Origin: a virus | Length of the DNA: 64,000 nt | Direction: 5' to 3' (one strand) | Virus record (IMG/VR): IMGVR_UViG_3300019927_000017 | Coordinates: 1 to 64,000 of that record | Part shown: positions 1 through 64,000 of the stretch, piece by piece | Position numbering within the stretch: position 1 is the first letter of the stretch | How the letters are laid out: each line of letters starts with the position of its first letter | Made by a program: the position numbers and the translations under genes | Notes under the pieces: generated by a model | Database searches by the model: none | What the model was told of the DNA's origin: nothing | Seen by the model: the letters and a program-made list of their open reading frames with translations, nothing else

Positions 1-165
1 CACATCCCACGCCATCGTTCCGGGGATTTCGTAGGTGACTCGGGAACCGTAGTGTTCCCACTCGTCGCTCTCGATGTCTTCGGTCAGATAGCGGGGAAGA
101 CCGCCATCTGCCATCGGTTCGCACAGTTCGTGTCGGGCTTCTTCGAGGGTGTCTTTGTCGAACAT
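1..165 (-). CDS. hypothetical protein, N-terminal part (gene runs off the window start)
   Basis: ATG at 165 shares one nt with the TGA of the upstream ORF (TGATG coupling). Acidic translation MFDKDTLEEARHEL... Confidence 0.4.
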   Translation of the reverse strand, partial: MFDKDTLEEARHELCEPMADGGLPRYLTEDIESDEWEHYGSRVTYEIPGTMAWDV

Positions 166-419
166 CAGTTTGCTCCGTAGTAGTCTGCCTTCGCTTCGAC
201 CCAATCGGCGAGGTCGTTGATGTCTGCTCCTTTCAGGAGATGCCGCCCGCCTCGGATGTCTTGGGGTGGCCCGGTGGGGCTTACCCCCACCGAGTTGCCT
301 TCGACGTGAACGAAGACCCCATCGTGTTCGAAGGTGGCGACCATCCCATCCTTCATCGCTCCGATAAGGCCGAGAAGTCGGTCGTGGCTGTCGGTTTCGC
401 CGAAGATGATGTCACTCAT
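165..419 (-). CDS. hypothetical acidic protein (84 aa)
   Basis: ORF track. Acidic composition, coupled to its neighbours. Confidence 0.55.
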   Translation of the reverse strand: MSDIIFGETDSHDRLLGLIGAMKDGMVATFEHDGVFVHVEGNSVGVSPTGPPQDIRGGRHLLKGADINDLADWVEAKADYYGAN

Positions 420-421
420 TG

Positions 422-634
422 TTAGATACCCGAAGGGATTCCGTCTCGGTCGAAGGCCGGTTCTGCTTCCGCTTCGTGTTGGTCGTTCGGCTTATCACCG
501 TCAGTCGGCTCCGGTTCGGAAACCGCGCCGTGGCGTCGTTCGAGAGTCTGGCCTGTCGTCCCGGCTCTTTGAGCCGTGTCTATCTCGTACTTCCAGAAAT
601 CGCCGTTGTTCGTGGGGTCTTCGGAGTTACTCAT
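422..634 (-). CDS. hypothetical protein (70 aa)
   Basis: ORF 422..646 trimmed to the ATG at 634 (MSNSEDP...). The 646 start is GTG. Confidence 0.5.
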   Translation of the reverse strand: MSNSEDPTNNGDFWKYEIDTAQRAGTTGQTLERRHGAVSEPEPTDGDKPNDQHEAEAEPAFDRDGIPSGI

Positions 635-767
635 CGTTGCCCTCACTTTGTGTGTCTTCGTCGGGGAGAAGGTCGCCGTACTTCGTCTTGCTTCGCTTCG
701 CGTCTCGCTTCGCTTTCTCTACGTCTTCGACCTCTTCGTCGCTGATGGCTTCCTCGAAGGTCGTCAT
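627..767 (-). CDS. small acidic protein (46 aa)
   Basis: Below the ORF-track cutoff. ATG overlaps the stop of 764..1003 and its stop overlaps the ATG at 634 (ATGAGTAA). Translation MTTFEEAISDEEVEDVEKAK... Confidence 0.4.
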   Translation of the reverse strand: MTTFEEAISDEEVEDVEKAKRDAKRSKTKYGDLLPDEDTQSEGNDE

Positions 768-1003
768 ACCATCTCCTCCTTCACGAACTGTTCGGGGCTT
801 CGGGGTTCGGTGGGGTCGAAGACGGCTCGCTCTGCTGGAGTCTTCACGACCGGCTCGACCTCTTTGTGGCGAAGCCTTCGATGCTCGCCACCATCGGCGT
901 GGGTTCCTGAAAACATCGGGTCGATGGTGTATTCAGGGTCTTCGTCGTCTCGATTATCGAGCGGTTCCACTCGGTAGCCTTCGTTGGTGTCGTAGCCTGT
1001 CAT
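764..1003 (-). CDS. hypothetical protein (79 aa)
   Basis: ORF track, acidic composition. Confidence 0.55.
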   Translation of the reverse strand: MTGYDTNEGYRVEPLDNRDDEDPEYTIDPMFSGTHADGGEHRRLRHKEVEPVVKTPAERAVFDPTEPRSPEQFVKEEMV

Positions 1004-1100
1004 TTCACTTCACCGCAAGTTAGCCGGTCGGTCGTGAACCGAAGGGGTCGAAAACCCGCCGGGCTAAGACTTCACTTCAAACGCTTCGAGTCTTTGCCCT

Positions 1101-2198
1101 CTAAAGGGAACGAATCTGCTTGGCGGCATCTTCGAGGTCGTCGGCCTTCCCCGTCTCGATGAGGGTCGAAGCGAGGTTCATCTCGCTGTCCGACAGCCCT
1201 TCGACGGCTTCGACGGAATCTTCGCTGTCGTCGTCAGATGCCTCTTCGTCGGCTTCGGTGTCGGTTTCGTCGGCTTCGTCGTCGTCACCATCGCCTCGAA
1301 GAGCGTTCCGTCGCTCTTTGAGTCGCTGGATGGCCGAACTTCGGGGGTTCTCCGAGTCGCTTTCGACTCGAAGCATCGTCTGGATGGCTCGAAGGTTGGT
1401 GATGTCGGTGACACCGCTTCGAATCTCACCGACGTTGAAACTCTTGATGGCTTCGGGGTTCGCCGCGAGGTTCACCTCGTCGGTGTCAACCTCTTCGACC
1501 TCTTCGTCGTCTTCCTCGGCGACCTTATCGGTGTCAGCATCACCGAAGACCGAAGGGTCGGAACTCTCCCGAAGACCGTCTTCCGTCCAAGCCGAAGGCT
1601 CGTCGGGAATCTGCTGAAGCAGTTCGAGGGCTTCCATCACTTCGTTGCCCTCTTCGACGGCGATGGGAAGCCGCTGGCCGTTGATGGTCAGAATCTTTGG
1701 CCCACCGTAGGTGGTGTCGAAGCCGAGTTCCGAAGGGTCGATGCCCATCTCTTCGAGGCTTTCACGTTCCCCACCATCGAGGTCGTCCCAAGTGATGCTG
1801 GGAAGGTCGGCGAAGTAGAGAGCGTAACTAACGCTCTCCTCGAAGTGTTCTTCGGGGGCTTTGCCATCGGAAAAGCCGATGGCGTGGTCGTTGTCCCTTT
1901 GCATCTTCCCGGCGGTGGACTTCAGGAGCGAAGCCACCATATGAAGTTTCTGCTGGGGATGGGCTTCGCTGTACTCCCCAAGAAGCCGACTGACATCTTC
2001 GAGGGTGTCGTCGGAGTAAATCTTCAGAGTTTCGAGGTCGAGGGCTTCGAGCATCGCTCCGAGGGTTGCCTTCCAATCACCCGCCGAGATGTAAATCTCA
2101 GCGACCTCGTTGCTCTCGAAGTCCGGGCTGACTTCGGTGTCTTCGGTGGTCGTAGTGTCGGTGCTGGTCGAGTCGTTAACGGCGAAGTCGAATGACAT
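1101..2198 (-). CDS. highly acidic hypothetical protein (365 aa)
   Basis: Long ORF with halophile-like composition. The ATG is preceded by a GGGACACAACC box. Contains DTDKVA. Confidence 0.75.
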   Translation of the reverse strand: MSFDFAVNDSTSTDTTTTEDTEVSPDFESNEVAEIYISAGDWKATLGAMLEALDLETLKIYSDDTLEDVSRLLGEYSEAHPQQKLHMVASLLKSTAGKMQRDNDHAIGFSDGKAPEEHFEESVSYALYFADLPSITWDDLDGGERESLEEMGIDPSELGFDTTYGGPKILTINGQRLPIAVEEGNEVMEALELLQQIPDEPSAWTEDGLRESSDPSVFGDADTDKVAEEDDEEVEEVDTDEVNLAANPEAIKSFNVGEIRSGVTDITNLRAIQTMLRVESDSENPRSSAIQRLKERRNALRGDGDDDEADETDTEADEEASDDDSEDSVEAVEGLSDSEMNLASTLIETGKADDLEDAAKQIRSL

Positions 2199-2255
2199 CG
2201 TTGGGTTGTGTCCCGCCTCGTTAACGAGGAAGCGGCTCTCGTTCCCTGTTGTTAC

Positions 2256-2652
2256 TCGAAGGGAAGGGTCGAGTCCGGGGGTCGAAGGGCGTATAAATTC
2301 CCCTTCGACCCTAACCGGAGAGGCTATCTCTTGGCATCAGGTTGCGTGACTTCATCGCCTTAAGGGTTGGAAGTTGTCTCTCGACTTCCTCGTCAGCCTT
2401 CTTTGCTTCGAAGGCGAAGGCCGCATCGCTCCTTACAACGCTGGTCGAAGGAACTCTTCGACCTGAAACCCCGTTACGCCATTTGTCTTAGGAACTCATT
2501 ACCCGTAACTCCCTCTTCGACCGGAACCCCTCTCGGGGCCTTTGTCGAAGGCTTCAACGTCCGGTTTTCCGTGGCTGTCTTTGGCTCTGTCACGGTGTCA
2601 TCGTGACCCTCCTGAGTCGTTCGGTCTTCGTGGACTTTCAAGGGGTCGAAGG
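2256..2652. repeat. array of GGTCGAAGG / CCTTCGACC units, several forming inverted-repeat pairs
   Basis: GTCGAAGG at 2281, 2444, 2544 and 2645. CTTCGACC at 2303, 2456 and 2515. Related units at 2256 and 2406. Confidence 0.6.
2279..2311 (-). promoter_or_regulatory. 11-bp perfect inverted repeat flanking a TATAAAT element (candidate operator/promoter for gene 1101..2198)
   Basis: GGGTCGAAGGG-cgTATAAATtc-CCCTTCGACCC, about 95 nt upstream of the ATG at 2198. Confidence 0.4.
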
Positions 2653-3414
2653 GTGTGAACCCCCTGAATCATCACTTCGGTTCCGGCTCGTTGCCTTTCT
2701 ACCGCCACCCTTTTCGGTGGAAGGGTGGCTGGCGATGCCTGACCGAAGCCATCCGATTCACTCGAAGAGTTTCACGTACTGACTCCGAAGGTACTTAATG
2801 GGGCGTTCAGGACTGCCGTCCTGTAATCCCGCGATGTCCTTAGCATCATTAGGGGAACTCCCTAAGCGGATGTCACCTTCCGTCATCGGGTCGATGCTCA
2901 CCCCTTAAGGGTGAACTCGCCTCGGTGCGACTTCTTCCGAAGACCGCGACATTGATTAACAAACACGAAGGGTTTCGGGTCGAACTTGGCGAAGGGGCTT
3001 CGGGGGGAACTCCCCCGACTTCGCCTTTAGGTATTCGGCGGCTACTGACACATCCTCTCGTAAGAGAGGCGCACTTTAACCGTCCCGTTCTTATCCCCCC
3101 TTACGGGTTTGCCTTAAGGGCCTAACCTACCGAGGGGCATCCATTTGCCTGCCCCCTTAAGGGGAACTCCCTTAAGGGTGCAGATTGCATCGTGCGAGGG
3201 CTGTTAAAGCCCCCAAAGGCCCCCTCCTCCCCCTTTAATAAACGCGGGGAAGGAGAGTCGCCGGGAGACACACCATAACCGCGTGGGGGTGTGTGCCCCG
3301 AGCGAGCCTGCCGAGCGAACCTGTCATACACTCAGCCCCGACACCACATAAACCTGTCGATGTCAGGACGATATAGAGAACCGGCAGTAGAACACCGTCA
3401 GACTGTCGAAAACC

Positions 3415-3510
3415 GACGATTAGAGATGAATAGAAAAGATGATGATATACTAAATTTCCGGGAAAAATCTCGATACGAAAAAGAGTATTGTGGTATAAAG
3501 AACTGTCCAG
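3415..3510. other. AT-rich tract inside the long non-coding region (candidate DNA-unwinding element)
   Basis: Local sequence gattagagatgaatagaaaagatgatgatatactaaatttcc...aaaaagagtattgtggtataaag is clearly AT-rich in a GC-rich genome. Confidence 0.35.
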
Positions 3511-3834
3511 AGAAACGACGACTCAAGGCTGGAGACTGCTGTTTTGCCGACTTGAGCAAAATAGACCGCTATTTGCTTTTGGTGACGGTAAGATTTGCCG
3601 CCCGCAGAGGGATAAATCGGTGGTATTACCGACTAATAACGGCGATTGGCTCCTCTTCGCGCCCGCGTTAAACCAAAGGGTTCCCTTCGGGGTTAAAGGG
3701 TAGCCTCTCTTCGTTAACCTCTGCTGGGCCTTATCGGTGTAACCCCCGCCCGATTCCCTTCGGAAGGGAAACATAACCCTTAGCGGTTCGCTCGCGCGTG
3801 TTAATTCACGCATCGCTCGCCAATTCCAATTCGC

Positions 3835-3916
3835 GCGAAGCCTTCGGCTTTATCGCTCGGGCGAAGCCTTCGGCTTTTAAAAGCGTGCGAATTAATCGCG
3901 CGGGGTTAATCGCGCG
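3835..3916. repeat. two short direct-repeat pairs: GCGAAGCCTTCGGCTTT x2 and TTAATCGCGCG x2
   Basis: Copies at 3835/3861 and 3892/3906. Each GCGAAGCC-TTCG-GGCTT unit is itself a hairpin. Confidence 0.6.
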
Positions 3917-3964
3917 ACGTTAACGGCGCGTGCAGAAAGAGCCGGGGCGCGAGCGGCGGGCGCG

Positions 3965-4004
3965 AAAAAAAAAAGCCCCCCACCCCAACCCTGTAAAGGG
4001 TTGG
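3965..4004 (-). terminator. hairpin plus T10 run ending the minus-strand operon 6187->4037
   Basis: On the minus strand, CCAACCC-tttaca-GGGTTGG is followed by a G-rich spacer and TTTTTTTTTT (A10 at 3965-3974 on the plus strand). Confidence 0.55.
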
Positions 4005-4036
4005 AGTGAGGGGCCAGAGTCCTTCGGGATACGAAA

Positions 4037-4309
4037 TCAGGCTTCTACTTCGTAGGCTGTTTGAACCACCTTGTCCTTCGGACAGACCTTCACCTCGAAG
4101 GTGCTGAAGAGCCAATCACCCCGAAGGGTGATGCATCGGTCGGAGCCTCCTTCGTTGCTATCGACATCTACGATGTCGCCCCCTTCGATGATGTCGGTAA
4201 CGACATCACCCTCCAGCATCTCCCTCTCCCTCATCCTTTGGATGAGATGGGTCGAAGCCTCGTAGTTCGAAGCATCTCTGTCTAACTCGAACTGTTGTTC
4301 GAGTTTCAT
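4037..4309 (-). CDS. hypothetical protein (90 aa)
   Basis: ORF 4037..4600 trimmed to the internal ATG (MKLEQQFELD...), which overlaps the upstream stop (ATGA). The longer N-terminus is Arg-rich out-of-frame-like sequence. Confidence 0.6.
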   Translation of the reverse strand: MKLEQQFELDRDASNYEASTHLIQRMREREMLEGDVVTDIIEGGDIVDVDSNEGGSDRCITLRGDWLFSTFEVKVCPKDKVVQTAYEVEA

Positions 4310-4539
4310 CGGCCTTCCCCCCTTCGGGGGTCGTCCTTCGGCCAAGGCTTCGTAGCCTCTTCGAGGAAGTCTAAGACTTCGTTTGGTTCCATCAGTCCCA
4401 TAGGGACTATCCCTACCGGAGTTTCCCAGCCCCAACCTAACAGGTTGGAAGCGGCGATGTTGTCCCATCCTTCGGATGACACCTTCGGGGCGACTTCGGC
4501 GTAGTACCCTTCGGCTCCGACTCCTTCGGAGTCGTTCAT
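4306..4539 (-). CDS. hypothetical protein (77 aa)
   Basis: Trimmed to the ATG at 4539 (MNDSEGVG...). ATGA coupling at both ends. Confidence 0.55.
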   Translation of the reverse strand: MNDSEGVGAEGYYAEVAPKVSSEGWDNIAASNLLGWGWETPVGIVPMGLMEPNEVLDFLEEATKPWPKDDPRRGEGR

Positions 4540-4865
4540 TGCCGACCTCCGAAGTCGGTGACGGCCTTCTGGAAGGCATCTTCGGAGTAGGTTCCACCAC
4601 AATGCATCGAAGATGCCATCATCACCGTTTCCCAAGTAGGGTCTTGGAGGGCTTCGAGGATGAAGAGAACTCCCCGGTAATCTTCTTCGAAGTAGCCCCG
4701 GTCTTCGACATCTTGGGGCTTATCAGCCCCATCGAGAAGTTCGTAACGAACTTGGTTCCCGACTCGGCAGAGGGTTTCACCCTCTGTCTCTTCGACGGTG
4801 GCTCTCCACTCTTCCAGAGTGACCCTCTCGAACTCTTCGAGTTCGCTTCGTAGTTCGAAGGACAT
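4536..4865 (-). CDS. hypothetical protein (109 aa)
   Basis: Trimmed to the ATG at 4865 (MSFELRSELEEF...). Confidence 0.6.
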   Translation of the reverse strand: MSFELRSELEEFERVTLEEWRATVEETEGETLCRVGNQVRYELLDGADKPQDVEDRGYFEEDYRGVLFILEALQDPTWETVMMASSMHCGGTYSEDAFQKAVTDFGGRQ

Positions 4866-4866
4866 C

Positions 4867-5307
4867 TTAGATGTCCTCCTCGATGGCTTCGACTGCCTCT
4901 CTGACCTCTTGGTCAGAGGCCCCCTTCGGGGTATCGAACTCTTCGAAGGCTCCGATAAGGGTCGGAGTGTCGTTATCGACCAGTTCACAGAACTGGAACT
5001 GTCCTTCGGAGGGAACTCGGCAGAGTTCACCCATCTCGGCTTCCTCTGCCGTTGGCAGAGGGGGAAGGTCTTCGACCTGCTCTTCTAAATCGCTGATTAC
5101 ATCAGCGACCTTATCGGTGTCTTCCTCCACTTCTCCGAAGTGGGCTTCCTCTGCTCTTCGAGCCTGACCTTCGGCGGTGTCGGCATCTCCGATGCCGAAC
5201 CCTTCGAACCCAGCCTCTTCGAGGCTTGAAGGTGGCTCTTCGGTGAGGCTTCGGACTTCGTTGTTTTCGCTCTGTTCAACATCTTCGATGTTGGCTTCGT
5301 CGGTCAT
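4867..5307 (-). CDS. acidic hypothetical protein (146 aa)
   Basis: ORF track. GGGACACAACC box before the ATG. Contains DTDKVA. Confidence 0.65.
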   Translation of the reverse strand: MTDEANIEDVEQSENNEVRSLTEEPPSSLEEAGFEGFGIGDADTAEGQARRAEEAHFGEVEEDTDKVADVISDLEEQVEDLPPLPTAEEAEMGELCRVPSEGQFQFCELVDNDTPTLIGAFEEFDTPKGASDQEVREAVEAIEEDI

Positions 5308-5396
5308 TGTAGGTTGTGTCCCGGCTTCTTCGAAGCCGAAGCCTTGCCGTCATCTTCGATGATGGTCATCGGCATCGGTATCACTATGTGATAACT

Positions 5397-5417
5397 CTCA
5401 AAGTCTACGACTTTGAG
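5397..5417. promoter_or_regulatory. perfect 9-bp inverted repeat CTCAAAGTC-tac-GACTTTGAG
   Basis: Intergenic between 4867..5307 and 5438..6187. Belongs to the GACTTnAGTC palindrome family. Confidence 0.45.
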
Positions 5418-5437
5418 TCTTTAAATCCCGAAGGGAT

Positions 5438-6187
5438 TTAGACCATGCTGACAGCCTCTTCGAGGCTCTTCCCCTCATCTTCGATGAGGTTCTGAACCAT
5501 CGCCATCTGACCTTCGGTCAGGTCAGACACCTTCTTCGTCTTCTTCGAAGACGACTTCTTCGAAGTCTTCGACTTCGAACTACTGCTTCCCTGATGGGAA
5601 GCACAGAACTCTTCGCCGTCATTTGCCCCGTAGGGGCAGTTTTCTTCGGAGCAGACACCGTTCTTCGAACGGTACTTCCTAACATCTTCGATGTTAGACT
5701 CCTTCACTCCCATCTCGACCAGTTCACTATCGGAGATAGTGTCGTTCTCACCATCTTCGATGGTGGACTCCTGCTCTTCTCCACCTTCGGTGGAGGACTC
5801 TTCGTCGTCACCTTCGGTGACTGATTCGTATTCATCACAATGTGATGAATGACCGTAGAGACTCTGTTTGCTGTCGAAGACAGCACCGCATTGACAGGCC
5901 ACCTCACCATCTCCGATGGTGTCTTCGTCGTCATCATCACCTTCGGTGATGTCCTCAGACTCCGTAGGAGTCTGTTCGTCGTCACCTTCGGTGACGCTCT
6001 CCTCTTCGTCGCCACCTTCGGTGGCGTCCTCTTCCATCGCCTCCTTCATGGCTTTGCCATGAAGCGTCTTCGTCCCGAAGTCCTGCTGGACTTCGACATT
6101 GACATCTTCGATGTCAGCACCGAGGGCTTCGGCAAGTTCTTCGAACTTCGATGCAACGACCTTCGCTTCGGCAGTCTGGTTCGACAT
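5438..6187 (-). CDS. acidic protein with C2H2-like zinc-finger motifs and SVTEGDD repeats
   Basis: CQCGAVFDSKQSLYGHSSHC and CSEENCPYG...FCASH. Trimmed to the ATG at 6187. Confidence 0.65.
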   Translation of the reverse strand: MSNQTAEAKVVASKFEELAEALGADIEDVNVEVQQDFGTKTLHGKAMKEAMEEDATEGGDEEESVTEGDDEQTPTESEDITEGDDDDEDTIGDGEVACQCGAVFDSKQSLYGHSSHCDEYESVTEGDDEESSTEGGEEQESTIEDGENDTISDSELVEMGVKESNIEDVRKYRSKNGVCSEENCPYGANDGEEFCASHQGSSSSKSKTSKKSSSKKTKKVSDLTEGQMAMVQNLIEDEGKSLEEAVSMV

Positions 6188-6316
6188 TGCAGTTTCCACT
6201 CAATCCCGATAGACCATAAAGGTTCCGGTGGCCTGACGAAGGGGGGTCGCATCTCGATTGCACGCACGAGTCCGGCGATTCTGACACCTTACCATGGTAC
6301 ACCTTCAGATGGGTAA

Positions 6317-6833
6317 AATACGGTGTGATAGGCTACGAATACAAGGGGCAATACAGGCAGTAGAGCATGGTGAGCAGGCCGAGAACGGCAAGAACGGGGC
6401 TTATCGGTGCAAACACCCCGATGAGAGAGTTAGGCTGACCAAAAAGTAGAGTGTAGCCCAAGGAGAGAGGCTGAGACGGTGGGATTGGTGGAGATGTCGC
6501 GTCAGAAGTTGAGGAGAGAACCGGCGGTAGAGTAACCCGAAACCCTCGATTCAGAGGGTTGAGGGTAGGCTGATGAACCCCCCTGTATGGAGGCCAAGAC
6601 AGGGGGGTGGAAAGAGGCGGTATTTGCCCTGAAGTGGGTTATTTCCGGTGACTTCAGTCTGTTGTGAAGGCAGAAGAGCCGCTAAGACCGGCATCAGGGC
6701 TGAAACTCTGAAGTCTGACATGAAGTGAAGGGGGGTGAACCCCCGGAAATGTGCAGAACAGGCCCGTTGATGGTGTGAAGTGCCTGAACTCAGGGGGGTG
6801 GGGTGAACCGGCGCGTGCCGATTATTTCACACC
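6317..6833. other. ORF-free purine/G-run-rich region with repeated GGGGGGTG(AACC) and TGAAGT words
   Basis: No ORF of 60 aa or more in any frame. G6 runs near 6603, 6733, 6793, 6913 and 7008. Confidence 0.5.
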
Positions 6834-7102
6834 ATGCGTTGCACCCGCATGGATGGACATGACTGTGGGGCTACATGGCAGGTAGAGAGCCAGATGAGGC
6901 CGATGAGGGGGGTTAGTACATTGGACCGAGCGCACGCGCATTACTTTAGTAACCCAGCGCACGTTGCAGAGCCGTCTCAGTCAGATTTTGGTCGAAATCG
7001 GGGTGGGGGGATTCGCTCTGCTCACTTCAGATTGGGAAATTCTGACATTTTGGCCCATTTTCGACCCCGAAGAGTCATACGTGACGGGGATAGACCCCAA
7101 GC

Positions 7103-7387
7103 GTGAACCGCCACCTGAAAAAGCGCGACGACACAACCTTTCCGACGTGGACTTCGGAGATTTCGAGCGACGAATCGCCGACCGTGCGGCTCGCGGGCCT
7201 TATCGCGGTCATCAAGGGCTGTGAAATCGACCAAATGCGACCTCTCGGCGAAAACATGGACTGTGACGCCCTCGACCGGCTACTTTCGGAGGAAAACCGC
7301 CCGATTTGGGTCACGTTCCAGCATGAAGGCTACGACATCACGGTTCAGAACTCTGGTGAAGTCGAAATCGTGGAAAGCATTACATAG
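7103..7387 (+). CDS. HalOD1-like small protein (start uncertain; GTG at 7103)
   Basis: SDESPTVRLAGLIAVIKGCE...MDCDALDRLL...VTFQHEGYDITVQNSGEVEIVE matches, from memory, the halobacterial output domain 1 pattern. Confidence 0.5.
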   Translation: MNRHLKKRDDTTFPTWTSEISSDESPTVRLAGLIAVIKGCEIDQMRPLGENMDCDALDRLLSEENRPIWVTFQHEGYDITVQNSGEVEIVESIT

Positions 7388-7408
7388 ATAGCCCTGTAAC
7401 TGGGCTTC

Positions 7409-7576
7409 ATGGAGCCTGAACTGGAAGAGCGACTTCGTGAAGCAGGGAAAGAGTTGACTGAAGAACACGACGAAGCCGTCATCGCGGATGTCATCGGGGA
7501 AGTGGAGCAACTGGATGACGAGTCGAGCGAACAGACCGCCAACCTTCTCCGTACCATGGTGGGCGCAGACGAGTAA
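7409..7576 (+). CDS. small acidic protein (55 aa)
   Basis: Below the track cutoff. Translation MEPELEERLREAGKELTEEHDEAV... ATG to TAA, 168 nt. Confidence 0.4.
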   Translation: MEPELEERLREAGKELTEEHDEAVIADVIGEVEQLDDESSEQTANLLRTMVGADE

Positions 7577-7591
7577 CCCCACCCCCCACGG

Positions 7592-7599
7592 TATATAAA
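7592..7599 (+). promoter_or_regulatory. TATA-like element (TATATAAA) upstream of the late operon
   Basis: AT-rich box about 165 nt upstream of the terS ATG. It would give a leader containing repeat copy 1. Confidence 0.3.
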
Positions 7600-7707
7600 C
7601 TATTGTCCTTTCATTGTAGTGAGGAGCGTGGCATAATAGACAGTCACGCAAGGTTGTGTTCACCCTGCGGGGAAGTCTCCGTGGGGACAAGCCGTTTCGC
7701 TTTACCG

Positions 7708-7758
7708 CAGTACACCACAGCGACCTTATCGCTGTAAACAGGCGACGTTAACTATACT
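7708..7758 (+). repeat. leader repeat copy 1 (CAGTACACCxxAGCGACCTTATCGCTGTxAACA..AACTATACT)
   Basis: Near-identical copies at 31174 and 54438. This copy ends 5 nt before the terS ATG. Confidence 0.8.
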
Positions 7759-7762
7759 ACTC

Positions 7763-8542
7763 ATGGCGCTTGGCGAAGTAACCGGCGCAGATGAATCTGA
7801 AGTCGCCGAAATGGAGAAGGAGTATTTCTCCACTCCGCTGTACCAACAGCACGGTGTCCCGTTCGAGGTAGCATATTGCCTGAACGAAATCGGCAAGCAA
7901 CCCGAGGATTACGACGGCCCTGTTCGTTATTGTCAACGACGGGCCAAGAAGAAGGAAGACTACGACGGCCACCGCTTCGATAAGGCCGCCTACGGTTACT
8001 TCTGCCCGTTCCACGGCGGCGTGGGAGAGACAGGAGACGCGAGCAGACTTGACAACCCGCTGACGGCTGGCATCAAGCACGGCGCATACGCTGACGACGA
8101 ACATCTAAAAATGGACTTCAACGAAGAAGAGCAGAGCCTCTATGACTCTATCATGGAGGATTGGCCGGAAATCTACGACTGGCCCGACCGTTCGGAAGAC
8201 CCGGCACGATACCGGATTCTCCGACGTGTCGCTGTAAACGAAGTCCGCGCGATGCGCGAGGAAGACTATATTGACCAACACGAGGTCCATCAGGAACCCG
8301 TGTTTGACGAGCAGGGGGTCGAAGTCGGCCACAAGGAAGTCGAGAATCCGCTTTCGCGGGAGTACCGACTTCTGATGTCTGAGGTCACGAACCAGATGCG
8401 CGAACTGGGACTTACTCCCAAGGAGCGACAGAAGATGGACACGCTCGAATCTCAGGCAGACAAGGACGACAGCATCACTCGGGTCGCCGAAGACGCGCTC
8501 GACTCCGACGAGGAGTACGACCCGGAGCAGTTCGATGACTGA
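7763..8542 (+). CDS. terS: terminase small subunit (P27-like C-terminus)
   Basis: First gene of the structural operon, upstream of terL. ELGLTPKERQK motif as in P27-family small terminases. Confidence 0.6.
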   Translation: MALGEVTGADESEVAEMEKEYFSTPLYQQHGVPFEVAYCLNEIGKQPEDYDGPVRYCQRRAKKKEDYDGHRFDKAAYGYFCPFHGGVGETGDASRLDNPLTAGIKHGAYADDEHLKMDFNEEEQSLYDSIMEDWPEIYDWPDRSEDPARYRILRRVAVNEVRAMREEDYIDQHEVHQEPVFDEQGVEVGHKEVENPLSREYRLLMSEVTNQMRELGLTPKERQKMDTLESQADKDDSITRVAEDALDSDEEYDPEQFDD

Positions 8543-8798
8543 GCAGATAGTTACTGAACCCTTCTCCGCTGGCTACGAACTGGTTCACGGCGCTGAGGTT
8601 CACACGCTCAACGACGAGGAGGCCATCATGGACTTCGAGATGTTCAACTCTCTCGAAGCACAGTTCGGCGACCCGCTGGTCGGGTACGTCGGTGGCCTTC
8701 ACTATCACTTCAAGCCCGAGCGAGCGATTCCGCCGTCGGCAATCGCCGTTCCGGCTGACAACCACGACGACCCCGACACCCTACTGATTCAACGATGA
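8535..8798 (+). CDS. hypothetical protein (87 aa)
   Basis: ORF track, overlaps the terS stop. Confidence 0.55.
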   Translation: MTEQIVTEPFSAGYELVHGAEVHTLNDEEAIMDFEMFNSLEAQFGDPLVGYVGGLHYHFKPERAIPPSAIAVPADNHDDPDTLLIQR

Positions 8799-8887
8799 CA
8801 GACTTCGACATCACCGAAGACGGCAAACTCGTCAAGGACGAGGAGGAAGACGCCGACTTCGAGGAAAACCTAACTTTCGATGAGTGA
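8795..8887 (+). CDS. tiny acidic ORF (30 aa)
   Basis: ATGA coupling to the previous gene. Translation MTDFDITEDGKLVKDEEEDADFEENLTFDE. Confidence 0.25.
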   Translation: MTDFDITEDGKLVKDEEEDADFEENLTFDE

Positions 8888-8990
8888 CGCTGACACAGAC
8901 CTGACGCCTGAGTTCGTACTTGGACTTCAGGCGGGGCTGATGCTCTCGCAGGCTTCCTGCGAGCGCGACGACTGTCCTCGGGGTAACTGA
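8880..8990 (+). CDS. tiny ORF (36 aa)
   Basis: Its ATG overlaps the previous stop (ATGAGTGA). Translation MSDADTDLTPEFVLGLQAGL... Confidence 0.25.
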   Translation: MSDADTDLTPEFVLGLQAGLMLSQASCERDDCPRGN

Positions 8991-8998
8991 GTTCACGG

Positions 8999-9184
8999 AT
9001 GGACCACCCCGATAAGCCCGCCGCTTTCTCACGAGCGTCGGCTGGGGAGGTTCACCACGAGCCGGAGCAAGTCATTGCGGTCGTCGTGACCGACGAAGAT
9101 GACGACCCAGCTGGGGTCTTGGAGAAGTGGAGCGGAGACGGCTGGATTTACGCGCCAGCGGAAGACCTCGTAGAACTCAACTAA
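8999..9184 (+). CDS. hypothetical protein (61 aa)
   Basis: ORF track. Its TAA overlaps the terL ATG (TAATG). Confidence 0.5.
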   Translation: MDHPDKPAAFSRASAGEVHHEPEQVIAVVVTDEDDDPAGVLEKWSGDGWIYAPAEDLVELN

Positions 9185-10899
9185 TGGACGAAGAACTGGC
9201 TGAAACAATCGCCGAGTCCGAAGGCGGCCTCAACGACGAGGATGCACTTCGGGAACGGTGGGACGGTCGGCCAGACCTCTTCATCGAGGATGTTTTTCGT
9301 GTTCGTGACCTGAACACGAAGACGGTCGAAGACCTCGAACTGACCGGCTATCAGCGTCAGTTTATCCACGCGATGTGGTACGGGGACGCTTCGACGCTTT
9401 CTGTACTTAAGGGCCGACGAACGGGGTACTCGTTCGTGGCCTGCCTGACGATTTTGGCGTACTGCCTGTTGAATCCGCACAGTTTCGTTGCGATTACAGG
9501 GCCGTCGAAGTCTCAGGCGAAGGACCGGATTGATGACATCTACGACCTGCTGAAGTGGTCGAAACTCAATCTGACCCGAGAGGGATGTCCGACTGACAAC
9601 ACCGACGAAATCGAACTGCCGAACGGCGCGACGATGATGGCGTTCGCGGGCAACCCGGACACCTCGCGTGGTGCTGACTCGGCTGACATCCTCTTCATTG
9701 ACGAGATGGCGTTCCTCGAAGATGAACAGGAGTCGATGAACGCTTTCGGGCCGTTCACGGCCCTCGGTGACGCAAGCACGATTCAGATTTCGACGCCGAA
9801 CACCTCGAACGACCTCTTCATGCAGGACATGGAGAACGGGTCGCCGAAGGGCGATAACGGCATCATCGCCATCGAACAGCCGTCCTTCAAGAACGCCGAG
9901 GAAATCAACGTAGAGCGTTCCCTCATCGAGCAGGGCGTCGAACCGGCCAATCCATATCAGAATATGGAGGAAGCCGAGAAGGCCCGCCAGCGTGACCCCG
10001 AGGGGTTCAAGCAGGAGTACCTGTGCAAGACCGTCTCCGACCGCTATCGGTTCTTTACCGAGGAGGGCATCGACCGGGCGGTCGAGCGCGGTCGGGCTGA
10101 CGGTCACGTTCACCATCCCGCCACGCACGCACGACTCGGCGGCAAGATGGTGATGGGCGTGGACATCGCCGCTGGTGGGAAGGACGACACCGCGATTTCC
10201 GTCTTCGAACACTACGGGCAAGACCGCCTTCTCCGCTTCCACACGGTTCTGGACGAGGAAGACCTCGATAAGGTCGGTGTGGGTGGGAAGCCTGAGAATC
10301 CGTCTGACATGGCGGCCTACATCGACTTCCTCGCCGACAACATGGGAGTCGATAAAGTCTACCTCGACAAGACCGGGGTCGGCGAAGGCTTCAACAACGA
10401 AGTCAACAAGGTGCTGGGCCGTCGGGCCGAGGGCTTCGACTTCGACAACAAGGAGAAAATCGCGGAGATGATGGGCGACTTCAACTACGCCCTTCACAAC
10501 GACCTTGTTACCCTCGTGCCGGGCGACGACGGCCTTATCGCGGCTCAACTGAAGGCCATCGTCAAGGAGAAGAACCACCGAACTTCGAAGCCGAAGTTCT
10601 CCGGCAAGGACAACGCCCCGAACGGGAAGGACGACCTCGCAATGGCGCTCGTCCTCGGTGCGTACCCGCCGAACTTCGACGCTGACCGGAACACGACTCC
10701 TGTTCAGCGTGATAACGTCTCCGGCTACCAAGACGAAGAGCCTGATGTCACGGAAGGCTCTCGCGGTGACGGTTTCGAAGCGATGCTCGGGACGAACTCC
10801 GAGTCTCGCGGCGAAACGGATGGCGACGACCACGTAGCAATAGGCACACAACCAGACACGGGCCGTAGCAGGCGTTACAACTCACGACACTCTCGATAA
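9184..10899 (+). CDS. terL: terminase large subunit
   Basis: Walker A-like KGRRTGYS, Walker B ILFIDEMAF, ISTPN coupling motif, nuclease-domain GVDIAAGGKDDTAISV. Trimmed to the ATG at 9184. Confidence 0.9.
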   Translation: MDEELAETIAESEGGLNDEDALRERWDGRPDLFIEDVFRVRDLNTKTVEDLELTGYQRQFIHAMWYGDASTLSVLKGRRTGYSFVACLTILAYCLLNPHSFVAITGPSKSQAKDRIDDIYDLLKWSKLNLTREGCPTDNTDEIELPNGATMMAFAGNPDTSRGADSADILFIDEMAFLEDEQESMNAFGPFTALGDASTIQISTPNTSNDLFMQDMENGSPKGDNGIIAIEQPSFKNAEEINVERSLIEQGVEPANPYQNMEEAEKARQRDPEGFKQEYLCKTVSDRYRFFTEEGIDRAVERGRADGHVHHPATHARLGGKMVMGVDIAAGGKDDTAISVFEHYGQDRLLRFHTVLDEEDLDKVGVGGKPENPSDMAAYIDFLADNMGVDKVYLDKTGVGEGFNNEVNKVLGRRAEGFDFDNKEKIAEMMGDFNYALHNDLVTLVPGDDGLIAAQLKAIVKEKNHRTSKPKFSGKDNAPNGKDDLAMALVLGAYPPNFDADRNTTPVQRDNVSGYQDEEPDVTEGSRGDGFEAMLGTNSESRGETDGDDHVAIGTQPDTGRSRRYNSRHSR

Positions 10900-12452
10900 T
10901 GGCTGAATCCGAACAGAACTTCGTAGCGCCCGACCCTCCCGATGGGGACAATGCAGATTTCTATACCGATTCCCAAAAGGGGGTTATTCGGAGCGACACG
11001 GGCGGCGGAAGTTCCGTCGGCGGCGAACGGGCGGCGTCTGCGCCTGAAGCCACCATAGACGAGCATCGTGACATAGCCTACACCGACCCTCACGTCAAGG
11101 AGGGTCTGATGACCCTCATCGACTGGATTGTCGGTGACGGCTTCAACCTCGCTCCCCGGAGTTACGAGACTCCGATGGAGTCCGGCATCTCGGACGAAGG
11201 AGAGGCGGCAGGAGACGCCGCAGACGCCGCCCAGCCGGACACAGATGTTTCCGAGGGCAATCCCTCGTCCGAAGGTCAGGAGACGACAGTCCAACGGCTG
11301 AGTCGGCTTCTCGAAACGTCTAACTTCTGGACGGTGTTCGTGGACTGGGTTCGCTATGCGGCCATCGACGGACACGCTTTCATGGAACTCGTGGTCGAGG
11401 AGGGGCAGTTCAAGCCCAAACTTCTCCCCACGAAGCGCATGGAGCGGAAGGAAGACAAGTTCGGCAATCTGAAGTTCTACCGACTTCAGACGCCGGAAGG
11501 CGGTACTTCCGGTGGTAGTGGTGGTACTGGTTCTAATGGAATCAAGTACGCACCTCACGAGGTCGCCGAACTGACGTTCCAGAAGCACCCGACCGACGAC
11601 TTCGGGCGCTCTCTTATCGAACCCATCGCGGAGCAGGCCGATATGCTCCGTGACATGGAAATCGACTACGCCCGCTTCATCGCTACGAAGGCGTATCCTC
11701 CGATTCTCTGGAAACTGGGCGATGAAGACCACAACTGGACCGAAGACCAAGTTCAGGCGTGGATGGACAACGTTCAGTCGATTGAGCCTGACACGATGCT
11801 CGCGGCTCCGCACGACGTGGAGACGGACATCGTAGGCACGACCTCGACCTCCTCGACGGCTGGGGCGATGCGGCTCGAAGAGACGTTCGAACACTTCGAG
11901 AACCGCGTCGTCACCGGCCTTGGCGTTCCGCGTGTCCTGATGAACATGGACATTGGCGGGCAGGGCGAGACGACGGCGACGATGCCGTCCTTCAAGCGTC
12001 GTGTTGACCGGCTCCAGAATCGCGTGAAGTCTGCGGTGGAGTCGCAAATCATCATGTCTCTCCTGACGGAGAGCGCCGGACTGGACACAGACCCCGGCGT
12101 CAACGTCCCCGAGTTCCAGTTCGGGGAACATAGTTCAGCCGAGAAACGCCTCGAACTGGACAAACTTCTCAACCTCTTCAACAACGGCCTGCTGACACCC
12201 GAAGCGTTCGCGGAGCGGGCTGGCATCGACCCCGATGAAGTTCCGGCGTTCTGGAACGAAGGCGAACATCTGGACAACCTTCGCGCCCTCTCTCAGTTGG
12301 GCGACGACATCCAGAACCCCGAGGGCGGCAGTCCGACCGACACCGAAGGCGGGGCTGAATCGGCTGGCGGTGAAGTCACTTCTCGACAAGACACCGGAGC
12401 CGATTCGAGCAACGGCAGGAACAAGAAATCTGTCACGGAGGATGAGGGCTGA
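10899..12452 (+). CDS. portal protein
   Basis: 517 aa directly after terL, acidic C-terminus. Called on synteny and size. Confidence 0.8.
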   Translation: MAESEQNFVAPDPPDGDNADFYTDSQKGVIRSDTGGGSSVGGERAASAPEATIDEHRDIAYTDPHVKEGLMTLIDWIVGDGFNLAPRSYETPMESGISDEGEAAGDAADAAQPDTDVSEGNPSSEGQETTVQRLSRLLETSNFWTVFVDWVRYAAIDGHAFMELVVEEGQFKPKLLPTKRMERKEDKFGNLKFYRLQTPEGGTSGGSGGTGSNGIKYAPHEVAELTFQKHPTDDFGRSLIEPIAEQADMLRDMEIDYARFIATKAYPPILWKLGDEDHNWTEDQVQAWMDNVQSIEPDTMLAAPHDVETDIVGTTSTSSTAGAMRLEETFEHFENRVVTGLGVPRVLMNMDIGGQGETTATMPSFKRRVDRLQNRVKSAVESQIIMSLLTESAGLDTDPGVNVPEFQFGEHSSAEKRLELDKLLNLFNNGLLTPEAFAERAGIDPDEVPAFWNEGEHLDNLRALSQLGDDIQNPEGGSPTDTEGGAESAGGEVTSRQDTGADSSNGRNKKSVTEDEG

Positions 12453-12459
12453 CTAATCT

Positions 12460-12732
12460 ATGGACGATTCTGAAACAGAACAACTTGACGACATCCACGA
12501 GGAAATCCAAGGTTCTAACGCACAGTTAGGGGCAATCGCAGAGCGGACTCGGCAGATACAGGGTTCTCTCGAAGACATCAACGACGACGTTCAACAGAAC
12601 CAGCGAGACATCAACGACCTTCAGGGCAAGGTGAGGCGGAACACCGTCATCATCAACGGCGTGACAGTCGGCCTCGGGAGCGTCGTTCTGTGGGTTTCCG
12701 ACAAAATCTCCCGCATCAATCCGTTCGCATGA
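12460..12732 (+). CDS. coiled-coil protein with C-terminal transmembrane helix (90 aa)
   Basis: ORF track. C-terminal segment VIINGVTVGLGSVVLWV. Confidence 0.55.
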   Translation: MDDSETEQLDDIHEEIQGSNAQLGAIAERTRQIQGSLEDINDDVQQNQRDINDLQGKVRRNTVIINGVTVGLGSVVLWVSDKISRINPFA

Positions 12733-13451
12733 CCGAAACTACACTCAACATCGAAGAGACGCTGACTTTTAGCGCCTCTACCCCGGATGGTGACATCGAC
12801 TTCAGCCACTCGGAGTTCCAAGAACGGGTTGGTACAGGCTTCAACGAACACGGCGTTCGTGAGAACTACGACGATGACGGCAACCTCGAAAGCGTTGACG
12901 TTATCTTCGCCGCGATGGAGCCGGGACCGCCGGAAGACCGAAACGGCGTCCGAATCACCGAAGACTTCCTCGATAAGGTGGCCGGGAAGGAGTATGCGTC
13001 TCCGCCCCCGCACCTGAAAGACCACGAAGACAAGAACTCGTGGGCGAGAATCGGTGACGTTCGTGAAAAGTGGTTCTCCGACCGGCTGGAGAAGTTCTTC
13101 CTGATGACTCGGACTCCGAACATCTCGGAGTCTCAGAATCACAAGGAAGCAATAGCCCGATACACCCACGACCCGCCTGCTATCCGCGACGGGTCGCTTG
13201 GCTTCGGGAGCAACTACGAGGCCGTGATGAACGAAGCGGGAGAGCCTGAGATGCGCGACGGCAAGTTCCGTGAGTTCTCGACGGTCAATTTCCCCGGTGG
13301 CTATGATGAAGGCGGCGTCAATGCGGCCTTCGCTGAAGCCATCGAGGATGCTGATGCCGAGTTCGATGACCCGGCGGACGATGGCGATAAGTCCGGCGAG
13401 AACTCGGCGACGGAAGACTTCGCGGTAGACACCGACACAATCCAATTCTAA
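12729..13451 (+). CDS. prohead maturation protease (HK97-type, tentative)
   Basis: Position between portal and scaffold. REFSTVNFPGG resembles the E-x-S-L-V-x-x-PA motif. ATGA start at 12729. Confidence 0.55.
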   Translation: MTETTLNIEETLTFSASTPDGDIDFSHSEFQERVGTGFNEHGVRENYDDDGNLESVDVIFAAMEPGPPEDRNGVRITEDFLDKVAGKEYASPPPHLKDHEDKNSWARIGDVREKWFSDRLEKFFLMTRTPNISESQNHKEAIARYTHDPPAIRDGSLGFGSNYEAVMNEAGEPEMRDGKFREFSTVNFPGGYDEGGVNAAFAEAIEDADAEFDDPADDGDKSGENSATEDFAVDTDTIQF

Positions 13452-13452
13452 C

Positions 13453-13911
13453 ATGGAACTCAATTTCAACCAAGTCTCCTACGAAGGGGACCTCTCCGAC
13501 TTCTCCGAAGACGAACTTCGAGAGACTGTCCGAGAGTTCGAGACTGCACAGGATTCCAACGTCGCCGAGTTCGAGAAGGCGGCTGAGGCGCTGGACGAAG
13601 TGGACGAATCCACTATCGAAGACTTCGAGGATGCTCGTGAGAGCCTTATCGAAGACATCACCGACGCTGAAGCCTTCGATGAGGTTCCGCTGACTGAAGA
13701 TTCGCTGGAGGATGCCGAGTTCTCCGAACTTCAGGACTGGCGCGACTTCGTGGACGAGCAGGCCGCCGAGGATGGCGGCGACGAGGGCGGCGAGGATGGC
13801 GGCGAAGACTTCGATGACTTCGGTCAGAAGTCTCCCACCGACCTCGATGACGAGCAAGAAGACTTCGTGGAGAAGGAACTGAGCGGGATTCAGGGCCTCA
13901 ACCTCGACTGA
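13453..13911 (+). CDS. scaffolding protein (very acidic, helical)
   Basis: Position between protease and capsid genes, extreme D/E content. Confidence 0.5.
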   Translation: MELNFNQVSYEGDLSDFSEDELRETVREFETAQDSNVAEFEKAAEALDEVDESTIEDFEDARESLIEDITDAEAFDEVPLTEDSLEDAEFSELQDWRDFVDEQAAEDGGDEGGEDGGEDFDDFGQKSPTDLDDEQEDFVEKELSGIQGLNLD

Positions 13912-13929
13912 AGTCTCTACTACATACTA

Positions 13930-14484
13930 ATGACGGATTTCAACATCGCAACTGGCGAGGAACAGCCTCTCAACCGTACCGGCATCGACAACGTGCAGGT
14001 TACGGGCGAGAATCAGGGCGTCCCGGTCGGCATCGACAACTCTGTTGACCCGCCCCAACTGGTGCGGGCCGACGCCGCCGCTGACGCAAACGACGCCGGA
14101 ACTGGCCCGATTCAGGCCATCGGCGTTCTCTTCCCCCGCGAGGTCATGCCTGCCGACCTCTCGAACGTCACCCAGCACCCTTGGGACGACGTGGAAGAGC
14201 AGATTTACCGAGAGGAACGCACTCTCGCGGGCGACCGCGCGACTGTCGTTCGTTCCGGTATCGAGATGGTCAACGACGACGACGACACCGACTTCACGCC
14301 GAGTGAGCCGGTGTATCTCGATGTCGGCGGTGGCTTCACGCAGACGAAGCCCTCCACGTCCGGTCAGGCTGTGCAGGTTCTCGGAGTCGCCTGCACCACG
14401 ATGGACGATGGCGTGAACCCTCAGAACGTCTCGAAGGACCGCCTCTTCCTCGAAGTCGAGGCTGGCTACGAGGTTCTGGCGTAA
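13930..14484 (+). CDS. capsid-associated protein (possible head decoration protein)
   Basis: Lies immediately upstream of the major capsid gene, as in lambda-like D/E arrangements. The function is inferred only. Confidence 0.5.
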   Translation: MTDFNIATGEEQPLNRTGIDNVQVTGENQGVPVGIDNSVDPPQLVRADAAADANDAGTGPIQAIGVLFPREVMPADLSNVTQHPWDDVEEQIYREERTLAGDRATVVRSGIEMVNDDDDTDFTPSEPVYLDVGGGFTQTKPSTSGQAVQVLGVACTTMDDGVNPQNVSKDRLFLEVEAGYEVLA

Positions 14485-14521
14485 AAGACTCTACCTGACT
14501 AACTTCAACTCTTAATCAACA

Positions 14522-15487
14522 ATGGCACGCCGACACGAACTTCATACTGCTGACGGAAAGCCCATCGACGACCTGCTCGAAATGGCTCGTCGGCTTTTCG
14601 ACCGCTACAACGACGCTGAGAAGCCGTTCCGCGAGATGTTCGCGGAGACGGTTACTGAACAGACCTTCTACCAAGAAGCCGAGCAGGACGACATCTACTG
14701 GGATGAGATTTCCGAGGGCGAGTCCCCCCGTGCGATGCGCGACGAGGAGGATGACGGCAAGTGGATGACCATCCGGGGTTCGACTTACAGCAAGTCGCTC
14801 GGGATGACGCAGAAGTACATCCGCCGGACCTCCAGCGAGGAGATTCTGCGGAAACTTCGCCGCCTGCTCTCCGGTGCGAAGAACACCGAGGAGCAACTCA
14901 TCTACTCCACGCTCCAGAACGGCATCATCGACGGTTCGGGTGCTTGGTACGACATCAAGGACTACGGCGAGTACCAGTTCGACAACAGTCACAACCACGT
15001 CTTCAACCAGACGGACGACCTGTTCGACAACGACGGTACTGACGACACCGCCTACGAAGCGCACGAACACATCGAGGAGGCCAAGCGCCACCTCACCCAT
15101 CACGGGATGGAAGGTCCGTTCGTGGGCCTCGTCTCCAACTCCTTCAAGCGCAGTCTGAAGGACGAGATTTCGTGGGACGCGCAGTACCACATCCCGATGG
15201 CGACCAATATGCGCTCGGCTGACACGCAGGACCTCGACATCGTTATCGACGGGGTTCGGCTGGTCGAGTCGCCGTGGATGGCTGGCGAGAAGTTCTACGT
15301 CACGCAGGCGGAGAACGAGTCGCCGGTCAAGTTCCTCGAAGAGCGTCCCGTTCAGGTCAACCGACCGAACGGTGCGCTCGTCCGTTCGCCGGGCGACCTG
15401 CTCGGTGCGAACGCCGAGGCCGACTACGGTTGCCGCATGGCCGACCCGCTCGCCGCCGTTGAAGTGACGGCGACGAACGTCAAGTAA
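14522..15487 (+). CDS. major capsid protein
   Basis: 321 aa after protease and scaffold, well-expressed-looking spacer upstream. Called on synteny. Confidence 0.7.
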   Translation: MARRHELHTADGKPIDDLLEMARRLFDRYNDAEKPFREMFAETVTEQTFYQEAEQDDIYWDEISEGESPRAMRDEEDDGKWMTIRGSTYSKSLGMTQKYIRRTSSEEILRKLRRLLSGAKNTEEQLIYSTLQNGIIDGSGAWYDIKDYGEYQFDNSHNHVFNQTDDLFDNDGTDDTAYEAHEHIEEAKRHLTHHGMEGPFVGLVSNSFKRSLKDEISWDAQYHIPMATNMRSADTQDLDIVIDGVRLVESPWMAGEKFYVTQAENESPVKFLEERPVQVNRPNGALVRSPGDLLGANAEADYGCRMADPLAAVEVTATNVK

Positions 15488-15517
15488 AGGGCCTCTCTGA
15501 GGCCGTCTGATTCATAG

Positions 15518-15994
15518 ATGTTCTCTGACGAAACTGAACTCAAGAGCGAAGTGAGAGAAATGACCGGCTACACGTCGGTCAACGTTCTCTCCAACGACGG
15601 CCTCGATACAGCGTATCGGAACGCGAAACGTCATATCCGGGTACGGAAGTCCCTCGAACCGGAGTTCGTCTGGTTCGAACCCGATAAGGCCGCCGCGCAG
15701 GACGCGCTGTACTGGTGGACGTGTCTCTTCTCGAAGGTCCAGACGGGCGAACTCGACGCCCAAGACCTTCAAGCAGGAGCCGTTGACCAAGGCGCGTTGC
15801 TGGCGAAGGACGACGATGAAGTGACGATGTGGTATCGTCAGGCGGATGGGGCGCTTGAGTCTATCAAGTCGTCCAACATCATCCGTGCTTCTTCTCCTGC
15901 CCGAACCGACCGCGACTACCAACCTGATGGTTTCTCCACGGGCGACAACTCCGGTGGTTCTGGTGGGGACACTATCGACTCCAGCGACCTATGA
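15518..15994 (+). CDS. head-tail connector / adaptor protein
   Basis: First gene after the capsid gene. Called on synteny. Confidence 0.5.
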   Translation: MFSDETELKSEVREMTGYTSVNVLSNDGLDTAYRNAKRHIRVRKSLEPEFVWFEPDKAAAQDALYWWTCLFSKVQTGELDAQDLQAGAVDQGALLAKDDDEVTMWYRQADGALESIKSSNIIRASSPARTDRDYQPDGFSTGDNSGGSGGDTIDSSDL

Positions 15995-16362
15995 CGTATG
16001 GGGCGACTGGCATCGCCGCTCAAATTCACCGACGCGGCGGTGAAGCCCAAGTTCTAACCCGTGGCGAAACGGGCCAGAACGAGTTCGGCAACATGACCGA
16101 CGACTACACTCCCGACCGCTCGGTTTTGGCGGCGAAGACGTACCCGAACCGCAACACTCAGGTCGAATCTAACGTCGGCGACCGAGGCCAAGACCGTCCA
16201 GTCTTCATGGTTCCCATCGGGGACAACCAGCCGGACCCTCCGGCTGAAGAAGACCATATCGTCTACGATGGTCAGGAGTACGAGGTGAAGTCGCACACAC
16301 CCTACGACACTCACGTCGAGTTCTTCGCTGAACCTGTCATCCACGACGAGGATGGTGAGTGA
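15991..16362 (+). CDS. head closure / head-tail joining protein
   Basis: Synteny, ATGA coupling. Confidence 0.5.
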   Translation: MTYGATGIAAQIHRRGGEAQVLTRGETGQNEFGNMTDDYTPDRSVLAAKTYPNRNTQVESNVGDRGQDRPVFMVPIGDNQPDPPAEEDHIVYDGQEYEVKSHTPYDTHVEFFAEPVIHDEDGE

Positions 16363-16970
16363 CCGTGAGTGGTGACATCGACCTCGACATTGACGTTCGG
16401 AAGGCCGACCGCGTTCAGCCCGCTCTCCGACGCGGACTCCGAGAAGGGCTGGAGGATGCAGGCAACTGGATGCTCGACAGCGGTGAAGACAAGGCCAAGG
16501 ACGTTGTTCTCGGCGCTGACCGTGTGTGGCGGAAGACGCTGAAGCAAGGCTTCCGCACGGAAGAGAACGATTTCAACCGAACGTATCGCTGGAAGGGCGA
16601 GATTCGCAACGAGGCTCCTCACGCTGAAATCAACGAACGGGGCCTAAAGCCGGGAACGTCTCCGGCTGTTCAGGACATCATCCCGTGGGTTGACGACAAA
16701 CTGACGCCGAACGCGAAGGCGCAAGCCTCTGCCGACGCGGCAGACACCGACAACTGGACGCCTGAACTGGAACGGCTCGCGGCTGAGTACAGTCCCGGCA
16801 TCGTCATCACGTCCTTCGCTGTGAAGGAAGGGCTGGAGGATGACGGTTACTCCGGCATCGGCTTCATGGAGACTACCGAGCAGTATCTCAGCAGTTACGG
16901 CCCGCCGCTGGTGAAGCGGAAGGTCGAGAAGCACATGGAGCGCGAACTCCGCGCGGCTGGACTGAAGTAG
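16359..16970 (+). CDS. HK97 gp10-like neck protein
   Basis: APHAEINERGLKPGT resembles the gp10-family H-A-x-x-x-E-x-G-T motif. GTG start overlaps the upstream stop. Confidence 0.6.
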   Translation: MTVSGDIDLDIDVRKADRVQPALRRGLREGLEDAGNWMLDSGEDKAKDVVLGADRVWRKTLKQGFRTEENDFNRTYRWKGEIRNEAPHAEINERGLKPGTSPAVQDIIPWVDDKLTPNAKAQASADAADTDNWTPELERLAAEYSPGIVITSFAVKEGLEDDGYSGIGFMETTEQYLSSYGPPLVKRKVEKHMERELRAAGLK

Positions 16971-16978
16971 ATTCTCTC

Positions 16979-17509
16979 ATGGACGAAACCGACCTAATCA
17001 TCGCTCTCCAGTCGCACATCTCTTCGGCCTTATCGGTTCCAGTCCGTACACAGGCCCTCGAAGACGAGCGCCCCGTTCCGGTCGTCATCATAGACGACTG
17101 GGACACAAACGACTTCAACTTCCATAACTCCGCCTTCGCGGGCGAGGCCGTCGGTGACTTCGATAACGACGGTTCTCTGGAGTACGAACGGTATCTGAAC
17201 TTCGACTGGCGAACTCGCGTTGAGTTCCTTGTCAGGGATTCAGACGAAGTTGACGTTAGCAGGTTGAAAGAAGACCTGAAGCACGAACTTCGGCTGATTC
17301 GGGAGAACCCTCAGCAGTTCGACGGCGACCTCAAGCAATGCAGACTCGGGGCTGATGGCAACCCGACGAACGAGTTCACGGAGCCGAAGGAAGCCGAACT
17401 AATGGCTTCAGCGAGGTTCCACGGCGACCACACCGTCGTCCGAACACCGGGCGACACGCAGGAAGATACGCTTGAACAGGTGAAGAGCGGCTTCACGTTC
17501 AATCCGTAG
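16979..17509 (+). CDS. tail completion / terminator protein (tentative)
   Basis: Located immediately before the sheath gene. Confidence 0.5.
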   Translation: MDETDLIIALQSHISSALSVPVRTQALEDERPVPVVIIDDWDTNDFNFHNSAFAGEAVGDFDNDGSLEYERYLNFDWRTRVEFLVRDSDEVDVSRLKEDLKHELRLIRENPQQFDGDLKQCRLGADGNPTNEFTEPKEAELMASARFHGDHTVVRTPGDTQEDTLEQVKSGFTFNP

Positions 17510-17525
17510 TTCTAATTAATCCAAC

Positions 17526-18833
17526 ATGACTCAATACGGCGACAATCAAGAACCCGGCATCATTACGGACCTCACCTCTTCGGCGGCTGTGCCGACTTCG
17601 GGTGAGGCTCCGAGTGACGTTGGAATCGTTGGTCAGGCGGACCTCGCAAACGCGACGAATCCGGCTGACACCACCAAGGTCTATCAGGTAACTCGCGCTT
17701 CCAAGGCGGTCGAGTGGTTCGGCCCGGAAGCATCGAGTATGCTTACCACGGCGGTCATCGACGCGCTGAGTGAAGGCGCGTATCCCGTCTACGCGGTTGC
17801 GACAGCAGAGAACACGGTCAACGGCGAAGACATCTCTGGTGTCGCGTCTACGACCGTCTCGCTGGCAAACGCCCCGATTCGGGAAGACCCCGACTCGATT
17901 ACTGTTACGCTGGACGGCTCCGACCTGACCACCGAGAAGGTCTACGACGACGTGAGTACCTACTCCCCTGCCGCTGGTGAGTGTTACTACAACCCGGTTC
18001 GTGGCAAGGTCGAACTCCCCGGCACGCCGGGTGACGCCGATAACTCGAACGACACCGTGGACTACGAGTCGTTCGACTACTCCGGTGCTATCGACGTTCT
18101 GGTCGATACTGTCCCCGAGGTCATCGACTTCCTCGCTCCCCTTTCCGAGAACGCCTCGGTTGTGGACGACGCCAACCTCACGGTTGCGAACATGGAAGAC
18201 GAGTACAACCTCGCGCTGGCAGTCGGTGGGGCGGACATCCGCCTTGACCCGACGAACTTCACCCAGCAGTACGACGACAGCCGGACGCAGGTCGTCTACC
18301 CGACTCGGTTCGAAGACGACAGTTCGGCCATCGCTTCCTACGTCGGCTTCAAGGCGAGCCTCGGGCTGGCGACTACGCCCATCAACAAGCGGCTCTCGAC
18401 TAACAAGCGCCTCGCAGTCACGCTCAACCGCGCCGAGCGTGGGAGCCTGATTGACGAGGATGTCGTTCCGCTGGCCGACGAGGCCCGTGGTGTTCGTATC
18501 GTGGACGACCCGACCACCGTGTCGGACTCGAACACGGACGAGCAGAACCTCCAGTACGGCTTCAACCGGCTGGCGGCTGACTACATCATCGAGACGACCC
18601 GGAACAACCAGAAGCCCTTCATCGGGAAACTGAACAGTCAGACTGTTCGGAACACGCTGGAAGGGATGGTCAGCGACAGCCTGACGGAACTTCAGGAGTC
18701 GAACGTCGTCATCAGTTACACGGTCAACATCCAGAAGGAGGATGCCGTGACCGCCGGGCTGGAGATGAGCATCGACCTCGTGGAACCTCTCCGGTTCATC
18801 GAGAACACCGTCACCATCGGAAACGGCGGATAA
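17526..18833 (+). CDS. contractile tail sheath protein
   Basis: 435 aa. The N-terminus VGIVGQAD...VYQVTRASKAVEWFG...EGAYPVYAV is typical of sheath proteins. A tube gene follows. Confidence 0.8.
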   Translation: MTQYGDNQEPGIITDLTSSAAVPTSGEAPSDVGIVGQADLANATNPADTTKVYQVTRASKAVEWFGPEASSMLTTAVIDALSEGAYPVYAVATAENTVNGEDISGVASTTVSLANAPIREDPDSITVTLDGSDLTTEKVYDDVSTYSPAAGECYYNPVRGKVELPGTPGDADNSNDTVDYESFDYSGAIDVLVDTVPEVIDFLAPLSENASVVDDANLTVANMEDEYNLALAVGGADIRLDPTNFTQQYDDSRTQVVYPTRFEDDSSAIASYVGFKASLGLATTPINKRLSTNKRLAVTLNRAERGSLIDEDVVPLADEARGVRIVDDPTTVSDSNTDEQNLQYGFNRLAADYIIETTRNNQKPFIGKLNSQTVRNTLEGMVSDSLTELQESNVVISYTVNIQKEDAVTAGLEMSIDLVEPLRFIENTVTIGNGG

Positions 18834-18861
18834 GACTCAACTCTCCACACTTTAATTCATC

Positions 18862-19398
18862 ATGGCACGAAATGGTACTGTTGACCGTATCGAATCCGCC
18901 GCAAACATCGTTCTCGTCGTTTCTCGCGGTACTGAATCTGGCGTCACTTACGAGAGTGGCAGTTTCAACACCGACGGCGAGCCGAATGACGGCGCGGCCT
19001 ACTTCGAGATTCCCATCTCTCGGCTCGACACCACGAAAGAGGTCGAGATTTCCGAGATTCGGGAGTCTTCGCTGAAGGCAAGCGGCTACTCCATCACGTC
19101 CATCTCGTACTCCGGTACGATGATGTTCAAGGGGTCGCGGTTCACCAAGACCGTCCCCGACTCGGAGCAGTCCGACAGCGACGACGTGGACGCCCCCATC
19201 ACCGACTTCCTCTACGATAGTCACGGCGTTCCGATGCCGATGACCATCAACATCAACCACGAACTCACCGACGACCCCGAGCGTTACAAGCACGTTCTGG
19301 CGACTTCGGAGAGTTACGAGGTTCGCTCTGAGGAGGCCACCGAGACGGCTTTCGACTGGGTGGCGATGGACCGGGCCAGCGACCAGCCGGACTCGTAA
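18862..19398 (+). CDS. tail tube protein
   Basis: 178 aa directly after the sheath gene. Confidence 0.65.
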   Translation: MARNGTVDRIESAANIVLVVSRGTESGVTYESGSFNTDGEPNDGAAYFEIPISRLDTTKEVEISEIRESSLKASGYSITSISYSGTMMFKGSRFTKTVPDSEQSDSDDVDAPITDFLYDSHGVPMPMTININHELTDDPERYKHVLATSESYEVRSEEATETAFDWVAMDRASDQPDS

Positions 19399-19468
19399 AC
19401 TCCGCCCCCCTTATCGCGGTTTTCCTGACGTTCTTTAGCGGCTCTTAATCACCGAAACAAACTCACTC

Positions 19469-19957
19469 ATGTCCGAGAACACCGAAGCAGAAGCCGAGAG
19501 TACCGACGCGAACATCAGCCGTCTGCGTGAGATGGCTATCAAGGGCGACCAGTTCCGGTCGGCCATCGACTTCACGTATTACGACATGGAAGGCGAACTG
19601 TACGTCCGACCGCTTACGGACGAGGAGTTCCTTCCGATTGCGGCCTTCCTCGAAAACCGCCTCGACCTCGACCCCGAGGAAGCGCAGGAAGCCCTCGAAG
19701 AGGGCAAGGACGAGGCCAGCGACACCATCGACCCCGGCCAGTTCGATGAAGCCTTCGTGGAAATCATGCACGAGGCCGCTGTCATGGGCATCGACACGTC
19801 CCAAGGCATCGCAGAAGGCGAAGACGAGGAAGGGGTGAAGGAAATCGTCTCGATGCTTCAGGGCGGCAAGTCCCTGATTATCGCCGAGCGGGTGCTGGAA
19901 ATCTCGTCTGACGCCGATAAGGCCGAAGCCTTTCGCAGAGACGGGGGCGGCGAGTAG
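19469..19957 (+). CDS. tail assembly chaperone (acidic)
   Basis: Position between tube and tape measure, acidic composition. Confidence 0.55.
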   Translation: MSENTEAEAESTDANISRLREMAIKGDQFRSAIDFTYYDMEGELYVRPLTDEEFLPIAAFLENRLDLDPEEAQEALEEGKDEASDTIDPGQFDEAFVEIMHEAAVMGIDTSQGIAEGEDEEGVKEIVSMLQGGKSLIIAERVLEISSDADKAEAFRRDGGGE

Positions 19958-20018
19958 TTTCAAGAACCGAGTTGAGAACCACAGCCGGGGCGTTTGCGAC
20001 CTTCCCGGTGTAGACCAC

Positions 20019-20273
20019 ATGGGCGACCTGACGCCTTTCCAAAATCAGGTTCTCGACGCGGCAGAGAAGGCCGAAGCAGAAGAACAGGAGCGCAAGCGTG
20101 AGGAGATGCGGAATAATCAGGGCGGCGGCAGTACGCCCTCCCGCAACTCCCGTGCTGGCGGTGGCGGCAGTCCCGGTGGCTCACCCAACAACTCGGGGAT
20201 GGGTCAAGAAGAGACGGTTCGCTACGTGAATAAAGAACTGAACCCCGACCACGAAGTCCACGAATCTGACTAA
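20019..20273 (+). CDS. small protein preceding the tape measure (84 aa)
   Basis: ORF track. Its stop overlaps the tape-measure ATG. Confidence 0.45.
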   Translation: MGDLTPFQNQVLDAAEKAEAEEQERKREEMRNNQGGGSTPSRNSRAGGGGSPGGSPNNSGMGQEETVRYVNKELNPDHEVHESD

Positions 20274-22759
20274 TGGCTGTTGAAATCGAACTTGACCTTA
20301 ACGCGGCTGGAGCCACCGGCAAAATCGGTGCAGTTGCCGCTTCGCTGAAGGGACTCGAACGGGTTGCCGACGACATCGACATCGACTTCGATGCCGACAT
20401 CGGCAACATCACCGACGAGATTGAAGCGTTCTCGGAAGCCCTCAAAGGGGTGGACGTGGACATGGACAATCTCGCGGGCGACCTGAAGCAGGCCGCGAAG
20501 GAACTGGACGGCGCTGAGGTTTCTGTCGTTCCAGATAGCCCGGACGGTTCCACTAATACTGGGGATAGCACAGGAAGTGACCCTCCGAGTGGCTTGGTTC
20601 ACAAACTGAGCGACTTCGGCGACGTGGATACCTCGACGGCGAGCGCGACCGACGGCGGCGAGCGAGCAAACCTTCTCGAACGTACTTACGGCGAGCATAC
20701 GCTGATGTCCAACTCGGACGTTGGCGACCTTTTCAAGACTCGCAATAGCCGCACGTCGAACCTTGGAGAGAACGCACCGGGCTTCACTCCATCCGACATG
20801 ATGCAACGTCTCGGGACTCGGACTGGCTTCGGCCTTGACCCCGAGAGTATGAATCTGAAGCGGATGGACTTCCAAGAGGGCCTTTCCGACGACTTCCCCG
20901 GAACCGTCGAGCAGATGGGTGGGGAACTTTCGATGGAAGACTTCGCACGCGGTGCTGACCCGTCACACGGGTCGGATATGCCTCGGGTCGATACCCTCGA
21001 AGACCGAATCCGAGAGTTCAAGCAACACTCGGTCAACATGGTCGATGGCTTCTCCGAACTGATGGAGAAGCGCGACGAGGCCGCCGCGCCGATTGACACT
21101 CCGTTCGGTGACAACGGACTCAACTACGACAAGCGGATGTCGGAGTTGACGACCGAGGAACTGAACGACCTGATGGAGAACCCCACACAGAGCGGGGATG
21201 GCTTCATGGGTGGCGGTGGAGACGGCGGTCTTCTCGACTACGACTCGATAGGAGAAGACCTCAGGGAACGACGAGAGTCGCTTCGCGCTGAAGTTGAAGA
21301 TGGGGTCGGTGGCTACGACTTCACCGACTTCAACGTCGAAGCGAGGAAGCAGGCCGGACTTTCTGCCGCAGAACTCGAACCTGAGATGGGCGGCGGATTC
21401 AGCACCCCGTCCGATAACCGGGGCAACGCGCCCGGACTTGGTTTCTCGGTTGGTGGTAGTCGGAGTGGACGTTCGAACTCTGACATCATCGACGGAAACA
21501 GTTTCCTGAGCAAACTCGACGGCATTGAATCCAAGGCTGACGGATTCAGCGCACTCGGTGACAGCACCGATGCCCTCGGTGGGAAACTTCGGAAACTGAA
21601 GCCCACGATGGGCAAATATATGCAACTGATGGCCGCCCTCTTGCCGGTCGCAGTTGCCCTCGGTACGCAACTCCTCGGTGTGGCCGCCGCGATGGGTTCC
21701 GTCGCCGCCGCTGGCGGGGCCATCGTTGGCCTCGGCCTACTCGGTCACGCCGAATCCTTGTCCGGCTCTGTTGCTGAAGCGAAGCAACAGATGCGCGGTC
21801 TGAAACAGGAGATGTTCCAGACCTTCCAGCCGACGATGCAACAGTTCGCGCCGATTCAGGCGCAGATGTTCGACTCCGCCCCGGAGGGGCTGGAGCCTGT
21901 TGCTGAAGCAATGGAGGGCCTGACGGTCTACGAAGACACGCTCTACGAACTCGGTTCAGCCCTCGCTGGAGGGATGACCGAAGCGGTCAACATCATCGTA
22001 GAGAACGAAGCGGCCATCAGCGACCTGACGACGACCTTCGGCGGCCTTATCGGTTCTGGCCTGCTGAATTTCTTCGAGTGGCTTATCCAAGCGGCTTCGA
22101 AGAATCAGGAACTCCTGATTGGACTCGGTAAGGATATGTTGAAACTCGCTGTCGCGGCGTACAACGTCTCGATGGCAGTTGCGAAGGTGCTGACTGCCTT
22201 CACTCCGCTGTTCAATCTGCTCGTGTTCATCAGCGAGGTTCTGAACTCGGAGATTATTATCGGCCTCATTGCGATGGTCGGGTGGCTATTCGTCCTCGGG
22301 AAGGCCGCCGGGATGATATACGCGCTGTACGCTGGCTTCATGACGCTGGCTTCGGGTATCGCCGATGCCGCCCTCATGATGTTCGGCTACGAGATGAGTA
22401 CGTGGGGCGCGGTCGCCGCGACCCTCGCACTCGTTGCCGCCATTGGCCTGTTGACGCTCGGTGCGGCAACAGTAATCGGCGGCGCGGTCACAGCCGGGGC
22501 GATGGGAGCATCCGGTGTTCCCAGCGGTCCCGGCGGTGGCGGCGGTGGCGGTGTCGGTGGCCCCGGCGGTGGCGGCCAGATGGTCTACAACGACAACCGC
22601 TCTTACGAAATCAACTCCGGCGGCGGAGACGACTACGCTTCGCAGAAGGCGATGGAAGACACGGTGACTCGCGTCAACGAGACGAACGACGCACAGAGTC
22701 TTCCTGACGTAGAAACCAGTTCAGAAAACTCCGACACTCCACCTGAAGACAGCAACTAA
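20273..22759 (+). CDS. tail tape measure protein
   Basis: 828 aa. Hydrophobic helices in the C-terminal third and a Gly-run tail. Position after the chaperone. Confidence 0.85.
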   Translation: MAVEIELDLNAAGATGKIGAVAASLKGLERVADDIDIDFDADIGNITDEIEAFSEALKGVDVDMDNLAGDLKQAAKELDGAEVSVVPDSPDGSTNTGDSTGSDPPSGLVHKLSDFGDVDTSTASATDGGERANLLERTYGEHTLMSNSDVGDLFKTRNSRTSNLGENAPGFTPSDMMQRLGTRTGFGLDPESMNLKRMDFQEGLSDDFPGTVEQMGGELSMEDFARGADPSHGSDMPRVDTLEDRIREFKQHSVNMVDGFSELMEKRDEAAAPIDTPFGDNGLNYDKRMSELTTEELNDLMENPTQSGDGFMGGGGDGGLLDYDSIGEDLRERRESLRAEVEDGVGGYDFTDFNVEARKQAGLSAAELEPEMGGGFSTPSDNRGNAPGLGFSVGGSRSGRSNSDIIDGNSFLSKLDGIESKADGFSALGDSTDALGGKLRKLKPTMGKYMQLMAALLPVAVALGTQLLGVAAAMGSVAAAGGAIVGLGLLGHAESLSGSVAEAKQQMRGLKQEMFQTFQPTMQQFAPIQAQMFDSAPEGLEPVAEAMEGLTVYEDTLYELGSALAGGMTEAVNIIVENEAAISDLTTTFGGLIGSGLLNFFEWLIQAASKNQELLIGLGKDMLKLAVAAYNVSMAVAKVLTAFTPLFNLLVFISEVLNSEIIIGLIAMVGWLFVLGKAAGMIYALYAGFMTLASGIADAALMMFGYEMSTWGAVAATLALVAAIGLLTLGAATVIGGAVTAGAMGASGVPSGPGGGGGGGVGGPGGGGQMVYNDNRSYEINSGGGDDYASQKAMEDTVTRVNETNDAQSLPDVETSSENSDTPPEDSN

Positions 22760-23289
22760 TGCCTCACTCACTCGCACACTCGGGATACTCGCCGGGTGAA
22801 CCGGAGAACGAGGTAGACTACATCTCCTCGAACCCGAACGAACAACTCGGGTTCGAGATTGACCCGACGGATACTGGGTGGAGTTTCGTGCCGGAGTTCT
22901 ACCCGGAAGACTTCACGCAGATGAAGAAGAAGGAACTGTCCCGCTACGGTGGCAACTGTGGTGGAGAATCTGTCTCCATCAAGGCCATCAAGAACCGGGA
23001 GTTCCACGTCACCGGGAAGATTCTTCAGGGAGAAATCAACCTCTTCCAAGGTCTGCTCGACCACGAAGGGAAGGTAGACCTTCTGTCTCCGCTCACGCCG
23101 AGCGGTGGTATGGAGTGCTTCATCAAACAGGGCGAACTGGGGAACCAGCAAGGCTGGGACCCACACACCCGTCAATGGATGTTCAAGTTCACGCTTGACC
23201 TCGTTTCGACGGGCCGCGACGAACACGATAGCGGAAACAATCAGATTGTGACCGCCATCATGCAGGACCCGCCGAGTACCAACAACTAA
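22759..23289 (+). CDS. baseplate-proximal tail protein (176 aa)
   Basis: Occupies the slot between tape measure and hub, as in Mu/P2-like tails. Confidence 0.55.
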   Translation: MPHSLAHSGYSPGEPENEVDYISSNPNEQLGFEIDPTDTGWSFVPEFYPEDFTQMKKKELSRYGGNCGGESVSIKAIKNREFHVTGKILQGEINLFQGLLDHEGKVDLLSPLTPSGGMECFIKQGELGNQQGWDPHTRQWMFKFTLDLVSTGRDEHDSGNNQIVTAIMQDPPSTNN

Positions 23290-23292
23290 CCC

Positions 23293-24657
23293 ATGACCTG
23301 TGACCACGATTGGACGATTAAGTTTCGGGATGTCAACGACGGCGACCCGTTCGAGGTTCGTCCAATCGAGATGAGCCTGAAGATGTCCCGTACAGAGTAC
23401 GACTTCTGTCGGGCCACGCTGGACTGGGAAGTCGGCGAGCAGATGAAGCCCCACACCCGCTACGAGGGCGGGGCGATGTACGGGCTTTTGCCCGCTGATG
23501 TCTGCTACAACGGCGACCCTATCCAGCGGCTCATGTTCCGCCCCGACTGGGTGGACTACGGGAGTGAGAACACCCATCTTCAACTTCACGACCTACACAA
23601 GGCACTCGGCGACGGTGTGGTTGACCAACAACGTGATACTGTCAACCTCGAAGAAATCTACACCACCGTTGTCGAGGCCGCTTCGAATCGCCTCATAGAC
23701 GAGGTTCGCTTCACACTTCCTGATTCGCAGGTTCGAACACTCTACGGCAACCGGAGTGCTTCCGGTCGGGGTGGTCGATACCGGCAACAGATGGCCGAAG
23801 ACGACGAGACGAAGAAAGTCGTTGAGTCCACCTACGCGGTTGACTTCGACAACATCAGCCCACAGAAGGCACTACAACGACTGAATCAAAAGTTCCGTCT
23901 GAAGTCGTGGGTGAATCGCAACGGAGTGCTGGTCGTCGGCCTTCCCGAGGCCAACCAAGTCCGTCACGTCGCGGCGGCGAGCGACGATAGGGTCTGGCGT
24001 TACAAAGACCCGAGCATCAGTCACGGTCGGGAACCCATCCAGAGCGTCATCGTTGAAGGTGCGTGGGTGGACGAACCCGGCATCGACCTCGACGTGCTGG
24101 GCTGGTTCGACAAAGGTGGCTCGAACGACGTGAAGGCGATGGGGATTGCGAAGCGGAAGGACATCGACTACGGAACCAGTTTCTCTGTCAAGTCTACGAA
24201 GGCGAAGCGCGATGCTCTGCCGCACGTAGCCCGGCTCGCTCTCGGCGAGCGGATGAAACAGCAGAACGCTGGCACGGTCGAACTCGACCCCGCGCTGTCG
24301 GGAACAGAAGTCAGCAACGTCATCGACCTGACTCCGGGCGACCTACTCCAGATGGTCCCCCAAGACGACTACTTCGATGACCCCACGTCTACGTCTGGCG
24401 AGGTCGGGGATAGCCCCGATAACCCGGACGAGGTGTGCGGCAGTTTCGTCAACAACGAAGCCTACCTCGTCAGCGAGGTCGAACACAGCGTCTCGAATAA
24501 CGGAGAGTGGCAGGTCTTCGCGGACTTGGGGATGTACCCCGACGTGGAGATAGAAGCCTACATGACCTACTTCGACCCCAAGGCTGGGGAGTGGGTTGAC
24601 GACGACGAAATCGCTGACGACGGCAGTCTGAAGGGCGGCCTCTTCGAGGGAATCTAA
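23293..24657 (+). CDS. baseplate hub protein (Mu gp44 / P2 gpD-like slot)
   Basis: 454 aa. Called on synteny with the downstream V/W/J/I-like genes. Confidence 0.6.
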   Translation: MTCDHDWTIKFRDVNDGDPFEVRPIEMSLKMSRTEYDFCRATLDWEVGEQMKPHTRYEGGAMYGLLPADVCYNGDPIQRLMFRPDWVDYGSENTHLQLHDLHKALGDGVVDQQRDTVNLEEIYTTVVEAASNRLIDEVRFTLPDSQVRTLYGNRSASGRGGRYRQQMAEDDETKKVVESTYAVDFDNISPQKALQRLNQKFRLKSWVNRNGVLVVGLPEANQVRHVAAASDDRVWRYKDPSISHGREPIQSVIVEGAWVDEPGIDLDVLGWFDKGGSNDVKAMGIAKRKDIDYGTSFSVKSTKAKRDALPHVARLALGERMKQQNAGTVELDPALSGTEVSNVIDLTPGDLLQMVPQDDYFDDPTSTSGEVGDSPDNPDEVCGSFVNNEAYLVSEVEHSVSNNGEWQVFADLGMYPDVEIEAYMTYFDPKAGEWVDDDEIADDGSLKGGLFEGI

Positions 24658-24663
24658 CTTCAC

Positions 24664-25023
24664 ATGGAACACGGAACTGTCACGACTTCCCACTACGAAG
24701 ACGGCGTGGTCTACTGTAACGTGCGGGCTATCCGCATGGACACAGAGTACCGCGACGTTCCGCTTCTGAAGCCCCACTCGGGTTTCATCCAAGTTCCGAA
24801 GCAGGGGGAAACCGTTGCGATGGACACCCTCGCGGACGGGACTCGTTTCATATCTGACGTAATCAGCCGGGAAAGCGAAACCCCGGATGACATGAAGGAG
24901 GGAGAACTCGCCATCCAACTCGACGGTGGTACTCGGGTCTACTTCGAGGAGAAGCAAAACGGCGACTACGACCTCCACCTCGACGCCTCTGGCGACGTTT
25001 TCATCAACGGTACTAAGCAGTAA
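24664..25023 (+). CDS. baseplate assembly protein V / spike-like
   Basis: 119 aa. Pattern VPKQGETVAM...GELAIQ resembles gpV OB-fold proteins. Confidence 0.55.
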   Translation: MEHGTVTTSHYEDGVVYCNVRAIRMDTEYRDVPLLKPHSGFIQVPKQGETVAMDTLADGTRFISDVISRESETPDDMKEGELAIQLDGGTRVYFEEKQNGDYDLHLDASGDVFINGTKQ

Positions 25024-25048
25024 ACAACGCGGCTCACCGAACTTCACG

Positions 25049-25384
25049 ATGGCAGACCTTTCACTCAATAGCAACTTCTCGGTCCATCTTGACGACCGAC
25101 ACGACCTCGCAACCGTGGAAGGTCGGGATGCGTTCGAACAGTCGGTCAGCGTGGCGCTGACTGAGTTCATGTACGATACTCTTCCCGGCCTGAAGAAGGG
25201 CGAGAACATCAAAGAGAAAATCACACTTCAGGTAACTCGGGTCGCCCGAGAACACGAAAATCTCGACGCCATCCGTCGGGTCGCCGTGTCCGAGAAGGAG
25301 AACCAACCAGACACCTATCAGGTGGAGATTTTCTACGAGTCTGGCGACATCAACCTCCTCGATACTGAAGTCACCAGTAGTTAA
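25049..25384 (+). CDS. baseplate wedge protein W / gp25-like
   Basis: 111 aa, trimmed to the ATG at 25049 (MADLSLNS...). Position before the J-like gene. Confidence 0.55.
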   Translation: MADLSLNSNFSVHLDDRHDLATVEGRDAFEQSVSVALTEFMYDTLPGLKKGENIKEKITLQVTRVAREHENLDAIRRVAVSEKENQPDTYQVEIFYESGDINLLDTEVTSS

Positions 25385-25391
25385 CTAACCA

Positions 25392-27125
25392 ATGACACTT
25401 AACGACGGACGACTGGAAGAGAAGACCGCCGAGGCCATCCTCGATGCGATGGTGGCCGACGCGAAGGACTACTGGGACGAGGAACTGAACGACACCTCGC
25501 TGAACGTCATCCGGCGATTCTACCGTCCCATCGCCGAGCGTCTTGCCGAGGCTCAGTCCGACATCGGGCTGGTTCTCGACTCTACGCAAATCGACTACGC
25601 CAGCGACACGGCCCTTGACCTCCTCTGCGCCCTTATCGGTGTCAGCCGCGATAAGGCCGGTCCCGCGACTGGGTACGTTACCTTCAGCCGAACGACGCCT
25701 GCCGAGTCCACCTACATCGCTGGAGCAGGCACGACCGTTCAGACGAGCGGTTCACAGCCGACGAGGTACGAGACTACGAAGTCGGCCACGCTTCGCCTGT
25801 ACGACAACTTCTCTGATGGTGACATCATCGAATATGACGGCGACAAGACCGGCTTCGGCGTGCAGTCTACGACCGTTCTTGAAGGCGACAACTCGCTGGA
25901 GGGGCCAGCCACCGCTGGCGTCGGCATCTACAACACGAACTGGACGGTTCGTCACGGCACGGACTTCAGGTTCTACACGCAGGTCGAGAACAACGCAATC
26001 TCGATTACTGAGTTCGCCTACCGGAACGCCGACAACAAGTATCAGGTCGTCGTAGACCAGAACTCTGGCCGCGTTGCGCTGGAAGTTCTGGAGGGTGGCG
26101 CGAACACGGTCGTCGCAGAAGACACCGGAGCGGCTGTTCCGAAAAACCAGCGCGTGAAGGTGAAGGTCAGTTGGGAGCGGAGTGGTGACTTCACCCTCTA
26201 CTTCCTCGACGGCAACGATGACCAGTTCGCCTACCTGACGGGCTACGACACCACCCACACGGAGGGTGGCATTGGCTTCACGAGCGGTGACGCCAACGGT
26301 GCGAAATACTGGGACTACTTCACGGCCACGGCGGTCGATGCTCCAGTCGAGGCTGTCGAAAACGGCCCCGACTCGAACACCGCGCCGAACACCATCGAGA
26401 CGATGCCCGACCCGCCGGGCGGCATCGAGAACGTCACGAACAAGAACGAAGTCGATGGTGGCAACCGTGAAGAGAACGACGAGGAACTGCGCGAGCGGGC
26501 GAAGGTCGAACTGTCGCAGGGGTCGCGGGCTTCCGTCCCCGCCCTTTTCGGCGCGGTCAGTTCGGTCGAGGGCGTCACCTCGGTCAGCGTTTTCAAGATA
26601 AACGTTGACAGCAACGAAACCACCGACGGCTTCGAAATCGTCGCTGAAGGCGGCGACTCGCAAGACATCGCCGACGCCATCTTCGAAACGATGGCCGCTG
26701 GTGACACGTCCTTCGGTGGGAAGAACGGCACGGCTGACTCCGCTCCGTCTGAACTCGATAACGGGCAGACGTTCTCGGTCGATTTCTCCCGACCGGAGCC
26801 GATTCAGATTTACGTTGACGCCGACCTGACTGTTGCTGACAGTTTCGATGGGAAAGACGCGGTGCGAGACTCTATCATCGACCACATCGGCGGCATCTTC
26901 ACGACCGGCAACGAGTCGCAGGGCCTCGGCGCTGGCGACGATGTTGTCTACGGAGAAATCGAGTACCAGATTCGGGACGTGGAAGGTGTGTATGACGTGT
27001 CCAACCTGACGGTTGACACCGACAGCACGCCGACCGCGACCTCGAACATCGCCATTGCCGACAACCAAGTCGCAACGTCCGACGGCGTGGACGGTTCGCT
27101 GACCTTCGAGACAACGCCGAAGTGA
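25392..27125 (+). CDS. baseplate J-like protein
   Basis: 577 aa. The EENDEELRERAK segment is typical of the Baseplate_J family. Synteny supports the call. Confidence 0.75.
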   Translation: MTLNDGRLEEKTAEAILDAMVADAKDYWDEELNDTSLNVIRRFYRPIAERLAEAQSDIGLVLDSTQIDYASDTALDLLCALIGVSRDKAGPATGYVTFSRTTPAESTYIAGAGTTVQTSGSQPTRYETTKSATLRLYDNFSDGDIIEYDGDKTGFGVQSTTVLEGDNSLEGPATAGVGIYNTNWTVRHGTDFRFYTQVENNAISITEFAYRNADNKYQVVVDQNSGRVALEVLEGGANTVVAEDTGAAVPKNQRVKVKVSWERSGDFTLYFLDGNDDQFAYLTGYDTTHTEGGIGFTSGDANGAKYWDYFTATAVDAPVEAVENGPDSNTAPNTIETMPDPPGGIENVTNKNEVDGGNREENDEELRERAKVELSQGSRASVPALFGAVSSVEGVTSVSVFKINVDSNETTDGFEIVAEGGDSQDIADAIFETMAAGDTSFGGKNGTADSAPSELDNGQTFSVDFSRPEPIQIYVDADLTVADSFDGKDAVRDSIIDHIGGIFTTGNESQGLGAGDDVVYGEIEYQIRDVEGVYDVSNLTVDTDSTPTATSNIAIADNQVATSDGVDGSLTFETTPK

Positions 27126-27132
27126 TTGACTG

Positions 27133-27780
27133 ATGGGAGCAGAAATCAAGGAGTCTGAGAAGTCCGACTCCGGCAGTTACATCCTTCGCCGACTTCCCGG
27201 CTGGATGCCGACCGACGAATCCACCGGCAACTTCAAACTGCTCGATACGGTCGGCCACGCCATCGACCGGCTGGACGCCGACATCGAGTCTGTTGACAAC
27301 GCGACCACGCCGCAGGAAGCGGAGACGGTCGCGCAACTGGAGGAACTGGCGAAGATGGTGCAACTCCCTTCGAAGCAGAACGAGGGGAAGGAGAAGTACC
27401 GGACGCGGGTTCTGGTCGAGTTCCAGCACGTCACGAACGAAGGAAGTATAGACGAACTGGTCAGCAACGTCGCCACACTTCTCGACGTTCGCATCCAGAA
27501 AATCGACTTCAGGAAAGACGGTCACGGTTCGATTACGCTGGCCGTTCCGGGGAGCGCCCTCGACTCACTCGAAATCACGAACAGCGAGTTCGTCAACATC
27601 GCTGAAAGCCTCATCGCCGCTGGCTTCAATCTCAGCGCGATTCGCCGGGGAACCTTCACGTACATCACGCCGACCGAGTACCAGAACGGTAACTGGGACT
27701 CTTCGAAGGGCTACGATGGACTGGACACCAACGGCGAACCGAAGGACAACGGCGGCACTTACGCGGGCCTTATCGAATAA
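27133..27780 (+). CDS. tail protein I / Mu gp48-like (DUF2313-like)
   Basis: N-terminal pattern SYILRRLPGWMP...LLDTVGHAIDRLD...QLEELAKMV. Follows the J-like gene. Confidence 0.6.
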   Translation: MGAEIKESEKSDSGSYILRRLPGWMPTDESTGNFKLLDTVGHAIDRLDADIESVDNATTPQEAETVAQLEELAKMVQLPSKQNEGKEKYRTRVLVEFQHVTNEGSIDELVSNVATLLDVRIQKIDFRKDGHGSITLAVPGSALDSLEITNSEFVNIAESLIAAGFNLSAIRRGTFTYITPTEYQNGNWDSSKGYDGLDTNGEPKDNGGTYAGLIE

Positions 27781-27783
27781 CTC

Positions 27784-29115
27784 ATGGCAAGTTACACAAC
27801 GAATCTTAAGACGTGGGGAGCCGCTGGTGCGGAATACCCGGACGGCTACAACTACGTCGAGGGCGAACAGCCCGTTGACGAGTGGGACAACTTCCTGACG
27901 ACCCACATCGTCAGCGACATCAAAGACCACCTGATTCCGCTCACGAACAGTCGGATTGAGGCCGACTATGGTGGAACGGGTGGCGAACCCGGCTCCCCCG
28001 AAGCGTCTCATCTCTACCACGACCAAGGCGGCGAGCGTCTGGAACTGTGGGACACCGATAAGGGGGAGTGGCGGGACATTATGTTCCGCGACGGCGATAC
28101 GATGACCGGCGCTCTGGACATGGGGAACTACCCTGTCGAGAACCACACCGACCTCGTTGACCAGAACGGGGCCGTTGTTTGGGACCACTCTGCCGGTCAC
28201 ATCCCGCAGGGTCGGCTTCAGAACGATAGCGTCACCGTCAATGCTGGCACGGGCCTGAACGGTGGCGGTACGGTTGCCCTCGGCGGTTCAGTCAACGTTG
28301 ACGTTGACGACTCTCGCTACGTGCTGGAGTCGGGCGATACCATGTCTGGTTCGCTTGACATGGATGGCAACGCGGTAAAAATGGGCAACGGCAACATTGA
28401 CCGGGTTAACGACCTTCGGTTTACTGACGCCAACGGGGACGAAATTGTCATTTATCAGTCTGGAACCAGCGAAGTTAAACTGGTTCCCAAGACTTCAAAC
28501 GGCCCGATTACCTTAGAGTCTGATAAATTCACAGAAAACGGAAACCGCGTAGCCACTCGCAAGTGGACGAACAACAACTTCTACGACACCGGACAGGCCG
28601 ACAATAAGTTCGTACACGAGTCTGGCGACACGATGACGGGCCGACTTCGGATGGAAACGAACGACCTGTACTTCCAACCGGGAAGTGCGGGCGGTTCAGT
28701 CACGGCCATCACGTTCGAATCGAACTCGAACTCTGGTTCTGACTACGGCTACATCGAGTACCACGACGACTACTGGACTGATGCTGACACGAACGATGAA
28801 AGTTCAGCACTACGTCTCGTAGCCCAAAACGACGGCGGCTACGAAGGTGCGGGGCCGGACGCCGTTGTTCTAAGTGGTATAGCGGGGACCTTCATTGATG
28901 AAGGAAACCTCAACCTCGACAACGCCGACATTAACAAAGTCAACGGTAACGATGTTCAGCAAACGATTTGGGACGATTCCGCAGGCCACGTCCCATCCGG
29001 TTCGGTTCAGTCCAACGGCCTCGACGCAGATACGGTAGACGGTCAACACGCGAGCGAACTCGGCCAGAGCGAGTCTTTCATCAAGAAACGCGCTCTCGCC
29101 TACGACTTCATCTAA
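27784..29115 (+). CDS. tail fibre protein
   Basis: Three GDTM(T/S)G-x-L-x-M repeats (RDGDTMTGALDM, ESGDTMSGSLDM, ESGDTMTGRLRM). Position after the baseplate genes. Confidence 0.75.
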   Translation: MASYTTNLKTWGAAGAEYPDGYNYVEGEQPVDEWDNFLTTHIVSDIKDHLIPLTNSRIEADYGGTGGEPGSPEASHLYHDQGGERLELWDTDKGEWRDIMFRDGDTMTGALDMGNYPVENHTDLVDQNGAVVWDHSAGHIPQGRLQNDSVTVNAGTGLNGGGTVALGGSVNVDVDDSRYVLESGDTMSGSLDMDGNAVKMGNGNIDRVNDLRFTDANGDEIVIYQSGTSEVKLVPKTSNGPITLESDKFTENGNRVATRKWTNNNFYDTGQADNKFVHESGDTMTGRLRMETNDLYFQPGSAGGSVTAITFESNSNSGSDYGYIEYHDDYWTDADTNDESSALRLVAQNDGGYEGAGPDAVVLSGIAGTFIDEGNLNLDNADINKVNGNDVQQTIWDDSAGHVPSGSVQSNGLDADTVDGQHASELGQSESFIKKRALAYDFI

Positions 29116-29124
29116 AACACAACA

Positions 29125-29391
29125 ATGGTTAACGCAACAGTCGATAACAGTCCGATTAGTATTCAACTCGGAGAAGACGAAACTACGACAGTTCCATCTG
29201 GAGAAGTCTGGAAAGTAACTGTGACACACTCTGGGGGCACTCCTCAACTTAAAATCAATGGAAATATAATTTTGAATGGTTCCACAAATAGCGCGGGGAC
29301 TCTTGAAATTGTAGTTACTGGTGGAGATACATTTAAGAAATACCAAGGTTATGATACCGATGTTCACATCAGCGGATTCGTGGTGGCATAA
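29125..29391 (+). CDS. small low-GC ORF after the tail fibre (possible fibre-associated or receptor-binding accessory)
   Basis: ORF track. Visibly AT-richer than its surroundings and less acidic. Confidence 0.5.
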   Translation: MVNATVDNSPISIQLGEDETTTVPSGEVWKVTVTHSGGTPQLKINGNIILNGSTNSAGTLEIVVTGGDTFKKYQGYDTDVHISGFVVA

Positions 29392-29393
29392 TA

Positions 29394-29603
29394 ATGTACG
29401 AAAGAAAAACTAACAGCGGCCACATCGTCTCGTGGTCGCCTGACGACGAAGACCTCGCGGCACAAGCGGTTGTGGAAGTTGAGGGAACAGGCATCAACGA
29501 CACGGCTAAAGCGAAGGAAACCTACGCTGAAGTCGATTCGGATGTTGCCGAAAACATCCGAGAGCGGTATCGGGAACTTCTCCCCGACGAAAACAACGAG
29601 TGA
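29394..29603 (+). CDS. hypothetical protein (69 aa)
   Basis: ORF track, acidic. Confidence 0.5.
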   Translation: MYERKTNSGHIVSWSPDDEDLAAQAVVEVEGTGINDTAKAKETYAEVDSDVAENIRERYRELLPDENNE

Positions 29604-30127
29604 GTTCCAAACTCCTGCCAACACAACTCACGAATAGTGACGACGACTGGATAGAGGGATTCCGCCACTACTGGTATCCGAAACTTCATCCCTACCTGAA
29701 CGAACTGGGCGGCTACGCCATCGGAACGTCCGACGACGAACAGTACGTCGGTAAGGTGGCTGTGAACGAGGAAGAGTTCGAGCGCGTTCTCGAAGACCTC
29801 GGCTTCATCCGCAATCCCATCGCCTGCTTCAAGTCGGCAGAGGATGGCCGCGAGTCCGAGGGAACGTGGTGTCTTCTGGCGGATGATGACCCGAACGACT
29901 ACGTTCGGGACGGCTACCAACTCCACATCACGTTGTTCAAGCGGCGTGACGGCAAGACGGGGCGCGAAATCTACGCCCATCACGAACCCGATTGGCGGCA
30001 GACGCCCATCAAACACCTCTATCCGGGGCGCTATCCGGGCGCTGACTACATCGAGGCCGAGGCCGCCGACTACATGGCCGACCTCATCGACACGCGAACC
30101 TACGTCAACCTAACACGACATGATTGA
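29600..30127 (+). CDS. hypothetical protein (175 aa)
   Basis: ORF track. Confidence 0.55.
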   Translation: MSSKLLPTQLTNSDDDWIEGFRHYWYPKLHPYLNELGGYAIGTSDDEQYVGKVAVNEEEFERVLEDLGFIRNPIACFKSAEDGRESEGTWCLLADDDPNDYVRDGYQLHITLFKRRDGKTGREIYAHHEPDWRQTPIKHLYPGRYPGADYIEAEAADYMADLIDTRTYVNLTRHD

Positions 30128-30263
30128 CGCTATCCCATACGAGTGGCTTCTGGAGAACGACGTACCGCTTCTGTTCTTCATCATCGCTCTGCTGACTCGC
30201 CCGTCTACGTGGTCGAAGACCGTCGTCGGTGCGCTGAAGGAGAGATTCAGTAGCGATGGGTGA
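30120..30263 (+). CDS. small membrane protein (47 aa, one TM; holin-like size)
   Basis: Its ATG overlaps the previous stop. Hydrophobic segment VPLLFFIIALLT. Confidence 0.35.
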   Translation: MIDAIPYEWLLENDVPLLFFIIALLTRPSTWSKTVVGALKERFSSDG

Positions 30264-30369
30264 GATGGTACAATGCCCGAACCCCGACAAGCCTGACTGT
30301 CCGGGTCAGGTCTTCATGGGCGGCGGGTGTCCCACCTGCGCGGAGTGCGGCTGGTCGAAGTGCGGCTAA
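30256..30369 (+). CDS. tiny zinc-ribbon ORF (37 aa)
   Basis: CPNPDKPDCPG...CPTCAECGWSKCG. Overlaps the previous stop. Confidence 0.35.
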   Translation: MGEMVQCPNPDKPDCPGQVFMGGGCPTCAECGWSKCG

Positions 30370-30376
30370 CTGAACC

Positions 30377-30577
30377 ATGACTGAAATTCGCGCCGACATT
30401 TCCATCGGCAACGACGGTGACGCATCGAACCTTCTCCAGCGGCTCGGTCAAATCCGCGACGAGATAGATACTATCAGCAATCATCAGGATGCCCTCGAAG
30501 AGATGGGCTATTCCCTGAGCCTCGGCGAGACGAAGGACGGCGAACTCTTGGTTGAGATTGCCGACCTGAAGAAGTAG
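30377..30577 (+). CDS. hypothetical protein (66 aa)
   Basis: ORF track. Confidence 0.5.
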   Translation: MTEIRADISIGNDGDASNLLQRLGQIRDEIDTISNHQDALEEMGYSLSLGETKDGELLVEIADLKK

Positions 30578-30592
30578 CCACGATGACGTGTC

Positions 30593-30847
30593 GTGGGTAA
30601 ACTTCGCTCTCTCGCTGGCATCTTCGACTTCTTCGTACCGGCTGAAGTGCTTAGTTCGGTACTACTGGTCTTCACGATGGAGAACATCCTCGACCATGCC
30701 TTCTCTGCCTACGTCCCGTCCGAGTTCGAAACAGCAGGATGGATAGCGGTCTACCTGCTCGGCGCGGCGGCCATCTCTGGCCTCAACTACGCGACGGCTG
30801 ACGACGAAGAACTGGAAGACCTCAGCGACGACTTGGACGACTGGTAG
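30593..30847 (+). CDS. two-TM membrane protein with acidic tail (holin-like candidate)
   Basis: Two hydrophobic helices. Last gene of the late operon. GTG start. Confidence 0.5.
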   Translation: MGKLRSLAGIFDFFVPAEVLSSVLLVFTMENILDHAFSAYVPSEFETAGWIAVYLLGAAAISGLNYATADDEELEDLSDDLDDW

Positions 30848-30898
30848 TCCACCTCACCGGGTGGGTTCGGGGCGGGGAGTTTGGCTTCACAGCAATGG

Positions 30899-31036
30899 TT
30901 ACTCGGTGAGTACGGATTCTGCTTCTTCTGCGATGCGACCGGCCTCGACCCTTGCGGTCGGCTGGCGAGCATCATCATCTTGGACACTCTTCATTTCGGA
31001 CTTCACGAAGGCCACTTGACGAGGACTCAACTCCAT
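30899..31036 (-). CDS. small protein (45 aa), candidate regulator
   Basis: MELSPRQVAFVKSEMKSVQDDDARQ... Its upstream region carries TTCAAGTG/CACTTGAA and ACTTCAAGTC palindromes. Confidence 0.4.
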   Translation of the reverse strand: MELSPRQVAFVKSEMKSVQDDDARQPTARVEAGRIAEEAESVLTE

Positions 31037-31039
31037 AGT

Positions 31040-31084
31040 TTCAAGTGGACTTCAGCACACTTGAAGGTACACTTCAAGTCTTAG
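31040..31084. promoter_or_regulatory. cluster of ACTTnAAGT-type inverted repeats
   Basis: TTCAAGTG (31040) pairs with CACTTGAA (31058), plus ACTTCAAGTC (31071). Confidence 0.45.
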
Positions 31085-31101
31085 GCTACAACGACAAAAA
31101 T

Positions 31102-31160
31102 CCCCCAGCAGGGACAGAGACTCAATGTCTCTATCCCCGCTGGGGGTCTTTTTTATTTTT
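31102..31160 (+). terminator. late-operon terminator: roughly 20-bp imperfect hairpin followed by a T-rich run
   Basis: CCCCCAGCAGGGACAGAGAC-tcaat-GTCTCTATCCCCGCTGGGGG, then TCTTTTTTATTTTTAT. Confidence 0.75.
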
Positions 31161-31173
31161 ATAACCGCTGTTA

Positions 31174-31228
31174 CAGCAGTACACCAACAGCGACCTTATC
31201 GCTGTTAACAAGAAGGTAAAACTATACT
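31174..31228 (+). repeat. leader repeat copy 2
   Basis: CAGCAGTACACCAACAGCGACCTTATCGCTGTTAACA...AAACTATACT. Confidence 0.8.
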
Positions 31229-31374
31229 GACGGCCATTACTGCTACCCCGGCTCCTATCCTGACTTCCATCGCCTAAGTCAGGTTTGGCACGCAACCACC
31301 CTGCTGATGGTCGCTTCCGTTGAGATGGGAACTACTGGTTAGAAGAGTAGAGTCGCGGCAGGTTAAGTCTTACG

Positions 31375-31593
31375 TTACTGGTGCGGGCCTCGGATGGCCC
31401 AGTCAGGTATCTGGCCTATCTTGTCCACGTAGAAGAGATAGACCCATGGCAGGACGAACAGGATGATTAGACACCACACGGCCAACAGCGATAAGCCCGC
31501 GAGGGTGTTGCCGAAGTAGGCGTAGACCGCGATTAGTATGCTGACGATGCTACCGACTCGGAACGCGAAGTCGTATGCTCTTCTGTCTTCCAT
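31375..31593 (-). CDS. two-TM membrane protein (72 aa)
   Basis: Hydrophobic helices IVSILIAVYAYF and LSLLAVWCLIILFVLPWVYLF. Confidence 0.6.
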   Translation of the reverse strand: MEDRRAYDFAFRVGSIVSILIAVYAYFGNTLAGLSLLAVWCLIILFVLPWVYLFYVDKIGQIPDWAIRGPHQ

Positions 31594-31655
31594 TTTGTAT
31601 TTGGTATCTAACTATAACAACGCTGTTCAAGTGGCTCCGTCTGATGGGGTACGGT

Positions 31656-31801
31656 GGGCAGTTAGCCAAACTGGTAAAGGCGGCCCGGATTAAACCGGGC
31701 TTTGCCGGGTCAGGGAGAGCCGATGATGGAGGACAATTAGAAGCCTCTTTCAGACAGTCCCCGTATGATTCGGCTTCCGGGTTCGAATCCCGGCCTGCTC
31801 G
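31656..31801 (+). tRNA. tRNA-like gene with a roughly 70-nt internal insertion (intron?); isotype unresolved
   Basis: 5' GGGCAGT-TA-GCCAAACTGGTAAAGGC (class II-like D arm). 3' CCGGG-TTCGAAT-CCCGG T arm plus CCTGCTC, which pairs 6/7 with the 5' end. I could not fold a canonical anticodon arm. Confidence 0.45.
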
Positions 31802-32116
31802 CTACTGAACAGTCACATCAACATCGAGGTCGGGGTCTGTCGTCGGGTCGATGCGCGGCTCCCCCGCCTTCTCGATGACGACTTCGAACGAATCACAGTC
31901 GTACATCTCTTTCTTCTCCCCTCGGACTACGAGGACTTCAGGCTGTTCTGCGTGTGACCGTATTGCTGTGTCGGCCATCGCTTCAACGTGTTCTGGCATC
32001 CCCGCCGGGATGTTTTGCCGAGCCGAGTCGAGAACAACTCCACCGCAGTCCTGACACTCTACGTAGAAGCGTTCTATCCTACCTGCGTTTTCGAGCAGTC
32101 GGCAAATCTCACCCAT
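31802..32116 (-). CDS. hypothetical protein with CxxC (104 aa)
   Basis: ORF track. Its stop abuts the 3' end of the tRNA-like gene. Confidence 0.6.
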   Translation of the reverse strand: MGEICRLLENAGRIERFYVECQDCGGVVLDSARQNIPAGMPEHVEAMADTAIRSHAEQPEVLVVRGEKKEMYDCDSFEVVIEKAGEPRIDPTTDPDLDVDVTVQ

Positions 32117-32576
32117 CTACGTCACCCACCGTGACAGTAGACTCGATGACTCTGAGCGGCATCGGCGGGTTGATGGTGACGGTCACGTCAACGATGCTGG
32201 CGGTGTGGGAGACTTTGATGTCGTAGTCCATCTCCCGAACGTCTTCCTTCGTGAACTGGTGGTCTTCGTGAGCGTGGTCGTTGACGATGGGGGTTGCTTC
32301 GGTGTAAAGGCAGTCACCCTCCCACGAGTGGTTCTCGGGGTCAACTGCTCGCTTGATTTTCTGTCGTTCGTACTCCGTGTTCGGAACCAGCTCGGTTCTG
32401 ACTTTCTGGTTGTATTCGTGGAGTTTCTGACAGCACTCACACGCCGATGGAGCGACCGTCTCGCCGCCGTGCATCTCGGGCTGGCAGTCGTCGTCAGTCG
32501 CGGCGGCTGTCCCCAACCCAGCGGCGGCGAGGACGCTGGAGATTGCGCTCGCAAGGAAGTCTCGTCTCTCCATCAC
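32109..32576 (-). CDS. Tat-signal secreted protein, Cys/His-rich
   Basis: N-terminus MMERRDFLASAISSVLAAAGLGTAAA is a twin-arginine signal. Overlaps the rtcB stop. Confidence 0.65.
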   Translation of the reverse strand: MMERRDFLASAISSVLAAAGLGTAAATDDDCQPEMHGGETVAPSACECCQKLHEYNQKVRTELVPNTEYERQKIKRAVDPENHSWEGDCLYTEATPIVNDHAHEDHQFTKEDVREMDYDIKVSHTASIVDVTVTINPPMPLRVIESTVTVGDVDG

Positions 32577-33958
32577 TCGGCTTTGAGGTTCAGCACAGGC
32601 TTGATTTGGTCAACGACCTCGGCGGTCGGGGTGATGGCGTCTTCGATAAGGTCGGCGGGCTTGTACGCCATCGGCGCTTCGTCCAGAGTTTCGCCGTTGA
32701 CTGAAGACGACTCCACGTCGGCCATCGTCTCCTTGAAGTCCTGCACGTCCAGTTCATCGAACGCTTGGGTTCGGGACATCACCCGGCCAGCACCGTGTGG
32801 AGCCGACTGGTTCCAGTCGTCGTTGCCTTTGCCACGAACCAGAAGCGTGCCGTCCCTCATGTTGAAGGGGACTACGGCGATTTCATCTTCGGCGGCGCGG
32901 GTCGCTCCCTTTCTGATGGTCATGTCTTCGAAGTCGATGAAGTTGTGGACGGCTTCGATGGGAGTCTTCGGGATGGCTCCGACGACCTCGGCGACCTTGG
33001 ACATCATGAGTTTCCGCGACTGAGAGGCGTACATCTGCGCGAAAATCATGTCCACATAATACTGGTGGGCTTCTTCGCCCTCCAGATAGGCGAGGTCATC
33101 ATCGAACTCCTGCACGGCGTTGCTTCGGGCCGTGCTGATGATGTCGAAGACCTGACCGATTTGCTTGCCTTCGAAGTCGGCGCGAATCTTCTCGGCATGA
33201 GGCTCCAACTTCGCGTTGGCGTACTCTTGGTAGCCCTCGGGAAGTCGGTCTTGGTCGAACATCTCGGCGCTTCGAAGGTCGGACGCCCGTTCCTGATGGT
33301 GCTGGGCTACGTTCAGTCCGAGGCCCCGACTCCCGCTGTGGATGACAGCCCACAGTCCGGTCTTATCGCTGTGGCCCAGTTCGATGAAGTGATTGCCGCC
33401 GCCGAGTGTCCCGATGGAGTTGATGGCCCGAGTCATGTCGTAGCCAACTCGGTCGCACAGGTCTTTCAGGTAGTCGAGGTCGTATCCTTTGCCGTGGACT
33501 GACGTGCTGTGAAGGACTCCGTACTCCCGTTCGAAGTCAACGAGTTTCTTGCTCGCTTCGTTCCACGGGAAGTCGTTGCCGATGTGGTACTCCTGCTCGG
33601 AGTGACCGTCGTCGCCGTAGACCTTGAACCCCATCGGAACCTTATCGCGGATTTCCTCGTCCCACAGTTGCAGGGTCTTCCGGTCGTAGTCCACGTTCCC
33701 GAAGTTCACCGCGTACATCCCACAGCCGATGTCCACGCCGATGGTGTTGGGGACGACTCGGTTTCCGAGAGGCATCGTGAAGCCGATGACTGCACCGGAG
33801 CCGACGTGCGTGTCGGGCATGATAGCCACGTCGTTCTCGAACGCTTCGTGGTCTATCATCGTCTGAATCTGGTCGATGACGCCATCTTCCAGTTCGTCTT
33901 CGGGAAGCATTACTTCTGCATCGGTACTTGCGCCGCTGATTGTAGTTGTGTCTGTCAT
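32573..33958 (-). CDS. rtcB: RNA 3'-phosphate/5'-OH ligase RtcB
   Basis: Motifs DTHVGSGAVIG, GGGNHFIE, HSGSRGLG, VHNFIDF and SAPHGAGR. Trimmed to the ATG at 33958. Confidence 0.92.
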   Translation of the reverse strand: MTDTTTISGASTDAEVMLPEDELEDGVIDQIQTMIDHEAFENDVAIMPDTHVGSGAVIGFTMPLGNRVVPNTIGVDIGCGMYAVNFGNVDYDRKTLQLWDEEIRDKVPMGFKVYGDDGHSEQEYHIGNDFPWNEASKKLVDFEREYGVLHSTSVHGKGYDLDYLKDLCDRVGYDMTRAINSIGTLGGGNHFIELGHSDKTGLWAVIHSGSRGLGLNVAQHHQERASDLRSAEMFDQDRLPEGYQEYANAKLEPHAEKIRADFEGKQIGQVFDIISTARSNAVQEFDDDLAYLEGEEAHQYYVDMIFAQMYASQSRKLMMSKVAEVVGAIPKTPIEAVHNFIDFEDMTIRKGATRAAEDEIAVVPFNMRDGTLLVRGKGNDDWNQSAPHGAGRVMSRTQAFDELDVQDFKETMADVESSSVNGETLDEAPMAYKPADLIEDAITPTAEVVDQIKPVLNLKAE

Positions 33959-33969
33959 GGTTGGGTTAG

Positions 33970-34254
33970 TTAGTTGTCGTCTTCTTCGAAGCCGTGTTCG
34001 TCGCAACGGTGCGCTTTGAAGGTCTGAGTGATGTGGTCAGGCCACGGTTCTCTCTCACCTTCCGGGTTCGCGTAGGTCGTGAAGCCTACCCGTGCGTAGT
34101 GGGTCGCATCAGCCCCGCAGTAGCAGTCGTGGTCGAGGTGGAACTTCTCGGGAAGGTTGGAGTCGTGTTCCTCGTAGGTGACGACGTTGACTACGTAGAA
34201 TCGGTCGCACTCTACGTAACTGCCCTCACCGTGGATGTGGTCAGTCACGGCCAC
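33970..34254 (-). CDS. hypothetical His/Cys-containing protein (94 aa)
   Basis: ORF track, GTG start. Confidence 0.55.
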   Translation of the reverse strand: MAVTDHIHGEGSYVECDRFYVVNVVTYEEHDSNLPEKFHLDHDCYCGADATHYARVGFTTYANPEGEREPWPDHITQTFKAHRCDEHGFEEDDN

Positions 34255-34373
34255 CAGAACTCCTCGCCGCAGTCTTCACAGCGATGCTTGCCTTCCCTAT
34301 CTGCGGCGTAGAGTAGTTCGTAGCCGTTGCTCTCGATGAACGGGCCTTCCTTCCCACAGCCGGGACACTTCAT
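34245..34373 (-). CDS. tiny zinc-ribbon ORF (42 aa)
   Basis: MKCPGCGKEG...HRCEDCGEEFWWP. ATGA coupling to the upstream gene. Confidence 0.4.
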   Translation of the reverse strand: MKCPGCGKEGPFIESNGYELLYAADREGKHRCEDCGEEFWWP

Positions 34374-34678
34374 GGCTTGAACCTCTCCAGAATCTCCTTC
34401 GCTCTCGGTGGGAGATTTTCTTCACGAAGGTCGTACCGTTCGACCCGCTGACCTTCGAACCGTCGCTTCGGGTCGTTCGATGGGATGAACTCTAACGTCA
34501 TGTCCATCATGTCGAACTCCGATAGGACGTACAGGAAGTCGTAGCCAGCACGCCACGCCGCGTAGATTTCAGTCTCGCGGGCCAGCATCTCGACGGCCAT
34601 CATCTCGTTGAAGGCCGTTTCGATTAGCGTCTCGTCGTCGCTGGTCACGATTCCGGGGTGTTCATCGTAGACAGCCAT
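34370..34678 (-). CDS. hypothetical protein (102 aa)
   Basis: ORF track. Confidence 0.6.
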   Translation of the reverse strand: MAVYDEHPGIVTSDDETLIETAFNEMMAVEMLARETEIYAAWRAGYDFLYVLSEFDMMDMTLEFIPSNDPKRRFEGQRVERYDLREENLPPRAKEILERFKP

Positions 34679-35125
34679 CTACATGAACGCCCCCAGTTCT
34701 TCGTTGTCTCCGGCCATCGTCTCGGGGGACTCCGCGCCGTAGATGTACCCGGTAAGGTCAGCGCCGTCTTCGATGGGGACGTTCACCCATCGCTGGTCAT
34801 CTACCTTATCGCCCGGCCCGTTGACAACCTCGCCTTCGTCTTCAACGTACTTCGCATCGAAGACGAAGAACTTCTCCTGCCGGTCGATGTAGAGGACGAG
34901 CATGGCGTCACGCTCGACGGCCCGCTCGACCTGATTCTCACCGAACGAAGCGAGGCCCTTGTAGACGTACTCCTTCGCACCGAGATGGAACTCCTCGCCC
35001 TTCCGGGTGAAGACCGTATGCCGGATGCCGGACGACCGACACCGGCTCTGGTGCGTCGTCTCCAATTGTTCGTAGCCCTGTTCGAGGAGCAGGTCAGCCG
35101 ACTTGGTGAGCAACTTCTCTGCCAT
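34679..35125 (-). CDS. hypothetical protein (148 aa)
   Basis: ORF track, directly downstream of polB. Confidence 0.6.
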   Translation of the reverse strand: MAEKLLTKSADLLLEQGYEQLETTHQSRCRSSGIRHTVFTRKGEEFHLGAKEYVYKGLASFGENQVERAVERDAMLVLYIDRQEKFFVFDAKYVEDEGEVVNGPGDKVDDQRWVNVPIEDGADLTGYIYGAESPETMAGDNEELGAFM

Positions 35126-37843
35126 CTACATGAACGCCTCCAGCCCGCTCTGGCTCTGCGTCTTCCCGGCGAGAGCCGCCTGCGTCTCCACGCCGAAGGC
35201 GTCGAGGATGTCTTCCATCGGATTGGCGAGACACTTCCGTTGCATCTCGCTGGCGTCAATCTTCAGGTCGATGTCTTCGAGGTCGTAGGCATCTTCGTAG
35301 GCGATGACATCTACTCCTTCGCCCCTGACCGTCTGTCCGGGTTTCACCTTCGCTCGCTTCGGCTTGTCTCCCTTGGCGAACTCCACATCGAGAAGGTGGT
35401 TGGCGAACCACGCCGCCCGTGGCGCTTCACCTCGTGGATGGTCGCCGGTCGTAGACCACGAGTAGTTGTCGTCGCCGTCCGGGTTGTCAGGGTCTATCTT
35501 CTGGCCGAGGCCCTGTGGGATGCCGAGATTGTCCCAGTCGGGGTCAGCCGGGTCGATGGAAGACGCGGCGTCGTGGACTGTCTTCACCACGGCGTCCTTA
35601 TCGGCTCCACGAACGATTTGTTCCAGAACCTCTTCCTGCGTCTCCTTCGTCAGCATCGAGAAGTTCGACTTCACGCAGGGATAGCCTGTCACGTCGAACT
35701 TGCCCTTGCCGTCCTTGACTTTCTCGTCAAGGTCGTCGCCCTCGTCCCACATCTTGAGGTAGGCGTAGTTCTTCTTCGAACCGGACATGAAGAACCGCTT
35801 GGCCCGCATCTCCACCTCAATCTCCCAGCGGTTGTGTTCTCTCGGGATGTTGAACTCGTCGCACAGCACCGGGTAGACCTGCGACTCCAGTTCAGCACAC
35901 AGTTTTTCAGCGTAAGCCAGCGTGTACTCCTGACTCCAATTTGTCGGGAACTCGACATAGTTGCTGTCGGTGTCCCCGTAGACCACTTCAGCCCCCTCTG
36001 CCGCGTTCTGGCTGATGTACTCGGACGTGGCCTTGATGACGCGCTGGCCGGTGAGGGTGATAGCCGCCGCGTCCTTCGGATTGTAGAGCGGTGAACGCGC
36101 CCATCCCGAGTATCCGTAGAACGAGTTGTAGATGGTCTTCGTGACGTTGTACGCTTCAGCGTACTCGTCCCACAGGTCGGTTCCGTACTCGGCGGAGTTC
36201 CGTTGCGCCTTGAACTCCGCTTTCACCTCGTGGTACTCGTCCACAAGTTCTCGGATGATACCGTCGTGGTCGGTACGGAACATCTGGCCGTTGGCGGCCT
36301 CGACGTACTGGCCGTCAATCTCGTCTTTCAGTTCGTACCACTCGACCGTCCCCTTCTCAACCTCAATCCGGGTGTCCGGTGAGGCGTTGAGCATCCATTG
36401 GGTCATGGGGTAGAGGGACGCAAGGTCAACCCCGCAGACGTTGTACTTCACGCCGGAGAACGCTTCCTCGACGTGAGCGCCTTCGTAGTTCACCTCGTCG
36501 TTGTTGTTCGAGTTGGCGACCGCCGGGTTGTCCCACGCCGTTATCATGGCGAGGTCGTGTTCAGCACACTTCCGCCGGACGGACATCTCGATGTACTCGT
36601 TGTTCTGGTGGGTACGCCGCCAGTCCACACCCACCATGTCTTTCAGCCGCTTCTTGAAGCCGAGAACATTCTCTGCCTCATTGACACCCACGGTCAACCG
36701 GGTGTCTTTTACGTTGTAGTTCACGAACTTCACCGGGTCGTCCCGGTACATCTCGAAGTAGCCCTGCTCCTGATGCTCTATCTTCGTCTCGTCCAGAGCG
36801 TCGGCGGCTACGTCGTCCAGTTTGAACGAGCGCGGCTCGGTGAACTTCGTGTCACCCCAGCCGTCCATCAGGTCGTAGAGCGCACGGCCTGTGATGCTCG
36901 GCTTGAAGTCGTCGCCTCGGTCGTCCACCTCTACCTCTCGCTCTCGGGAGAGGCGCTGTGGTGACGCTCCGACCGACTTCATCCGCTCGATGATGTGCGG
37001 GAGGTCGAAGCCGTCTTTCTTCGAGTCGCCGGAGTTCCACCCAACGATGATGTCGGGGTTCTTGTCCTGAATCCACGACCCGAAGGCAATGAGCATCCGC
37101 CGTTCGGATGGCTCGAAGTTGAGGCTGTCCGGCTCGGTCAAGCCGATGTCTGACAGCGATAAGTCGCCATCGGCCATCTTCGCCCGCTCCACCGCCGAGA
37201 GGTCGAAGAAGTCTTCGAACGACTCGCCGTCCACGTCGAGGAAGACTTCGTACTCTTCGTCGTAGGAGTCGTGGACGGCGATGGAGAGGATGCGGGCCTC
37301 TCCGGGGTCGGGGAAGCCAGCGCCCCGGTCGTCCGTCTCGATGTCCAGCGTGACAACTCTCGGCTCCACGTCGGTCATCTTCACCGGCTCCAGTTCATCG
37401 TGGTCAACGATGATGTGTTCACCGCGCCGGGTGTCCGTGGGAACTCGAACTCCCGTTCGGATGTCTTCGTCAATCCGAAGCCGCTCGGTGAAGAGACAGT
37501 CTGCGCCCCACGTCTTCTCGAACTCGTCGCGGAGATTCCGAATCGAGTGTGGGTACTCCGTGACGACCTTCACGAGGTCGGTGGGGTTGGCATCGAACCG
37601 CTCCGACAGCGGGTCGATGTCTACCTCTTGGTACTCGATAAGGTCTTCGTAGTCAGCCTCGGCGACCTTATCGGCGTCAGTACGTCGGGTGAGGAAGTAC
37701 GGCGGGAAGCCTCGAACGCTGACCGTCCGGGGTTCATGTTCCGCCGTTCTGCCGTACAGCCGGACGATGACTGAATCGAAGTCAGTATCGCCGGGGTACA
37801 GCGTCTCCGTCGTGGTGATGTAGAGTTCTTCGTGTTCAGTCAT
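35126..37843 (-). CDS. polB: family B DNA polymerase
   Basis: Exo I VVTLDIETDD, motif A DLASLYPM, motif B KTIYNSFYGY, motif C YGDTDS. Confidence 0.97.
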   Translation of the reverse strand: MTEHEELYITTTETLYPGDTDFDSVIVRLYGRTAEHEPRTVSVRGFPPYFLTRRTDADKVAEADYEDLIEYQEVDIDPLSERFDANPTDLVKVVTEYPHSIRNLRDEFEKTWGADCLFTERLRIDEDIRTGVRVPTDTRRGEHIIVDHDELEPVKMTDVEPRVVTLDIETDDRGAGFPDPGEARILSIAVHDSYDEEYEVFLDVDGESFEDFFDLSAVERAKMADGDLSLSDIGLTEPDSLNFEPSERRMLIAFGSWIQDKNPDIIVGWNSGDSKKDGFDLPHIIERMKSVGASPQRLSREREVEVDDRGDDFKPSITGRALYDLMDGWGDTKFTEPRSFKLDDVAADALDETKIEHQEQGYFEMYRDDPVKFVNYNVKDTRLTVGVNEAENVLGFKKRLKDMVGVDWRRTHQNNEYIEMSVRRKCAEHDLAMITAWDNPAVANSNNNDEVNYEGAHVEEAFSGVKYNVCGVDLASLYPMTQWMLNASPDTRIEVEKGTVEWYELKDEIDGQYVEAANGQMFRTDHDGIIRELVDEYHEVKAEFKAQRNSAEYGTDLWDEYAEAYNVTKTIYNSFYGYSGWARSPLYNPKDAAAITLTGQRVIKATSEYISQNAAEGAEVVYGDTDSNYVEFPTNWSQEYTLAYAEKLCAELESQVYPVLCDEFNIPREHNRWEIEVEMRAKRFFMSGSKKNYAYLKMWDEGDDLDEKVKDGKGKFDVTGYPCVKSNFSMLTKETQEEVLEQIVRGADKDAVVKTVHDAASSIDPADPDWDNLGIPQGLGQKIDPDNPDGDDNYSWSTTGDHPRGEAPRAAWFANHLLDVEFAKGDKPKRAKVKPGQTVRGEGVDVIAYEDAYDLEDIDLKIDASEMQRKCLANPMEDILDAFGVETQAALAGKTQSQSGLEAFM

Positions 37844-37992
37844 GGTTCTTCTCCGTCTTCGTACCAGCCGGGGCAGGTGATTGACACCGTACTGTACGGG
37901 TCAGGCTCTTCTTCTCGAACGTCAGCGCCGCAGAGTGGGCACTCGTCAGGCTCTTCGTCTTCTTCCCAGTTGCCGCACTTGTAGACGACCAT
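37840..37992 (-). CDS. tiny zinc-ribbon ORF (50 aa)
   Basis: MVVYKCGNW...ECPLCGADV...ITCPGW. ATGA coupling at both ends. Confidence 0.45.
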   Translation of the reverse strand: MVVYKCGNWEEDEEPDECPLCGADVREEEPDPYSTVSITCPGWYEDGEEP

Positions 37993-38243
37993 CAGTCGCG
38001 CTCGTGGCGACGGGTGTAGCCCGACTTCTTCGCCTTGTTCTTCAGTTTCTCTTCCTGCTGGGCGATTTCCTCCATGTACCGGCTGATGGGGAGGCTCAGG
38101 TCTATCCTGTCCTGCACCTGCCGACTGTGCATCAGCACCGGCATCCGAGCGGCCTGTGCTGAAACCGTCCGAGCGTCGTCGCCGCTGAAGGTGAACGTAC
38201 CATGCTCCGTCTCGACCGTCGCTTCGTAGTCGTGTTCTGTCAT
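37992..38243 (-). CDS. hypothetical protein (83 aa)
   Basis: ORF track. Confidence 0.55.
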   Translation of the reverse strand: MTEHDYEATVETEHGTFTFSGDDARTVSAQAARMPVLMHSRQVQDRIDLSLPISRYMEEIAQQEEKLKNKAKKSGYTRRHERD

Positions 38244-38728
38244 CGTGCGTGGGTCGCTCCTTCCTGCTGTTGGTAACTGCCGTCGTAGCCCGACGACGGG
38301 CTGTCCAGTTCGAAGAAGACGAGTTGAGCGATGCGCTCACCTTCTCGAAGGTCAACCGGCTGGTCGCCGAGGTTCATCAGTTCGAGCGTGATTTCGCCCT
38401 CGAAGCCGGGGTCAATCCAGCCCGCTGTCTTGTGAACGATGACCCCCTGCCGACCGATGGAAGAGCGCCCCGCCAGTTGCGCGGCGATGTGGTTCGGCAG
38501 GTCGATGGTTTCCTTCGTGTGGCCGAGGTAACGCTCGCCCGGCTGGAGTCGATGTTGGGGCGACTTCACCGAGTGGTCGCCCTCGAAGCGGTACACCTCA
38601 CGACCGAGCCGAACGTCCAGCGATGCTGGCTGTATCTGCTCGTCGGTCGGTTCGGGGTCAACGGTGATTGTCTCGCTGAGGTGAGGGTATCGAAGGTGTT
38701 CTTCGATTGTCCCGTCTGACAGAATCAT
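38240..38728 (-). CDS. dcd: dCTP deaminase (dUTPase superfamily)
   Basis: MILSDGTI N-terminus, QPASLDVRLG, AGWIDPGFEGEITLELMN. ATG at 38728 coupled to the upstream stop (TGATG). Confidence 0.9.
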   Translation of the reverse strand: MILSDGTIEEHLRYPHLSETITVDPEPTDEQIQPASLDVRLGREVYRFEGDHSVKSPQHRLQPGERYLGHTKETIDLPNHIAAQLAGRSSIGRQGVIVHKTAGWIDPGFEGEITLELMNLGDQPVDLREGERIAQLVFFELDSPSSGYDGSYQQQEGATHAR

Positions 38729-38874
38729 CAGCGACACCTCCCCGAGTTGATGTCGGTGTAGATTCCAGCGTCTTCGGGAACGTCTTCGATGCTGACGCGA
38801 CTGAGTTCGTTACCCTGTGCGTCACGGAAGACCATCTCGAAGCCTTCGTCGGTGGCGATGTAGTCAGCCCCCAT
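38728..38874 (-). CDS. small ORF (48 aa)
   Basis: MGADYIATDEGFEMVFRDAQ... TGATG coupling at both ends. Confidence 0.4.
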   Translation of the reverse strand: MGADYIATDEGFEMVFRDAQGNELSRVSIEDVPEDAGIYTDINSGRCR

Positions 38875-39263
38875 CAGTTGCTTACTTCAACAGCGCCGCG
38901 AGGGAACTGTCGGAACATCTCGTTCGAAAGGCTCACGTCTGCCATCTCGACCGTCTTACCCCCACGGTGAACGCTCGGAAGTCGATGCTCCGTAGCGAAA
39001 TCGGTAGAGGTCATTGCCAGCACGGTATCTTCGAGCAGAACGACGAACTCTGCTGTCTCGTCAGCGATAAGGTCGGCAGTTTCTCGCGGAATCTGAACGA
39101 CCGGGCCGTTGTCATCTTCGGCGAGGGCCGCTTCCTTCACGATGACCGCGCTATCACCGAGCATCTTGTTCCGGCCCGTGAAGCCGAGAATTTCTGCTGG
39201 GTCGAACGGGTTGCTGATTGTCTCTTCCACTCGGAGTTTCGGGGCGATGTCGGGGTAGGTCAT
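38874..39263 (-). CDS. hypothetical protein (129 aa)
   Basis: ORF track. Confidence 0.6.
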   Translation of the reverse strand: MTYPDIAPKLRVEETISNPFDPAEILGFTGRNKMLGDSAVIVKEAALAEDDNGPVVQIPRETADLIADETAEFVVLLEDTVLAMTSTDFATEHRLPSVHRGGKTVEMADVSLSNEMFRQFPRGAVEVSN

Positions 39264-39415
39264 TGTTCGATTGTCTCTCGGATTTCTCTGAGGTCTTCGC
39301 GGTCGTCTTCACCGAACCACACAGCCTCAGTAGCATCTGTCGCCGCCTCGACTCGTTCGAGGAGCGTGATTAGTTTCGATTCCTGCCGGTCGCTGAGGTC
39401 GTCGGTTGCGCTCAT
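39260..39415 (-). CDS. small acidic ORF (51 aa)
   Basis: MSATDDLSDRQESKLITLLERVE... GGGACACAACC box before the ATG. ATGA coupling downstream. Confidence 0.45.
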   Translation of the reverse strand: MSATDDLSDRQESKLITLLERVEAATDATEAVWFGEDDREDLREIRETIEQ

Positions 39416-39521
39416 TGGTCTGGTTGTGTCCCGCCGCCACAGTCCGCTGACTGGGGGCGGTTTCAGGACACCGGAGAAAATCTCTCCGTACTAAACAATC
39501 AAGGCGTAGGGAGTTAAGTCT

Positions 39522-40520
39522 TTACATCCCTTCCGTGGATGGGCAGACGTTGTAGAAGTGACACATACCATCTCCCCAATGGCAGAGGTTCTGTGGTTCG
39601 AAGTCGAAGTTCTCGGGAACTCCGTCTTCGTCCAGTTCGCCGGGCCGCTCCTGCATCCCGAGGGCGGCGTCCTTGATGTCCCAGCGGCGCTCCTTCACGC
39701 CGTACTCACCGACGACCAGTTCGTCGTCGTCGGGGTAGTAGATGGCGACAGCATCCACGTCGTAGACGTGTTCTGCCATCCACCCGTAGTATTCCGTTTC
39801 GAGGAACACATCTTCCATCACTTCATCGAGGAAGGGCGCTCCTTCGTACTTGATGGTGGGAAAACTCCCCGTCTTGTAGTCGAGGATGGTGACTCCGTTG
39901 CCGGTCACGCCGGGAACGCTGGCGCTGTTCAGCACCACGTCAGCCTTCCCCATCCACGGGATGTCGCCGACCGGCGGGCCGGAGTCGTCAACGTAGTCGG
40001 GGTCGCCGTCGTAGTTCTCTGGCGGCTCTCCCATCCAGAACTCCGCTTCGACTTCGAGAGGTTCCCATGCCTGAACCACGGCCCCGTTGTCGAGGTCGAG
40101 GTCGCGGGTGGGAATCCTCGATGCCGCGAAGTCGTAGGTTCGTTCTGTCTCGTTCCACCGCCGAATCTCGAACTCCCAAAAGGAGCCGATGTAGTCGAGC
40201 CATTGCGAGGTCAGCCCGAAGTCGTCGGGCATCAGCGGCGTGAAGCGGTCAGGTTTCTCGCCGGTTTCCTCGATGTACTCCTTCAGGTTCTCGTGGAAGA
40301 TTTCGAACGCCTCGTGAATCTGGCTTCCACGCTCGGTGTAAATCGTCCCCGGTGGACGATGCTCACACCAATACTTCAGGTAGAACTTGTAGGGACATTG
40401 CTTGTAGGTCTTGATTCTGGACTTCGACACCCAGTCAAGACCGCTCTCTCGCTTCTCGTCTGACACCGATAAGGTCGTCGTGGGGTCGATGCCAGCGAGG
40501 GAAGAGTCTGTGTGGCTCAC
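39522..40520 (-). CDS. PD-(D/E)XK nuclease, Cas4/RecB-like with four-Cys cluster
   Basis: N-terminal CPYKFYLKY, GKADVV...ILDYKTG core, C-terminal CHWGDGMCHFYNVC. Confidence 0.8.
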   Translation of the reverse strand: MSHTDSSLAGIDPTTTLSVSDEKRESGLDWVSKSRIKTYKQCPYKFYLKYWCEHRPPGTIYTERGSQIHEAFEIFHENLKEYIEETGEKPDRFTPLMPDDFGLTSQWLDYIGSFWEFEIRRWNETERTYDFAASRIPTRDLDLDNGAVVQAWEPLEVEAEFWMGEPPENYDGDPDYVDDSGPPVGDIPWMGKADVVLNSASVPGVTGNGVTILDYKTGSFPTIKYEGAPFLDEVMEDVFLETEYYGWMAEHVYDVDAVAIYYPDDDELVVGEYGVKERRWDIKDAALGMQERPGELDEDGVPENFDFEPQNLCHWGDGMCHFYNVCPSTEGM

Positions 40521-40885
40521 CTCATGTCCTCCAAGTCTACTGCTCCTTGGTCGTCCAGTTCCAGTCCCTCTACGTTTACCCCGGCGACCTTATCGCTGTC
40601 TTCCTCCATTTCTTTGTTGAGGTTTGCCCCTTCTGACTCTCCCCAGTAAGCGATAACTTCGCCGAGAAGACCGATGCCGTCGTCCATCTGCATGGACTCA
40701 ACTGTCGCTCTGTTCAGGCTCGACCCTTCGACCAGCACTCGGTTTATCCAACCAAGCGAAGTCGGATTCATCTGCAACGGCGTGGGGGCCGTTGCCATGA
40801 TGTGCATCCGAACTTTCTCGTCGGGTATCCTCAGTTCGATGCGCCTCTTCCCGCCTTTCCAGTCGATTGTGGTTTCCTTACTCAT
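40517..40885 (-). CDS. hypothetical protein (122 aa)
   Basis: ORF track. Contains DSDKVA encoded by the 16-mer motif. Confidence 0.6.
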   Translation of the reverse strand: MSKETTIDWKGGKRRIELRIPDEKVRMHIMATAPTPLQMNPTSLGWINRVLVEGSSLNRATVESMQMDDGIGLLGEVIAYWGESEGANLNKEMEEDSDKVAGVNVEGLELDDQGAVDLEDMR

Positions 40886-41073
40886 CGGTCTAAGTCAGCC
40901 TCCATCTCTTCAACGTGGTCGGTGATGTTCATCGCCTTCTCACCGTCGAACTCGATGACGGTGCGGCCTTCGTCGTTCTTGTGCATCGCCGCTTTGAACA
41001 GCATCTTCCGCAGGTTGTCCTGCCCGAACTGGTCGAAGATGAAGGCCCATTGTTGGGCGGTCTTGTCTGTCAT
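40882..41073 (-). CDS. hypothetical protein (63 aa)
   Basis: ORF track. Confidence 0.55.
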   Translation of the reverse strand: MTDKTAQQWAFIFDQFGQDNLRKMLFKAAMHKNDEGRTVIEFDGEKAMNITDHVEEMEADLDR

Positions 41074-41228
41074 GATTTCTTCCCGACTTTCCGCTGAAGT
41101 TTCCGCGACCTGTCGCTCCGAGGTGCGAACTCGGGAAGGTCGTCAAGGAACTCGCGGTTCTCTTCGATTTTCCGCTCTATCTCGACGGCCAGTTGGTCGA
41201 TGTCATCGTGCAGGTCATTGTTCGTCAT
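41070..41228 (-). CDS. small ORF (52 aa)
   Basis: MTNNDLHDDIDQLAVEIERKIEE... ATGA coupling downstream. Confidence 0.4.
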   Translation of the reverse strand: MTNNDLHDDIDQLAVEIERKIEENREFLDDLPEFAPRSDRSRKLQRKVGKKS

Positions 41229-41469
41229 CGGTAACGCCTCTCAGTTCTTCGAGGAGGTACGGCACGTCGGTCGCATCGAAGGAGAGGGCTATCTCCCAAC
41301 CCTGCACGTCTTCGGGGTCTTCGCCTTCAGGGACGAGTCCTTCGAGGTCTTCGAGGTCGTCTATCATCTCCTGCGCCTGCTCCTCGTCGGCTACAAGGCG
41401 CTGGAAGGCCGTTTCTTGTTCGCTCTCTTCGACTTTCGGTTCGATGGTGCTGTCTTGTGTTTCTGTCAT
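41215..41469 (-). CDS. acidic hypothetical protein (84 aa)
   Basis: ORF track. Box variant GGAACACAACC before the ATG. Confidence 0.55.
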   Translation of the reverse strand: MTETQDSTIEPKVEESEQETAFQRLVADEEQAQEMIDDLEDLEGLVPEGEDPEDVQGWEIALSFDATDVPYLLEELRGVTDDEQ

Positions 41470-41675
41470 TGGTTGTGTTCCTGTGGTATCTCCAGTCCGA
41501 GTTCATCTCGGAGTTTCTTCCAGTTCCCGCTGAGACTCGCGTTTTGGTCGGGAGTGTAGGCAACTACCCGAACCATGTCAGGCGGGGTTATCATGATGTC
41601 AAAGAGTTCAAACTCGGTGTCGTTGAGGTACACCGAGTCTCCCTCTTCCAGCCCCTCAACGAAGGGGCCTTCCAT
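41466..41675 (-). CDS. hypothetical protein (69 aa)
   Basis: ORF track. Confidence 0.55.
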   Translation of the reverse strand: MEGPFVEGLEEGDSVYLNDTEFELFDIMITPPDMVRVVAYTPDQNASLSGNWKKLRDELGLEIPQEHNQ

Positions 41676-42076
41676 CAGAGGATTTCGTCAGCGTCGGCGT
41701 AGGCGTACTGCTCCGCCAGTTGGGTGTGCATCGCGGCGTAGGGAACTTCGTCGGTGTGAGTCTCTACGATGGACTCATCGACTCGGAACTCCTCGCCCTC
41801 TTCCAGCATGAACCACCCGTTGAAGGTGCGAATCATCTTGTCGAGGCGGCGAGTGAAGAGTTGGAACGAAGTCATGTGGAACTCGTTCGTGGGAATCCTC
41901 ACTTCGTCCATCCCTTGATGCTGGAACCACATCGCCATCGTCTTCCCGGCGAGAGTCCACGAGTCGCCGTAGTCGGCGTTCTTTCGCTCGTAGAGGTCGC
42001 GGGAGTCGCCCAGTATCTCCGTCGCAGTACGCCAGTCACGCGGCCTGTCTTCGGGCCGTTCTTCGGACACCGCCAT
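41675..42076 (-). CDS. DUF1599-like protein (nucleotide-modification-associated family, tentative)
   Basis: ERKNADYGDSW ... RRLDKMIR pattern, recalled from memory of DUF1599. Trimmed to the ATG at 42076. Confidence 0.5.
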   Translation of the reverse strand: MAVSEERPEDRPRDWRTATEILGDSRDLYERKNADYGDSWTLAGKTMAMWFQHQGMDEVRIPTNEFHMTSFQLFTRRLDKMIRTFNGWFMLEEGEEFRVDESIVETHTDEVPYAAMHTQLAEQYAYADADEIL

Positions 42077-42077
42077 G

Positions 42078-42317
42078 TTAGTCGTCGGATGGTCCATTGG
42101 CTTGGACGTTGACGCCGATAAGTTTCTGCTCCGGTTCAACGTGCTGTGTCTCCTGCTGGAGGAGCGCCTGCTCGATTGCCTCTTCAGCGTTGTCAGCGCC
42201 AGTCCGTTGCATCATCCCCTGAATCTGCTGTTCAGAGAAGTCCATCTCGAACTTGCGCCGGGCGTCGATTTCGTAACTGGTCATCTCGGGAGCCGTTGGG
42301 GTTTGGTCTTCACTCAT
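42078..42317 (-). CDS. hypothetical protein (79 aa)
   Basis: Trimmed to the ATG at 42317. 8-nt overlap with the upstream stop. Confidence 0.5.
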   Translation of the reverse strand: MSEDQTPTAPEMTSYEIDARRKFEMDFSEQQIQGMMQRTGADNAEEAIEQALLQQETQHVEPEQKLIGVNVQANGPSDD

Positions 42318-42504
42318 TGGTGTCTGATGTCGCACGGACTACGTGACCGTAGCCCAGTTTCTTGTCGTCCTGTTCCTCGTCGGCGAACTTCAGGTGGAGT
42401 TTCGTCGTCATCGGCGGGTCGTTGAACGACTCTACGCCTTCGAACTTCTCCAGAACCGTCTCTCCGCCGATAACTTCGTGTTCGACGTGGAGAGTAAACG
42501 TCAT
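42310..42504 (-). CDS. hypothetical protein (64 aa)
   Basis: The ATG at 42504 is directly preceded by GGGACACAACC. Confidence 0.55.
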   Translation of the reverse strand: MTFTLHVEHEVIGGETVLEKFEGVESFNDPPMTTKLHLKFADEEQDDKKLGYGHVVRATSDTNE

Positions 42505-42574
42505 GGTTGTGTCCCACACACTCCGGCTTTCATCGGCGGTGTGGTACGCCGATGTTTCAGACTCAGGGGCCGGG

Positions 42575-43069
42575 TTAGTCGGTGACTCCGAACGCCGCTT
42601 CGTCGGACTGGTTCACGATGACGCGACCAGCGCCTTCTTCGTCTTCGACCTTCTCGACCGTGCCATCTTCATCGACCACGTAGTCGGCGGGCTGTTCGAC
42701 CGGCTCCATCATCGCGTCGGAGACGGACAGGTCGGGGTCGATTTCGAACGTCGGCTTGAAGGCCAGCCGCCGACCGACCCGAGTCCACGTCCCGCTGAAG
42801 TAGCCAACGTAGTCGTCGGCGTAGGGGTTGGCCTCTCCATCGAGGCCCGGCTCGCCGCACTTCACGCAGAACTCTTCGACCTTCTCGTACTGGGGAACGA
42901 CTATGTGTCCTTCCTCGATGGTCGCCTCACCGAACGCGAGGTTCGGTAGGAGTTCCGCCGTCTGTTCGAAGTCATGGTCGCACCGCTCTATGACTTCATC
43001 TTCGTAAGAAGAGTCTTCGGTGTCGTCCTGCGGGTAGTCGCGCCATGGGAGCCAGTAATTCCAGTTCAT
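42575..43069 (-). CDS. hypothetical protein with Cys pairs (164 aa)
   Basis: ORF track. Confidence 0.6.
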   Translation of the reverse strand: MNWNYWLPWRDYPQDDTEDSSYEDEVIERCDHDFEQTAELLPNLAFGEATIEEGHIVVPQYEKVEEFCVKCGEPGLDGEANPYADDYVGYFSGTWTRVGRRLAFKPTFEIDPDLSVSDAMMEPVEQPADYVVDEDGTVEKVEDEEGAGRVIVNQSDEAAFGVTD

Positions 43070-43368
43070 TGTAGTTTTTCTTCGATTGCGTTGGTGGCTG
43101 TCGTCCGGTCTTTCCTCTCCTTCTCTGCTTCGAGAAGGCCGCGAAGGGTGGAGATGTTCCAGTCCCGGTCGTTGAGTTCGTCCTTCAGTTCGCTGACCGT
43201 CTTCTCCGAAGGCTTGAACGGCGGGGACTGTACGCGGGCCTTCTCGCCTTCCACCTGTGTCAGGACAGTAATCGTGTTACTGCCGCTACTTATCATTTCA
43301 AGGAACTCGCCGTCCGGTTCCTCGTAGGTACGCCTATCGACTTGCATGAGTGTTTCTTCTCTGAGCAT
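43066..43368 (-). CDS. hypothetical protein (100 aa)
   Basis: Trimmed to the ATG at 43368 (ATGA coupling). The longer form has an Arg-rich artefactual N-terminus. Confidence 0.55.
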   Translation of the reverse strand: MLREETLMQVDRRTYEEPDGEFLEMISSGSNTITVLTQVEGEKARVQSPPFKPSEKTVSELKDELNDRDWNISTLRGLLEAEKERKDRTTATNAIEEKLQ

Positions 43369-44075
43369 CAGTTGAAGTAACCTGAGTATTTTCCGTCCCG
43401 GTCGCCGTGGAGTTCTTCGTCGCCGCGCTGGATACGAAGGTACAGCCCGAAGGCCGCCTTCTTCACTTCGCGGAGAACGTCGCACTCTTTCGAGTCCGGG
43501 TTCCGCTGTTCTTCCTCTTGAAGGCGCTCGTCCACGGCTTTGTGGAGCGAAAGTGCGCCCTGCTTGTACTGTTCCAGTTCGTTGTGACCGACCGCGAGGT
43601 CGAGCATGATTGCGTTCAGCGGCATCTCGCCGCTCGGAGCATCAACCCGGATGTTCTGGACGATGTTCTCCAGTTCAGCCTCGCTGATGTGCTGGAACGT
43701 GTCGGAATCGAGCGACCGCTCCGCCGTCTGGTTGTGAGGGCCGTCAACTAACTCCATCTCACACTCCAGACAGGACTCCCCGTCCACTTCGACCGGCGTG
43801 GTGATGAACTGAACCACAGCCGTCGAGCCATCTCCGCGAAGTATTTCGACTTCACACGTCCCACCCTCATCGAGTAGGTTCTGGAACGTCTCTTCGTGGT
43901 GATGGCAGATTTTGACGAGCGTTTCTCGCCAGTCCATCTCCATCAGTTCCGCTTGTGAGATGTCGTAGATTTCTTCAGCCCCGTCGTTGGCTCTGATGAA
44001 TCGCCCATCAGCGTCAACGACCATTTTCGCAACGCCCTGCTCTCCTTCCGGCTTCTGCTCGTGTGTTTCGTTCAT
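43368..44075 (-). CDS. PAS-domain protein
   Basis: MVVDADGRFIRANDGAEEIYDISQAELMEMDW...EVEILRGDGSTAVVQFITTPVEVDG is a PAS-like fold pattern. Confidence 0.6.
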   Translation of the reverse strand: MNETHEQKPEGEQGVAKMVVDADGRFIRANDGAEEIYDISQAELMEMDWRETLVKICHHHEETFQNLLDEGGTCEVEILRGDGSTAVVQFITTPVEVDGESCLECEMELVDGPHNQTAERSLDSDTFQHISEAELENIVQNIRVDAPSGEMPLNAIMLDLAVGHNELEQYKQGALSLHKAVDERLQEEEQRNPDSKECDVLREVKKAAFGLYLRIQRGDEELHGDRDGKYSGYFN

Positions 44076-44425
44076 GCTGGTGTTTCTTCGCCGTCTCCGT
44101 CAATCCGACCCGCCGCTTTTGCGTCTACTACCATCTGCTCGGCGAGTATTGTGTCCTTACCGGCACAGATGATACCACACTCGGGACAAACCGGCTCCGA
44201 GTCGTGGGTGTACTTCGCTGGAATTTCGCACTCCGGGCACTTCACCGTTGAGAAGGTAACATCTTTCTCTACGATGTTTCCACCGGGGGTGCTTGTAAGG
44301 ATTGGGATGCCATTATCAAGTTTTTCGCCGGTCCACGGGTCATGGCCTCGGTAGCGTTCGTGCGGTTCGTCAGTAATTGCGACTCGTTCAACAGTTTTCC
44401 CAGCCCGAGAGTGGTTTTCCGGCAT
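44072..44425 (-). CDS. zinc-ribbon protein (117 aa)
   Basis: CPECE...CPECG. Own promoter-like region upstream. Confidence 0.6.
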   Translation of the reverse strand: MPENHSRAGKTVERVAITDEPHERYRGHDPWTGEKLDNGIPILTSTPGGNIVEKDVTFSTVKCPECEIPAKYTHDSEPVCPECGIICAGKDTILAEQMVVDAKAAGRIDGDGEETPA

Positions 44426-44467
44426 TGACAGATTAAGGTGCGTCTACTAAACGCAAGACGCCGGAAG

Positions 44468-44492
44468 GACTTAAGTCTGCCGGACTTGAGTC
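44468..44492 (-). promoter_or_regulatory. paired palindromes GACTTAAGTC / GACTTGAGTC upstream of a TTTAGTA TATA-like box
   Basis: Two 10-mers 5 nt apart. TATA-like element about 26 nt before the ATG at 44425. Confidence 0.5.
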
Positions 44493-45809
44493 TTACAGAG
44501 CGAGGTTCATCTTCTGCGTCACCTCTTCCTCCGGCGCGGGCTTCTCGAAGTCGATGGGGTAGAACCACGTCATCGGTCGCTCGTCGCTCACACCGTGAAC
44601 TGTCGCGGCGGGTTCGTCCCACTCAGCCAGCGACTCCTCGAAGTCGTCCGGGGGAACGATGGCCCCGGACTCTACGATGGGGTTGCTGGCGATGCTGTCG
44701 ATTTGGAACGTGTGGTAGTGACCTCGGTAGGCGATGTCGAACTTGTGCTGGTCTTTCCAAGCGTACCAGCGTTTCTTCCCGGCGGAAGTACCGACGTGTT
44801 CGAGGCTGTTCTGACCGTGGCGAAGGTGGCCTCGATGCCCCGACTGGAGTTCCGGCGGGAGTTCGTGAGCCTCGATGTCCAACTGCTCGGCAGTCTTCTG
44901 GTCTTCTTCAGGCCGCCGTCGCATCCTGAAGTTGGTGAAGTTGCCGGACTGACCCCGGACGAACTTGACGTTATCGTAGCCACGGTCACGGACTCGTCGG
45001 TCGAGAATCATGAAGAACGCCGTGTCTACGTTGTCGTCGGGGCCGTACCCGTCACCACGAAGTTCGCCGTGGTTGCCGACCTGACAGATGACTTGCACCG
45101 ACTCGAACTCTTTCGAGGCTCGGTCGATGAACTCCATGTAGATGTCACCCGCGATGGTCAGTTGCTCGGGGATGGACAGTTCGCACTCCCACGGCTGGTC
45201 ATCGTGGATGCCAGCACCGTGCAGGTGGTCGCCGCCCATCACCAGATGGAACGTGTCGAAGTCCACGCCAGCCGCTTCTTGGCGGGCCTTCAGGTCGAAC
45301 ACCTTGTCCGAGACGGTACGAACACGCTGGATGCCGAGTTCCGCGTCGAACGTGTTGTTGCCGAACTCGTCGTGGTACTTCGCCCCGATGTGGTCGTCGG
45401 AACGATGGCACACCATGTCTTCGTGGCTGTCTCGCACCGATAAGCCTGCGTCGGGGACAGCCGGGGCGCGACCGTTCAGGTCACGGTCGAGGTACTGAAT
45501 CAGTTCGTGGACTTGTTCTTTCGCGTCGTTCGTGACCGACGCCTTCGACCGAAGTTCCCCGGTCGGCTCGCTCGGGTTGATGGGGTACTCCTTGGCGTTG
45601 GGTCGGTAGTAGAACTCTTTGACACCATCGACCTTGCGAACACCGAGGGGGATGCCGTCGATGTTCTGAAGGTCGCTGATGTGGTCGCGGGCCGTGGATT
45701 GGCTCACGTTAAGAGCCGCCGCGATGTCTCCGTGGGTTGCTCCACCCTCATGGATGAGAGTGAACACTTGTTGGCGCTTCTGCGAGTCGATAGTAGGGTT
45801 GTCTGTCAA
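44493..45809 (-). CDS. HTH + calcineurin-like metallophosphoesterase (Mre11/SbcD-like nuclease candidate); start uncertain
   Basis: HTH GDIAAALNVSQSTARDHISDL. Phosphoesterase motifs GGDHLHG, VGNHGE and RGHYH. The ATG at 45965 would overlap the primase gene by 125 nt, so I use the TTG at 45809. Confidence 0.7.
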   Translation of the reverse strand: MTDNPTIDSQKRQQVFTLIHEGGATHGDIAAALNVSQSTARDHISDLQNIDGIPLGVRKVDGVKEFYYRPNAKEYPINPSEPTGELRSKASVTNDAKEQVHELIQYLDRDLNGRAPAVPDAGLSVRDSHEDMVCHRSDDHIGAKYHDEFGNNTFDAELGIQRVRTVSDKVFDLKARQEAAGVDFDTFHLVMGGDHLHGAGIHDDQPWECELSIPEQLTIAGDIYMEFIDRASKEFESVQVICQVGNHGELRGDGYGPDDNVDTAFFMILDRRVRDRGYDNVKFVRGQSGNFTNFRMRRRPEEDQKTAEQLDIEAHELPPELQSGHRGHLRHGQNSLEHVGTSAGKKRWYAWKDQHKFDIAYRGHYHTFQIDSIASNPIVESGAIVPPDDFEESLAEWDEPAATVHGVSDERPMTWFYPIDFEKPAPEEEVTQKMNLAL

Positions 45810-45840
45810 GTTGAAGTTTGGCCCCGTGAGGGGTGAACTG

Positions 45841-47043
45841 CTACTTCTGGATGTCGTCGGAGCGGTTGTAAACCGAACAGTTCGAACCGAGGCAGAACTG
45901 CGGCGCTCGGTTTGCGATGTTCTCGCAGTTGAACTGCTTGTAGTCCCGTCCGATGATTTTGTCAATCTGTTCGTCGGTGTAGTCTTCGCGGTAGCCGGGA
46001 ATCTGCGCGAAGAACTCGTGAATCACGTCTCGCGGGACGCCCATCTCCACGAAGTTCGCTATGATGGAGATTTCCATCGTGTGCGAGGCGTTGCCGTGGT
46101 CGAAGGCGTCGTCCCGGTCTGCGAACGCCTCGATGCACGGCTTGTTTGCTGTCAGGAAGCCGATGTCGCTCAGTTCGATGTCGTCTTTCGCCTCTTCATC
46201 GTACTGTTCAACCGCCGCGTAGTCGAAGGTGGAACCCCGACCGTGGCTGGTGTTGGTCGAAGCAGACGCATTGCGGATGGCCTGCACGACCTTATCGCCT
46301 GCTGACTCGGACGGATTCCTGACGTAGCCGTCAGGCCAGCGTGGGCCTTCGGTCAGGTCGAGGTAGTCGTCCACCGTCATGTCGGCCAACTCCGCGACCG
46401 TTATCGGCACGCACCATCGGGTCACATCATCGTAGGCCGCTCCGTGGTGGATGGTGTTGGGATGACGGGCCAACCGCCCGAGGTCTGAAGCGTCAACGTC
46501 AACCCACGGGTCGATGTTGACGCCTCCTGCCGTGGAGTCGAGCCACGACATCACCTGTTCACCGTACTCCTTCAGGCCGTTCTTGAACTGCCCGAAGTCC
46601 CCGTTGCTTGGCGCGATGGTGGGGAAGTCGAGGTAGAGATGTAGGCCCTTGTGCCCCGATAAGGTGGCGCGGAAGTGCTGTTCCTGCCCGCCGTCGATGA
46701 TAGCCGAAGCCATCATCCTCGCTCTGGCAAGCAGGGCGCTCATGTCACGACGCCACGCCCCGAAGTCCGTCTTGTCGTTCTTCGGGTCGTACTCGTCGGA
46801 CACGTCGAGGTCGATGAAGATGCAGTCCACCTTCGGGATGTTGCCGTCCCGACTGTGGCCCCGAGGGAACGAGTAGACCGAGTAGTACCCCGGCATCTCG
46901 TTGTCCCTCGCCTCTTCGAGAGCCTGACAGAACTCTACCCGGCTGTGGCGCTCGTCCTGTATCGTGTAGCCGTTGGACGACTGCCGTGGGTAGTCTGGAG
47001 CGAAGACTCCGCTGGCCTTCCAGAGCGCCTTATCGCTGTTCAC
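45841..47043 (-). CDS. archaeo-eukaryotic primase (AEP) family protein
   Basis: IFIDLDVSD (DxD), LSGHKGLHLYLDF, ARHPNTIH. GTG start overlaps the upstream stop. Confidence 0.85.
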   Translation of the reverse strand: MNSDKALWKASGVFAPDYPRQSSNGYTIQDERHSRVEFCQALEEARDNEMPGYYSVYSFPRGHSRDGNIPKVDCIFIDLDVSDEYDPKNDKTDFGAWRRDMSALLARARMMASAIIDGGQEQHFRATLSGHKGLHLYLDFPTIAPSNGDFGQFKNGLKEYGEQVMSWLDSTAGGVNIDPWVDVDASDLGRLARHPNTIHHGAAYDDVTRWCVPITVAELADMTVDDYLDLTEGPRWPDGYVRNPSESAGDKVVQAIRNASASTNTSHGRGSTFDYAAVEQYDEEAKDDIELSDIGFLTANKPCIEAFADRDDAFDHGNASHTMEISIIANFVEMGVPRDVIHEFFAQIPGYREDYTDEQIDKIIGRDYKQFNCENIANRAPQFCLGSNCSVYNRSDDIQK

Positions 47044-47195
47044 ATTACGTCCTGCCCGCAGATGGGGCAGGTTTCAGCGACGGGTTCGACGTGTTCATCG
47101 CACTCGTCACAGAACTTCTCGTCGGCGTAGGGGTCGTCGTCGGCGACCTCGCCCGGAACCATCGTGTCCGGTGAGGCGTAGGGATGGTCGCTCAT
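47040..47195 (-). CDS. tiny zinc-ribbon ORF (51 aa)
   Basis: FCDECDEH...CPICGQDV. Coupled at both ends, between the ATPase and primase genes. Confidence 0.45.
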   Translation of the reverse strand: MSDHPYASPDTMVPGEVADDDPYADEKFCDECDEHVEPVAETCPICGQDVM

Positions 47196-48640
47196 GTCAA
47201 CGTCCCCTGCCCGCCGTCATCATCGTCGTCGTACATCCCGCCGCCGAAGGCTTCCTCTTCCTTCTCTTCCTGCTCTTCGACCTTCTGGTTCAGTTCGTTG
47301 GCTTCCTCTTCGGAGAGGTTCACCGTGTGGCCTTCGAACGGGTGCGTCACCAGCAGGCCCTCGCCTTCGAGGAACTGCTGTTCGTAGTCCATCGCTACCG
47401 GCTTCGGGTAGTGTTCGTGAACCAGTTCGCGGGTATCCTCGATGATGGTCGGCCAGTCGAGATTGACTTCGCGGCTCACCTGCTTGGCGAACTCGCTGGC
47501 GGCCCACTCGTGGGGAGTGACCGTCTTGTCAGGCCGGACGTAGCCCTTCGTCATCATGTTCTTCAGGGAAGAGCGAACGTCGGACGGCGTGATGTTCCAG
47601 CCCTTCGCCCGCATCTTGCTCTGCAACGTCCCTACGTCGAACTGCTGGCCGTAACTGCTACGGAGCAAGTCGAGAAGGGCGAAGTCTTTGTCCTGAAGGT
47701 TGAGCGCCGACAGCACCATCTTCTCGCCGAAGACCCGCATCCCCAGCCAAGCGTCGGCTGGCGTGACCAGCATCGTCACGTCGTTATCTATCCTGTTGTC
47801 ACCACTCCACATCTTCTGTGGGACTTCAATCCGGTCGTCGTAGTGGAACAGCGTGACCGTCTTCATGAAGTCCGAGAGCCGGGGGAAGTCCCGGCGAGCC
47901 TCGGTGAAGTGCTGTGGGAGCGGGTTCTGGTTGTCCATCGCGGGCATGATGGGGTTCAGGATGCCGCCGGGGTCGTTGTCCCCGTAGGTGTGCATCGGGA
48001 TGGACGCGACGTACTCCCGAATCTCTTCGGCGCGGTCTTCAGCGACCTGATAGTCGATGATGCCCGCTTCCTGCTTTGCCTGCCGGGTGTTGACCCGAGC
48101 GGTCAGACCCGCCGAGTCGTCAATCCCGAGGACGAGAGCGCGGTTTCGAACCTCGGGGTAGTCGTTGAGGTTGACCTGCTGATTGTCCGAAGCGAGGAAC
48201 AGAATCATGCAGTTCGGGGGGTGGAGCGTCTGCGGAACCTCCTGACGTTCCTCGCCGGTAACGTCGGTGTAGGTTCGAGTGATGCCCTCACCCTCGCCGT
48301 GGCTCTTCCACGTATCCTCAAGGTAGTCCTTCTTGATGGACGAGATGTCCTTGTGCCGGTGAACCGGACAGGAGTTAATCGTCTCGTGCATCTGGAAGAA
48401 GGAGGATTCTGTCATCGAAGTCGGGACTTCGAACACCCAGTTGTCGGGAACACAGTATTCTGCCGCGTAGACTACTGCGTCCTTCCCACCGGATGAAAGG
48501 CCCGTCATGATGACTGTCCCGCCACCGAAGAAGGACAGGAAGACGACGAGGTGAGTGTCTTCTTCACCTGCCAGACCCCAGTCCTTCCGTAGTTGCGAGA
48601 TTTCGTACAGCGTCGGATTGTCGAAGTTTTGGATGCTCAT
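47192..48640 (-). CDS. P-loop NTPase, candidate replicative helicase/ATPase
   Basis: Walker A-like MTGLSSGGKD, Walker B-like CMILFLASD. Adjacent to the primase gene. Box before the ATG. Confidence 0.65.
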   Translation of the reverse strand: MSIQNFDNPTLYEISQLRKDWGLAGEEDTHLVVFLSFFGGGTVIMTGLSSGGKDAVVYAAEYCVPDNWVFEVPTSMTESSFFQMHETINSCPVHRHKDISSIKKDYLEDTWKSHGEGEGITRTYTDVTGEERQEVPQTLHPPNCMILFLASDNQQVNLNDYPEVRNRALVLGIDDSAGLTARVNTRQAKQEAGIIDYQVAEDRAEEIREYVASIPMHTYGDNDPGGILNPIMPAMDNQNPLPQHFTEARRDFPRLSDFMKTVTLFHYDDRIEVPQKMWSGDNRIDNDVTMLVTPADAWLGMRVFGEKMVLSALNLQDKDFALLDLLRSSYGQQFDVGTLQSKMRAKGWNITPSDVRSSLKNMMTKGYVRPDKTVTPHEWAASEFAKQVSREVNLDWPTIIEDTRELVHEHYPKPVAMDYEQQFLEGEGLLVTHPFEGHTVNLSEEEANELNQKVEEQEEKEEEAFGGGMYDDDDDGGQGTLT

Positions 48641-48772
48641 AGGTTGTGTCTCGCCACTTCGCAGGCGGTCGCCGGGACGGGGGGAGCGTGTGAAACAGCC
48701 CCGTCCCTGAAGCGGCCTGCGAAGCGACGAAAATGGTCGTTGTTAGTTGCCGCGCTGTGCTACTCCGCTACG

Positions 48773-49015
48773 TCAGTCGTCGCCGAACGCTTCCTCTCGG
48801 ACGTACTCTTCGTGACGACGCATCGCCGCGTTCTCGGCGGCCTGCATCACGTCGTCCTGACAGTCTTCCCGCCAGTCTTCGAACTCGTCTCGGCTCAGTC
48901 CATCGGGGACTGTGTACGTCTGAGTGACGTGGGCCGAGACGGGTTCGTACTGGTCGAGTTGGATTTTCCGAGTCGCCGAGACTGTCAGTTCGTCCGGGGC
49001 AACGTGGTCGCTCAC
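48773..49015 (-). CDS. hypothetical protein (80 aa, GTG start)
   Basis: GTGA coupling to the upstream gene. The longer form is Arg-rich. Confidence 0.45.
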   Translation of the reverse strand: MSDHVAPDELTVSATRKIQLDQYEPVSAHVTQTYTVPDGLSRDEFEDWREDCQDDVMQAAENAAMRRHEEYVREEAFGDD

Positions 49016-49200
49016 GCAATCACCCCGAAGTGGGTGAGGAGCAGGTAGACGACGTAGACGCCACCTGCCAGCAGGGAGAGGGCGAGGAGAGCCACGAAGA
49101 CGAACCACGCCTTGAAGAACGTGAACAGTCCGTCTGCCTTCTCGCCTACGTCCATGTCCGAGCCGAAGTCTTCATCGAAGCCGCGCTGGTCGCGGTTCAT
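49012..49200 (-). CDS. small membrane protein (62 aa)
   Basis: TM helix FVFVALLALSLLAGGVYVVYLLL. Confidence 0.5.
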   Translation of the reverse strand: MNRDQRGFDEDFGSDMDVGEKADGLFTFFKAWFVFVALLALSLLAGGVYVVYLLLTHFGVIA

Positions 49201-49202
49201 CT

Positions 49203-50327
49203 CTACTCAGCCCGCTGGTTGGCCTCGTTCGCGGCGGCCTCCCAGTCGATGTCGTCGGCGTTGTCCACCTCGTCTTCGGCGAACGACCGAATCTCGTCGG
49301 CGGTCGTCTCGCCGTTGCGGGCCATGTAGTCGATGAGGTCGTCCAGTTTGTCGGGGACGTTGGCCGGAAGGCCACCCTTCTCGTCAGAGGCCATAGCAGG
49401 CTCGTCAGTCGTCTCCGTGGACTCCGTGTCCGTGGAGTCGGAGCCGCTGTCGGACATCGTGCCGCCGTCCGTGGCCTTGGCAGGCTGGCCGCTCTCGGCG
49501 TCGGCGTCGTCGCCATCACCGATGCCGTTGTCGATGGTGACGAAGTTGCCGGTCTTCACGTCCATGAGGTTCGGGACGGTGTAGGTCGTTTCCTCACCGT
49601 CGTCCCACTCGTTCGTCTCTTCCGTGACCCACAGTTCGAGGGAGCGGCCCTCCAGTTCGTCGCGGAGGGTCGGGTCTTCGGTGGTGAGCCACTCGTGGTT
49701 GTCGTACTTCGGGTTGTCACCACGCTCGTCGCCCGACTTGCCGTTGTCGTTGATGATGGAGTCGCCCTGTGACGTGAGTTTCTTGGCGAGAGTGCGAACC
49801 CACGACTTGTTCGACAGGAGCATCGAGGACTCGCCGACCTCGATGGCCGGTTCGTCCGTCGTCTCCACCGCGAGGTCGTCGTTCGTGGCGATGTCGCCCG
49901 CTTCCTCGATGACGACGCCGACCGGCTTGTAGAAGTAGTCGTCGCCGCCGAACGTCTCGCTGAAGCCAGCCACTCGCGGATGGTCGAGGATGTCCTGTGC
50001 AGACATCTCACCAGAGTAGCCGTCTTCTTCATCGAAGTTCTCGTAGACCAGCCCGTCTTCCGGGTTGAGGTTGAAGAACTTCCCAGCCGAGAACACTTTC
50101 CACGTATCGGGCTTGTCTTCTCGCTGGAAGACGATTCCGTCGATGACCTCGGTCGCGTCGAAGTTGGCGATGAACGAAGTCCCGTACTGCTGGTGGGAGT
50201 TCGCGTTGACGCCGGTCGGCTCCAGACGGAGCGCCGCGTACTTCTGGAGTTTGACCGTGGTGTCGTCGTAGTCGCCGCTGTTGTTGCCGCCGTTGCTACC
50301 GCCGTTGTTGCCGTTGTATCGTGACAT
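49203..50327 (-). CDS. acidic protein with N-terminal G/N-rich tract (possible ssDNA-binding role, unsupported)
   Basis: 374-aa ORF. Box variant before the ATG. Position in the replication module. Confidence 0.7.
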   Translation of the reverse strand: MSRYNGNNGGSNGGNNSGDYDDTTVKLQKYAALRLEPTGVNANSHQQYGTSFIANFDATEVIDGIVFQREDKPDTWKVFSAGKFFNLNPEDGLVYENFDEEDGYSGEMSAQDILDHPRVAGFSETFGGDDYFYKPVGVVIEEAGDIATNDDLAVETTDEPAIEVGESSMLLSNKSWVRTLAKKLTSQGDSIINDNGKSGDERGDNPKYDNHEWLTTEDPTLRDELEGRSLELWVTEETNEWDDGEETTYTVPNLMDVKTGNFVTIDNGIGDGDDADAESGQPAKATDGGTMSDSGSDSTDTESTETTDEPAMASDEKGGLPANVPDKLDDLIDYMARNGETTADEIRSFAEDEVDNADDIDWEAAANEANQRAE

Positions 50328-50402
50328 TGTAAGGTTGTGTCAAGTTCTCCGGGCCGCCACTTCGAGTGGGAACTTGCTACACTCAAAGTGTTGAGGCGCA
50401 CC

Positions 50403-50449
50403 GACTTGAGTCTTACGGTATGACTCTACTCGGACGCTTTGAGTCTTAG
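50403..50449. promoter_or_regulatory. GACTTGAGTC ... TTTGAGTCTTAG palindrome-family elements
   Basis: Intergenic, upstream of gene 49203..50327. Confidence 0.4.
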
Positions 50450-50455
50450 CCTCAA

Positions 50456-50496
50456 GGCCAGATGGAGGAGTCGAACCTCCTACCGCCGGTTCTGGC
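50456..50496 (-). ncRNA. acceptor-stem plus T-arm minihelix (truncated tRNA-like element)
   Basis: Minus strand GCCAGAA-ccggcggta-GGAGG-TTCGACT-CCTCC-ATCTGGC-C. No D arm or anticodon arm found. Confidence 0.25.
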
Positions 50497-50607
50497 GACT
50501 GCTCCGCAGGGAAGTTTACGCAGGCCCGCCCATCCGCGTGGGGAGCCTAATGGTCGGGAAGCCGGGGAACCGGACTGCTGGGTACGACCCCCGTGCCCCG
50601 TAGCAGG

Positions 50608-50751
50608 TCATGGCAACTCTCGGGACACAGTAGGGTCGTCAGCGATAAGGTCGCCGCGTGGTCGGCCACCGTCAGCCCGCAGGCTCTCCTTCCGGTCGTG
50701 GCACTTGCAGGAGCAATGCGCTCCGCAAGGCTCACACCGACACTCAGTCAT
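50608..50751 (-). CDS. small Cys-rich ORF (47 aa)
   Basis: MTECRCEPCGAHCSCKCH... 8-nt overlap with the upstream stop. Contains a reverse copy of the 16-mer. Confidence 0.35.
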   Translation of the reverse strand: MTECRCEPCGAHCSCKCHDRKESLRADGGRPRGDLIADDPTVSRELP

Positions 50752-51286
50752 CGTCCCCCTCGGCGCTGATGGTCGTCTCTTCGATGTTGACACCGCTGTC
50801 GGACTCGTCGGCGACCTTCTCGGTGTCTTCCTCCGAGTCGTCTTCTACTTCGTCTTCGGTCAGTTCTTCCTCCCAGTAGTCGTCAGGCTCGTCCATGGCG
50901 TCCCAGTCCACGACGAGGTTGCCAGCGGCGAACCGAACCGGCGCTTCCTCTCCGGCCAGTTCCTCCATCGTGTCGAAGGTCAGGCCGAACAGCCGGAGAA
51001 GTTGGTTGAACTGCTCCATCTCGTAGTCTTCGCCACGAGGCAGGTCGAAGACGAGCCGCTGGTCTTCACCGAACGGGCCGTCGTTGATGGGGACGACCAC
51101 CTTCGGGTCGTTGAAGAACTCGCCGCCCTGCTCGATTACATCAGGCTCGCCGAGCGTTGCCGTGAACTCCTGCTCCGCGAGGTCTTGGAACTCCTGTACT
51201 GCGGTTCGGATTGCGTCAGCCCCAGTCGGGCCGGTTGGTTCGTCGTCGTTGCTGAAGATGCCGAGGATTGCGCTGATGATTTGCAT
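50744..51286 (-). CDS. acidic hypothetical protein (180 aa)
   Basis: ORF track. Box variant GAGACATAACC before the ATG. Confidence 0.65.
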   Translation of the reverse strand: MQIISAILGIFSNDDEPTGPTGADAIRTAVQEFQDLAEQEFTATLGEPDVIEQGGEFFNDPKVVVPINDGPFGEDQRLVFDLPRGEDYEMEQFNQLLRLFGLTFDTMEELAGEEAPVRFAAGNLVVDWDAMDEPDDYWEEELTEDEVEDDSEEDTEKVADESDSGVNIEETTISAEGDDD

Positions 51287-51361
51287 TTTGAGGTTATGTC
51301 TCGCCGTTGGCGTCGTTGTGGTGAGGCGTCTCCGACCCGCAACGCCAGCAGGGTCGGCCCA

Positions 51362-51437
51362 TAGTCCCGGTGAGATTCGAACTCACGGTAACTCCGGTTC
51401 CAAAGACCGGCGCTTTTGGCCGCTTTGCTACGAGACT
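51362..51437 (-). tRNA. tRNA-Gln (anticodon UUG)
   Basis: AGTCTCG/CGGGACT acceptor stem with A discriminator, as in archaeal tRNA-Gln. Anticodon arm CCGGT-CTTTGGA-ACCGG. T arm GTGAG-TTCGAAT-CTCAC. Weak D stem and long variable loop. Confidence 0.7.
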
Positions 51438-51823
51438 AACTGCTTTTCAAGTTCACATTTTTCAATGCTACTATACTTCCGCCGCAACTCTGTTTTTGGA
51501 GCGTCTTTTTTCCATAACCAGTACACAGAGTCGGAATACTGGTCGTATAGAGCAAAGGCGTCAACGTCTTCATCAGAGTATTCTTCATCTCTGTTGTCGC
51601 CGGTAGCCCGGCGAATTTGACGCTGAAGATTTGCTCGGAACGTGTCGTCTCTCGACCCGTCCTTGTAGCCTCGCTTGACCTGAACCTTCACGAGGTCGCC
51701 CTCGATGTCGGCAATTAGGTCGTAGCGGTCTTCAAGAACCGGCTTCGAGACATTGAAGCCGAGTTCAAGAAGATTGGTTGCTACTATCTGTTCTGCTATC
51801 TCGCCGTTACGATTAGTGTCCAT
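51428..51823 (-). CDS. PD-(D/E)XK-type endonuclease-like protein
   Basis: GEIAEQIVATNLLELGF...RYDLIADIEGDLVKVQVK pattern. Trimmed to the ATG at 51823. Its last codons overlap the 5' end of tRNA-Gln. Confidence 0.55.
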   Translation of the reverse strand: MDTNRNGEIAEQIVATNLLELGFNVSKPVLEDRYDLIADIEGDLVKVQVKRGYKDGSRDDTFRANLQRQIRRATGDNRDEEYSDEDVDAFALYDQYSDSVYWLWKKDAPKTELRRKYSSIEKCELEKQLVS

Positions 51824-52256
51824 CTTCTTGAACTCCTTAAGGTAGCGTAGTACCTGATTCCCCCTATGACGTGGGGAGTCCACGGCGGGTTGTGAAGCCC
51901 ATACAGACCGTGGTGGATGCAATGTCGAACGAGTATGTTTCATCGCCCTCAACAACGACGCTTCATAATCTTCCTCCGGTCGGGGTTTTCATGGTAAGTA
52001 ATGTTATGTAACTACTGGCAATTTCTGGCAGTTCAACCCTATAAGCGGCGCGACTCTTATCGCCCCTAACCCCGCTGTCAGTCGCCCGGTCTACCGGACG
52101 GCCCACCTACACGGGTGCTTCGGTTAGGACTCAGTTCTATGGTTTTTCATCTTCCAATAGTTCGTTTTACGTCAGCCTCAAGGGGCTGGCATCCCGGTTG
52201 GACAAGAGGCGACGGTCGAGAAGTCCCGAGGGTTTCAGCCAGCGGGCCTTCTCGAA

Positions 52257-52324
52257 TGGAAGCGTGTGGAATTGAACCACCATCAGCGGCTCTCCGGCCT
52301 ACTGTTCTCCAGATTATCGCTTCC
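52257..52324 (-). tRNA. degenerate tRNA-like element / pseudo-tRNA (68 nt)
   Basis: Perfect 7-bp acceptor stem GGAAGCG/CGCTTCC and a T arm with TTCAATT loop. No foldable anticodon arm. Confidence 0.3.
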
Positions 52325-52561
52325 TCAAGTGACGCTCACCACACGCCACAGTTATTTGTCGCTTGATTGCTACCATACCCTCTGCGGTGGTTGTCCTGTT
52401 AGGGAGCCTGCTACTGGTACGGATAACCTACACCGGGCGACCACTCCGGCTGTTTTAACTGGTGGATTTGACTGCTGTTTCCTACTGGTCGCGGATTCCG
52501 ACGCCCCCGACCGTCAAGGGTCAGGGTCACGTCGGCTCCACCGGGGCGACCGCCCGGCTCA

Positions 52562-52635
52562 AGCAGGAACGTGGACTCGAACCACGGACTTGCTACTTAC
52601 GAAGTAGCCACTCTTCCGAACTGAGTTATTCCTGC
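52562..52635 (-). tRNA. tRNA-Thr (anticodon CGU)
   Basis: Clean cloverleaf: GCAGGAA acceptor, ACTC/GAGT D stem, GCTAC-TTCGTAA-GTAGC anticodon arm, CGTGG-TTCGAGT-CCACG T arm. Confidence 0.85.
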
Positions 52636-52891
52636 ACGAAAAGGAGGCGACCAAACCTCCCGTGTTCCCAACCGAAGTGGCGGGACACAACCTTCCGAGG
52701 AGTCAACCTCGGGCCTGACAGTACAGTCCTGACTCCCTTAAGTTTTGAGAGTCACGGGGAGAAAAGCCCCGGTTTCGCTATGGACTGTAAAGGGTGAGCG
52801 GCCCTCGGGTTTTCCGACCCCGGAATGGGTAGTCGAGGATGGGCGGTAGCCAGCATCATCGACCTCCCTACTACACTAAAGACGGTACAAT

Positions 52892-52915
52892 GACTTAAGT
52901 CTGGCGATTCAAGTC
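52892..52915. promoter_or_regulatory. paired palindromes GACTTAAGTC / GATTCAAGTC
   Basis: Spaced by 4 nt, in the intergenic region upstream of 53042. Confidence 0.45.
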
Positions 52916-53041
52916 TTAGGTTGTGGCCGGGTGCTACCCCTTATTCACCACTTGAACCCCTCTACACACCGGAAAAATGCAGTTAACGATGACAAGGACT
53001 TAAGGGGGTTCGCTTCTTGTCTTTGAACATAGGTGAATAGC

Positions 53042-53626
53042 ATGGCTAAGAAGACCAGCACCAAAACTAAAAAGCATAAGAATAACGAGAAAACTGTCAA
53101 GTGTCCCGCCGAAGGATGTGAAAAGGAAGTTCTCGCTCGTGGATTACATCTCCACGTCAGAAGGAGTAGCGGGAACGGTCACGGTGAACAAAATGAGATT
53201 CCAGACGACCTCGACCTCGATAACGCAGAGGAAGTCGGAACGCGAGAGGTCGAAATGAATTACCCCGAAGAGCGGGAGTCGGAGCAAGTCGCCCGGCTCT
53301 GTCCGTACTGCGAGCGTCCCTACCGAGGGAAGCACGGCGTCATGATTCACCTCGGTCAGGTCGCCGGTCGGAAGAATCATCCAGAAGATGCGCCGGAACG
53401 TCACGAACCCGACGACTTCGCCATCGTCCACGTTGACGAGAACGAGAACGTGGTCGAGGTAGTCGAGGAGCCGACCTCGATGCCTTCGACCGAACGTCGT
53501 CAGGAGCAGGAGGCCGAGGGCGGCTCTCTTGACGCTGACGAGGTTCGTGAATACATCGACGGCCTTCGGGAGCAAGGACTCGAAGAAGAGGCAGAGAGAG
53601 CCGAGCAGATGCTACTGAGCGATTGA
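53042..53626 (+). CDS. zinc-finger protein with basic N-terminus and acidic C-terminus
   Basis: CPAEGCEKEVLARGLHLHV and CPYCERPYRGKHGVMIHL (C2H2-like). ATG at 53042. Confidence 0.65.
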   Translation: MAKKTSTKTKKHKNNEKTVKCPAEGCEKEVLARGLHLHVRRSSGNGHGEQNEIPDDLDLDNAEEVGTREVEMNYPEERESEQVARLCPYCERPYRGKHGVMIHLGQVAGRKNHPEDAPERHEPDDFAIVHVDENENVVEVVEEPTSMPSTERRQEQEAEGGSLDADEVREYIDGLREQGLEEEAERAEQMLLSD

Positions 53627-54157
53627 CCACTCGTCTTCGAAGTACGACTGAGTGTATTTGAGTTCTGTTCCTCGGCGGTTGTCTTCTCGAATCATGTCAG
53701 CGAACTCCATCAGTTCGTAGAATCCCTCTTTGTTCCGGTGGAGTCCATCCTCCAGCCGAGGGACTATCTGTTCGAGCATGATGACGACCGGCTCGTACTT
53801 CGTCACGAGGTACGGAACCATCGGTTCGAGGAACCGCCGGATGCTGTCGGGGTTCTTGATGTGTAGTTCGTAACTTTGGCTGTCTCTGTCGGGGCCGTGG
53901 GACTTCTCGGAGATGCTGGTTCTGACTCCCAGTTCGTCGCAGTACGCCATCAGTTTCCCCATGATGGGGTCGCTGTCGTCCATCGGTCGGATGATTCTGA
54001 CGACTGCTTGGTACTGGTAGCCGATGCTGTACTTGTCGTTCTTCGAGACGTGGACAGTCACCGTGCCTACTGCATCGAGGACTCCGGCGAGGTGTGCTAT
54101 CTCGTTTTCTTCCACATCGGGGTTATCTTCGCCCCGAGGTTGTAGTTGTTGTGCCAT
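53612..54157 (-). CDS. LAGLIDADG-family homing endonuclease (single-motif)
   Basis: IAHLAGVLDAVGTVTV motif near the N-terminus. About 180 aa, free-standing. Its 3' end overlaps the convergent gene by 15 nt. Confidence 0.65.
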   Translation of the reverse strand: MAQQLQPRGEDNPDVEENEIAHLAGVLDAVGTVTVHVSKNDKYSIGYQYQAVVRIIRPMDDSDPIMGKLMAYCDELGVRTSISEKSHGPDRDSQSYELHIKNPDSIRRFLEPMVPYLVTKYEPVVIMLEQIVPRLEDGLHRNKEGFYELMEFADMIREDNRRGTELKYTQSYFEDEWSIAQ

Positions 54158-54314
54158 GCTTGTATGTCTCTTCTCGGAAGTCTTAAGTCATTGGGTCGTT
54201 TCTGTTCTGGTAAGTTCTCTCCGTAACGGAAGTCGTTGTCCACCGGGCATCGACGTGCTGGCTGTGGCGACAGGTCGAGGGTCGCCATGAAGGAACCGGG
54301 AGGCGGTAACGGTC

Positions 54315-54369
54315 GAGTCTGTAAGACTCAAGTCGGCAGATTTAAGTCCTTCGAGCGTCTTTAGTTTAA
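54315..54369 (+). promoter_or_regulatory. operator-promoter cassette (GAGTC..GACTCAAGTC..TTTAAGTCC then TTTAGTTTAA)
   Basis: About 40 nt nearly identical to the cassette at 44426-44497 on the opposite strand. Confidence 0.5.
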
Positions 54370-54437
54370 CGAGGGCAGGTTTCTCCTCGGATGTTCACTT
54401 CGGTAGTTCACCCTACGGGAGTAACAACTGTACTATA

Positions 54438-54494
54438 CAGCAGTACAACAAGCGACCTTATCGCTGTTAACATCACTTGTTTACTCTGTATAGT
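54438..54494 (+). repeat. leader repeat copy 3
   Basis: CAGCAGTACAACAAGCGACCTTATCGCTGTTAACA... flanked by the inverted repeat ACTATACAG/CTGTATAGT. Confidence 0.8.
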
Positions 54495-54564
54495 TCCCCA
54501 GTAAGGCCCCCTGTATGGGGCCGGTTGTTCTTCATCCTGAGTTGCGCCTGTCTGTAATCTCTCA

Positions 54565-55050
54565 ATGGAACATACAGAAGAACGCGAGCCGCCCGATGTC
54601 ATGACCAGCGACACGAATAACGCAACGAAAGTTCAACCGAAGGACGCTCCACCTCACAAGCGAGAGAAGTTCCGACGCTTCAAAGCCTACAATCGCGGGA
54701 CGTGGAACGGCCCGAAGCGGGAAAACAAGGAGGTAATCCGCCGTCAGGATGACCTTCACCGCTTCGACTCCATCTCTTCAGCCCTGAATCTGAACGCTCG
54801 TCAGAAGAGTCAGGGCCGGAAGATGCTCGATAACATCGAAGTCACGAAGAAAGGCATCGGTGTTGATGTCGTCATCTTCGGCATCTGTGCGATTGTAGCG
54901 AACGCAGATGTCCCTGACGGGAGCCGGTACTATCCACATCCCGAAGCGACCGGCGATGATGACTTCGAGAAGGTCGCCGATTCGCTCGGCTTCGACCGCC
55001 ACGACCAGATTTCAGCCATCGAAAAAGTCCGAGCGAAGTGTAACCTCTGA
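54565..55050 (+). CDS. hypothetical protein, possible cyclin/TFIIB-like fold
   Basis: ISSALNLNARQKSQGRKMLDNI...GVDVVIFGICAIVAN resembles a TFB core repeat. Weak evidence. Confidence 0.55.
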   Translation: MEHTEEREPPDVMTSDTNNATKVQPKDAPPHKREKFRRFKAYNRGTWNGPKRENKEVIRRQDDLHRFDSISSALNLNARQKSQGRKMLDNIEVTKKGIGVDVVIFGICAIVANADVPDGSRYYPHPEATGDDDFEKVADSLGFDRHDQISAIEKVRAKCNL

Positions 55051-55532
55051 TGGTTTTCCTGAACATCCTTCGGGACAACCGAGAGCAGAAGGGGTGGGAG
55101 TTCGAAGACCACCCGGCGAAGGTGCAGAACGAAACCATCACGACCGGCGACTACACTCTCGCCGAGTTCTGTGAACACGACGAAGAGAACGATACTTATT
55201 ATCCGAACTACGCAGTCGAGAGGAAGGCCGGACAGGATTTCGTCAGTAGCGTCACCCGTGACCGTGACCGCTTCCTCAAGGAAGTCAAGCGTGCTTCGGA
55301 CTGGGATTCGGAACTGCTCGTGCTTATCGAGGAACCCAAGACGCTGTTCAAGCGTCAGCAGGGCTTCATGCGATACCGTGACGTTTCTTCCGCCCAGTTG
55401 TTCGGGACTGTGGAGAAGTGGGAACGGTACTACAACGTCGAGTTTAGGTTTGTCGGGACTCGGCAACGTGGGATGCAAATCACGTTCGATGCTCTTTCTT
55501 CCCGACTTCGTTCACTCCTCACTTCGGAGTAG
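55050..55532 (+). CDS. ERCC4-type (XPF/Mus81-like) nuclease
   Basis: TGDYTL ... AVERKAGQDFVSS matches the ERCC4 signature GDY..ERK..D. Confidence 0.8.
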   Translation: MVFLNILRDNREQKGWEFEDHPAKVQNETITTGDYTLAEFCEHDEENDTYYPNYAVERKAGQDFVSSVTRDRDRFLKEVKRASDWDSELLVLIEEPKTLFKRQQGFMRYRDVSSAQLFGTVEKWERYYNVEFRFVGTRQRGMQITFDALSSRLRSLLTSE

Positions 55533-55671
55533 CCATTTTGCCCCGAAGCAAGTAATTCTCGAATAGCCGTTAACGCTGTCCCGTGGAAAGCCTTATAAAT
55601 GAGCCTCCTCAAAGGGCACGTATCGGGCCTGAAATCGCCGATTTGCGCTGAAGCGACCTCGTATTTCACGA

Positions 55672-55727
55672 CAGCGTTGAGGGCGCTGTCCCGTAGGGGT
55701 CCGCCGGTTCGAATCCGGTCCCACGCA
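55672..55727 (+). other. 3' fragment of tRNA-Leu (anticodon GAG): candidate attP core
   Basis: CAGCG-TTGAGGG-CGCTG anticodon arm, variable arm TCCCGTAGGGGTCC, T arm GCCGG-TTCGAAT-CCGGT, CCCACGC-A. No 5' acceptor or D arm upstream. Confidence 0.7.
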
Positions 55728-55780
55728 TACGAAGGCTTCCGCCTTCTTGCGATTTTGAGGCCCGATAGGAGTATCAACAG

Positions 55781-56938
55781 ATGGAACTCCCAATCGGCCT
55801 TGAGAACTGTGACGTTAAATTAAACGGCGACCTCGACCCCGGCAGAAGCATCACCGTCATCCCACAATCGCACGACGACGTGCTGGATGACAAGCAACTC
55901 ATCGACTACAAGGCCCAGCGAATCGACTTTTTGTCATGGCTGTTGAACGTCGGGAAGCACCCCGACCGCGCCGAAGGCTACGCTGAGTACACCGTGTATT
56001 CAACGGCCTACCGGACAGCCCGCTTCGACAAGTGGCTGTGGCAAGAGCGCGGCGAGTACGTCTACCCACCGTCCAAGCAGGACGCCGACGACTTTCTCGA
56101 CTATCTGGCCTACTCCGATAAGGGCCAGACGGAGAAAGGGAAGTTACAAGAAGGCATCCAGCACCTCGGCAAGTGGCTTCAACACGAGCGAGGCGGCGAC
56201 GAGTGGGAGTTCGACTTCAAGTTCGACGGAACGGGCGGGAATCACCAGCCTCAAGACTTCCTGACGTACAGCGAACGGCGTGCCATCCGTCAGGAGGCCC
56301 TGAACCACGGGGAGATACCCGACTACAACTCCCTCTCAGTCGAAGAACGCAACGGCTGGAAGCACCACATCGCCAACATCCTCGGGAAGGAATACGACGA
56401 CGTGGAGCCTGAAGACTTCGACCGAGTGGATGGCTGGAAGATTCCGTCTCTCGTTTGGGTCAGCCTCGATGCTGGCCTTCGACCGGACGAAGTGAGCAAC
56501 GTCCGAGAGTCGTGGATTGACACCGAGAACGCCGTCCTGCGTATCCCGAAGGCCGAGTCGTCCAAGAACGAAGGCAACTGGACGGTCAGCCTCACGGAAC
56601 GCACAGCGACGGCGGTCGAACGGTGGAAGGAAGAGCGGGATATGTACGACCGATACCACAACTCCCATCTGTTGTGGTTGACGAATCGCGGGAATCCCTA
56701 CGGTTCGAAGTCTCTCCGCCGTCTTCTCCACAAACTGTGCGAGGGAGCAGGCATCGAGACGGCGAACCGCCAGATGTCGTGGTACACAATCCGTCACTCG
56801 GTGGGGACGCTGATGACGAAGGAGCGTGACCTCGCCGCTACGAAGTCACAACTCCGCCACAAAGCCCCGAAGACCACGATGAAGTACGACCAAGTGCCGG
56901 TTGACGACCGGCGAGATGCGCTGGACAACATGGGATAA
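55781..56938 (+). CDS. int: tyrosine recombinase / phage integrase
   Basis: GLRPDEVSNVR, TIRHSVGTLM, LRHKAPKTTMKYDQV (R..H-x-x-R..Y pattern). Confidence 0.92.
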   Translation: MELPIGLENCDVKLNGDLDPGRSITVIPQSHDDVLDDKQLIDYKAQRIDFLSWLLNVGKHPDRAEGYAEYTVYSTAYRTARFDKWLWQERGEYVYPPSKQDADDFLDYLAYSDKGQTEKGKLQEGIQHLGKWLQHERGGDEWEFDFKFDGTGGNHQPQDFLTYSERRAIRQEALNHGEIPDYNSLSVEERNGWKHHIANILGKEYDDVEPEDFDRVDGWKIPSLVWVSLDAGLRPDEVSNVRESWIDTENAVLRIPKAESSKNEGNWTVSLTERTATAVERWKEERDMYDRYHNSHLLWLTNRGNPYGSKSLRRLLHKLCEGAGIETANRQMSWYTIRHSVGTLMTKERDLAATKSQLRHKAPKTTMKYDQVPVDDRRDALDNMG

Positions 56939-56949
56939 ACCGCATCCCA

Positions 56950-57192
56950 CTATACGAAGTCTCCGAAGAACAGGACACCCCCAACGAGGGTGACTGACAC
57001 CCCACCGACGATGGTGGGGAATCGGCCTTCGTTTTCTTCTTCGTAGGTCACGCTGTCGGTGCAGGTCGGTGGGTTGGTCGAAAGGTCGTGTTCGGTGCAG
57101 TCCTGATGCTCAGTCATCGGTGGCATCACGAGGACTCCGTAACCGAGGATAGCCACACCTACGACTAACAGGAGCAGATTTTTATTTACCAT
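56950..57192 (-). CDS. two-TM membrane protein (80 aa)
   Basis: LLLLVVGVAILGYGVLV and GGVSVTLVGGVLFF. Confidence 0.55.
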   Translation of the reverse strand: MVNKNLLLLVVGVAILGYGVLVMPPMTEHQDCTEHDLSTNPPTCTDSVTYEEENEGRFPTIVGGVSVTLVGGVLFFGDFV

Positions 57193-57340
57193 CTACCTTC
57201 TCCTTTGCACAATCCTGACACGCGAACTTCACGTTTGGGTCTACGGGATTGGGGTCGGTGGCTACTCTCCAACCGTCTTCAGTTTGCTCGATGGGAGTGC
57301 CGTTGAGTCGAAGCATCCCACAGATTTCGCAGTCAGCCAT
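57182..57340 (-). CDS. tiny zinc-ribbon ORF (52 aa)
   Basis: MADCEICGM...FACQDCAKE. Coupled at both ends. Confidence 0.4.
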   Translation of the reverse strand: MADCEICGMLRLNGTPIEQTEDGWRVATDPNPVDPNVKFACQDCAKEKVDGK

Positions 57341-57770
57341 GCATCGGGTCCACTACCGGGGCGTAGGCCCGAAGCATCTCTTCGAGCGTTTCTTGAACTT
57401 CTTCGAGGTCGAAGCGGTCGGGGCTGTGGGCTTGGTCGAAGACCGCATCGACCAGTTCTTCAGCGCCAGCATCGACCAGCGCGAAGTCTCTCGCTTCGAG
57501 GTCGGCCACCACGTCGGGGTTGTTCCGCAGGACTCGAAGTGCCATCTGTTCGAGGTAACTGTCTTCGGGCTTCGCCATCGCCATGACGTAGAAGCCGTTG
57601 CGAGTCTCCCGCATCTTCTTCGCGGCGACCTTATCGCTGTCATAATCCTCTCGGAACTGCCGCTTCGCCGCTCCGATTGCCCCGTTCGGAGTGGCCGACA
57701 GCCCCTCTTCGATGAAGTACACTTGAACGTCGGTCTGTGCTTGGTACACGTTGTCGAGGTCGATTGTCAT
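57333..57770 (-). CDS. hypothetical protein (145 aa)
   Basis: ORF track. Contains DSDKVA encoded by the 16-mer. Confidence 0.6.
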   Translation of the reverse strand: MTIDLDNVYQAQTDVQVYFIEEGLSATPNGAIGAAKRQFREDYDSDKVAAKKMRETRNGFYVMAMAKPEDSYLEQMALRVLRNNPDVVADLEARDFALVDAGAEELVDAVFDQAHSPDRFDLEEVQETLEEMLRAYAPVVDPMHG

Positions 57771-57913
57771 GATTGTAGTTTCGCTCTTGCTAATGCTCGC
57801 GCCGAGATGGCGAGTTTTCGATTCATCGCGTATCGCTCTCTGTCACCGCTCTGCGCGGCGTTGTCGAAAGCCTGCGCTGTGCGGATTAGTTTTTGAAATG
57901 TCCAGTCTGTCAT
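57767..57913 (-). CDS. small basic helical ORF (48 aa)
   Basis: MTDWTFQKLIRTAQAFDNAAQ... ATGA coupling at both ends. Confidence 0.35.
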   Translation of the reverse strand: MTDWTFQKLIRTAQAFDNAAQSGDRERYAMNRKLAISARALARAKLQS

Positions 57914-58341
57914 GGCCGGAAGTGCAACCCCCAGTCTTCGTAGGTGATAGTCACCTGACCGCAGTCCGGGTCAGGCTCTATGTCGAAGGTCACTTCATCG
58001 GGGAAGTTGTGGAAGGCTTCCTCGATACTGACGACCTTCTCAGCAACATCGTCGTCGTTCTCTTCCCACTCGGTGATGTCGTGGAGTTCTATCTCCACGC
58101 CACTTGGCGATTCGAGCGTGCTGTACTCGAACCGATAAGTGCGCGTTTCTTCGCACTCCCACCCTTCGCCGTGCCGACCTTCGGCGTACTGACATTGCTC
58201 GTGGAAGATTGCCGCGCCGTCTTCGATGACCGGGTTGTCCATGTCACCGGGCCGCCACTCGTGGTCGTGACTTCGGTCGGGAGCGTTCCACGGCGCTCGT
58301 GGGTCGCCAGCCGACGTTCCCGGCGGGTAGTTACCGCCCAT
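57910..58341 (-). CDS. hypothetical protein (143 aa)
   Basis: ORF track. Confidence 0.6.
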   Translation of the reverse strand: MGGNYPPGTSAGDPRAPWNAPDRSHDHEWRPGDMDNPVIEDGAAIFHEQCQYAEGRHGEGWECEETRTYRFEYSTLESPSGVEIELHDITEWEENDDDVAEKVVSIEEAFHNFPDEVTFDIEPDPDCGQVTITYEDWGLHFRP

Positions 58342-58586
58342 CGTCTTCCTCCAACAGGTCGAGGTCGTAGACCCCGCCAGCGGTCGTGTTCTCGTAGGCT
58401 CCGTCGTAGTTGAAACTCACCACGACCGAACCGTTGCGACCACGGTGGACAGCCTCGCCGTTGAAGGCTCCGGTGTCGTTCAGTTCGTCAGCGTCATCGA
58501 AGACGTGACGGTCGCCGTTGCGAAGCGATGCTACTATCCGTCCCGTCGTGCTGTTCGAACTCGTGAACGTAGTAGTCGTCAGTCAT
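58331..58586 (-). pseudogene. gene split over two reading frames (frameshift, programmed or mutational)
   Basis: The well-coupled ATG at 58586 opens a 30-codon frame. A second frame without any start codon continues protein-like (…RNGDRHVFDDADELNDTGAF…LLEEDDGR) to a stop overlapping the next ATG. Confidence 0.3.
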
Positions 58587-58731
58587 CGTATCCCACCCGG
58601 TAAGCGTCAGCCTCTTCGTCGTACTCGACTGGTCGCATCCCTGAAATCAGGTTCAGGATAGCGTTCGCGGTCCCTTCGTCGGGTAGTTCTATGCTGGTAC
58701 ATCCGGTTTCCATCGGTGATTCGTGTCCCAT
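58579..58731 (-). CDS. small ORF (50 aa)
   Basis: MGHESPMETGCTSIELPDEG... 8-nt overlap downstream. Confidence 0.4.
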   Translation of the reverse strand: MGHESPMETGCTSIELPDEGTANAILNLISGMRPVEYDEEADAYRVGYDD

Positions 58732-58734
58732 GAT

Positions 58735-59211
58735 TTAACTCTCCGTCTCTGAGTCTTCACCGTCGCCTTCATCATCGTCGCTGTGCTTCTCGTCGTAGAC
58801 CGCTTGCTGTTGCTCGGCGTAGTCGGGGTACTCGTCGTAGAGTTTCCCGACGTGAGCCGTCATGTCATCCGAGTCGCCGGGGTCGAGGCCGTCGTCCCGA
58901 CTGTTGTGCCGCATCAGGTCGAGACAGACGATACAGGTCGCGTTGTTCGGGCCGGGGGCGAGGTTGCCGCACTCTTCGAAGTGGTCGCATTGCAGTTGCT
59001 CGTCAGTCCACTCGGGTTCAACTTCGTCCCTTGCCTTGTTCAGCCAATACGAGATGGTCGAGGGAGAACACCCGAAGGCGTCTCCCAGTTCCATCTGCGT
59101 GTCCATCTTGTCGTCCCACTTCAGAAGACGGTCGAGGTCTTTCCACGGTTCGTCTTCGTCAGCGAACATCGGCCACGGCTCGTCGTAGTTGAGGTCTTGG
59201 GCTTCGCTCAT
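58735..59211 (-). CDS. HTH-containing acidic protein
   Basis: TQMELGDAFGCSPSTISYWLNKARD helix-turn-helix. Trimmed to the ATG at 59211. Confidence 0.6.
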   Translation of the reverse strand: MSEAQDLNYDEPWPMFADEDEPWKDLDRLLKWDDKMDTQMELGDAFGCSPSTISYWLNKARDEVEPEWTDEQLQCDHFEECGNLAPGPNNATCIVCLDLMRHNSRDDGLDPGDSDDMTAHVGKLYDEYPDYAEQQQAVYDEKHSDDDEGDGEDSETES

Positions 59212-59576
59212 AGGTTGGTGTCTAACTCTCTGTCCTGCCACTTCTCGGCGACTTCCTTCGCTCTCTCACTACCCGGCGAGTCAACGACATCGGCGAGGTC
59301 GCGGATGTACTCCACAACGTCGTCGTTGTCGCCGTCCCACCGCTGGTCCGACACGCACTTCAGGCTCTTCGCCAGTTCCCGCGCTTCGTCGGCGGTGTAG
59401 TAGGCGTTGTCATCAGCGCCGATGTCAACGACCACGCACCGCTCGTTGTCGGTGACGCCGAGGGTGATGCTGGCTACTTCGCCGTCGATGATGGCGTTCG
59501 ATACGTCGCTCTGAAGGTCTGATTCGTACATGATGTCAGCATCTTTCTGGAGCGCGTTGATAGTTTGCATCTTCAA
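59208..59576 (-). CDS. hypothetical protein (122 aa)
   Basis: ORF track. Confidence 0.6.
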   Translation of the reverse strand: MKMQTINALQKDADIMYESDLQSDVSNAIIDGEVASITLGVTDNERCVVVDIGADDNAYYTADEARELAKSLKCVSDQRWDGDNDDVVEYIRDLADVVDSPGSERAKEVAEKWQDRELDTNL

Positions 59577-59772
59577 CGACGCCAGCCCGCTCCAGAGCGT
59601 ACTTGATGGCGTCGTCTTTCGTCATCATCCAGTCTCCCTGTACTTGTTCATCGGTCTGTGAAGTGACTATCCAGTCACCCGAACCGCGCCGGTCGTGGCA
59701 CAGTTCATACATCCCATCGTCGGTGATGACTCGGGTCTTTTCTTGATTCTCGTCAGCGATTGTTGCTATCAT
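59536..59772 (-). CDS. hypothetical protein (78 aa)
   Basis: The ATG at 59772 is preceded by the box variant GGGGACACAAAC. Confidence 0.55.
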   Translation of the reverse strand: MIATIADENQEKTRVITDDGMYELCHDRRGSGDWIVTSQTDEQVQGDWMMTKDDAIKYALERAGVVEDANYQRAPERC

Positions 59773-59848
59773 AGTTTGTGTCCCCATCAGCCGTGGGCAT
59801 CATCAGGGGTCGGATGGCTACTCCCAACCCGAAGGGGTTGCCCCCTTT

Positions 59849-60001
59849 TCACCCGTTGATGGTCGCCCATTGGTTCCGGCAACTCTTACAGAGGAGACTT
59901 CCCTTGAACTTCCGCACCTCTGTTGAGGAACCGCACTTCTCGCAACTGTCGCCGGTCGGAAGGAACGCAATCTCCCGTTGCGGCGAATCGTTACTGTCCA
60001 T
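59849..60001 (-). CDS. tiny zinc-ribbon ORF (50 aa)
   Basis: MDSNDSPQREIAFLPTGDSCEKCG...LLCKSCRNQW. 11-nt overlap with the upstream stop. A hairpin follows. Confidence 0.45.
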   Translation of the reverse strand: MDSNDSPQREIAFLPTGDSCEKCGSSTEVRKFKGSLLCKSCRNQWATING

Positions 60002-60338
60002 CCTCCACTACCACCTCACTCGCCGCGTTCTCCGCCGCGTCTGCGGGCTTCTCGGCGAGTTCAGCGTGTTCCTCCACCACGTCGATGAAGGTGTTGATGA
60101 TGGTGCGGGTGGTGTCCCGCTTCGAGACTGAGGTTCCCTGCTTGGCGTGCGTCTCCTTCACCAGCCGGTCGAAGGCCAGCGAGTCGTTCTCCCGAAGTTC
60201 CTGCGCTTCGTCTGAGAACGCGGCGCAGGCCGCCGCCGCTCGGAACGCCGCTGTGTTCCGCACCAGTTCAGCCAGTTCGTCGTTGCTCATCCCGCCGAGG
60301 CTTCCGCCTACTTCTTCGACGGGCTGTTCATCAGTCAT
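59991..60338 (-). CDS. hypothetical protein (115 aa)
   Basis: ORF track. Confidence 0.55.
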   Translation of the reverse strand: MTDEQPVEEVGGSLGGMSNDELAELVRNTAAFRAAAACAAFSDEAQELRENDSLAFDRLVKETHAKQGTSVSKRDTTRTIINTFIDVVEEHAELAEKPADAAENAASEVVVEDGQ

Positions 60339-60474
60339 CGCTGACTGCCTCCACTTCGGCGATGTGGTCGGGGTCGATGCCGAGTTCGTCGGCGACGGCC
60401 TGTCTTCGGCCCTCGAACCCGTGGTGTTCGCCTTCGACTTCGACGCCTACCTCTGCTTCGAGCAGTTCACTCAT
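60331..60474 (-). CDS. small acidic ORF (47 aa)
   Basis: MSELLEAEVGVEVEGEHHGFEG... 8-nt overlaps at both ends. Confidence 0.4.
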   Translation of the reverse strand: MSELLEAEVGVEVEGEHHGFEGRRQAVADELGIDPDHIAEVEAVSDD

Positions 60475-61798
60475 TGGAACCACCGTCCGTCATCGCCTCG
60501 GCGTCGTCGTCGCCAGAGACTTCAGCGATAAGGCTCGTGCGGAGTTCTTCGTTGCGAGACTCGAACTCGTCGGCCTTGTCTTTCACCGATTGGGTGAACT
60601 CCTCGATGTTGGCGTGAGCCTTCTCGCCTTCGAGGTTCTGCTGTTCGCCCTCGGTCTGCGAAGCCATCCGCTCTCGGTGCTGTCGGTGAACGTTCCCGAT
60701 GACCTGCGAGGGGTTCATCACCATGTCGTTCGCCGCCTCGATGTACTCCTGAGCCGTCGAAGTGTTCTCCCCGCCCTGATAATGGTGGGTGAGAGCGTAG
60801 GTCGCTCCGTCCCACATCGCCGTCATGTCCGGGGTGAACACGTTGTCAGCCCGCTGTCGGGCGTGGCTTGCCGCCTCTCGGGAGAGGTACGTCGGGAAGC
60901 CAGCCAGTTCGTAGAAGGCTCGGATGTCGTCGTCGTGGTCGAACGGGCTGGCGAAGTCCATCTCCAGCGTATCGACTTCGATGTCTTCGGCCAGTTCGAT
61001 GAGTTCGGCCAGCCGGTTCGTCATCAGTTCCATCTCTTCCAGCACGTCAGTCACCTCGTCTTCGAGGTCAACTTCGCCGACGTGTCGGATGGTCTTCTTC
61101 TCGGTGATGGAGCGGATGGAGTTGTCGCACCGGGTGTCCTGTGCGAAGCCCTCGAAGTAGAGGGCGGTGTCGCCGAAGAAGTCGTACCCGGTTCGGACAC
61201 CGAGGACGATGGGGTCACGGCCATCGTCGTCGTTCGAGTAGTCGATTTGGAAGGCGTCGAAGAGAACGTCCATGTGGACTTCACCGCCCTCCTTGTACTG
61301 CCGAATCTCTCCGAAGATGTCGTCGCCGTAGCCTTCGTCGCGGATGGCTTCTTCCAGCGGTTCGTAGGCGGTCAGCGGGTTGACGATGGAGTACGTCTTG
61401 GTCGGGACGTGCCACAGAGCATCGTCCACCTGTTCGGTGTCGTCATCGTCAGACTGGAACCACGAGCGGAGTTTGTCTGGCGAGTAGACCGACTGGAAGC
61501 GGTCAGTCTCCACGTAAACGGTGTCGGAACTCGCTCGGGTCGCCTCTGCTCCTTCTGGAAGCAGGTCGTTGAGGGCCGACACGTCTACCTTCTGCGCGAT
61601 GTTCTCGGGAACCTTCCACGCCAGTTCTCCGGCTTCGGCCTGTTCGAGGTCACGAATCGCCGTGGCGAGCGAAGTCTGCGGCGGGTCGTCGGGGTCGATG
61701 CCCGCGATGCCTGCCGCGCTGTCGCCCATCTCGGCGTTGTTGTGCGAAGTCAGTCCAGCGAACGTCGTCGTCTCGGTTGGGGTGTTGCTTCGTCGCAT
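60467..61798 (-). CDS. DUF932-like protein (phage/plasmid-associated family, tentative)
   Basis: LGVRTGYDFFGDTALYFEGFAQDTRCDNSI resembles the DUF932 core. The ATG at 61798 is preceded by GGGACACAACC. Confidence 0.65.
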   Translation of the reverse strand: MRRSNTPTETTTFAGLTSHNNAEMGDSAAGIAGIDPDDPPQTSLATAIRDLEQAEAGELAWKVPENIAQKVDVSALNDLLPEGAEATRASSDTVYVETDRFQSVYSPDKLRSWFQSDDDDTEQVDDALWHVPTKTYSIVNPLTAYEPLEEAIRDEGYGDDIFGEIRQYKEGGEVHMDVLFDAFQIDYSNDDDGRDPIVLGVRTGYDFFGDTALYFEGFAQDTRCDNSIRSITEKKTIRHVGEVDLEDEVTDVLEEMELMTNRLAELIELAEDIEVDTLEMDFASPFDHDDDIRAFYELAGFPTYLSREAASHARQRADNVFTPDMTAMWDGATYALTHHYQGGENTSTAQEYIEAANDMVMNPSQVIGNVHRQHRERMASQTEGEQQNLEGEKAHANIEEFTQSVKDKADEFESRNEELRTSLIAEVSGDDDAEAMTDGGSNE

Positions 61799-61881
61799 AG
61801 GTTGTGTCCCGGTTTGTATCATTGCGCTGGGTGGCGCTGATGGGGTGGAGCAGAATCGAACTGCTCGCCGCCCTTTCACCC

Positions 61882-61912
61882 TAAGACTCTACTCCTGAAG
61901 AGTTAAGTCTTA
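61882..61912. promoter_or_regulatory. inverted repeat TAAGACT...AGTCTTA overlapping the stop of 61910..62350
   Basis: TAAGACTctactcctgaagagttaAGTCTTA. Confidence 0.4.
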
Positions 61913-62350
61913 CCGTTGTTGCTTCAGGTACTCCTTCTCCATCGACTTGTACTGGTTCCACGGAACGGTCTTCACATCACCGTTGTTGCGGAACGCTACG
62001 GACATCTCGATGATTCTGCCTCGACTGTCTTCTTCAGAACAGTCTCGACAGGGAGCCACTTCGTTCTGTGTGAAGATGATAAGGCCGACGAAGGAGCCGG
62101 GAAGGGCGGCCTTGTGGACTCCACGCTCGATGGGATAACCCGTCTCCTTTTTCACGAACGTCGTTTCGAACTCACCGGGAACGTGGTCCCGGTAATCGTG
62201 TCCGTTCTCTTCACAGACATCGTACTCTTCGTCGTCCCCCTCGGCGACCTTATCGCTGTCACCATCACGGTTGCCACAACTCAGTCCAGCGAAGACGACT
62301 GCCGCCCCGAGGAGCAGGGTAGCGACCAGACCGAAGACGACCTCACTCAT
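61910..62350 (-). CDS. exported/membrane-anchored protein (N-terminal hydrophobic segment then Cys)
   Basis: MSEVVFGLVATLLLGAAVVFAGLSCG... Contains DSDKVA encoded by the 16-mer. Confidence 0.6.
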   Translation of the reverse strand: MSEVVFGLVATLLLGAAVVFAGLSCGNRDGDSDKVAEGDDEEYDVCEENGHDYRDHVPGEFETTFVKKETGYPIERGVHKAALPGSFVGLIIFTQNEVAPCRDCSEEDSRGRIIEMSVAFRNNGDVKTVPWNQYKSMEKEYLKQQR

Positions 62351-62907
62351 TGGCCCATCACCGCCAGCGCCTCTTCCTCTTCGACTCCCTCACTTCCTTC
62401 CATCAGCCGCTCTTCCTGATGGCTCCCTTCGTAGTCGTCAGCACTCTCCGCCTCGATGAAGGACATCTGAGCGATTGCCATGTCGGTCGGGATGGTGACT
62501 CGTTCGACCGAGGTTGGAACCTTCAGCAGTCCCTCGCCGATGCCTTCGTAGCCTTGGTCCCACAGCGCCGAGGTGAGGTGAAGGCCACACCGCATCAGCC
62601 GGGAACGGGGGTAGACCCGACCGACGTAACCGTCGGGAATTTCGACTTTCTCCCCGTAGACTACCGGGTAGACCCCCGGAACGATGGAGTAGACTTCGAC
62701 TCCCTCTTCGTGAATCGAGTCTACGGGCTGTATCGGCGTCCGGTTCGGCTTCTCGTAGTCGTCTTCGAAGAAGTGAGCCTGACCGGAAGTTCGGTACATC
62801 TCTTGGATGGTCAGGTCAACCCCGTTGGGTTGGATGTGTTCGTCGGGAACGTCGCCGTCGTTGAGGTGCTGTGCCACGAAGTCGCCGGTTGCGATTGCTG
62901 GTGTCAT
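62347..62907 (-). CDS. dUTPase / dCTP-deaminase-like protein (second copy of the superfamily)
   Basis: IQPNGVDLTI, YPRSRLMRCGLHLTSALWDQGYEGIGEGLL. Confidence 0.7.
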   Translation of the reverse strand: MTPAIATGDFVAQHLNDGDVPDEHIQPNGVDLTIQEMYRTSGQAHFFEDDYEKPNRTPIQPVDSIHEEGVEVYSIVPGVYPVVYGEKVEIPDGYVGRVYPRSRLMRCGLHLTSALWDQGYEGIGEGLLKVPTSVERVTIPTDMAIAQMSFIEAESADDYEGSHQEERLMEGSEGVEEEEALAVMGQ

Positions 62908-62913
62908 GTTGGG

Positions 62914-63174
62914 TTAGGCGTCGATGATGTCTGCGTCGAGGTTGACGAGACGATGCCGGGGAACGTAGAGCGAAAGGAACTCCATTTCTTCTCCTTCTTC
63001 GTTCTCGAAGGTTTCGTGAACGAGAACGTCACCGTCTGCGTCGATGTTCAGTTCGGTTCCTTCACCGTTGTCGGTGTAGACTCGTTCTTCTTCCTGTTCA
63101 CCCTCTGCTGTTTCGAACGTGATGGTGTTCTTGACGAAAGTCATGCTTCTGCTCCGTACTGCGATTTCAGCCAC
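62914..63174 (-). CDS. hypothetical acidic protein (86 aa)
   Basis: ORF track. Confidence 0.55.
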   Translation of the reverse strand: MAEIAVRSRSMTFVKNTITFETAEGEQEEERVYTDNGEGTELNIDADGDVLVHETFENEEGEEMEFLSLYVPRHRLVNLDADIIDA

Positions 63175-63581
63175 TCGTCATACGCCGGATACTCGTCTTC
63201 GAAGCGGTCTTGATAGTCGTCGTTCAGGTTCTCGATGGTGTCCAGTTCGTCAGAAGACCATCGCCCCGAATCGAGCGCCGCCTGTCGGTCGTGAAGGTGA
63301 GGCCAGCCCGTCACGACCACTCGGTATCCTTTCTTGTGAAAGCCTACGATGATGTAGTAGGCTACTCCTTTGCCCCACTCCTTACGGAAGCAGGCACAGC
63401 CGTCGCCGTTGTCCCGTAAGTCACCGTTGCGGATGCACTCCTCCACTACCTCGTCGGTCAGAAACCTCTCGGGTTCTTTGAACCGCTGGATGAAGTGGCG
63501 GAGCGGGCAGTACAACCCCGGTGTCTGTGGGTAGTCGTACTCCCTGAAGTCTCTACCCCGGTCGATGGGGAGAGTCTTCAT
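63141..63581 (-). CDS. hypothetical protein (146 aa), faint DUF4258/toxin-like pattern
   Basis: Trimmed to the ATG at 63581 (ATGA coupling). LRHFIQRF...EVVEECIRNG...YIIVGF...VVVTGW. Confidence 0.55.
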   Translation of the reverse strand: MKTLPIDRGRDFREYDYPQTPGLYCPLRHFIQRFKEPERFLTDEVVEECIRNGDLRDNGDGCACFRKEWGKGVAYYIIVGFHKKGYRVVVTGWPHLHDRQAALDSGRWSSDELDTIENLNDDYQDRFEDEYPAYDEWLKSQYGAEA

Positions 63582-63832
63582 GTTGGCACAACGGTAGCGT
63601 CCGGGTCGAGCATGGCCCGTCCGATGAGGAAGCGGGCCGTCTCGAACCCCTTGCCGTTGGGGGCCTCGTACTGGTCGCCGTCGATAAGCCGGTCGGGAGA
63701 GTCTGCATATCGGATTTCCGCCGCTGTCGGAACCCTCGTAAGTTCCGTGTTTGGGTTGTTGGCGGGGTCGGAGTTGTCGATATGAACTGCTTGCCGCGTG
63801 TCGTAGAACATATCGAGGTGACTCACCGCCAT
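63578..63832 (-). CDS. hypothetical protein (84 aa)
   Basis: Trimmed to the ATG at 63832 (TGATG coupling). Confidence 0.5.
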   Translation of the reverse strand: MAVSHLDMFYDTRQAVHIDNSDPANNPNTELTRVPTAAEIRYADSPDRLIDGDQYEAPNGKGFETARFLIGRAMLDPDATVVPT

Positions 63833-63969
63833 CAGTTGTTCCTCCACGAAACTGCGTCGTAGAACCGACCCATAATCGCCCCGAGGTCGGTGGTGTCCAT
63901 CTGCGAACGAACTCGGTCGGCGTGACTGTTTTCCTCGTCACCGTTTGTGTCAACGTTTTTATCTTGCAT
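63832..63969 (-). CDS. small ORF (45 aa)
   Basis: MQDKNVDTNGDEENSHADRVRSQ... Coupled to the downstream ATG. Confidence 0.35.
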   Translation of the reverse strand: MQDKNVDTNGDEENSHADRVRSQMDTTDLGAIMGRFYDAVSWRNN

Positions 63970-64000
63970 TGTTAATTTGAGAGTGGGCCACCCAACGGCC

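Follow-up and report, generated by a model that had tools for sequence, protein, structure and literature searches.

The window, which comprises the first 64,000 nt of IMGVR_UViG_3300019927_000017, belongs to the 71-kb genome of a haloarchaeal tailed virus, a myovirus syntenic with HRTV-5 and HF2. Megablast against phage records gave no match, searches of prokaryote genomes with the portal protein and with tRNA-like 3′ ends yielded no match that would identify a host, and Rfam matches in the window were 2 tRNAs and nothing else. We compared this genome (G000) with the relatives G001–G004, G008, G009 and L005. Three copies of a repeat lie on its plus strand, all of them intergenic, at ~7700–7758, 31164–31228 and 54432–54494. 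A sequence-only reading of the window had located these copies correctly, although the similarity begins a few bases further upstream than it proposed, at ~7700, 31164 and 54432.

Copy 1 lies directly upstream of terS (7763–8542, plus strand), the small terminase gene by a weak Pfam Terminase_4 match and synteny with HRTV-5 gene 2, and the first gene of a ~23-kb morphogenesis operon. As had been claimed, the repeat stops just before this gene, 4–5 nt from the ATG at 7763; because all homologues begin with MA..E(V/I)TG (MA..E.TG is conserved in 14), this ATG is the true start. The plus-strand parts of copy 1 are CTTTAC (7700–7705), a CAGTACACCA box (7708–7717), a 17-mer (7719–7735) that contains the octamer CCTTATCG (7724–7731), a TATA-like TGTAAACA (7733–7740) and AACTATACT (7750–7758), and a near-identical ortholog is present in G004. 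Copy 2 directly follows the late-operon terminator, also as proposed; the terminator (31102–31162, plus strand) consists of a hairpin (31102–31146) and a T-run, and likewise reads as a hairpin and T-run on the minus strand. Copy 2 comprises ACCGCTGTTACAG, a CAGTACACCAAC box, the octamer (31194–31201), a palindromic TATA-like TGTTAACA (31203–31210) and AACTATACT (31220–31228), and a cassette after the late terminator is also found in G004, G001 and G003. A conserved non-coding stretch with covarying hairpins (31229–31392) begins at the start site predicted for copy 2. Its plus-strand fold reaches −31.5 kcal/mol with 6 compensatory pairs and its minus-strand fold −39.3 kcal/mol with 7; with a minus-strand fold at least as good, the stretch is no proof that copy 2 gives a plus-strand transcript.

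Copy 3 occupies a divergent intergenic region 70–130 nt before the ATG at 54565, upstream of the 54.5-kb operon to which it had been assigned. This plus-strand unit of three genes (54565–56938) encodes a 161-aa protein without assigned function, an ERCC4-type nuclease (55050–55532) and a tyrosine integrase (55781–56938). The copy consists of ACTATACAG (54432–54440), a CAGTACAACA box, the octamer (54456–54463), TGTTAACA (54465–54472) and an inverted CTGTATAGT (54486–54494); the 9-bp inverted repeat described around it is thus real, formed by ACTATACAG upstream and the inverted CTGTATAGT downstream. Copies 1 and 3 therefore head plus-strand gene units, while the orientation of copy 2 is gene-less. 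A further word, GTTCACCCTGCGGG (7658–7671, plus strand), ~45 nt upstream of copy 1, returns upstream of copy 3 as GTTCACCCTACGGG (54406–54419); judged by sequence, the two are possibly a further operator.

The region common to the three copies spans ~40 nt at ~92% identity (copies 1 and 2, 92.5% over 40 nt, 7702–7740 versus 31171–31210; copies 2 and 3, 92.3% over 39 nt, 31172–31210 versus 54436–54472) and includes the 17-mer AGCGACCTTATCGCTGT, identical in all three, for which 0.16 chance matches are expected in the whole window at up to 3 mismatches. AACTATACT is exact and at the same offset in copies 1 and 2, and its direct orientation is absent from copy 3. Indels of 1–2 nt between copies exclude a common reading frame, and the repeat is a non-coding nucleic-acid element, as the sequence-only reading had it. 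A rearranged fourth copy lies beyond the window at genome position 69.3 kb (69324–69381); it matches copies 2 and 3 exactly over 20 nt and has ACTATAC upstream and a CAGTAGTACAACA box in inverted orientation. The flanking boxes are almost confined to cassettes: ACTATAC falls in cassettes in 5 of 7 cases and TGTTAACA occurs in copies 2 and 3 only. The exact 17-mer has 4 matches in IMG/VR, a collection in which it may match by chance; one of them is the relative G004. The sequence-only reading had made its case depend on persistence of the repeat in syntenic relatives. The full 55-nt cassette was found only in the nearest lineage, G004, which keeps it both before terS and after the late terminator, whereas more distant syntenic relatives keep only a bipartite core with their own octamer, as G002 and G003 do upstream of terS.

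The octamer itself is dispersed on both strands across the genome, with 45 occurrences against ~5.5 expected under synonymous shuffling. Thirty-eight sites lie inside genes, 17 in sense and 21 in antisense orientation. Neighbouring sites tend to alternate in orientation (opposite in 31 of 44 neighbours, P ~0.003), and sites on each strand are spaced more evenly than at random (CV 0.56 and 0.40 versus 0.94); a series of ~2.0–2.4 kb gaps between sites was dropped as it is absent in G001. Relatives use one-base dialects of the word (CCTTCTCG, CCTCATCG, CCTCGATG and CCTCAATG), of which CCTCGATG belongs to the HF1/HF2/HRTV-5 group, and nearly all lineages and dialects examined place their own octamer 26–48 nt upstream of terS. 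The octamer is under DNA-level selection genome-wide, with lineage-specific variants, and is probably the site of a putative lineage-specific DNA-binding factor. Among the three roles first proposed for the repeat, a binding platform for a factor that recognises the 16-mer consequently fits best. The reader of the word was sought in several ways: Pfam, PHROGs and PDB sequence searches of conserved proteins without assigned function gave nothing useful, no protein in 8 genomes, TerS included, clusters by dialect, and literature searches for the octamer returned primer matches only.

We consider it somewhat more probable than the alternatives taken together (roughly 55%) that the repeats represent a single virus-specific promoter cassette present three times. 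A cassette of this kind would be read by the host archaeal RNA polymerase and would comprise an upstream box, (Y)TWTAC-AGCAGTACAMCA; the octamer, inside the 17-mer, at ~−39 to −32, the usual position of a BRE; a TATA-like box, TGT(T/A)AACA, at ~−30 to −23, 2–3 nt past the octamer; and an AT patch, ACTATAC or its inverse, around −10. Starts are predicted at 7761–7763 for copy 1, ~31230 for copy 2 and ~54493 for copy 3, and because the first of these falls on the terS ATG, the late mRNA is predicted to be leaderless. A putative octamer-binding factor, most likely virus-encoded, would help or gate recruitment of TBP and TFB at the adjacent TATA box, which would place the late operon, an antisense transcript from copy 2 into the replication module and the nuclease/integrase unit under common control. 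From this arrangement we infer promoter activity, start sites and a factor, whose existence and identity, and whose action as activator or repressor, are likewise predictions. The factor would act through host components in this scheme; a virus-encoded TFB or RNA polymerase was rejected, as no TFIIB-family gene was found in 4 genomes and a large 928-aa protein carries GHKL-ATPase motifs without the DxDGD motif of RNA polymerases.

Several observations are consistent with this layout. TGT(T/A)AACA is present in 3 of 3 copies, always following the octamer in the same orientation, and octamer-N2-3-T(T)WAAC(A) recurs in every lineage, each with its own octamer. From the start of the AT box to the terS ATG there are 28 nt in G000 (TAAACA), 29 nt in G002 and 30 nt in L005, a spacing that is canonical for leaderless haloarchaeal transcripts, the start site here being predicted. 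An AT patch lies at ~−16 to −5 upstream of terS in every lineage (six), with ACTATAC(T) or its inverse at ~−13 to −5 of the predicted start in 3 of 3 copies, as expected for the AT dinucleotides around −10/−11 of a haloarchaeal promoter-proximal element. Among 73 intergenic octamers from 8 genomes, an AT-rich hexamer starts at +9 to +14 in 42%, versus 23% for random intergenic positions, and occurs at +15 to +44 in ~50%, versus 31%; upstream of the same octamers there is no AT-box enrichment. This one-sidedness led us to reject a TATA box ~26 nt upstream with a start inside the octamer, and the TTAT of the octamer was rejected as a TATA box given that relatives have CCTTCTCG, CCTCATCG, CCTCGATG or CCTCAATG at that place. 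A BRE has a CGAAA-like consensus directly upstream of TATA; no such purine-rich element was found in copies 1–3, where (CC)TTATCG-CTG occupies its position. The BRE is weakly conserved in haloarchaea. Its mutation in HF2 IR4 had no effect (PMC8707807). The gene-less orientation of copy 2 is plausible because haloviruses, for example HF2 (PMC8707807) and HFTV1, are documented to have antisense and internal promoters.

Other observations count against a promoter. The distance from octamer to terS varies (26–48 nt), and in G008 and G009 the AT box lies 16–19 nt from the ATG, too near to drive terS. In HRTV-5 the class II late-promoter marker CCCTTTAC lies ~227 nt upstream of terS, so the octamer of that virus would be in the leader and not in the promoter. 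In 8 genomes, about half of the cassettes that combine octamer and AT box lack a gene on their strand within 300 nt. Most dispersed octamers lack an AT box on either side, and the AT profile around 444 sites in 9 genomes is flat; this does not support every dispersed octamer as a promoter and implies that the word has a role beyond promoters. Mutation of the BRE and alpha box in HF2 left promoter activity unchanged in a virus-free host (PMC8707807).

The simplest account, by analogy, is a promoter cassette like the intergenic repeats of HF2, an account that the sequence-only reading had missed. HF1 and HF2 (Haloferacalesvirus) carry promoters in class I repeats of 58 bp and class II repeats of 29 bp, as reporter assays and primer extension showed for HF2, in which TATA starts at −26 and the BRE spans −33 to −37 (PMC8707807). 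The two systems share virus group, genome layout, a length of ~55–58 bp, confinement of the repeats to intergenic regions, low copy number, location at the heads of transcription units including a long late operon, positions conserved among relatives, and an AT-rich TATA-like box between conserved blocks thought to bind viral regulators. They differ in having no sequence similarity: none of the HF2 words alpha (CTAAAGACTTAGAA), beta (TCTTTAAGTC), gamma (CGTCTNNTAGAG) and class II (CCCTTTAC) occurs in or next to the cassettes, loose GACTTAAGTC-type (alpha/beta) relatives being found in other intergenic regions and CCCTTTAC 3 times elsewhere in the genome. Moreover, the HF2 words are confined to the repeats, whereas here the core octamer is scattered ~45 times, mostly inside genes; the alpha, beta, gamma and class II words quoted in that study do not include CCTCGATG, the octamer of the HF2 group (PMC8707807); and promoter activity was measured for the HF2 repeats but is predicted for the cassettes. 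A second class of intergenic words, (T)AAGACTTAAGTC, is found at the heads of minus-strand units and resembles the class I alpha and beta words of HF2; together with the cassettes it would, on sequence resemblance, make two promoter classes, as in HF2.

One may postulate an alternative scenario, tentative but possible, in which the octamer and a TTAAACA-like box form the site of a viral DNA-handling protein and the three cassettes are its strongest sites. Candidate binders are the small terminase, in a pac-like or autoregulatory role (compare the SPP1 pac region), or a replication, recombination or genome-organising factor. Such a site would suit an octamer kept before terS at distances some of which are incompatible with promoter geometry, its place downstream of the class II marker in HRTV-5, the alternating and evenly spaced sites on both strands, the lack of AT-box enrichment on either side of dispersed sites as a whole, and the half of cassettes that face no gene; TerS has a conserved, Cys/His-rich N-terminal region, and the virus encodes Mre11-like, PD-(D/E)XK, ERCC4 and HNH nucleases. 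A general binding site, however, has no need of an AT box enriched at intergenic octamers only and on one side only, which is what a promoter predicts. The alternating orientation disfavours a signal for a one-way packaging motor, known systems as a rule have one pac site, and the absence of any protein that groups by dialect extends to TerS.

The two remaining roles that had been proposed fare worse. Were the cassette a transcribed leader RNA acting in antitermination, processing or translational control, through ACAGCGA/UCGCUGU pairing or the long hairpin of copy 3, the very long transcripts of HF2 (PMC8707807) would profit from such processivity signals, and the terS-proximal octamer of the HF1/HF2 group probably does lie within a 5′ leader. 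Copies 1 and 2 can indeed form a 7–8 bp hairpin with a CCUUA loop and copy 3 a strong one (−21.8 kcal/mol, z −5.3), but the former has a z of only about −1.9 and is abolished in the best structure of copy 3, which leaves no fold common to the three. Flanks of the octamer show no pairing covariation at 45–60 sites per genome, those of G001 and G003 are not even complementary, and recognition of a hairpin or cruciform was rejected on this ground. Sense and antisense sites in genes are about equally frequent, read-through into copy 2 from upstream is unlikely behind a terminator, and the TATA-like box reading puts most of the cassette upstream of the start and so mostly outside the RNA; we regard a leader RNA as quite unlikely. 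Direct repeats that act as recombination hot-spots, bracketing the morphogenesis module (7.7–31.2 kb) and the integrase unit and promoting module exchange between related viruses, would account for copies at module boundaries in viruses that are evidently mosaic, given that octamer dialect and capsid-protein relatedness are discordant. Yet 40 bp is short for homologous exchange, breakpoints in the G000/G001 alignment do not fall specifically at cassettes, G001–G003 lack the integrase and still carry cassettes, and the conserved AT box and terS spacing go unexplained, which makes a hot-spot most improbable.

In the middle promoters of phage T4, a MotA box at −30 takes the place of the host −35 element; there, as proposed for the cassette, a virus word sits at the position of a host upstream element beside an ordinary core element and defines a temporal class read by host polymerase with a viral adaptor. 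The T4 system is nonetheless bacterial and relies on sigma appropriation, its coding DNA does not maintain regularly spaced MotA boxes on both strands, and our searches for a reader gave no adaptor candidate. The archaeal host activators Ptr2 and TFB-RF1 bind beside BRE/TATA at few sites each, and they resemble the cassette in a site that adjoins or overlaps the BRE upstream and in the proposed recruitment of TBP and TFB to a weak core promoter; the word here is instead genome-wide, and a BRE-overlapping site is equally typical of archaeal repressors. Chi, DNA uptake sequences and KOPS/SRS are cellular words, read by RecBCD/AddAB, ComP and FtsK/SpoIIIE, respectively, and usually with strand polarity. 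The octamer shares with them a non-palindromic 8-nt form, 8–20 fold over-representation, maintenance at synonymous sites, a spacing of ~1.2–1.6 kb and one-base dialects between lineages, and departs from them in its alternating orientation, an archaeal host without RecBCD and its position beside TATA-like boxes.

A broader and more speculative possibility, which we think doubtful at present, is that the octamer is the recognition word of a virus-encoded, lineage-specific system that marks both strands at regular intervals and defines a promoter class where it stands 2–3 bp before a TATA-like box. If true, this would be a viral promoter-specificity system in Archaea, whose viruses supposedly depend wholly on host initiation factors, and the five one-base dialects of HF1/HF2-like haloviruses would reflect co-evolution of reader and word. 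The intergenic repeats of HF2 are the sole tested case of expression timing in archaeal tailed viruses of this group and still lack an assigned regulator; the cassette would connect a promoter class with one particular DNA-binding activity that can be discovered. Since the HF1/HF2/HRTV-5 group carries CCTCGATG and has cultured members, the idea is testable in existing virus–host systems.

The viral record spans 71,444 bp and its ends overlap by ~100 nt; the window covers its first 64 kb. The large terminase shares 44% identity with its counterparts in Halorubrum and Haloarcula tailed viruses, and the gene order is that of HRTV-5 (Haloferacalesvirus, family Hafunaviridae): terS, terL, portal, capsid and tail genes occupy one strand, and RtcB, a family-B polymerase and a PD-(D/E)XK nuclease converge on them from the other. 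Judged from sequence, terminase identity and gene order together identify an uncultured haloarchaeal myovirus, such that its transcription signals should be read as archaeal (TATA, BRE) and not as bacterial. TTCGAA-containing words are strongly over-represented throughout the genome (CTTCGAAG, 42 copies; TCTTCGA, 126), whereas HF1-group genomes are reported to lack TTCGAA (PMC7230728); this contrast suggests another host or another restriction environment.

The sequence-only reading had described three plus-strand repeats of about 55 bp, and these proved to be real: copies 1 to 3, at ~7700–7758, 31164–31228 and 54432–54494, share the block TAC(A/C)GCAGTACA(C/A)CA..AGCGACCTTATCGCTGT(T/A)AACA with 92–95% identity, and all three are intergenic in our gene map. 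A 17-mer is exact in every copy, against a chance expectation of 0.16 matches at ≤3 mismatches. In copies 1 and 2 the common block is followed by 9–10 variable bases and then an exact AACTATACT, and the 9-bp inverted repeat said to enclose copy 3 was recovered as ACTATACAG upstream and its inverse CTGTATAGT downstream. A fourth, rearranged cassette lies outside the window at genome positions 69324–69381 (L035:6324–6381), with its parts in the order ACTATAC, GCGACCTTATCGCTGTTAAC, inverted CAGTAGTACAACA box. Its core matches exactly over 20 nt and is joined by TGTTAAC, and the cassette apparently runs antisense inside a 63-codon ORF whose translation is coupled to that of its neighbours. The word GTTCACCCT(G/A)CGGG, common to 7658–7671 and 54406–54419, ~45 nt upstream of copies 1 and 3, is possibly another operator.

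At the core of the 17-mer is an octamer, CCTTATCG, that occurs 45 times genome-wide, 26 times on the plus strand and 19 on the minus; 17 copies read in the sense direction of a gene, 21 run antisense to one and 7 are intergenic. Examples lie at 1523, 5109, 10266, 25631/25649, 37636/37666, 40588, 57629 and 62248. When synonymous codons were shuffled within genes, 5.5–5.7 genic copies were expected compared with 38 observed, and the 11-mer CGACCTTATCG occurred 14 times inside genes against 1.1 expected, indicating that selection on DNA, not on proteins, keeps the word. Neighbouring octamers alternate in strand more than chance predicts (31/44 pairs opposed, P ~0.003), and the intervals along each strand vary less than under random placement (CV 0.56 and 0.40 versus 0.94). 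Relative to the collinear virus G001 (~72% nucleotide identity), 7 of 16 alignable sites are kept in place and the others have turned over. Opposed pairs occur within genes at 25631–25656 (18 bp apart) and 37636–37673 (30 bp apart), the latter in the polymerase gene and kept in place in G001. Pairing covariation was not found in the octamer flanks, so what is conserved is not a hairpin; a leader-RNA structure shared by the copies, among the roles suggested earlier, was not supported.

Relatives (G001–G009, L036, other loci and the HF1/HF2/HRTV-5 group) carry either this word or a version of it in which a single base is exchanged. The form CCTTATCG is used by G001 (60 copies) and the partial genomes G004 (21) and G005 (16); CCTTCTCG by G002 (60) and G006 (12 in a 21-kb locus); CCTCATCG by G003 (43), G007 (32), G008 (47) and G009 (50); CCTCAATG by L066 (12) and L072 (15), loci of 18–20 kb; and CCTCGATG by the HF1/HF2/HRTV-5 group, with 63 copies in 50 kb of HRTV-5. 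All five genomes tested passed the synonymous-shuffle test. Dialect is at odds with capsid-protein relatedness, and across eight genomes no single protein clusters by it. The TTAT inside the CCTTATCG form was considered as a TATA box and ruled out because the dialect variants are not AT-rich.

When all 444 octamers from nine genomes were pooled, an AT-rich box was not enriched on either side, but it was at the 73 intergenic octamers of eight genomes, downstream only. An AT-rich hexamer is present at +9 to +14 from the octamer start for 42% of intergenic octamers versus 23% of random intergenic positions, and at +15 to +44 for ~50% versus ~31% of random positions; at −60 to −12 the values are 32–36% versus 28–33%. 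The bipartite core octamer-N2-3-T(T)WAAC(A) is present in every lineage, for example as ctgTAAACA and ctgTTAACA in the virus studied here, ctgTTAAACA in G002, gtTTTAACA in G003, atgTTAAACA in G006, agTTTAAAC in G008 and ggTTACAAC in G009. Several lineages embed it in their own 50–70-nt intergenic repeat families (in G001, CTGAACGTTAAC...octamer; in G009, a longer repeat in four or five copies), from which we conclude that the cassette is the local version of a family-wide element.

Nearly all lineages have their own form of the word ahead of the terS start codon. The distance from octamer start to ATG is 26 nt in G009, 27 in G008, 32 in G003, 34 in the HF1/HF2/HRTV-5 group, 37 in G001 and 38 in L076 (one mismatch each), 39 in the present virus, 40 in G002, 44 in L072 and 48 in G004; the close relative G007 (locus L048) has no octamer upstream of terS. 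Given an octamer density of ~1 per 3 kb per orientation, this recurrence cannot be chance. In the present virus, G002 and L005, the AT box that follows the octamer begins 28–30 nt before the ATG, with an AT patch at ~−10; HF2 promoters have TATA from −26 and BRE at −33 to −37 (PMC8707807), and by this analogy the spacing is that of a canonical leaderless haloarchaeal promoter. In G008 and G009 the box is 16–19 nt from the ATG, too close, and in HRTV-5 the class II intergenic-repeat marker word CCCTTTAC lies ~227 nt further upstream, so the terS-proximal word is not everywhere the terS promoter.

The closest tested precedent for the cassette is the set of HF2 intergenic repeats, all nine of which drove a bgaH reporter in Haloferax volcanii, with start sites mapped, and for which virus-encoded factors binding the conserved repeat blocks were proposed (PMC8707807). 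We put the probability that the repeat is a promoter cassette at slightly above one half (about 0.55), a reading built only on geometry and analogy. Under it, the octamer at the BRE position would be a factor site, TGT(T/A)AACA the TATA box and ACTATAC a proximal AT element, with transcription predicted to start at 7761–7763, ~31230 and ~54493. A second word class, (T)AAGACTTAAGTC and near variants, occurs only between genes, where it heads minus-strand gene units, often as a pair (39511, 44468–44492, 50403, 52892, 54180, 54325–54348 and 61900; genome 68741). The class is similar to the alpha and beta words found in the class I promoter repeats of HF2; two promoter classes, one heading the late operon, would parallel HF2.

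Copy 2 immediately follows the late terminator and is directed into the converging replication module, an arrangement also present in G001, G003 and G004. As a promoter it would yield an antisense or non-coding transcript, and such transcripts are documented in HF2 (PMC8707807) and HFTV1. The ~160 nt that follow copy 2 (31229–31392), located between the late terminator and the point where the converging operon ends, form a conserved non-coding stretch with covarying hairpins, for example CCTGACTT...AAGTCAGG versus CCCCTCTT...AAGAGGGG in G001. Folding of the minus strand is at least as good as that of the plus, so the hairpins do not fix the direction of a transcript; the stretch is a candidate small RNA or 3′ UTR of one strand or the other. 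On the same strand as copy 2 and 430 nt downstream is a tRNA-like gene interrupted by a long insertion (31656–31801), near the minus-strand RtcB ligase gene (32573–33910); ARAGORN did not call it, and its 3′ end has no exact match in prokaryote genomes.

The main rival reading is that the cassette is no promoter but a platform to which a DNA-handling protein binds: the small terminase, for instance, or a factor of replication, recombination or genome organisation. The alternating orientation of the octamers and their even per-strand spacing point to some genome-wide process, half of the cassettes combining octamer and AT box face no gene within 300 nt (eight genomes), and the octamer clearly has function at hundreds of non-promoter sites. 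That the cassettes serve as recombination sites, as also suggested earlier, found no specific support. Searches for a reader yielded no viral TFB in four genomes. A 928-aa protein encoded outside the window on the minus strand (genome 65840–68626; L035:2840–5626) is conserved in all eight related genomes; it has no Pfam or PDB sequence match and, from its N-terminal motifs E..N, DNGIGM and GQFGVGS, resembles GHKL ATPases. The other conserved proteins gave no informative matches to protein families, PHROGs or the PDB, and none of these searches pointed to a reader of the octamer.

Intergenic promoter repeats are already known in this virus group. In the published accounts consulted we found no description of a cassette built around a lineage-specific octamer that is under selection throughout the genome, nor of the version belonging to the HF1/HF2/HRTV-5 group; that group, with its own dialect, includes cultured viruses.

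Follow-up and report, generated by a model that had tools for sequence, protein, structure and literature searches.

The locus between positions 31,656 and 33,958 of a 64,000-nt stretch of viral DNA (IMGVR_UViG_3300019927_000017:1-64000, here called the window, with positions counted from its first letter) combines a gene for an RtcB RNA ligase with a tRNA-like gene that is interrupted by an insertion, and raises the question of whether the ligase serves to splice this RNA or whether the two genes are related in some other way. A virus-encoded RtcB is among the few recognisable RNA-repair functions of archaeal viruses, and a conserved tRNA-shaped RNA beside it in two lineages is a testable candidate for what the ligase acts on or with. 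The first-pass annotation had described the locus as a candidate self-contained module for tRNA splicing or repair; what it had observed was confirmed, and its interpretation found support only in part. The reading that we prefer, and about which we are evenly divided, is that of a stand-alone, functional RNA-repair RtcB beside an unspliced tRNA mimic.

The window belongs to a tailed virus, as large terminase, portal, major capsid protein, tail sheath, and tape measure were all found. At the DNA level it is closest to haloarchaeal tailed viruses; the best match to an isolate reached about 70% DNA identity, over PolB only, and the window represents a new viral lineage. The genes of the locus and two further tRNA genes are the following.

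31375..31593, minus strand: membrane-protein gene, 72 aa, divergent from the tRNA-like gene
31656-31803, plus strand: gene for a tRNA-shaped RNA of 148 nt with an insertion of about 72 nt, convergent with the RtcB operon
31802..32116, minus strand: acidic ORF of 104 aa from the ORF list, last gene of the RtcB transcription unit
32109..32576, minus strand: ORF of 155 aa with a Tat (twin-arginine) signal, translation starting MMERRDFLASAISSVLAAAGLGTAAA
32573..33958, minus strand: RtcB RNA ligase gene, 461 aa counted from the ATG at 33958
51361-51438, minus strand: canonical tRNA-Gln(TTG), called by ARAGORN, Rfam tRNA 53.8 bits
52562-52635, minus strand: canonical tRNA-Thr(CGT), called by ARAGORN, Rfam tRNA 60.2 bits

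The Viral RtcB Is Predicted to Be an Active Ligase of the Phage or Bacterial Type

The open reading frame of RtcB (32573..34006, minus strand) is longest when started at the TTG at 34006 (477 aa); an alternative start, the ATG at 33910, gives 445 aa and corresponds to the JGI gene call. The translation contains the motifs TLGGGNHFIELG, VIHSGSRGLGLN, and SAPHGAGRVM and matched both Pfam PF01139 (E=1.4e-62, 212.8 bits at a cutoff of 27) and the PHROG family phrog_1075, ‘tRNA splicing ligase’ (E=1.9e-127). Residues D49, H51, D76, C79, N189, H190, F191, E193, H207, H338, N339, H388, and K459 were invariant across 23 homologues, and the metal- and GTP-binding set among them (Asp and Cys of DIGCG, NHFxE, the His of HSGSRG, and HN, that is D76, C79, N189, H190, F191, E193, H207, H338, and N339) is intact. 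The motifs align with those of solved structures, including the T. thermophilus and human RtcB chains, and the histidine that is guanylylated corresponds to H388 in SAPHGAGR, which aligns with sCHGAGR of 2epg and human RTCB. The annotation of a complete RtcB with all its motifs was therefore borne out, and none of the active-site residues is substituted. Judged by its sequence, the protein appears complete, with its catalytic residues in place, and is predicted to join 3′-phosphate to 5′-hydroxyl ends.

The annotation had also introduced RtcB as the archaeal tRNA-splicing ligase, a description that suits the viral copy poorly, as it resembles the P. horikoshii RtcB chains only distantly (27 bits, E=1.6e-5). 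The NCBIfam models that it matched are bacterial-type and intein-containing ones (PRK09588, release_rtcB), all below their own cutoffs. The viral enzyme thus seems to be of the phage or bacterial type and not the canonical archaeal splicing enzyme. As a member of the common phage family phrog_1075 it is ordinary here; at least 597 RtcB-encoding stretches are present in IMG/VR. RtcB together with tRNAs has already been described in haloarchaeal tailed viruses, where a role in tRNA repair was proposed, and HF2 likewise encodes RtcB (PMC7230728). The RtcB proteins of HGTV-1, HCTV-1/-5/-16, HRTV-22, and HF2 belong to the same family (PHROG 1075) and are 45–50% identical to that of the window; in these isolates, too, the gene is an accessory one, located close to replication genes and found together with viral tRNAs. 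Unlike theirs, the RtcB gene of the window is flanked by the Tat-signal ORF and by the tRNA-like gene with its extra arm. The protein part of the locus is thus ordinary and already described, and the RNA part is the curiosity.

The Tat-signal ORF lies downstream of RtcB in the same orientation, as annotated, and overlaps its stop codon by 4 nt; it had no match in Pfam, NCBIfam, or PHROG, and no such ORF is found between RtcB and the tRNA-like gene in L022, the second lineage discussed below. Searches of the same three collections with the 104-aa ORF, which runs with its stop codon up to the 3′ end of the tRNA-like gene, were also empty. A Pfam scan of 44 ORFs of the window left the archease, TROVE, polynucleotide kinase, splicing endonuclease, and Rnl-type ligase families all unmatched. 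Of the proteins for which the first-pass annotation had suggested HMM searches, RtcB was hence confirmed, while neither an archease, whose absence nearby it had already pointed out, nor an endonuclease partner appeared among these 44 ORFs, although an archease that is small or divergent could escape such a scan. The further tRNAs that it had placed at 51–52.6 kb are the tRNA-Gln(TTG) and tRNA-Thr(CGT) listed above.

A tRNA-Shaped RNA With a Long Extra Arm

The distance from the 3′ end of the tRNA-like gene to the RtcB stop codon is 770 nt, and its halves are separated by about 72 nt, in agreement with the roughly 770 and 70 nt given in the annotation. The gene comprises a 6–7 bp acceptor stem, U8, a D arm with G18G19, and the T arm CCGGG-UUCGAAU-CCCGG, and the insertion separates the variable loop from the T stem. 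Its internal features are listed here.

31684..31699, plus strand: anticodon-arm equivalent, stem CCCGG/CCGGG of 5 bp (6 bp in the window copy) with a 6-nt loop
31704..31774, plus strand: extra arm of 71 nt with a basal helix of 7–9 bp, internal loops, and a distal hairpin
31705..31710, plus strand: direct repeat CCGGGT, first copy, bordering the insertion on its 5′ side
31777..31793, plus strand: T arm CCGGG-TTCGAAT-CCCGG, its first 6 nt being the second CCGGGT copy

Removal of RNA positions 56–127 between the CCGGGT repeats leaves a 74-nt class-I tRNA body. ARAGORN at its default settings did not call the gene, and called a tRNA at default stringency once the insert of about 72 nt was deleted; the Rfam tRNA model (RF00005) gave no match to it at the gathering threshold or at E<=10 (searched over 30800-32200). 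A covariance model built from the element (R1) matched ordinary phage tRNAs over the full length of the model at E<=1e-5. The predicted fold of the RNA is a cloverleaf with a long arm (−63.6 kcal/mol, z=−2.6), and the consensus fold with a second copy agrees. This second copy, at 3954-4102 of L022, is 89.6% identical; the tRNA-like gene is therefore real and its tRNA shape more than chance.

The anticodon loop, AUUAAA in the window and UUUAAA in L022, has 6 nt in both copies, and 8 nt with the closing G-C pair open, but never 7; ARAGORN labelled it with the non-standard anticodons ‘(ta)’ or ‘(ttaa)’. The discriminator is G73. An unspliced RNA of this kind could in principle decode, as a Leu(UAA) isoacceptor or as an ochre-suppressor or frameshifting tRNA using a 6- or 8-nt loop, its big variable arm being tolerated as in class-II tRNAs. 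A class-II-like D stem of 3 bp, an arm at the variable position, a loop that contains UAA/UUA (preceded by U in L022), and intact elbow nucleotides would fit this; we nevertheless regard it as very improbable. Besides the loop size, the discriminator argues against it, since that of tRNA-Leu is A73, and we know of no precedent for a variable arm of 71 nt. UUA and UUG make up only 1.2 and 3.0 per 1000 codons of the virus (21 and 54 of about 17,700), and because both are so rare there is little demand for decoding them. Suppression of ochre codons would be costly, as TAA ends 31 of the 96 predicted genes.

Several other identities were considered and rejected. The insert contains a box-C-like AUGAUGG; the putative box D, UGAU, is replaced in L022 by UCAC, and a K-turn would require another strand geometry, so that a C/D-box or K-turn RNA was dismissed. 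A hammerhead or other small ribozyme does not fit the core motifs, and Rfam returned nothing at E<=10. A protein-coding function is at odds with a 1-nt indel between the copies and with the basic character of the overlapping 77-aa ORF, which is unlike the acidic proteins of the genome. A search of the window for a further repeat of the insert or an antisense target gave a single match, of 15/16 nt, at 52280-52295 (E=0.19).

The RNA Gene Appears to Be Under Purifying Selection

The comparison of the two copies relates to a further alternative, namely that the locus holds a tRNA gene inactivated by a small insertion, that the nearness of this gene to RtcB is coincidental, and that RtcB alone matters. 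The CCGGGT repeat flanks the insert as a target-site duplication would, the anticodon loop is abnormal, and U7 and C66 are mismatched in the window copy; the failure of default ARAGORN and Rfam to detect the gene and its lack in most relatives point the same way, and haloviruses often carry tRNA-like sequences that are partial or aberrant (PMC7230728).

Against this stands the conservation of the RNA. The RtcB genes of the window and L022 share 75% of their nucleotides and 58% at synonymous third positions, and because the tRNA-like genes are 89.6% identical, the RNA as a whole appears to be under strong purifying selection. The 57-nt interior of the extra arm differs at 2 positions only (about 96% identity). 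Both copies keep the nucleotides of the tertiary interactions, namely U8, A14, G18G19, A21, the R15-Y48 pair, and the T loop UUCGA, and substitutions in stems keep or improve pairing in the fold of cloverleaf plus arm: G53A and U114C, for example, turn G.U pairs of the basal helix of the extra arm into A-U and G-C pairs. A single pair of the arm, C56-G112, does not form in L022. As only two diverged copies are available, the extra arm offers no double compensatory covariation. The divergent arrangement of the membrane-protein gene and the tRNA-like gene is also kept in L022, as the intergenic alignment shows, even though the flanking membrane protein is just 46% identical in amino acid sequence to that encoded at 4188-4427 of L022. 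A dead gene therefore seems to us quite improbable. Exact-pattern scans of IMG/VR and of GTDB genomes gave no more homologues of the tRNA-like gene, and blastn of the element against the phage collection gave no match; the RNA part of the finding rests on two sequences.

The Insertion Does Not Look Like a Removable Intron in Fold Models

If the insertion were an intron, a host endonuclease would cut a bulge-helix-bulge (first CCGG/T-stem CCGG, position 54/55) and the viral RtcB would join the exons to a working tRNA, and non-canonical tRNA introns would be extended to haloarchaeal viruses. The window copy does contain a strict 3-4-3 motif, with helices H1 (46-49/129-132), H2 (50-53/122-125), and H3 (57-59/119-121) and the bulges GUC and GUU. 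Cutting at this motif takes out 72 nt and leaves a 74-nt body with a 5-nt variable loop and an exact T arm. L022 has a strict motif of its own, by which 64 nt and with them most of the arm would be removed. RtcB and the tRNA-like RNA are adjacent in both lineages, and an intron-bearing tRNA near RtcB is annotated for HGTV-1 in GenBank. In Archaea, non-canonical tRNA introns occur at positions 53/54, 56/57, and 59/60 with lengths of 11–129 nt (PMC4090602); those cut by EndA at a bulge-helix-bulge and sealed by RtcB thus offer a precedent both for introns in the T arm and for an insert of 72 nt.

Compared with these archaeal introns, the motif of the window is unconserved, energetically disfavoured, and statistically not unusual, and its product would depart in part from a standard tRNA. 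No bulge-helix-bulge was found at the canonical site and none is conserved between the two copies, each of which has one strict motif at a different position (50-53/122-125 in the window, 53-56/117-120 in L022). The change G53A in L022 breaks the central helix of the window motif, would give the spliced T stem an A.C mismatch, and improves the helix of the extra arm instead; conversely, the site used by the strict motif of L022 becomes 3-4-2 in the window, and the spliced product of L022 would have either a mismatched T stem or a variable region of 14 nt. Folds forced to be competent for splicing were about 20 kcal/mol worse in both copies (−43.1 vs. −63.6 kcal/mol in the window, −45.8 vs. −64.3 in L022), and 7% of shuffled arms gave an equally good bulge-helix-bulge with a valid product. 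The spliced product of the window would have a standard length and T arm, but its anticodon loop of 6 nt and its G73 would remain, ARAGORN called it ‘tRNA-?(ta)’, and this best spliced product would not be a normal tRNA-Leu. To our knowledge, non-canonical tRNA introns are essentially crenarchaeal and nanoarchaeal. Haloarchaeal splicing endonucleases are of the strict homodimeric type, and a host should already supply its own RtcB; we count all three points against splicing.

In these models, then, the 72-nt insert does not look like a removable intron, and we consider splicing by the viral RtcB unlikely. The splicing module of the first-pass annotation was not supported: the insert lies outside the anticodon loop, the bulge-helix-bulge is not conserved, and eight relatives have RtcB without the RNA. 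A canonical intron at 37/38 was rejected separately; ARAGORN with relaxed settings reported a tRNA-Leu(taa) with an ‘intron’ of 65 nt in the window vs. 54 nt in L022 and with poor anticodon stems, and no motif complementary to WUUA was found.

The annotated ‘tRNA Asp (gtc) + Intron’ of HGTV-1, a haloarchaeal myovirus, is likewise an over-long tRNA-like gene (132 nt, 70440-70571) near RtcB, 1.15 kb downstream of it, with intact acceptor and T arms and an internal insertion of about 60–70 nt. Unlike the gene of the window, which is convergent with RtcB, it is co-oriented with RtcB, and the two have no sequence similarity (model R1 had no hit on L232). A search of the HGTV-1 gene for a strict bulge-helix-bulge that yields a valid tRNA found none.

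RtcB Mostly Occurs Without the RNA

In each of the two lineages with the RNA, its gene lies next to RtcB, 770 nt away in the window and directly abutting in L022/L023. This closeness suggests a functional link for which the reading preferred here does not account. The two genes do not, as a rule, occur together. L001, L021, L024, L145-L148, L229, and L230 lack the tRNA-like gene, and eight closely related contigs have RtcB without it; because most close relatives carry RtcB alone, RtcB is independent of the tRNA-like RNA. In three lineages (L021, L145, and L230) an Rnl-type RNA ligase (PF09414) directly follows RtcB, and L024 encodes a DSPc phosphatase and a P-loop kinase. Since close relatives pair RtcB with Rnl-type ligases, and once with a kinase and a phosphatase, a role of RtcB in RNA repair is plausible.

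In the reading that we prefer, the repair enzyme beside an unspliced mimic, RtcB would be a phage-type 3′-phosphate/5′-hydroxyl RNA ligase, known as an accessory gene of haloarchaeal tailed viruses, and would most likely reseal tRNAs or other RNAs that host ribonucleases cut during infection, leaving 2′,3′-cyclic-phosphate and 5′-OH ends. The tRNA-like gene seems to derive from a class-I tRNA gene by a 72-nt insertion at the junction of variable loop and T stem, flanked by the CCGGGT duplication. The mature RNA probably retains the insert, which forms its long extra arm, and, given its 6-nt anticodon loop, probably does not decode. It may rather mimic a tRNA, perhaps as a decoy for enzymes that act on tRNA or as their binding partner, a role that we offer as conjecture. 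An unspliced mimic would be a new RNA player in the archaeal virus-host conflict over tRNA integrity.

The logic of such repair is that of T4, whose Pnkp and Rnl1 mend the tRNA-Lys cleaved by PrrC: a viral sealing enzyme acts against a host defence that cuts tRNA. Like T4, relatives of the window carry Rnl-type ligases, a kinase, and a phosphatase; unlike T4, RtcB joins 3′-phosphate or cyclic-phosphate ends to 5′-OH ends directly, with no end healing, and neither a polynucleotide kinase nor an Rnl gene was detected in the 44 ORFs of the window that were scanned.

The RNA and RtcB could also form a repair module of the Y-RNA kind, analogous to the bacterial rsr-yrlA-rtcBA operon, in which the tRNA-mimicking non-coding RNA YrlA is encoded beside RtcB and accompanied by Ro. 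A tRNA-shaped non-coding RNA next to RtcB in two viral lineages would agree with this, and the long conserved arm could serve as a protein-binding site. The 44 ORFs of the window, however, contain no match to TROVE/Ro, Rfam gave no Y RNA or YrlA match at E<=10, the topology of the tRNA-like domain differs from that of YrlA, and the ends of the RNA form an acceptor stem, not a Ro-binding stem; as RtcB is moreover mostly found without the RNA, we judge such a module most improbable. A bolder proposal is that the 148-nt RNA is a new virus-encoded tRNA mimic whose arm recruits or occupies a tRNA-directed enzyme (a host anticodon nuclease or RtcB) and which works with RtcB in the way of YrlA, or, less radically, that a bulge-helix-bulge intron in the T loop (54/55) occurs here for the first time in a haloarchaeal viral tRNA; we regard this as distinctly doubtful.

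Conserved non-standard tRNA-like elements are also found in other haloarchaeal myoviruses, such as the partial tRNA-Thr attP and the aberrant ‘tRNA-Pro’ of the HF1-group haloviruses (PMC7230728). The 132-nt ‘tRNA-Thr’ of HRTV-22, considered as a precedent, proved to be the partial-tRNA attP of that group. An identity as attP or partial tRNA was rejected for the element of the window, which is 24 kb away from the integrase, differs by 10% between the two viruses, and, compared with the HF1-group elements, is complete and carries a structured insertion.

The viral RtcB and its gene neighbourhood

The window encodes a tailed virus with genes for the large terminase, portal, major capsid protein, tail sheath and tape measure. 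Its closest relatives at the DNA level were haloarchaeal tailed viruses, with about 70% identity to HSTV-2, HRTV-7 and HCTV-6 over the family-B DNA polymerase (PolB), and DNA similarity searches returned none closer. The proteins are acidic and the overall GC content is 58%.

Features of the RtcB region in the window and in related RtcB-bearing viral contigs
31656-31803, + strand: tRNA-like gene, 770 nt from the RtcB stop codon
32573-33958, - strand: RtcB, 461 aa from the ATG, assigned by motifs and family matches
35126-37843, - strand: PolB
L021 4900-5919: PF09414 RNA ligase, directly after RtcB
L145 4142-6085: PF09414 RNA ligase, directly after RtcB
L230 1158-2174: PF09414 RNA ligase, directly after RtcB

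The first-pass annotation had described a complete RtcB with the motifs GGGNHFIE, HSGSRGLG and APHGAGR. This was borne out by the ORF, which carries all three and matched both Pfam RtcB (E=1.4e-62) and PHROG 1075, 'tRNA splicing ligase' (E=1.9e-127). A TTG at 34006 is a possible alternative start, and the JGI call is 445 aa long. The active-site residues, checked for substitution, are intact: D49, H51, D76, C79, N189, H190, F191, E193, H207, H338, N339, H388 and K459 were invariant in an alignment of 23 homologues. As these catalytic residues are invariant and the motifs align with those of solved RtcB structures, the enzyme is predicted to be active. The RtcB of P. horikoshii matched with only 27 bits, so the canonical archaeal enzyme is a distant relative; the NCBIfam matches were to bacterial-type and intein-containing RtcB models, all under their cutoffs. 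By its sequence the protein is a standard, intact RNA ligase of the phage type.

The family is abundant in viruses, with at least 597 RtcB-encoding stretches in IMG/VR, and homologues of 45-50% identity are annotated in HGTV-1, HCTV-1, HCTV-5, HCTV-16 and HRTV-22; RtcB is also present in HF2 (PMC7230728). The protein part of the finding is thus real and already known. Among the best 80 of these IMG/VR loci, 12 had tRNA genes within 3 kb.

Translational coupling links RtcB to a 155-aa ORF bearing a twin-arginine signal, and this ORF to one of 104 aa; neither had a family match in Pfam, NCBIfam or PHROG. The co-oriented downstream Tat-signal gene noted earlier is therefore present, and the reported lack of a nearby archease also held, as a Pfam scan of 44 window ORFs gave no match to archease, Ro/TROVE, polynucleotide kinase, splicing endonuclease or Rnl-type ligase. 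The neighbours of RtcB differ among the closest relatives (RtcB 64-79% identical). An Rnl-type RNA ligase (PF09414) directly follows RtcB in L021, L145 and L230; in L145 this ligase contains an intein that includes a LAGLIDADG endonuclease. In L024, another relative (RtcB 64% identical), positions 1-1300, upstream of PolB, encode a dual-specificity phosphatase and an AAA_18/AAA_33 P-loop kinase, which may act in the healing of RNA ends. Such variation is in keeping with a toolkit for RNA repair put together in varying combinations. Judging from its family, from the repair genes in relatives and from published work on haloarchaeal tailed viruses, in which RtcB and tRNAs are described and a function in tRNA repair has been proposed, the viral RtcB most probably repairs RNA (tRNA) during infection.

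A conserved tRNA-like RNA with a long extra arm

The gene at 31656-31803 was not detected by default ARAGORN or Rfam. It has an acceptor stem of 6-7 bp, U8, a discriminator G and a T arm CCGGG-UUCGAAU-CCCGG; its D arm has a 3-bp stem, with G18G19 and A21 in an A-rich loop. At minimum energy (-63.6 kcal/mol, z=-2.6) it folds as a cloverleaf with a 71-nt arm between the anticodon and T arms.

A second copy, 89.6% identical over 144 nt, was found in L022/L023 (the same virus in two samples), where the two genes converge and the copy directly meets the stop codon of RtcB. A gene for a small membrane protein, upstream and divergent, is conserved as well, with only 46% amino acid identity in L022. 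The identity of RtcB between the window and L022 is 79% for the protein, 75% for the DNA and 58% for synonymous third positions, and the inner 57 nt of the insert differ by 2 changes. By this comparison the RNA, including its insert, evolves far more slowly than neutral sites, which marks it as a selected RNA gene and not debris. Stem substitutions retain or improve pairing: G-C/G.U exchanges at 2:71, 3:70 and 30:40, U.C to U-A at 7:66, and G.U to A-U and G.U to G-C at the base of the extra arm, in which one pair is lost in L022. No double compensatory change occurred at any pair between the two copies. The covariance model R1, built from these 2 copies, matched ordinary phage tRNAs over the full length of the model (E down to 5e-6), confirming the tRNA-like body. 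The proposed insertion-bearing gene is thus real. No third copy was found, and the element is absent from L001, L021, L024, L145-L148, L229 and L230.

The conserved interior of the arm holds a mini-ORF, AUG AUG GAG GAC AAU UAG (MMEDN*; 31722-31739, +), identical in L022 and with no obvious signal ahead; it is probably coincidental.

Splicing and decoding of the tRNA-like RNA

The anticodon-arm equivalent is a complete hairpin (stem CCYGG/CCGGG, 6-nt loop WUUAAA), and the insert lies outside its loop. An intron at 37/38 was rejected: relaxed ARAGORN forced 65 nt in the window and 54 nt in L022, with poor stems, and no bulge-helix-bulge motif can form there.

A CCGGGT direct repeat (31705-31710 and 31777-31782) borders the insert on both sides; without one repeat and the sequence between the two, what remains is a class-I tRNA body of 74 nt. 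As CCGG is palindromic, one repeat copy can pair with the other. In the numbering of the 148-nt RNA, the window copy formally has a strict bulge-helix-bulge motif (H1 46-49/129-132, H2 50-53/122-125, bulges GUC and GUU, H3 57-59/119-121). A cut after the second bulge nucleotide, a rule consistent with the description in PMC4090602, would excise 72 nt at position 54/55 and restore the T arm exactly. In L022, G53A breaks H2, would leave an A.C mismatch in the spliced T stem and improves the extra-arm helix; the strict motif of L022 lies at another position, whose equivalent in the window is 3-4-2. In both copies, the fold needed for splicing is less favourable than the cloverleaf with its arm by about 20 kcal/mol. 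When the arm was shuffled, 30% of the sequences had a motif that equalled or bettered this one, and in 7% ARAGORN recognised a tRNA once such a motif was excised. The predicted product retains a 6-nt anticodon loop and G73, and ARAGORN called it 'tRNA-?(ta)'. Haloarchaea have strict, homodimeric splicing endonucleases. Introns at non-canonical sites typically occur in Crenarchaeota and Nanoarchaeota (PMC4090602). Because the motif is not kept in L022, its fold is worse, shuffles match it and the product is abnormal, splicing is possible but unlikely, and the self-contained splicing module suggested for RtcB and this gene found no support in conservation, energetics or statistics.

A decoding role is unlikely as well. 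The anticodon-type loop has 6 nt, or 8 nt with the closing G-C pair open. Of the Leu codons, the virus uses UUA and UUG least (1.2 and 3.0 per 1000), and since TAA ends 31 of the 96 predicted genes, suppression of ochre codons would be costly. This RNA, tRNA-shaped and under selection, has a 71-nt extra arm and most likely remains unspliced and non-decoding; our best guess is that it would serve as a mimic or decoy for tRNA-directed enzymes.

Precedents and further observations

At annotation level, the combination of RtcB and an over-long tRNA-like gene has a precedent: GenBank lists in HGTV-1 a 132-nt 'tRNA Asp (gtc) + Intron' 1.15 kb downstream of RtcB (70440-70571; 2529-2660 of our stretch L232). 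Its acceptor and T arms are intact, with about 70 nt in the middle. Model R1 did not match it, and no valid tRNA with a strict bulge-helix-bulge motif was obtained; it may be another aberrant tRNA-like RNA. The 132-nt 'tRNA-Thr' of HRTV-22 was rejected as a precedent, being the partial-tRNA attP of the HF1 group (PMC7230728), in which conserved aberrant tRNA-like sequences and a hammerhead ribozyme have been noted (PMC7230728). No analysis of the pairing was found in the accessible literature.

At 31086-31370 a T-run comes after a near-perfect 21-bp hairpin (CCCCCAGCAGGGACAGAGAC...GTCTCTATCCCCGCTGGGGG), and the non-coding sequence next to it shows about 78% conservation in L001, L021 and L022; a bidirectional terminator or a small RNA may lie here. 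Within 51428-52561 (-), about 600 nt of non-coding DNA separate tRNA-Thr from an ORF (51428-51955) that runs into tRNA-Gln and belongs to the PD-(D/E)XK endonuclease family PF11645 (phrog_5018), which includes the intron homing endonuclease I-Ssp6803I. A weak tRNA-like remnant lies at 52258-52324 (tRNA-Sec model, 22 bits, E=0.18). As the homologous upstream stretch in HSTV-2 stands directly before tRNA-Gln, an endonuclease cassette may have been inserted between the two in the window. A tyrosine integrase (55781-56938, +; Pfam Phage_integrase, E=5e-15), 3-4 kb from tRNA-Thr(CGT) and tRNA-Gln, suggests a temperate lifestyle. The genome also carries two dCTP-deaminase/dUTPase-like genes (38240-38737, -, and 62347-62907, -), and an 88-aa ORF directly after a tail-fibre-like gene (29125-29391, +) may have been acquired recently, with a GC3 of 0.33 compared to about 0.7 elsewhere.
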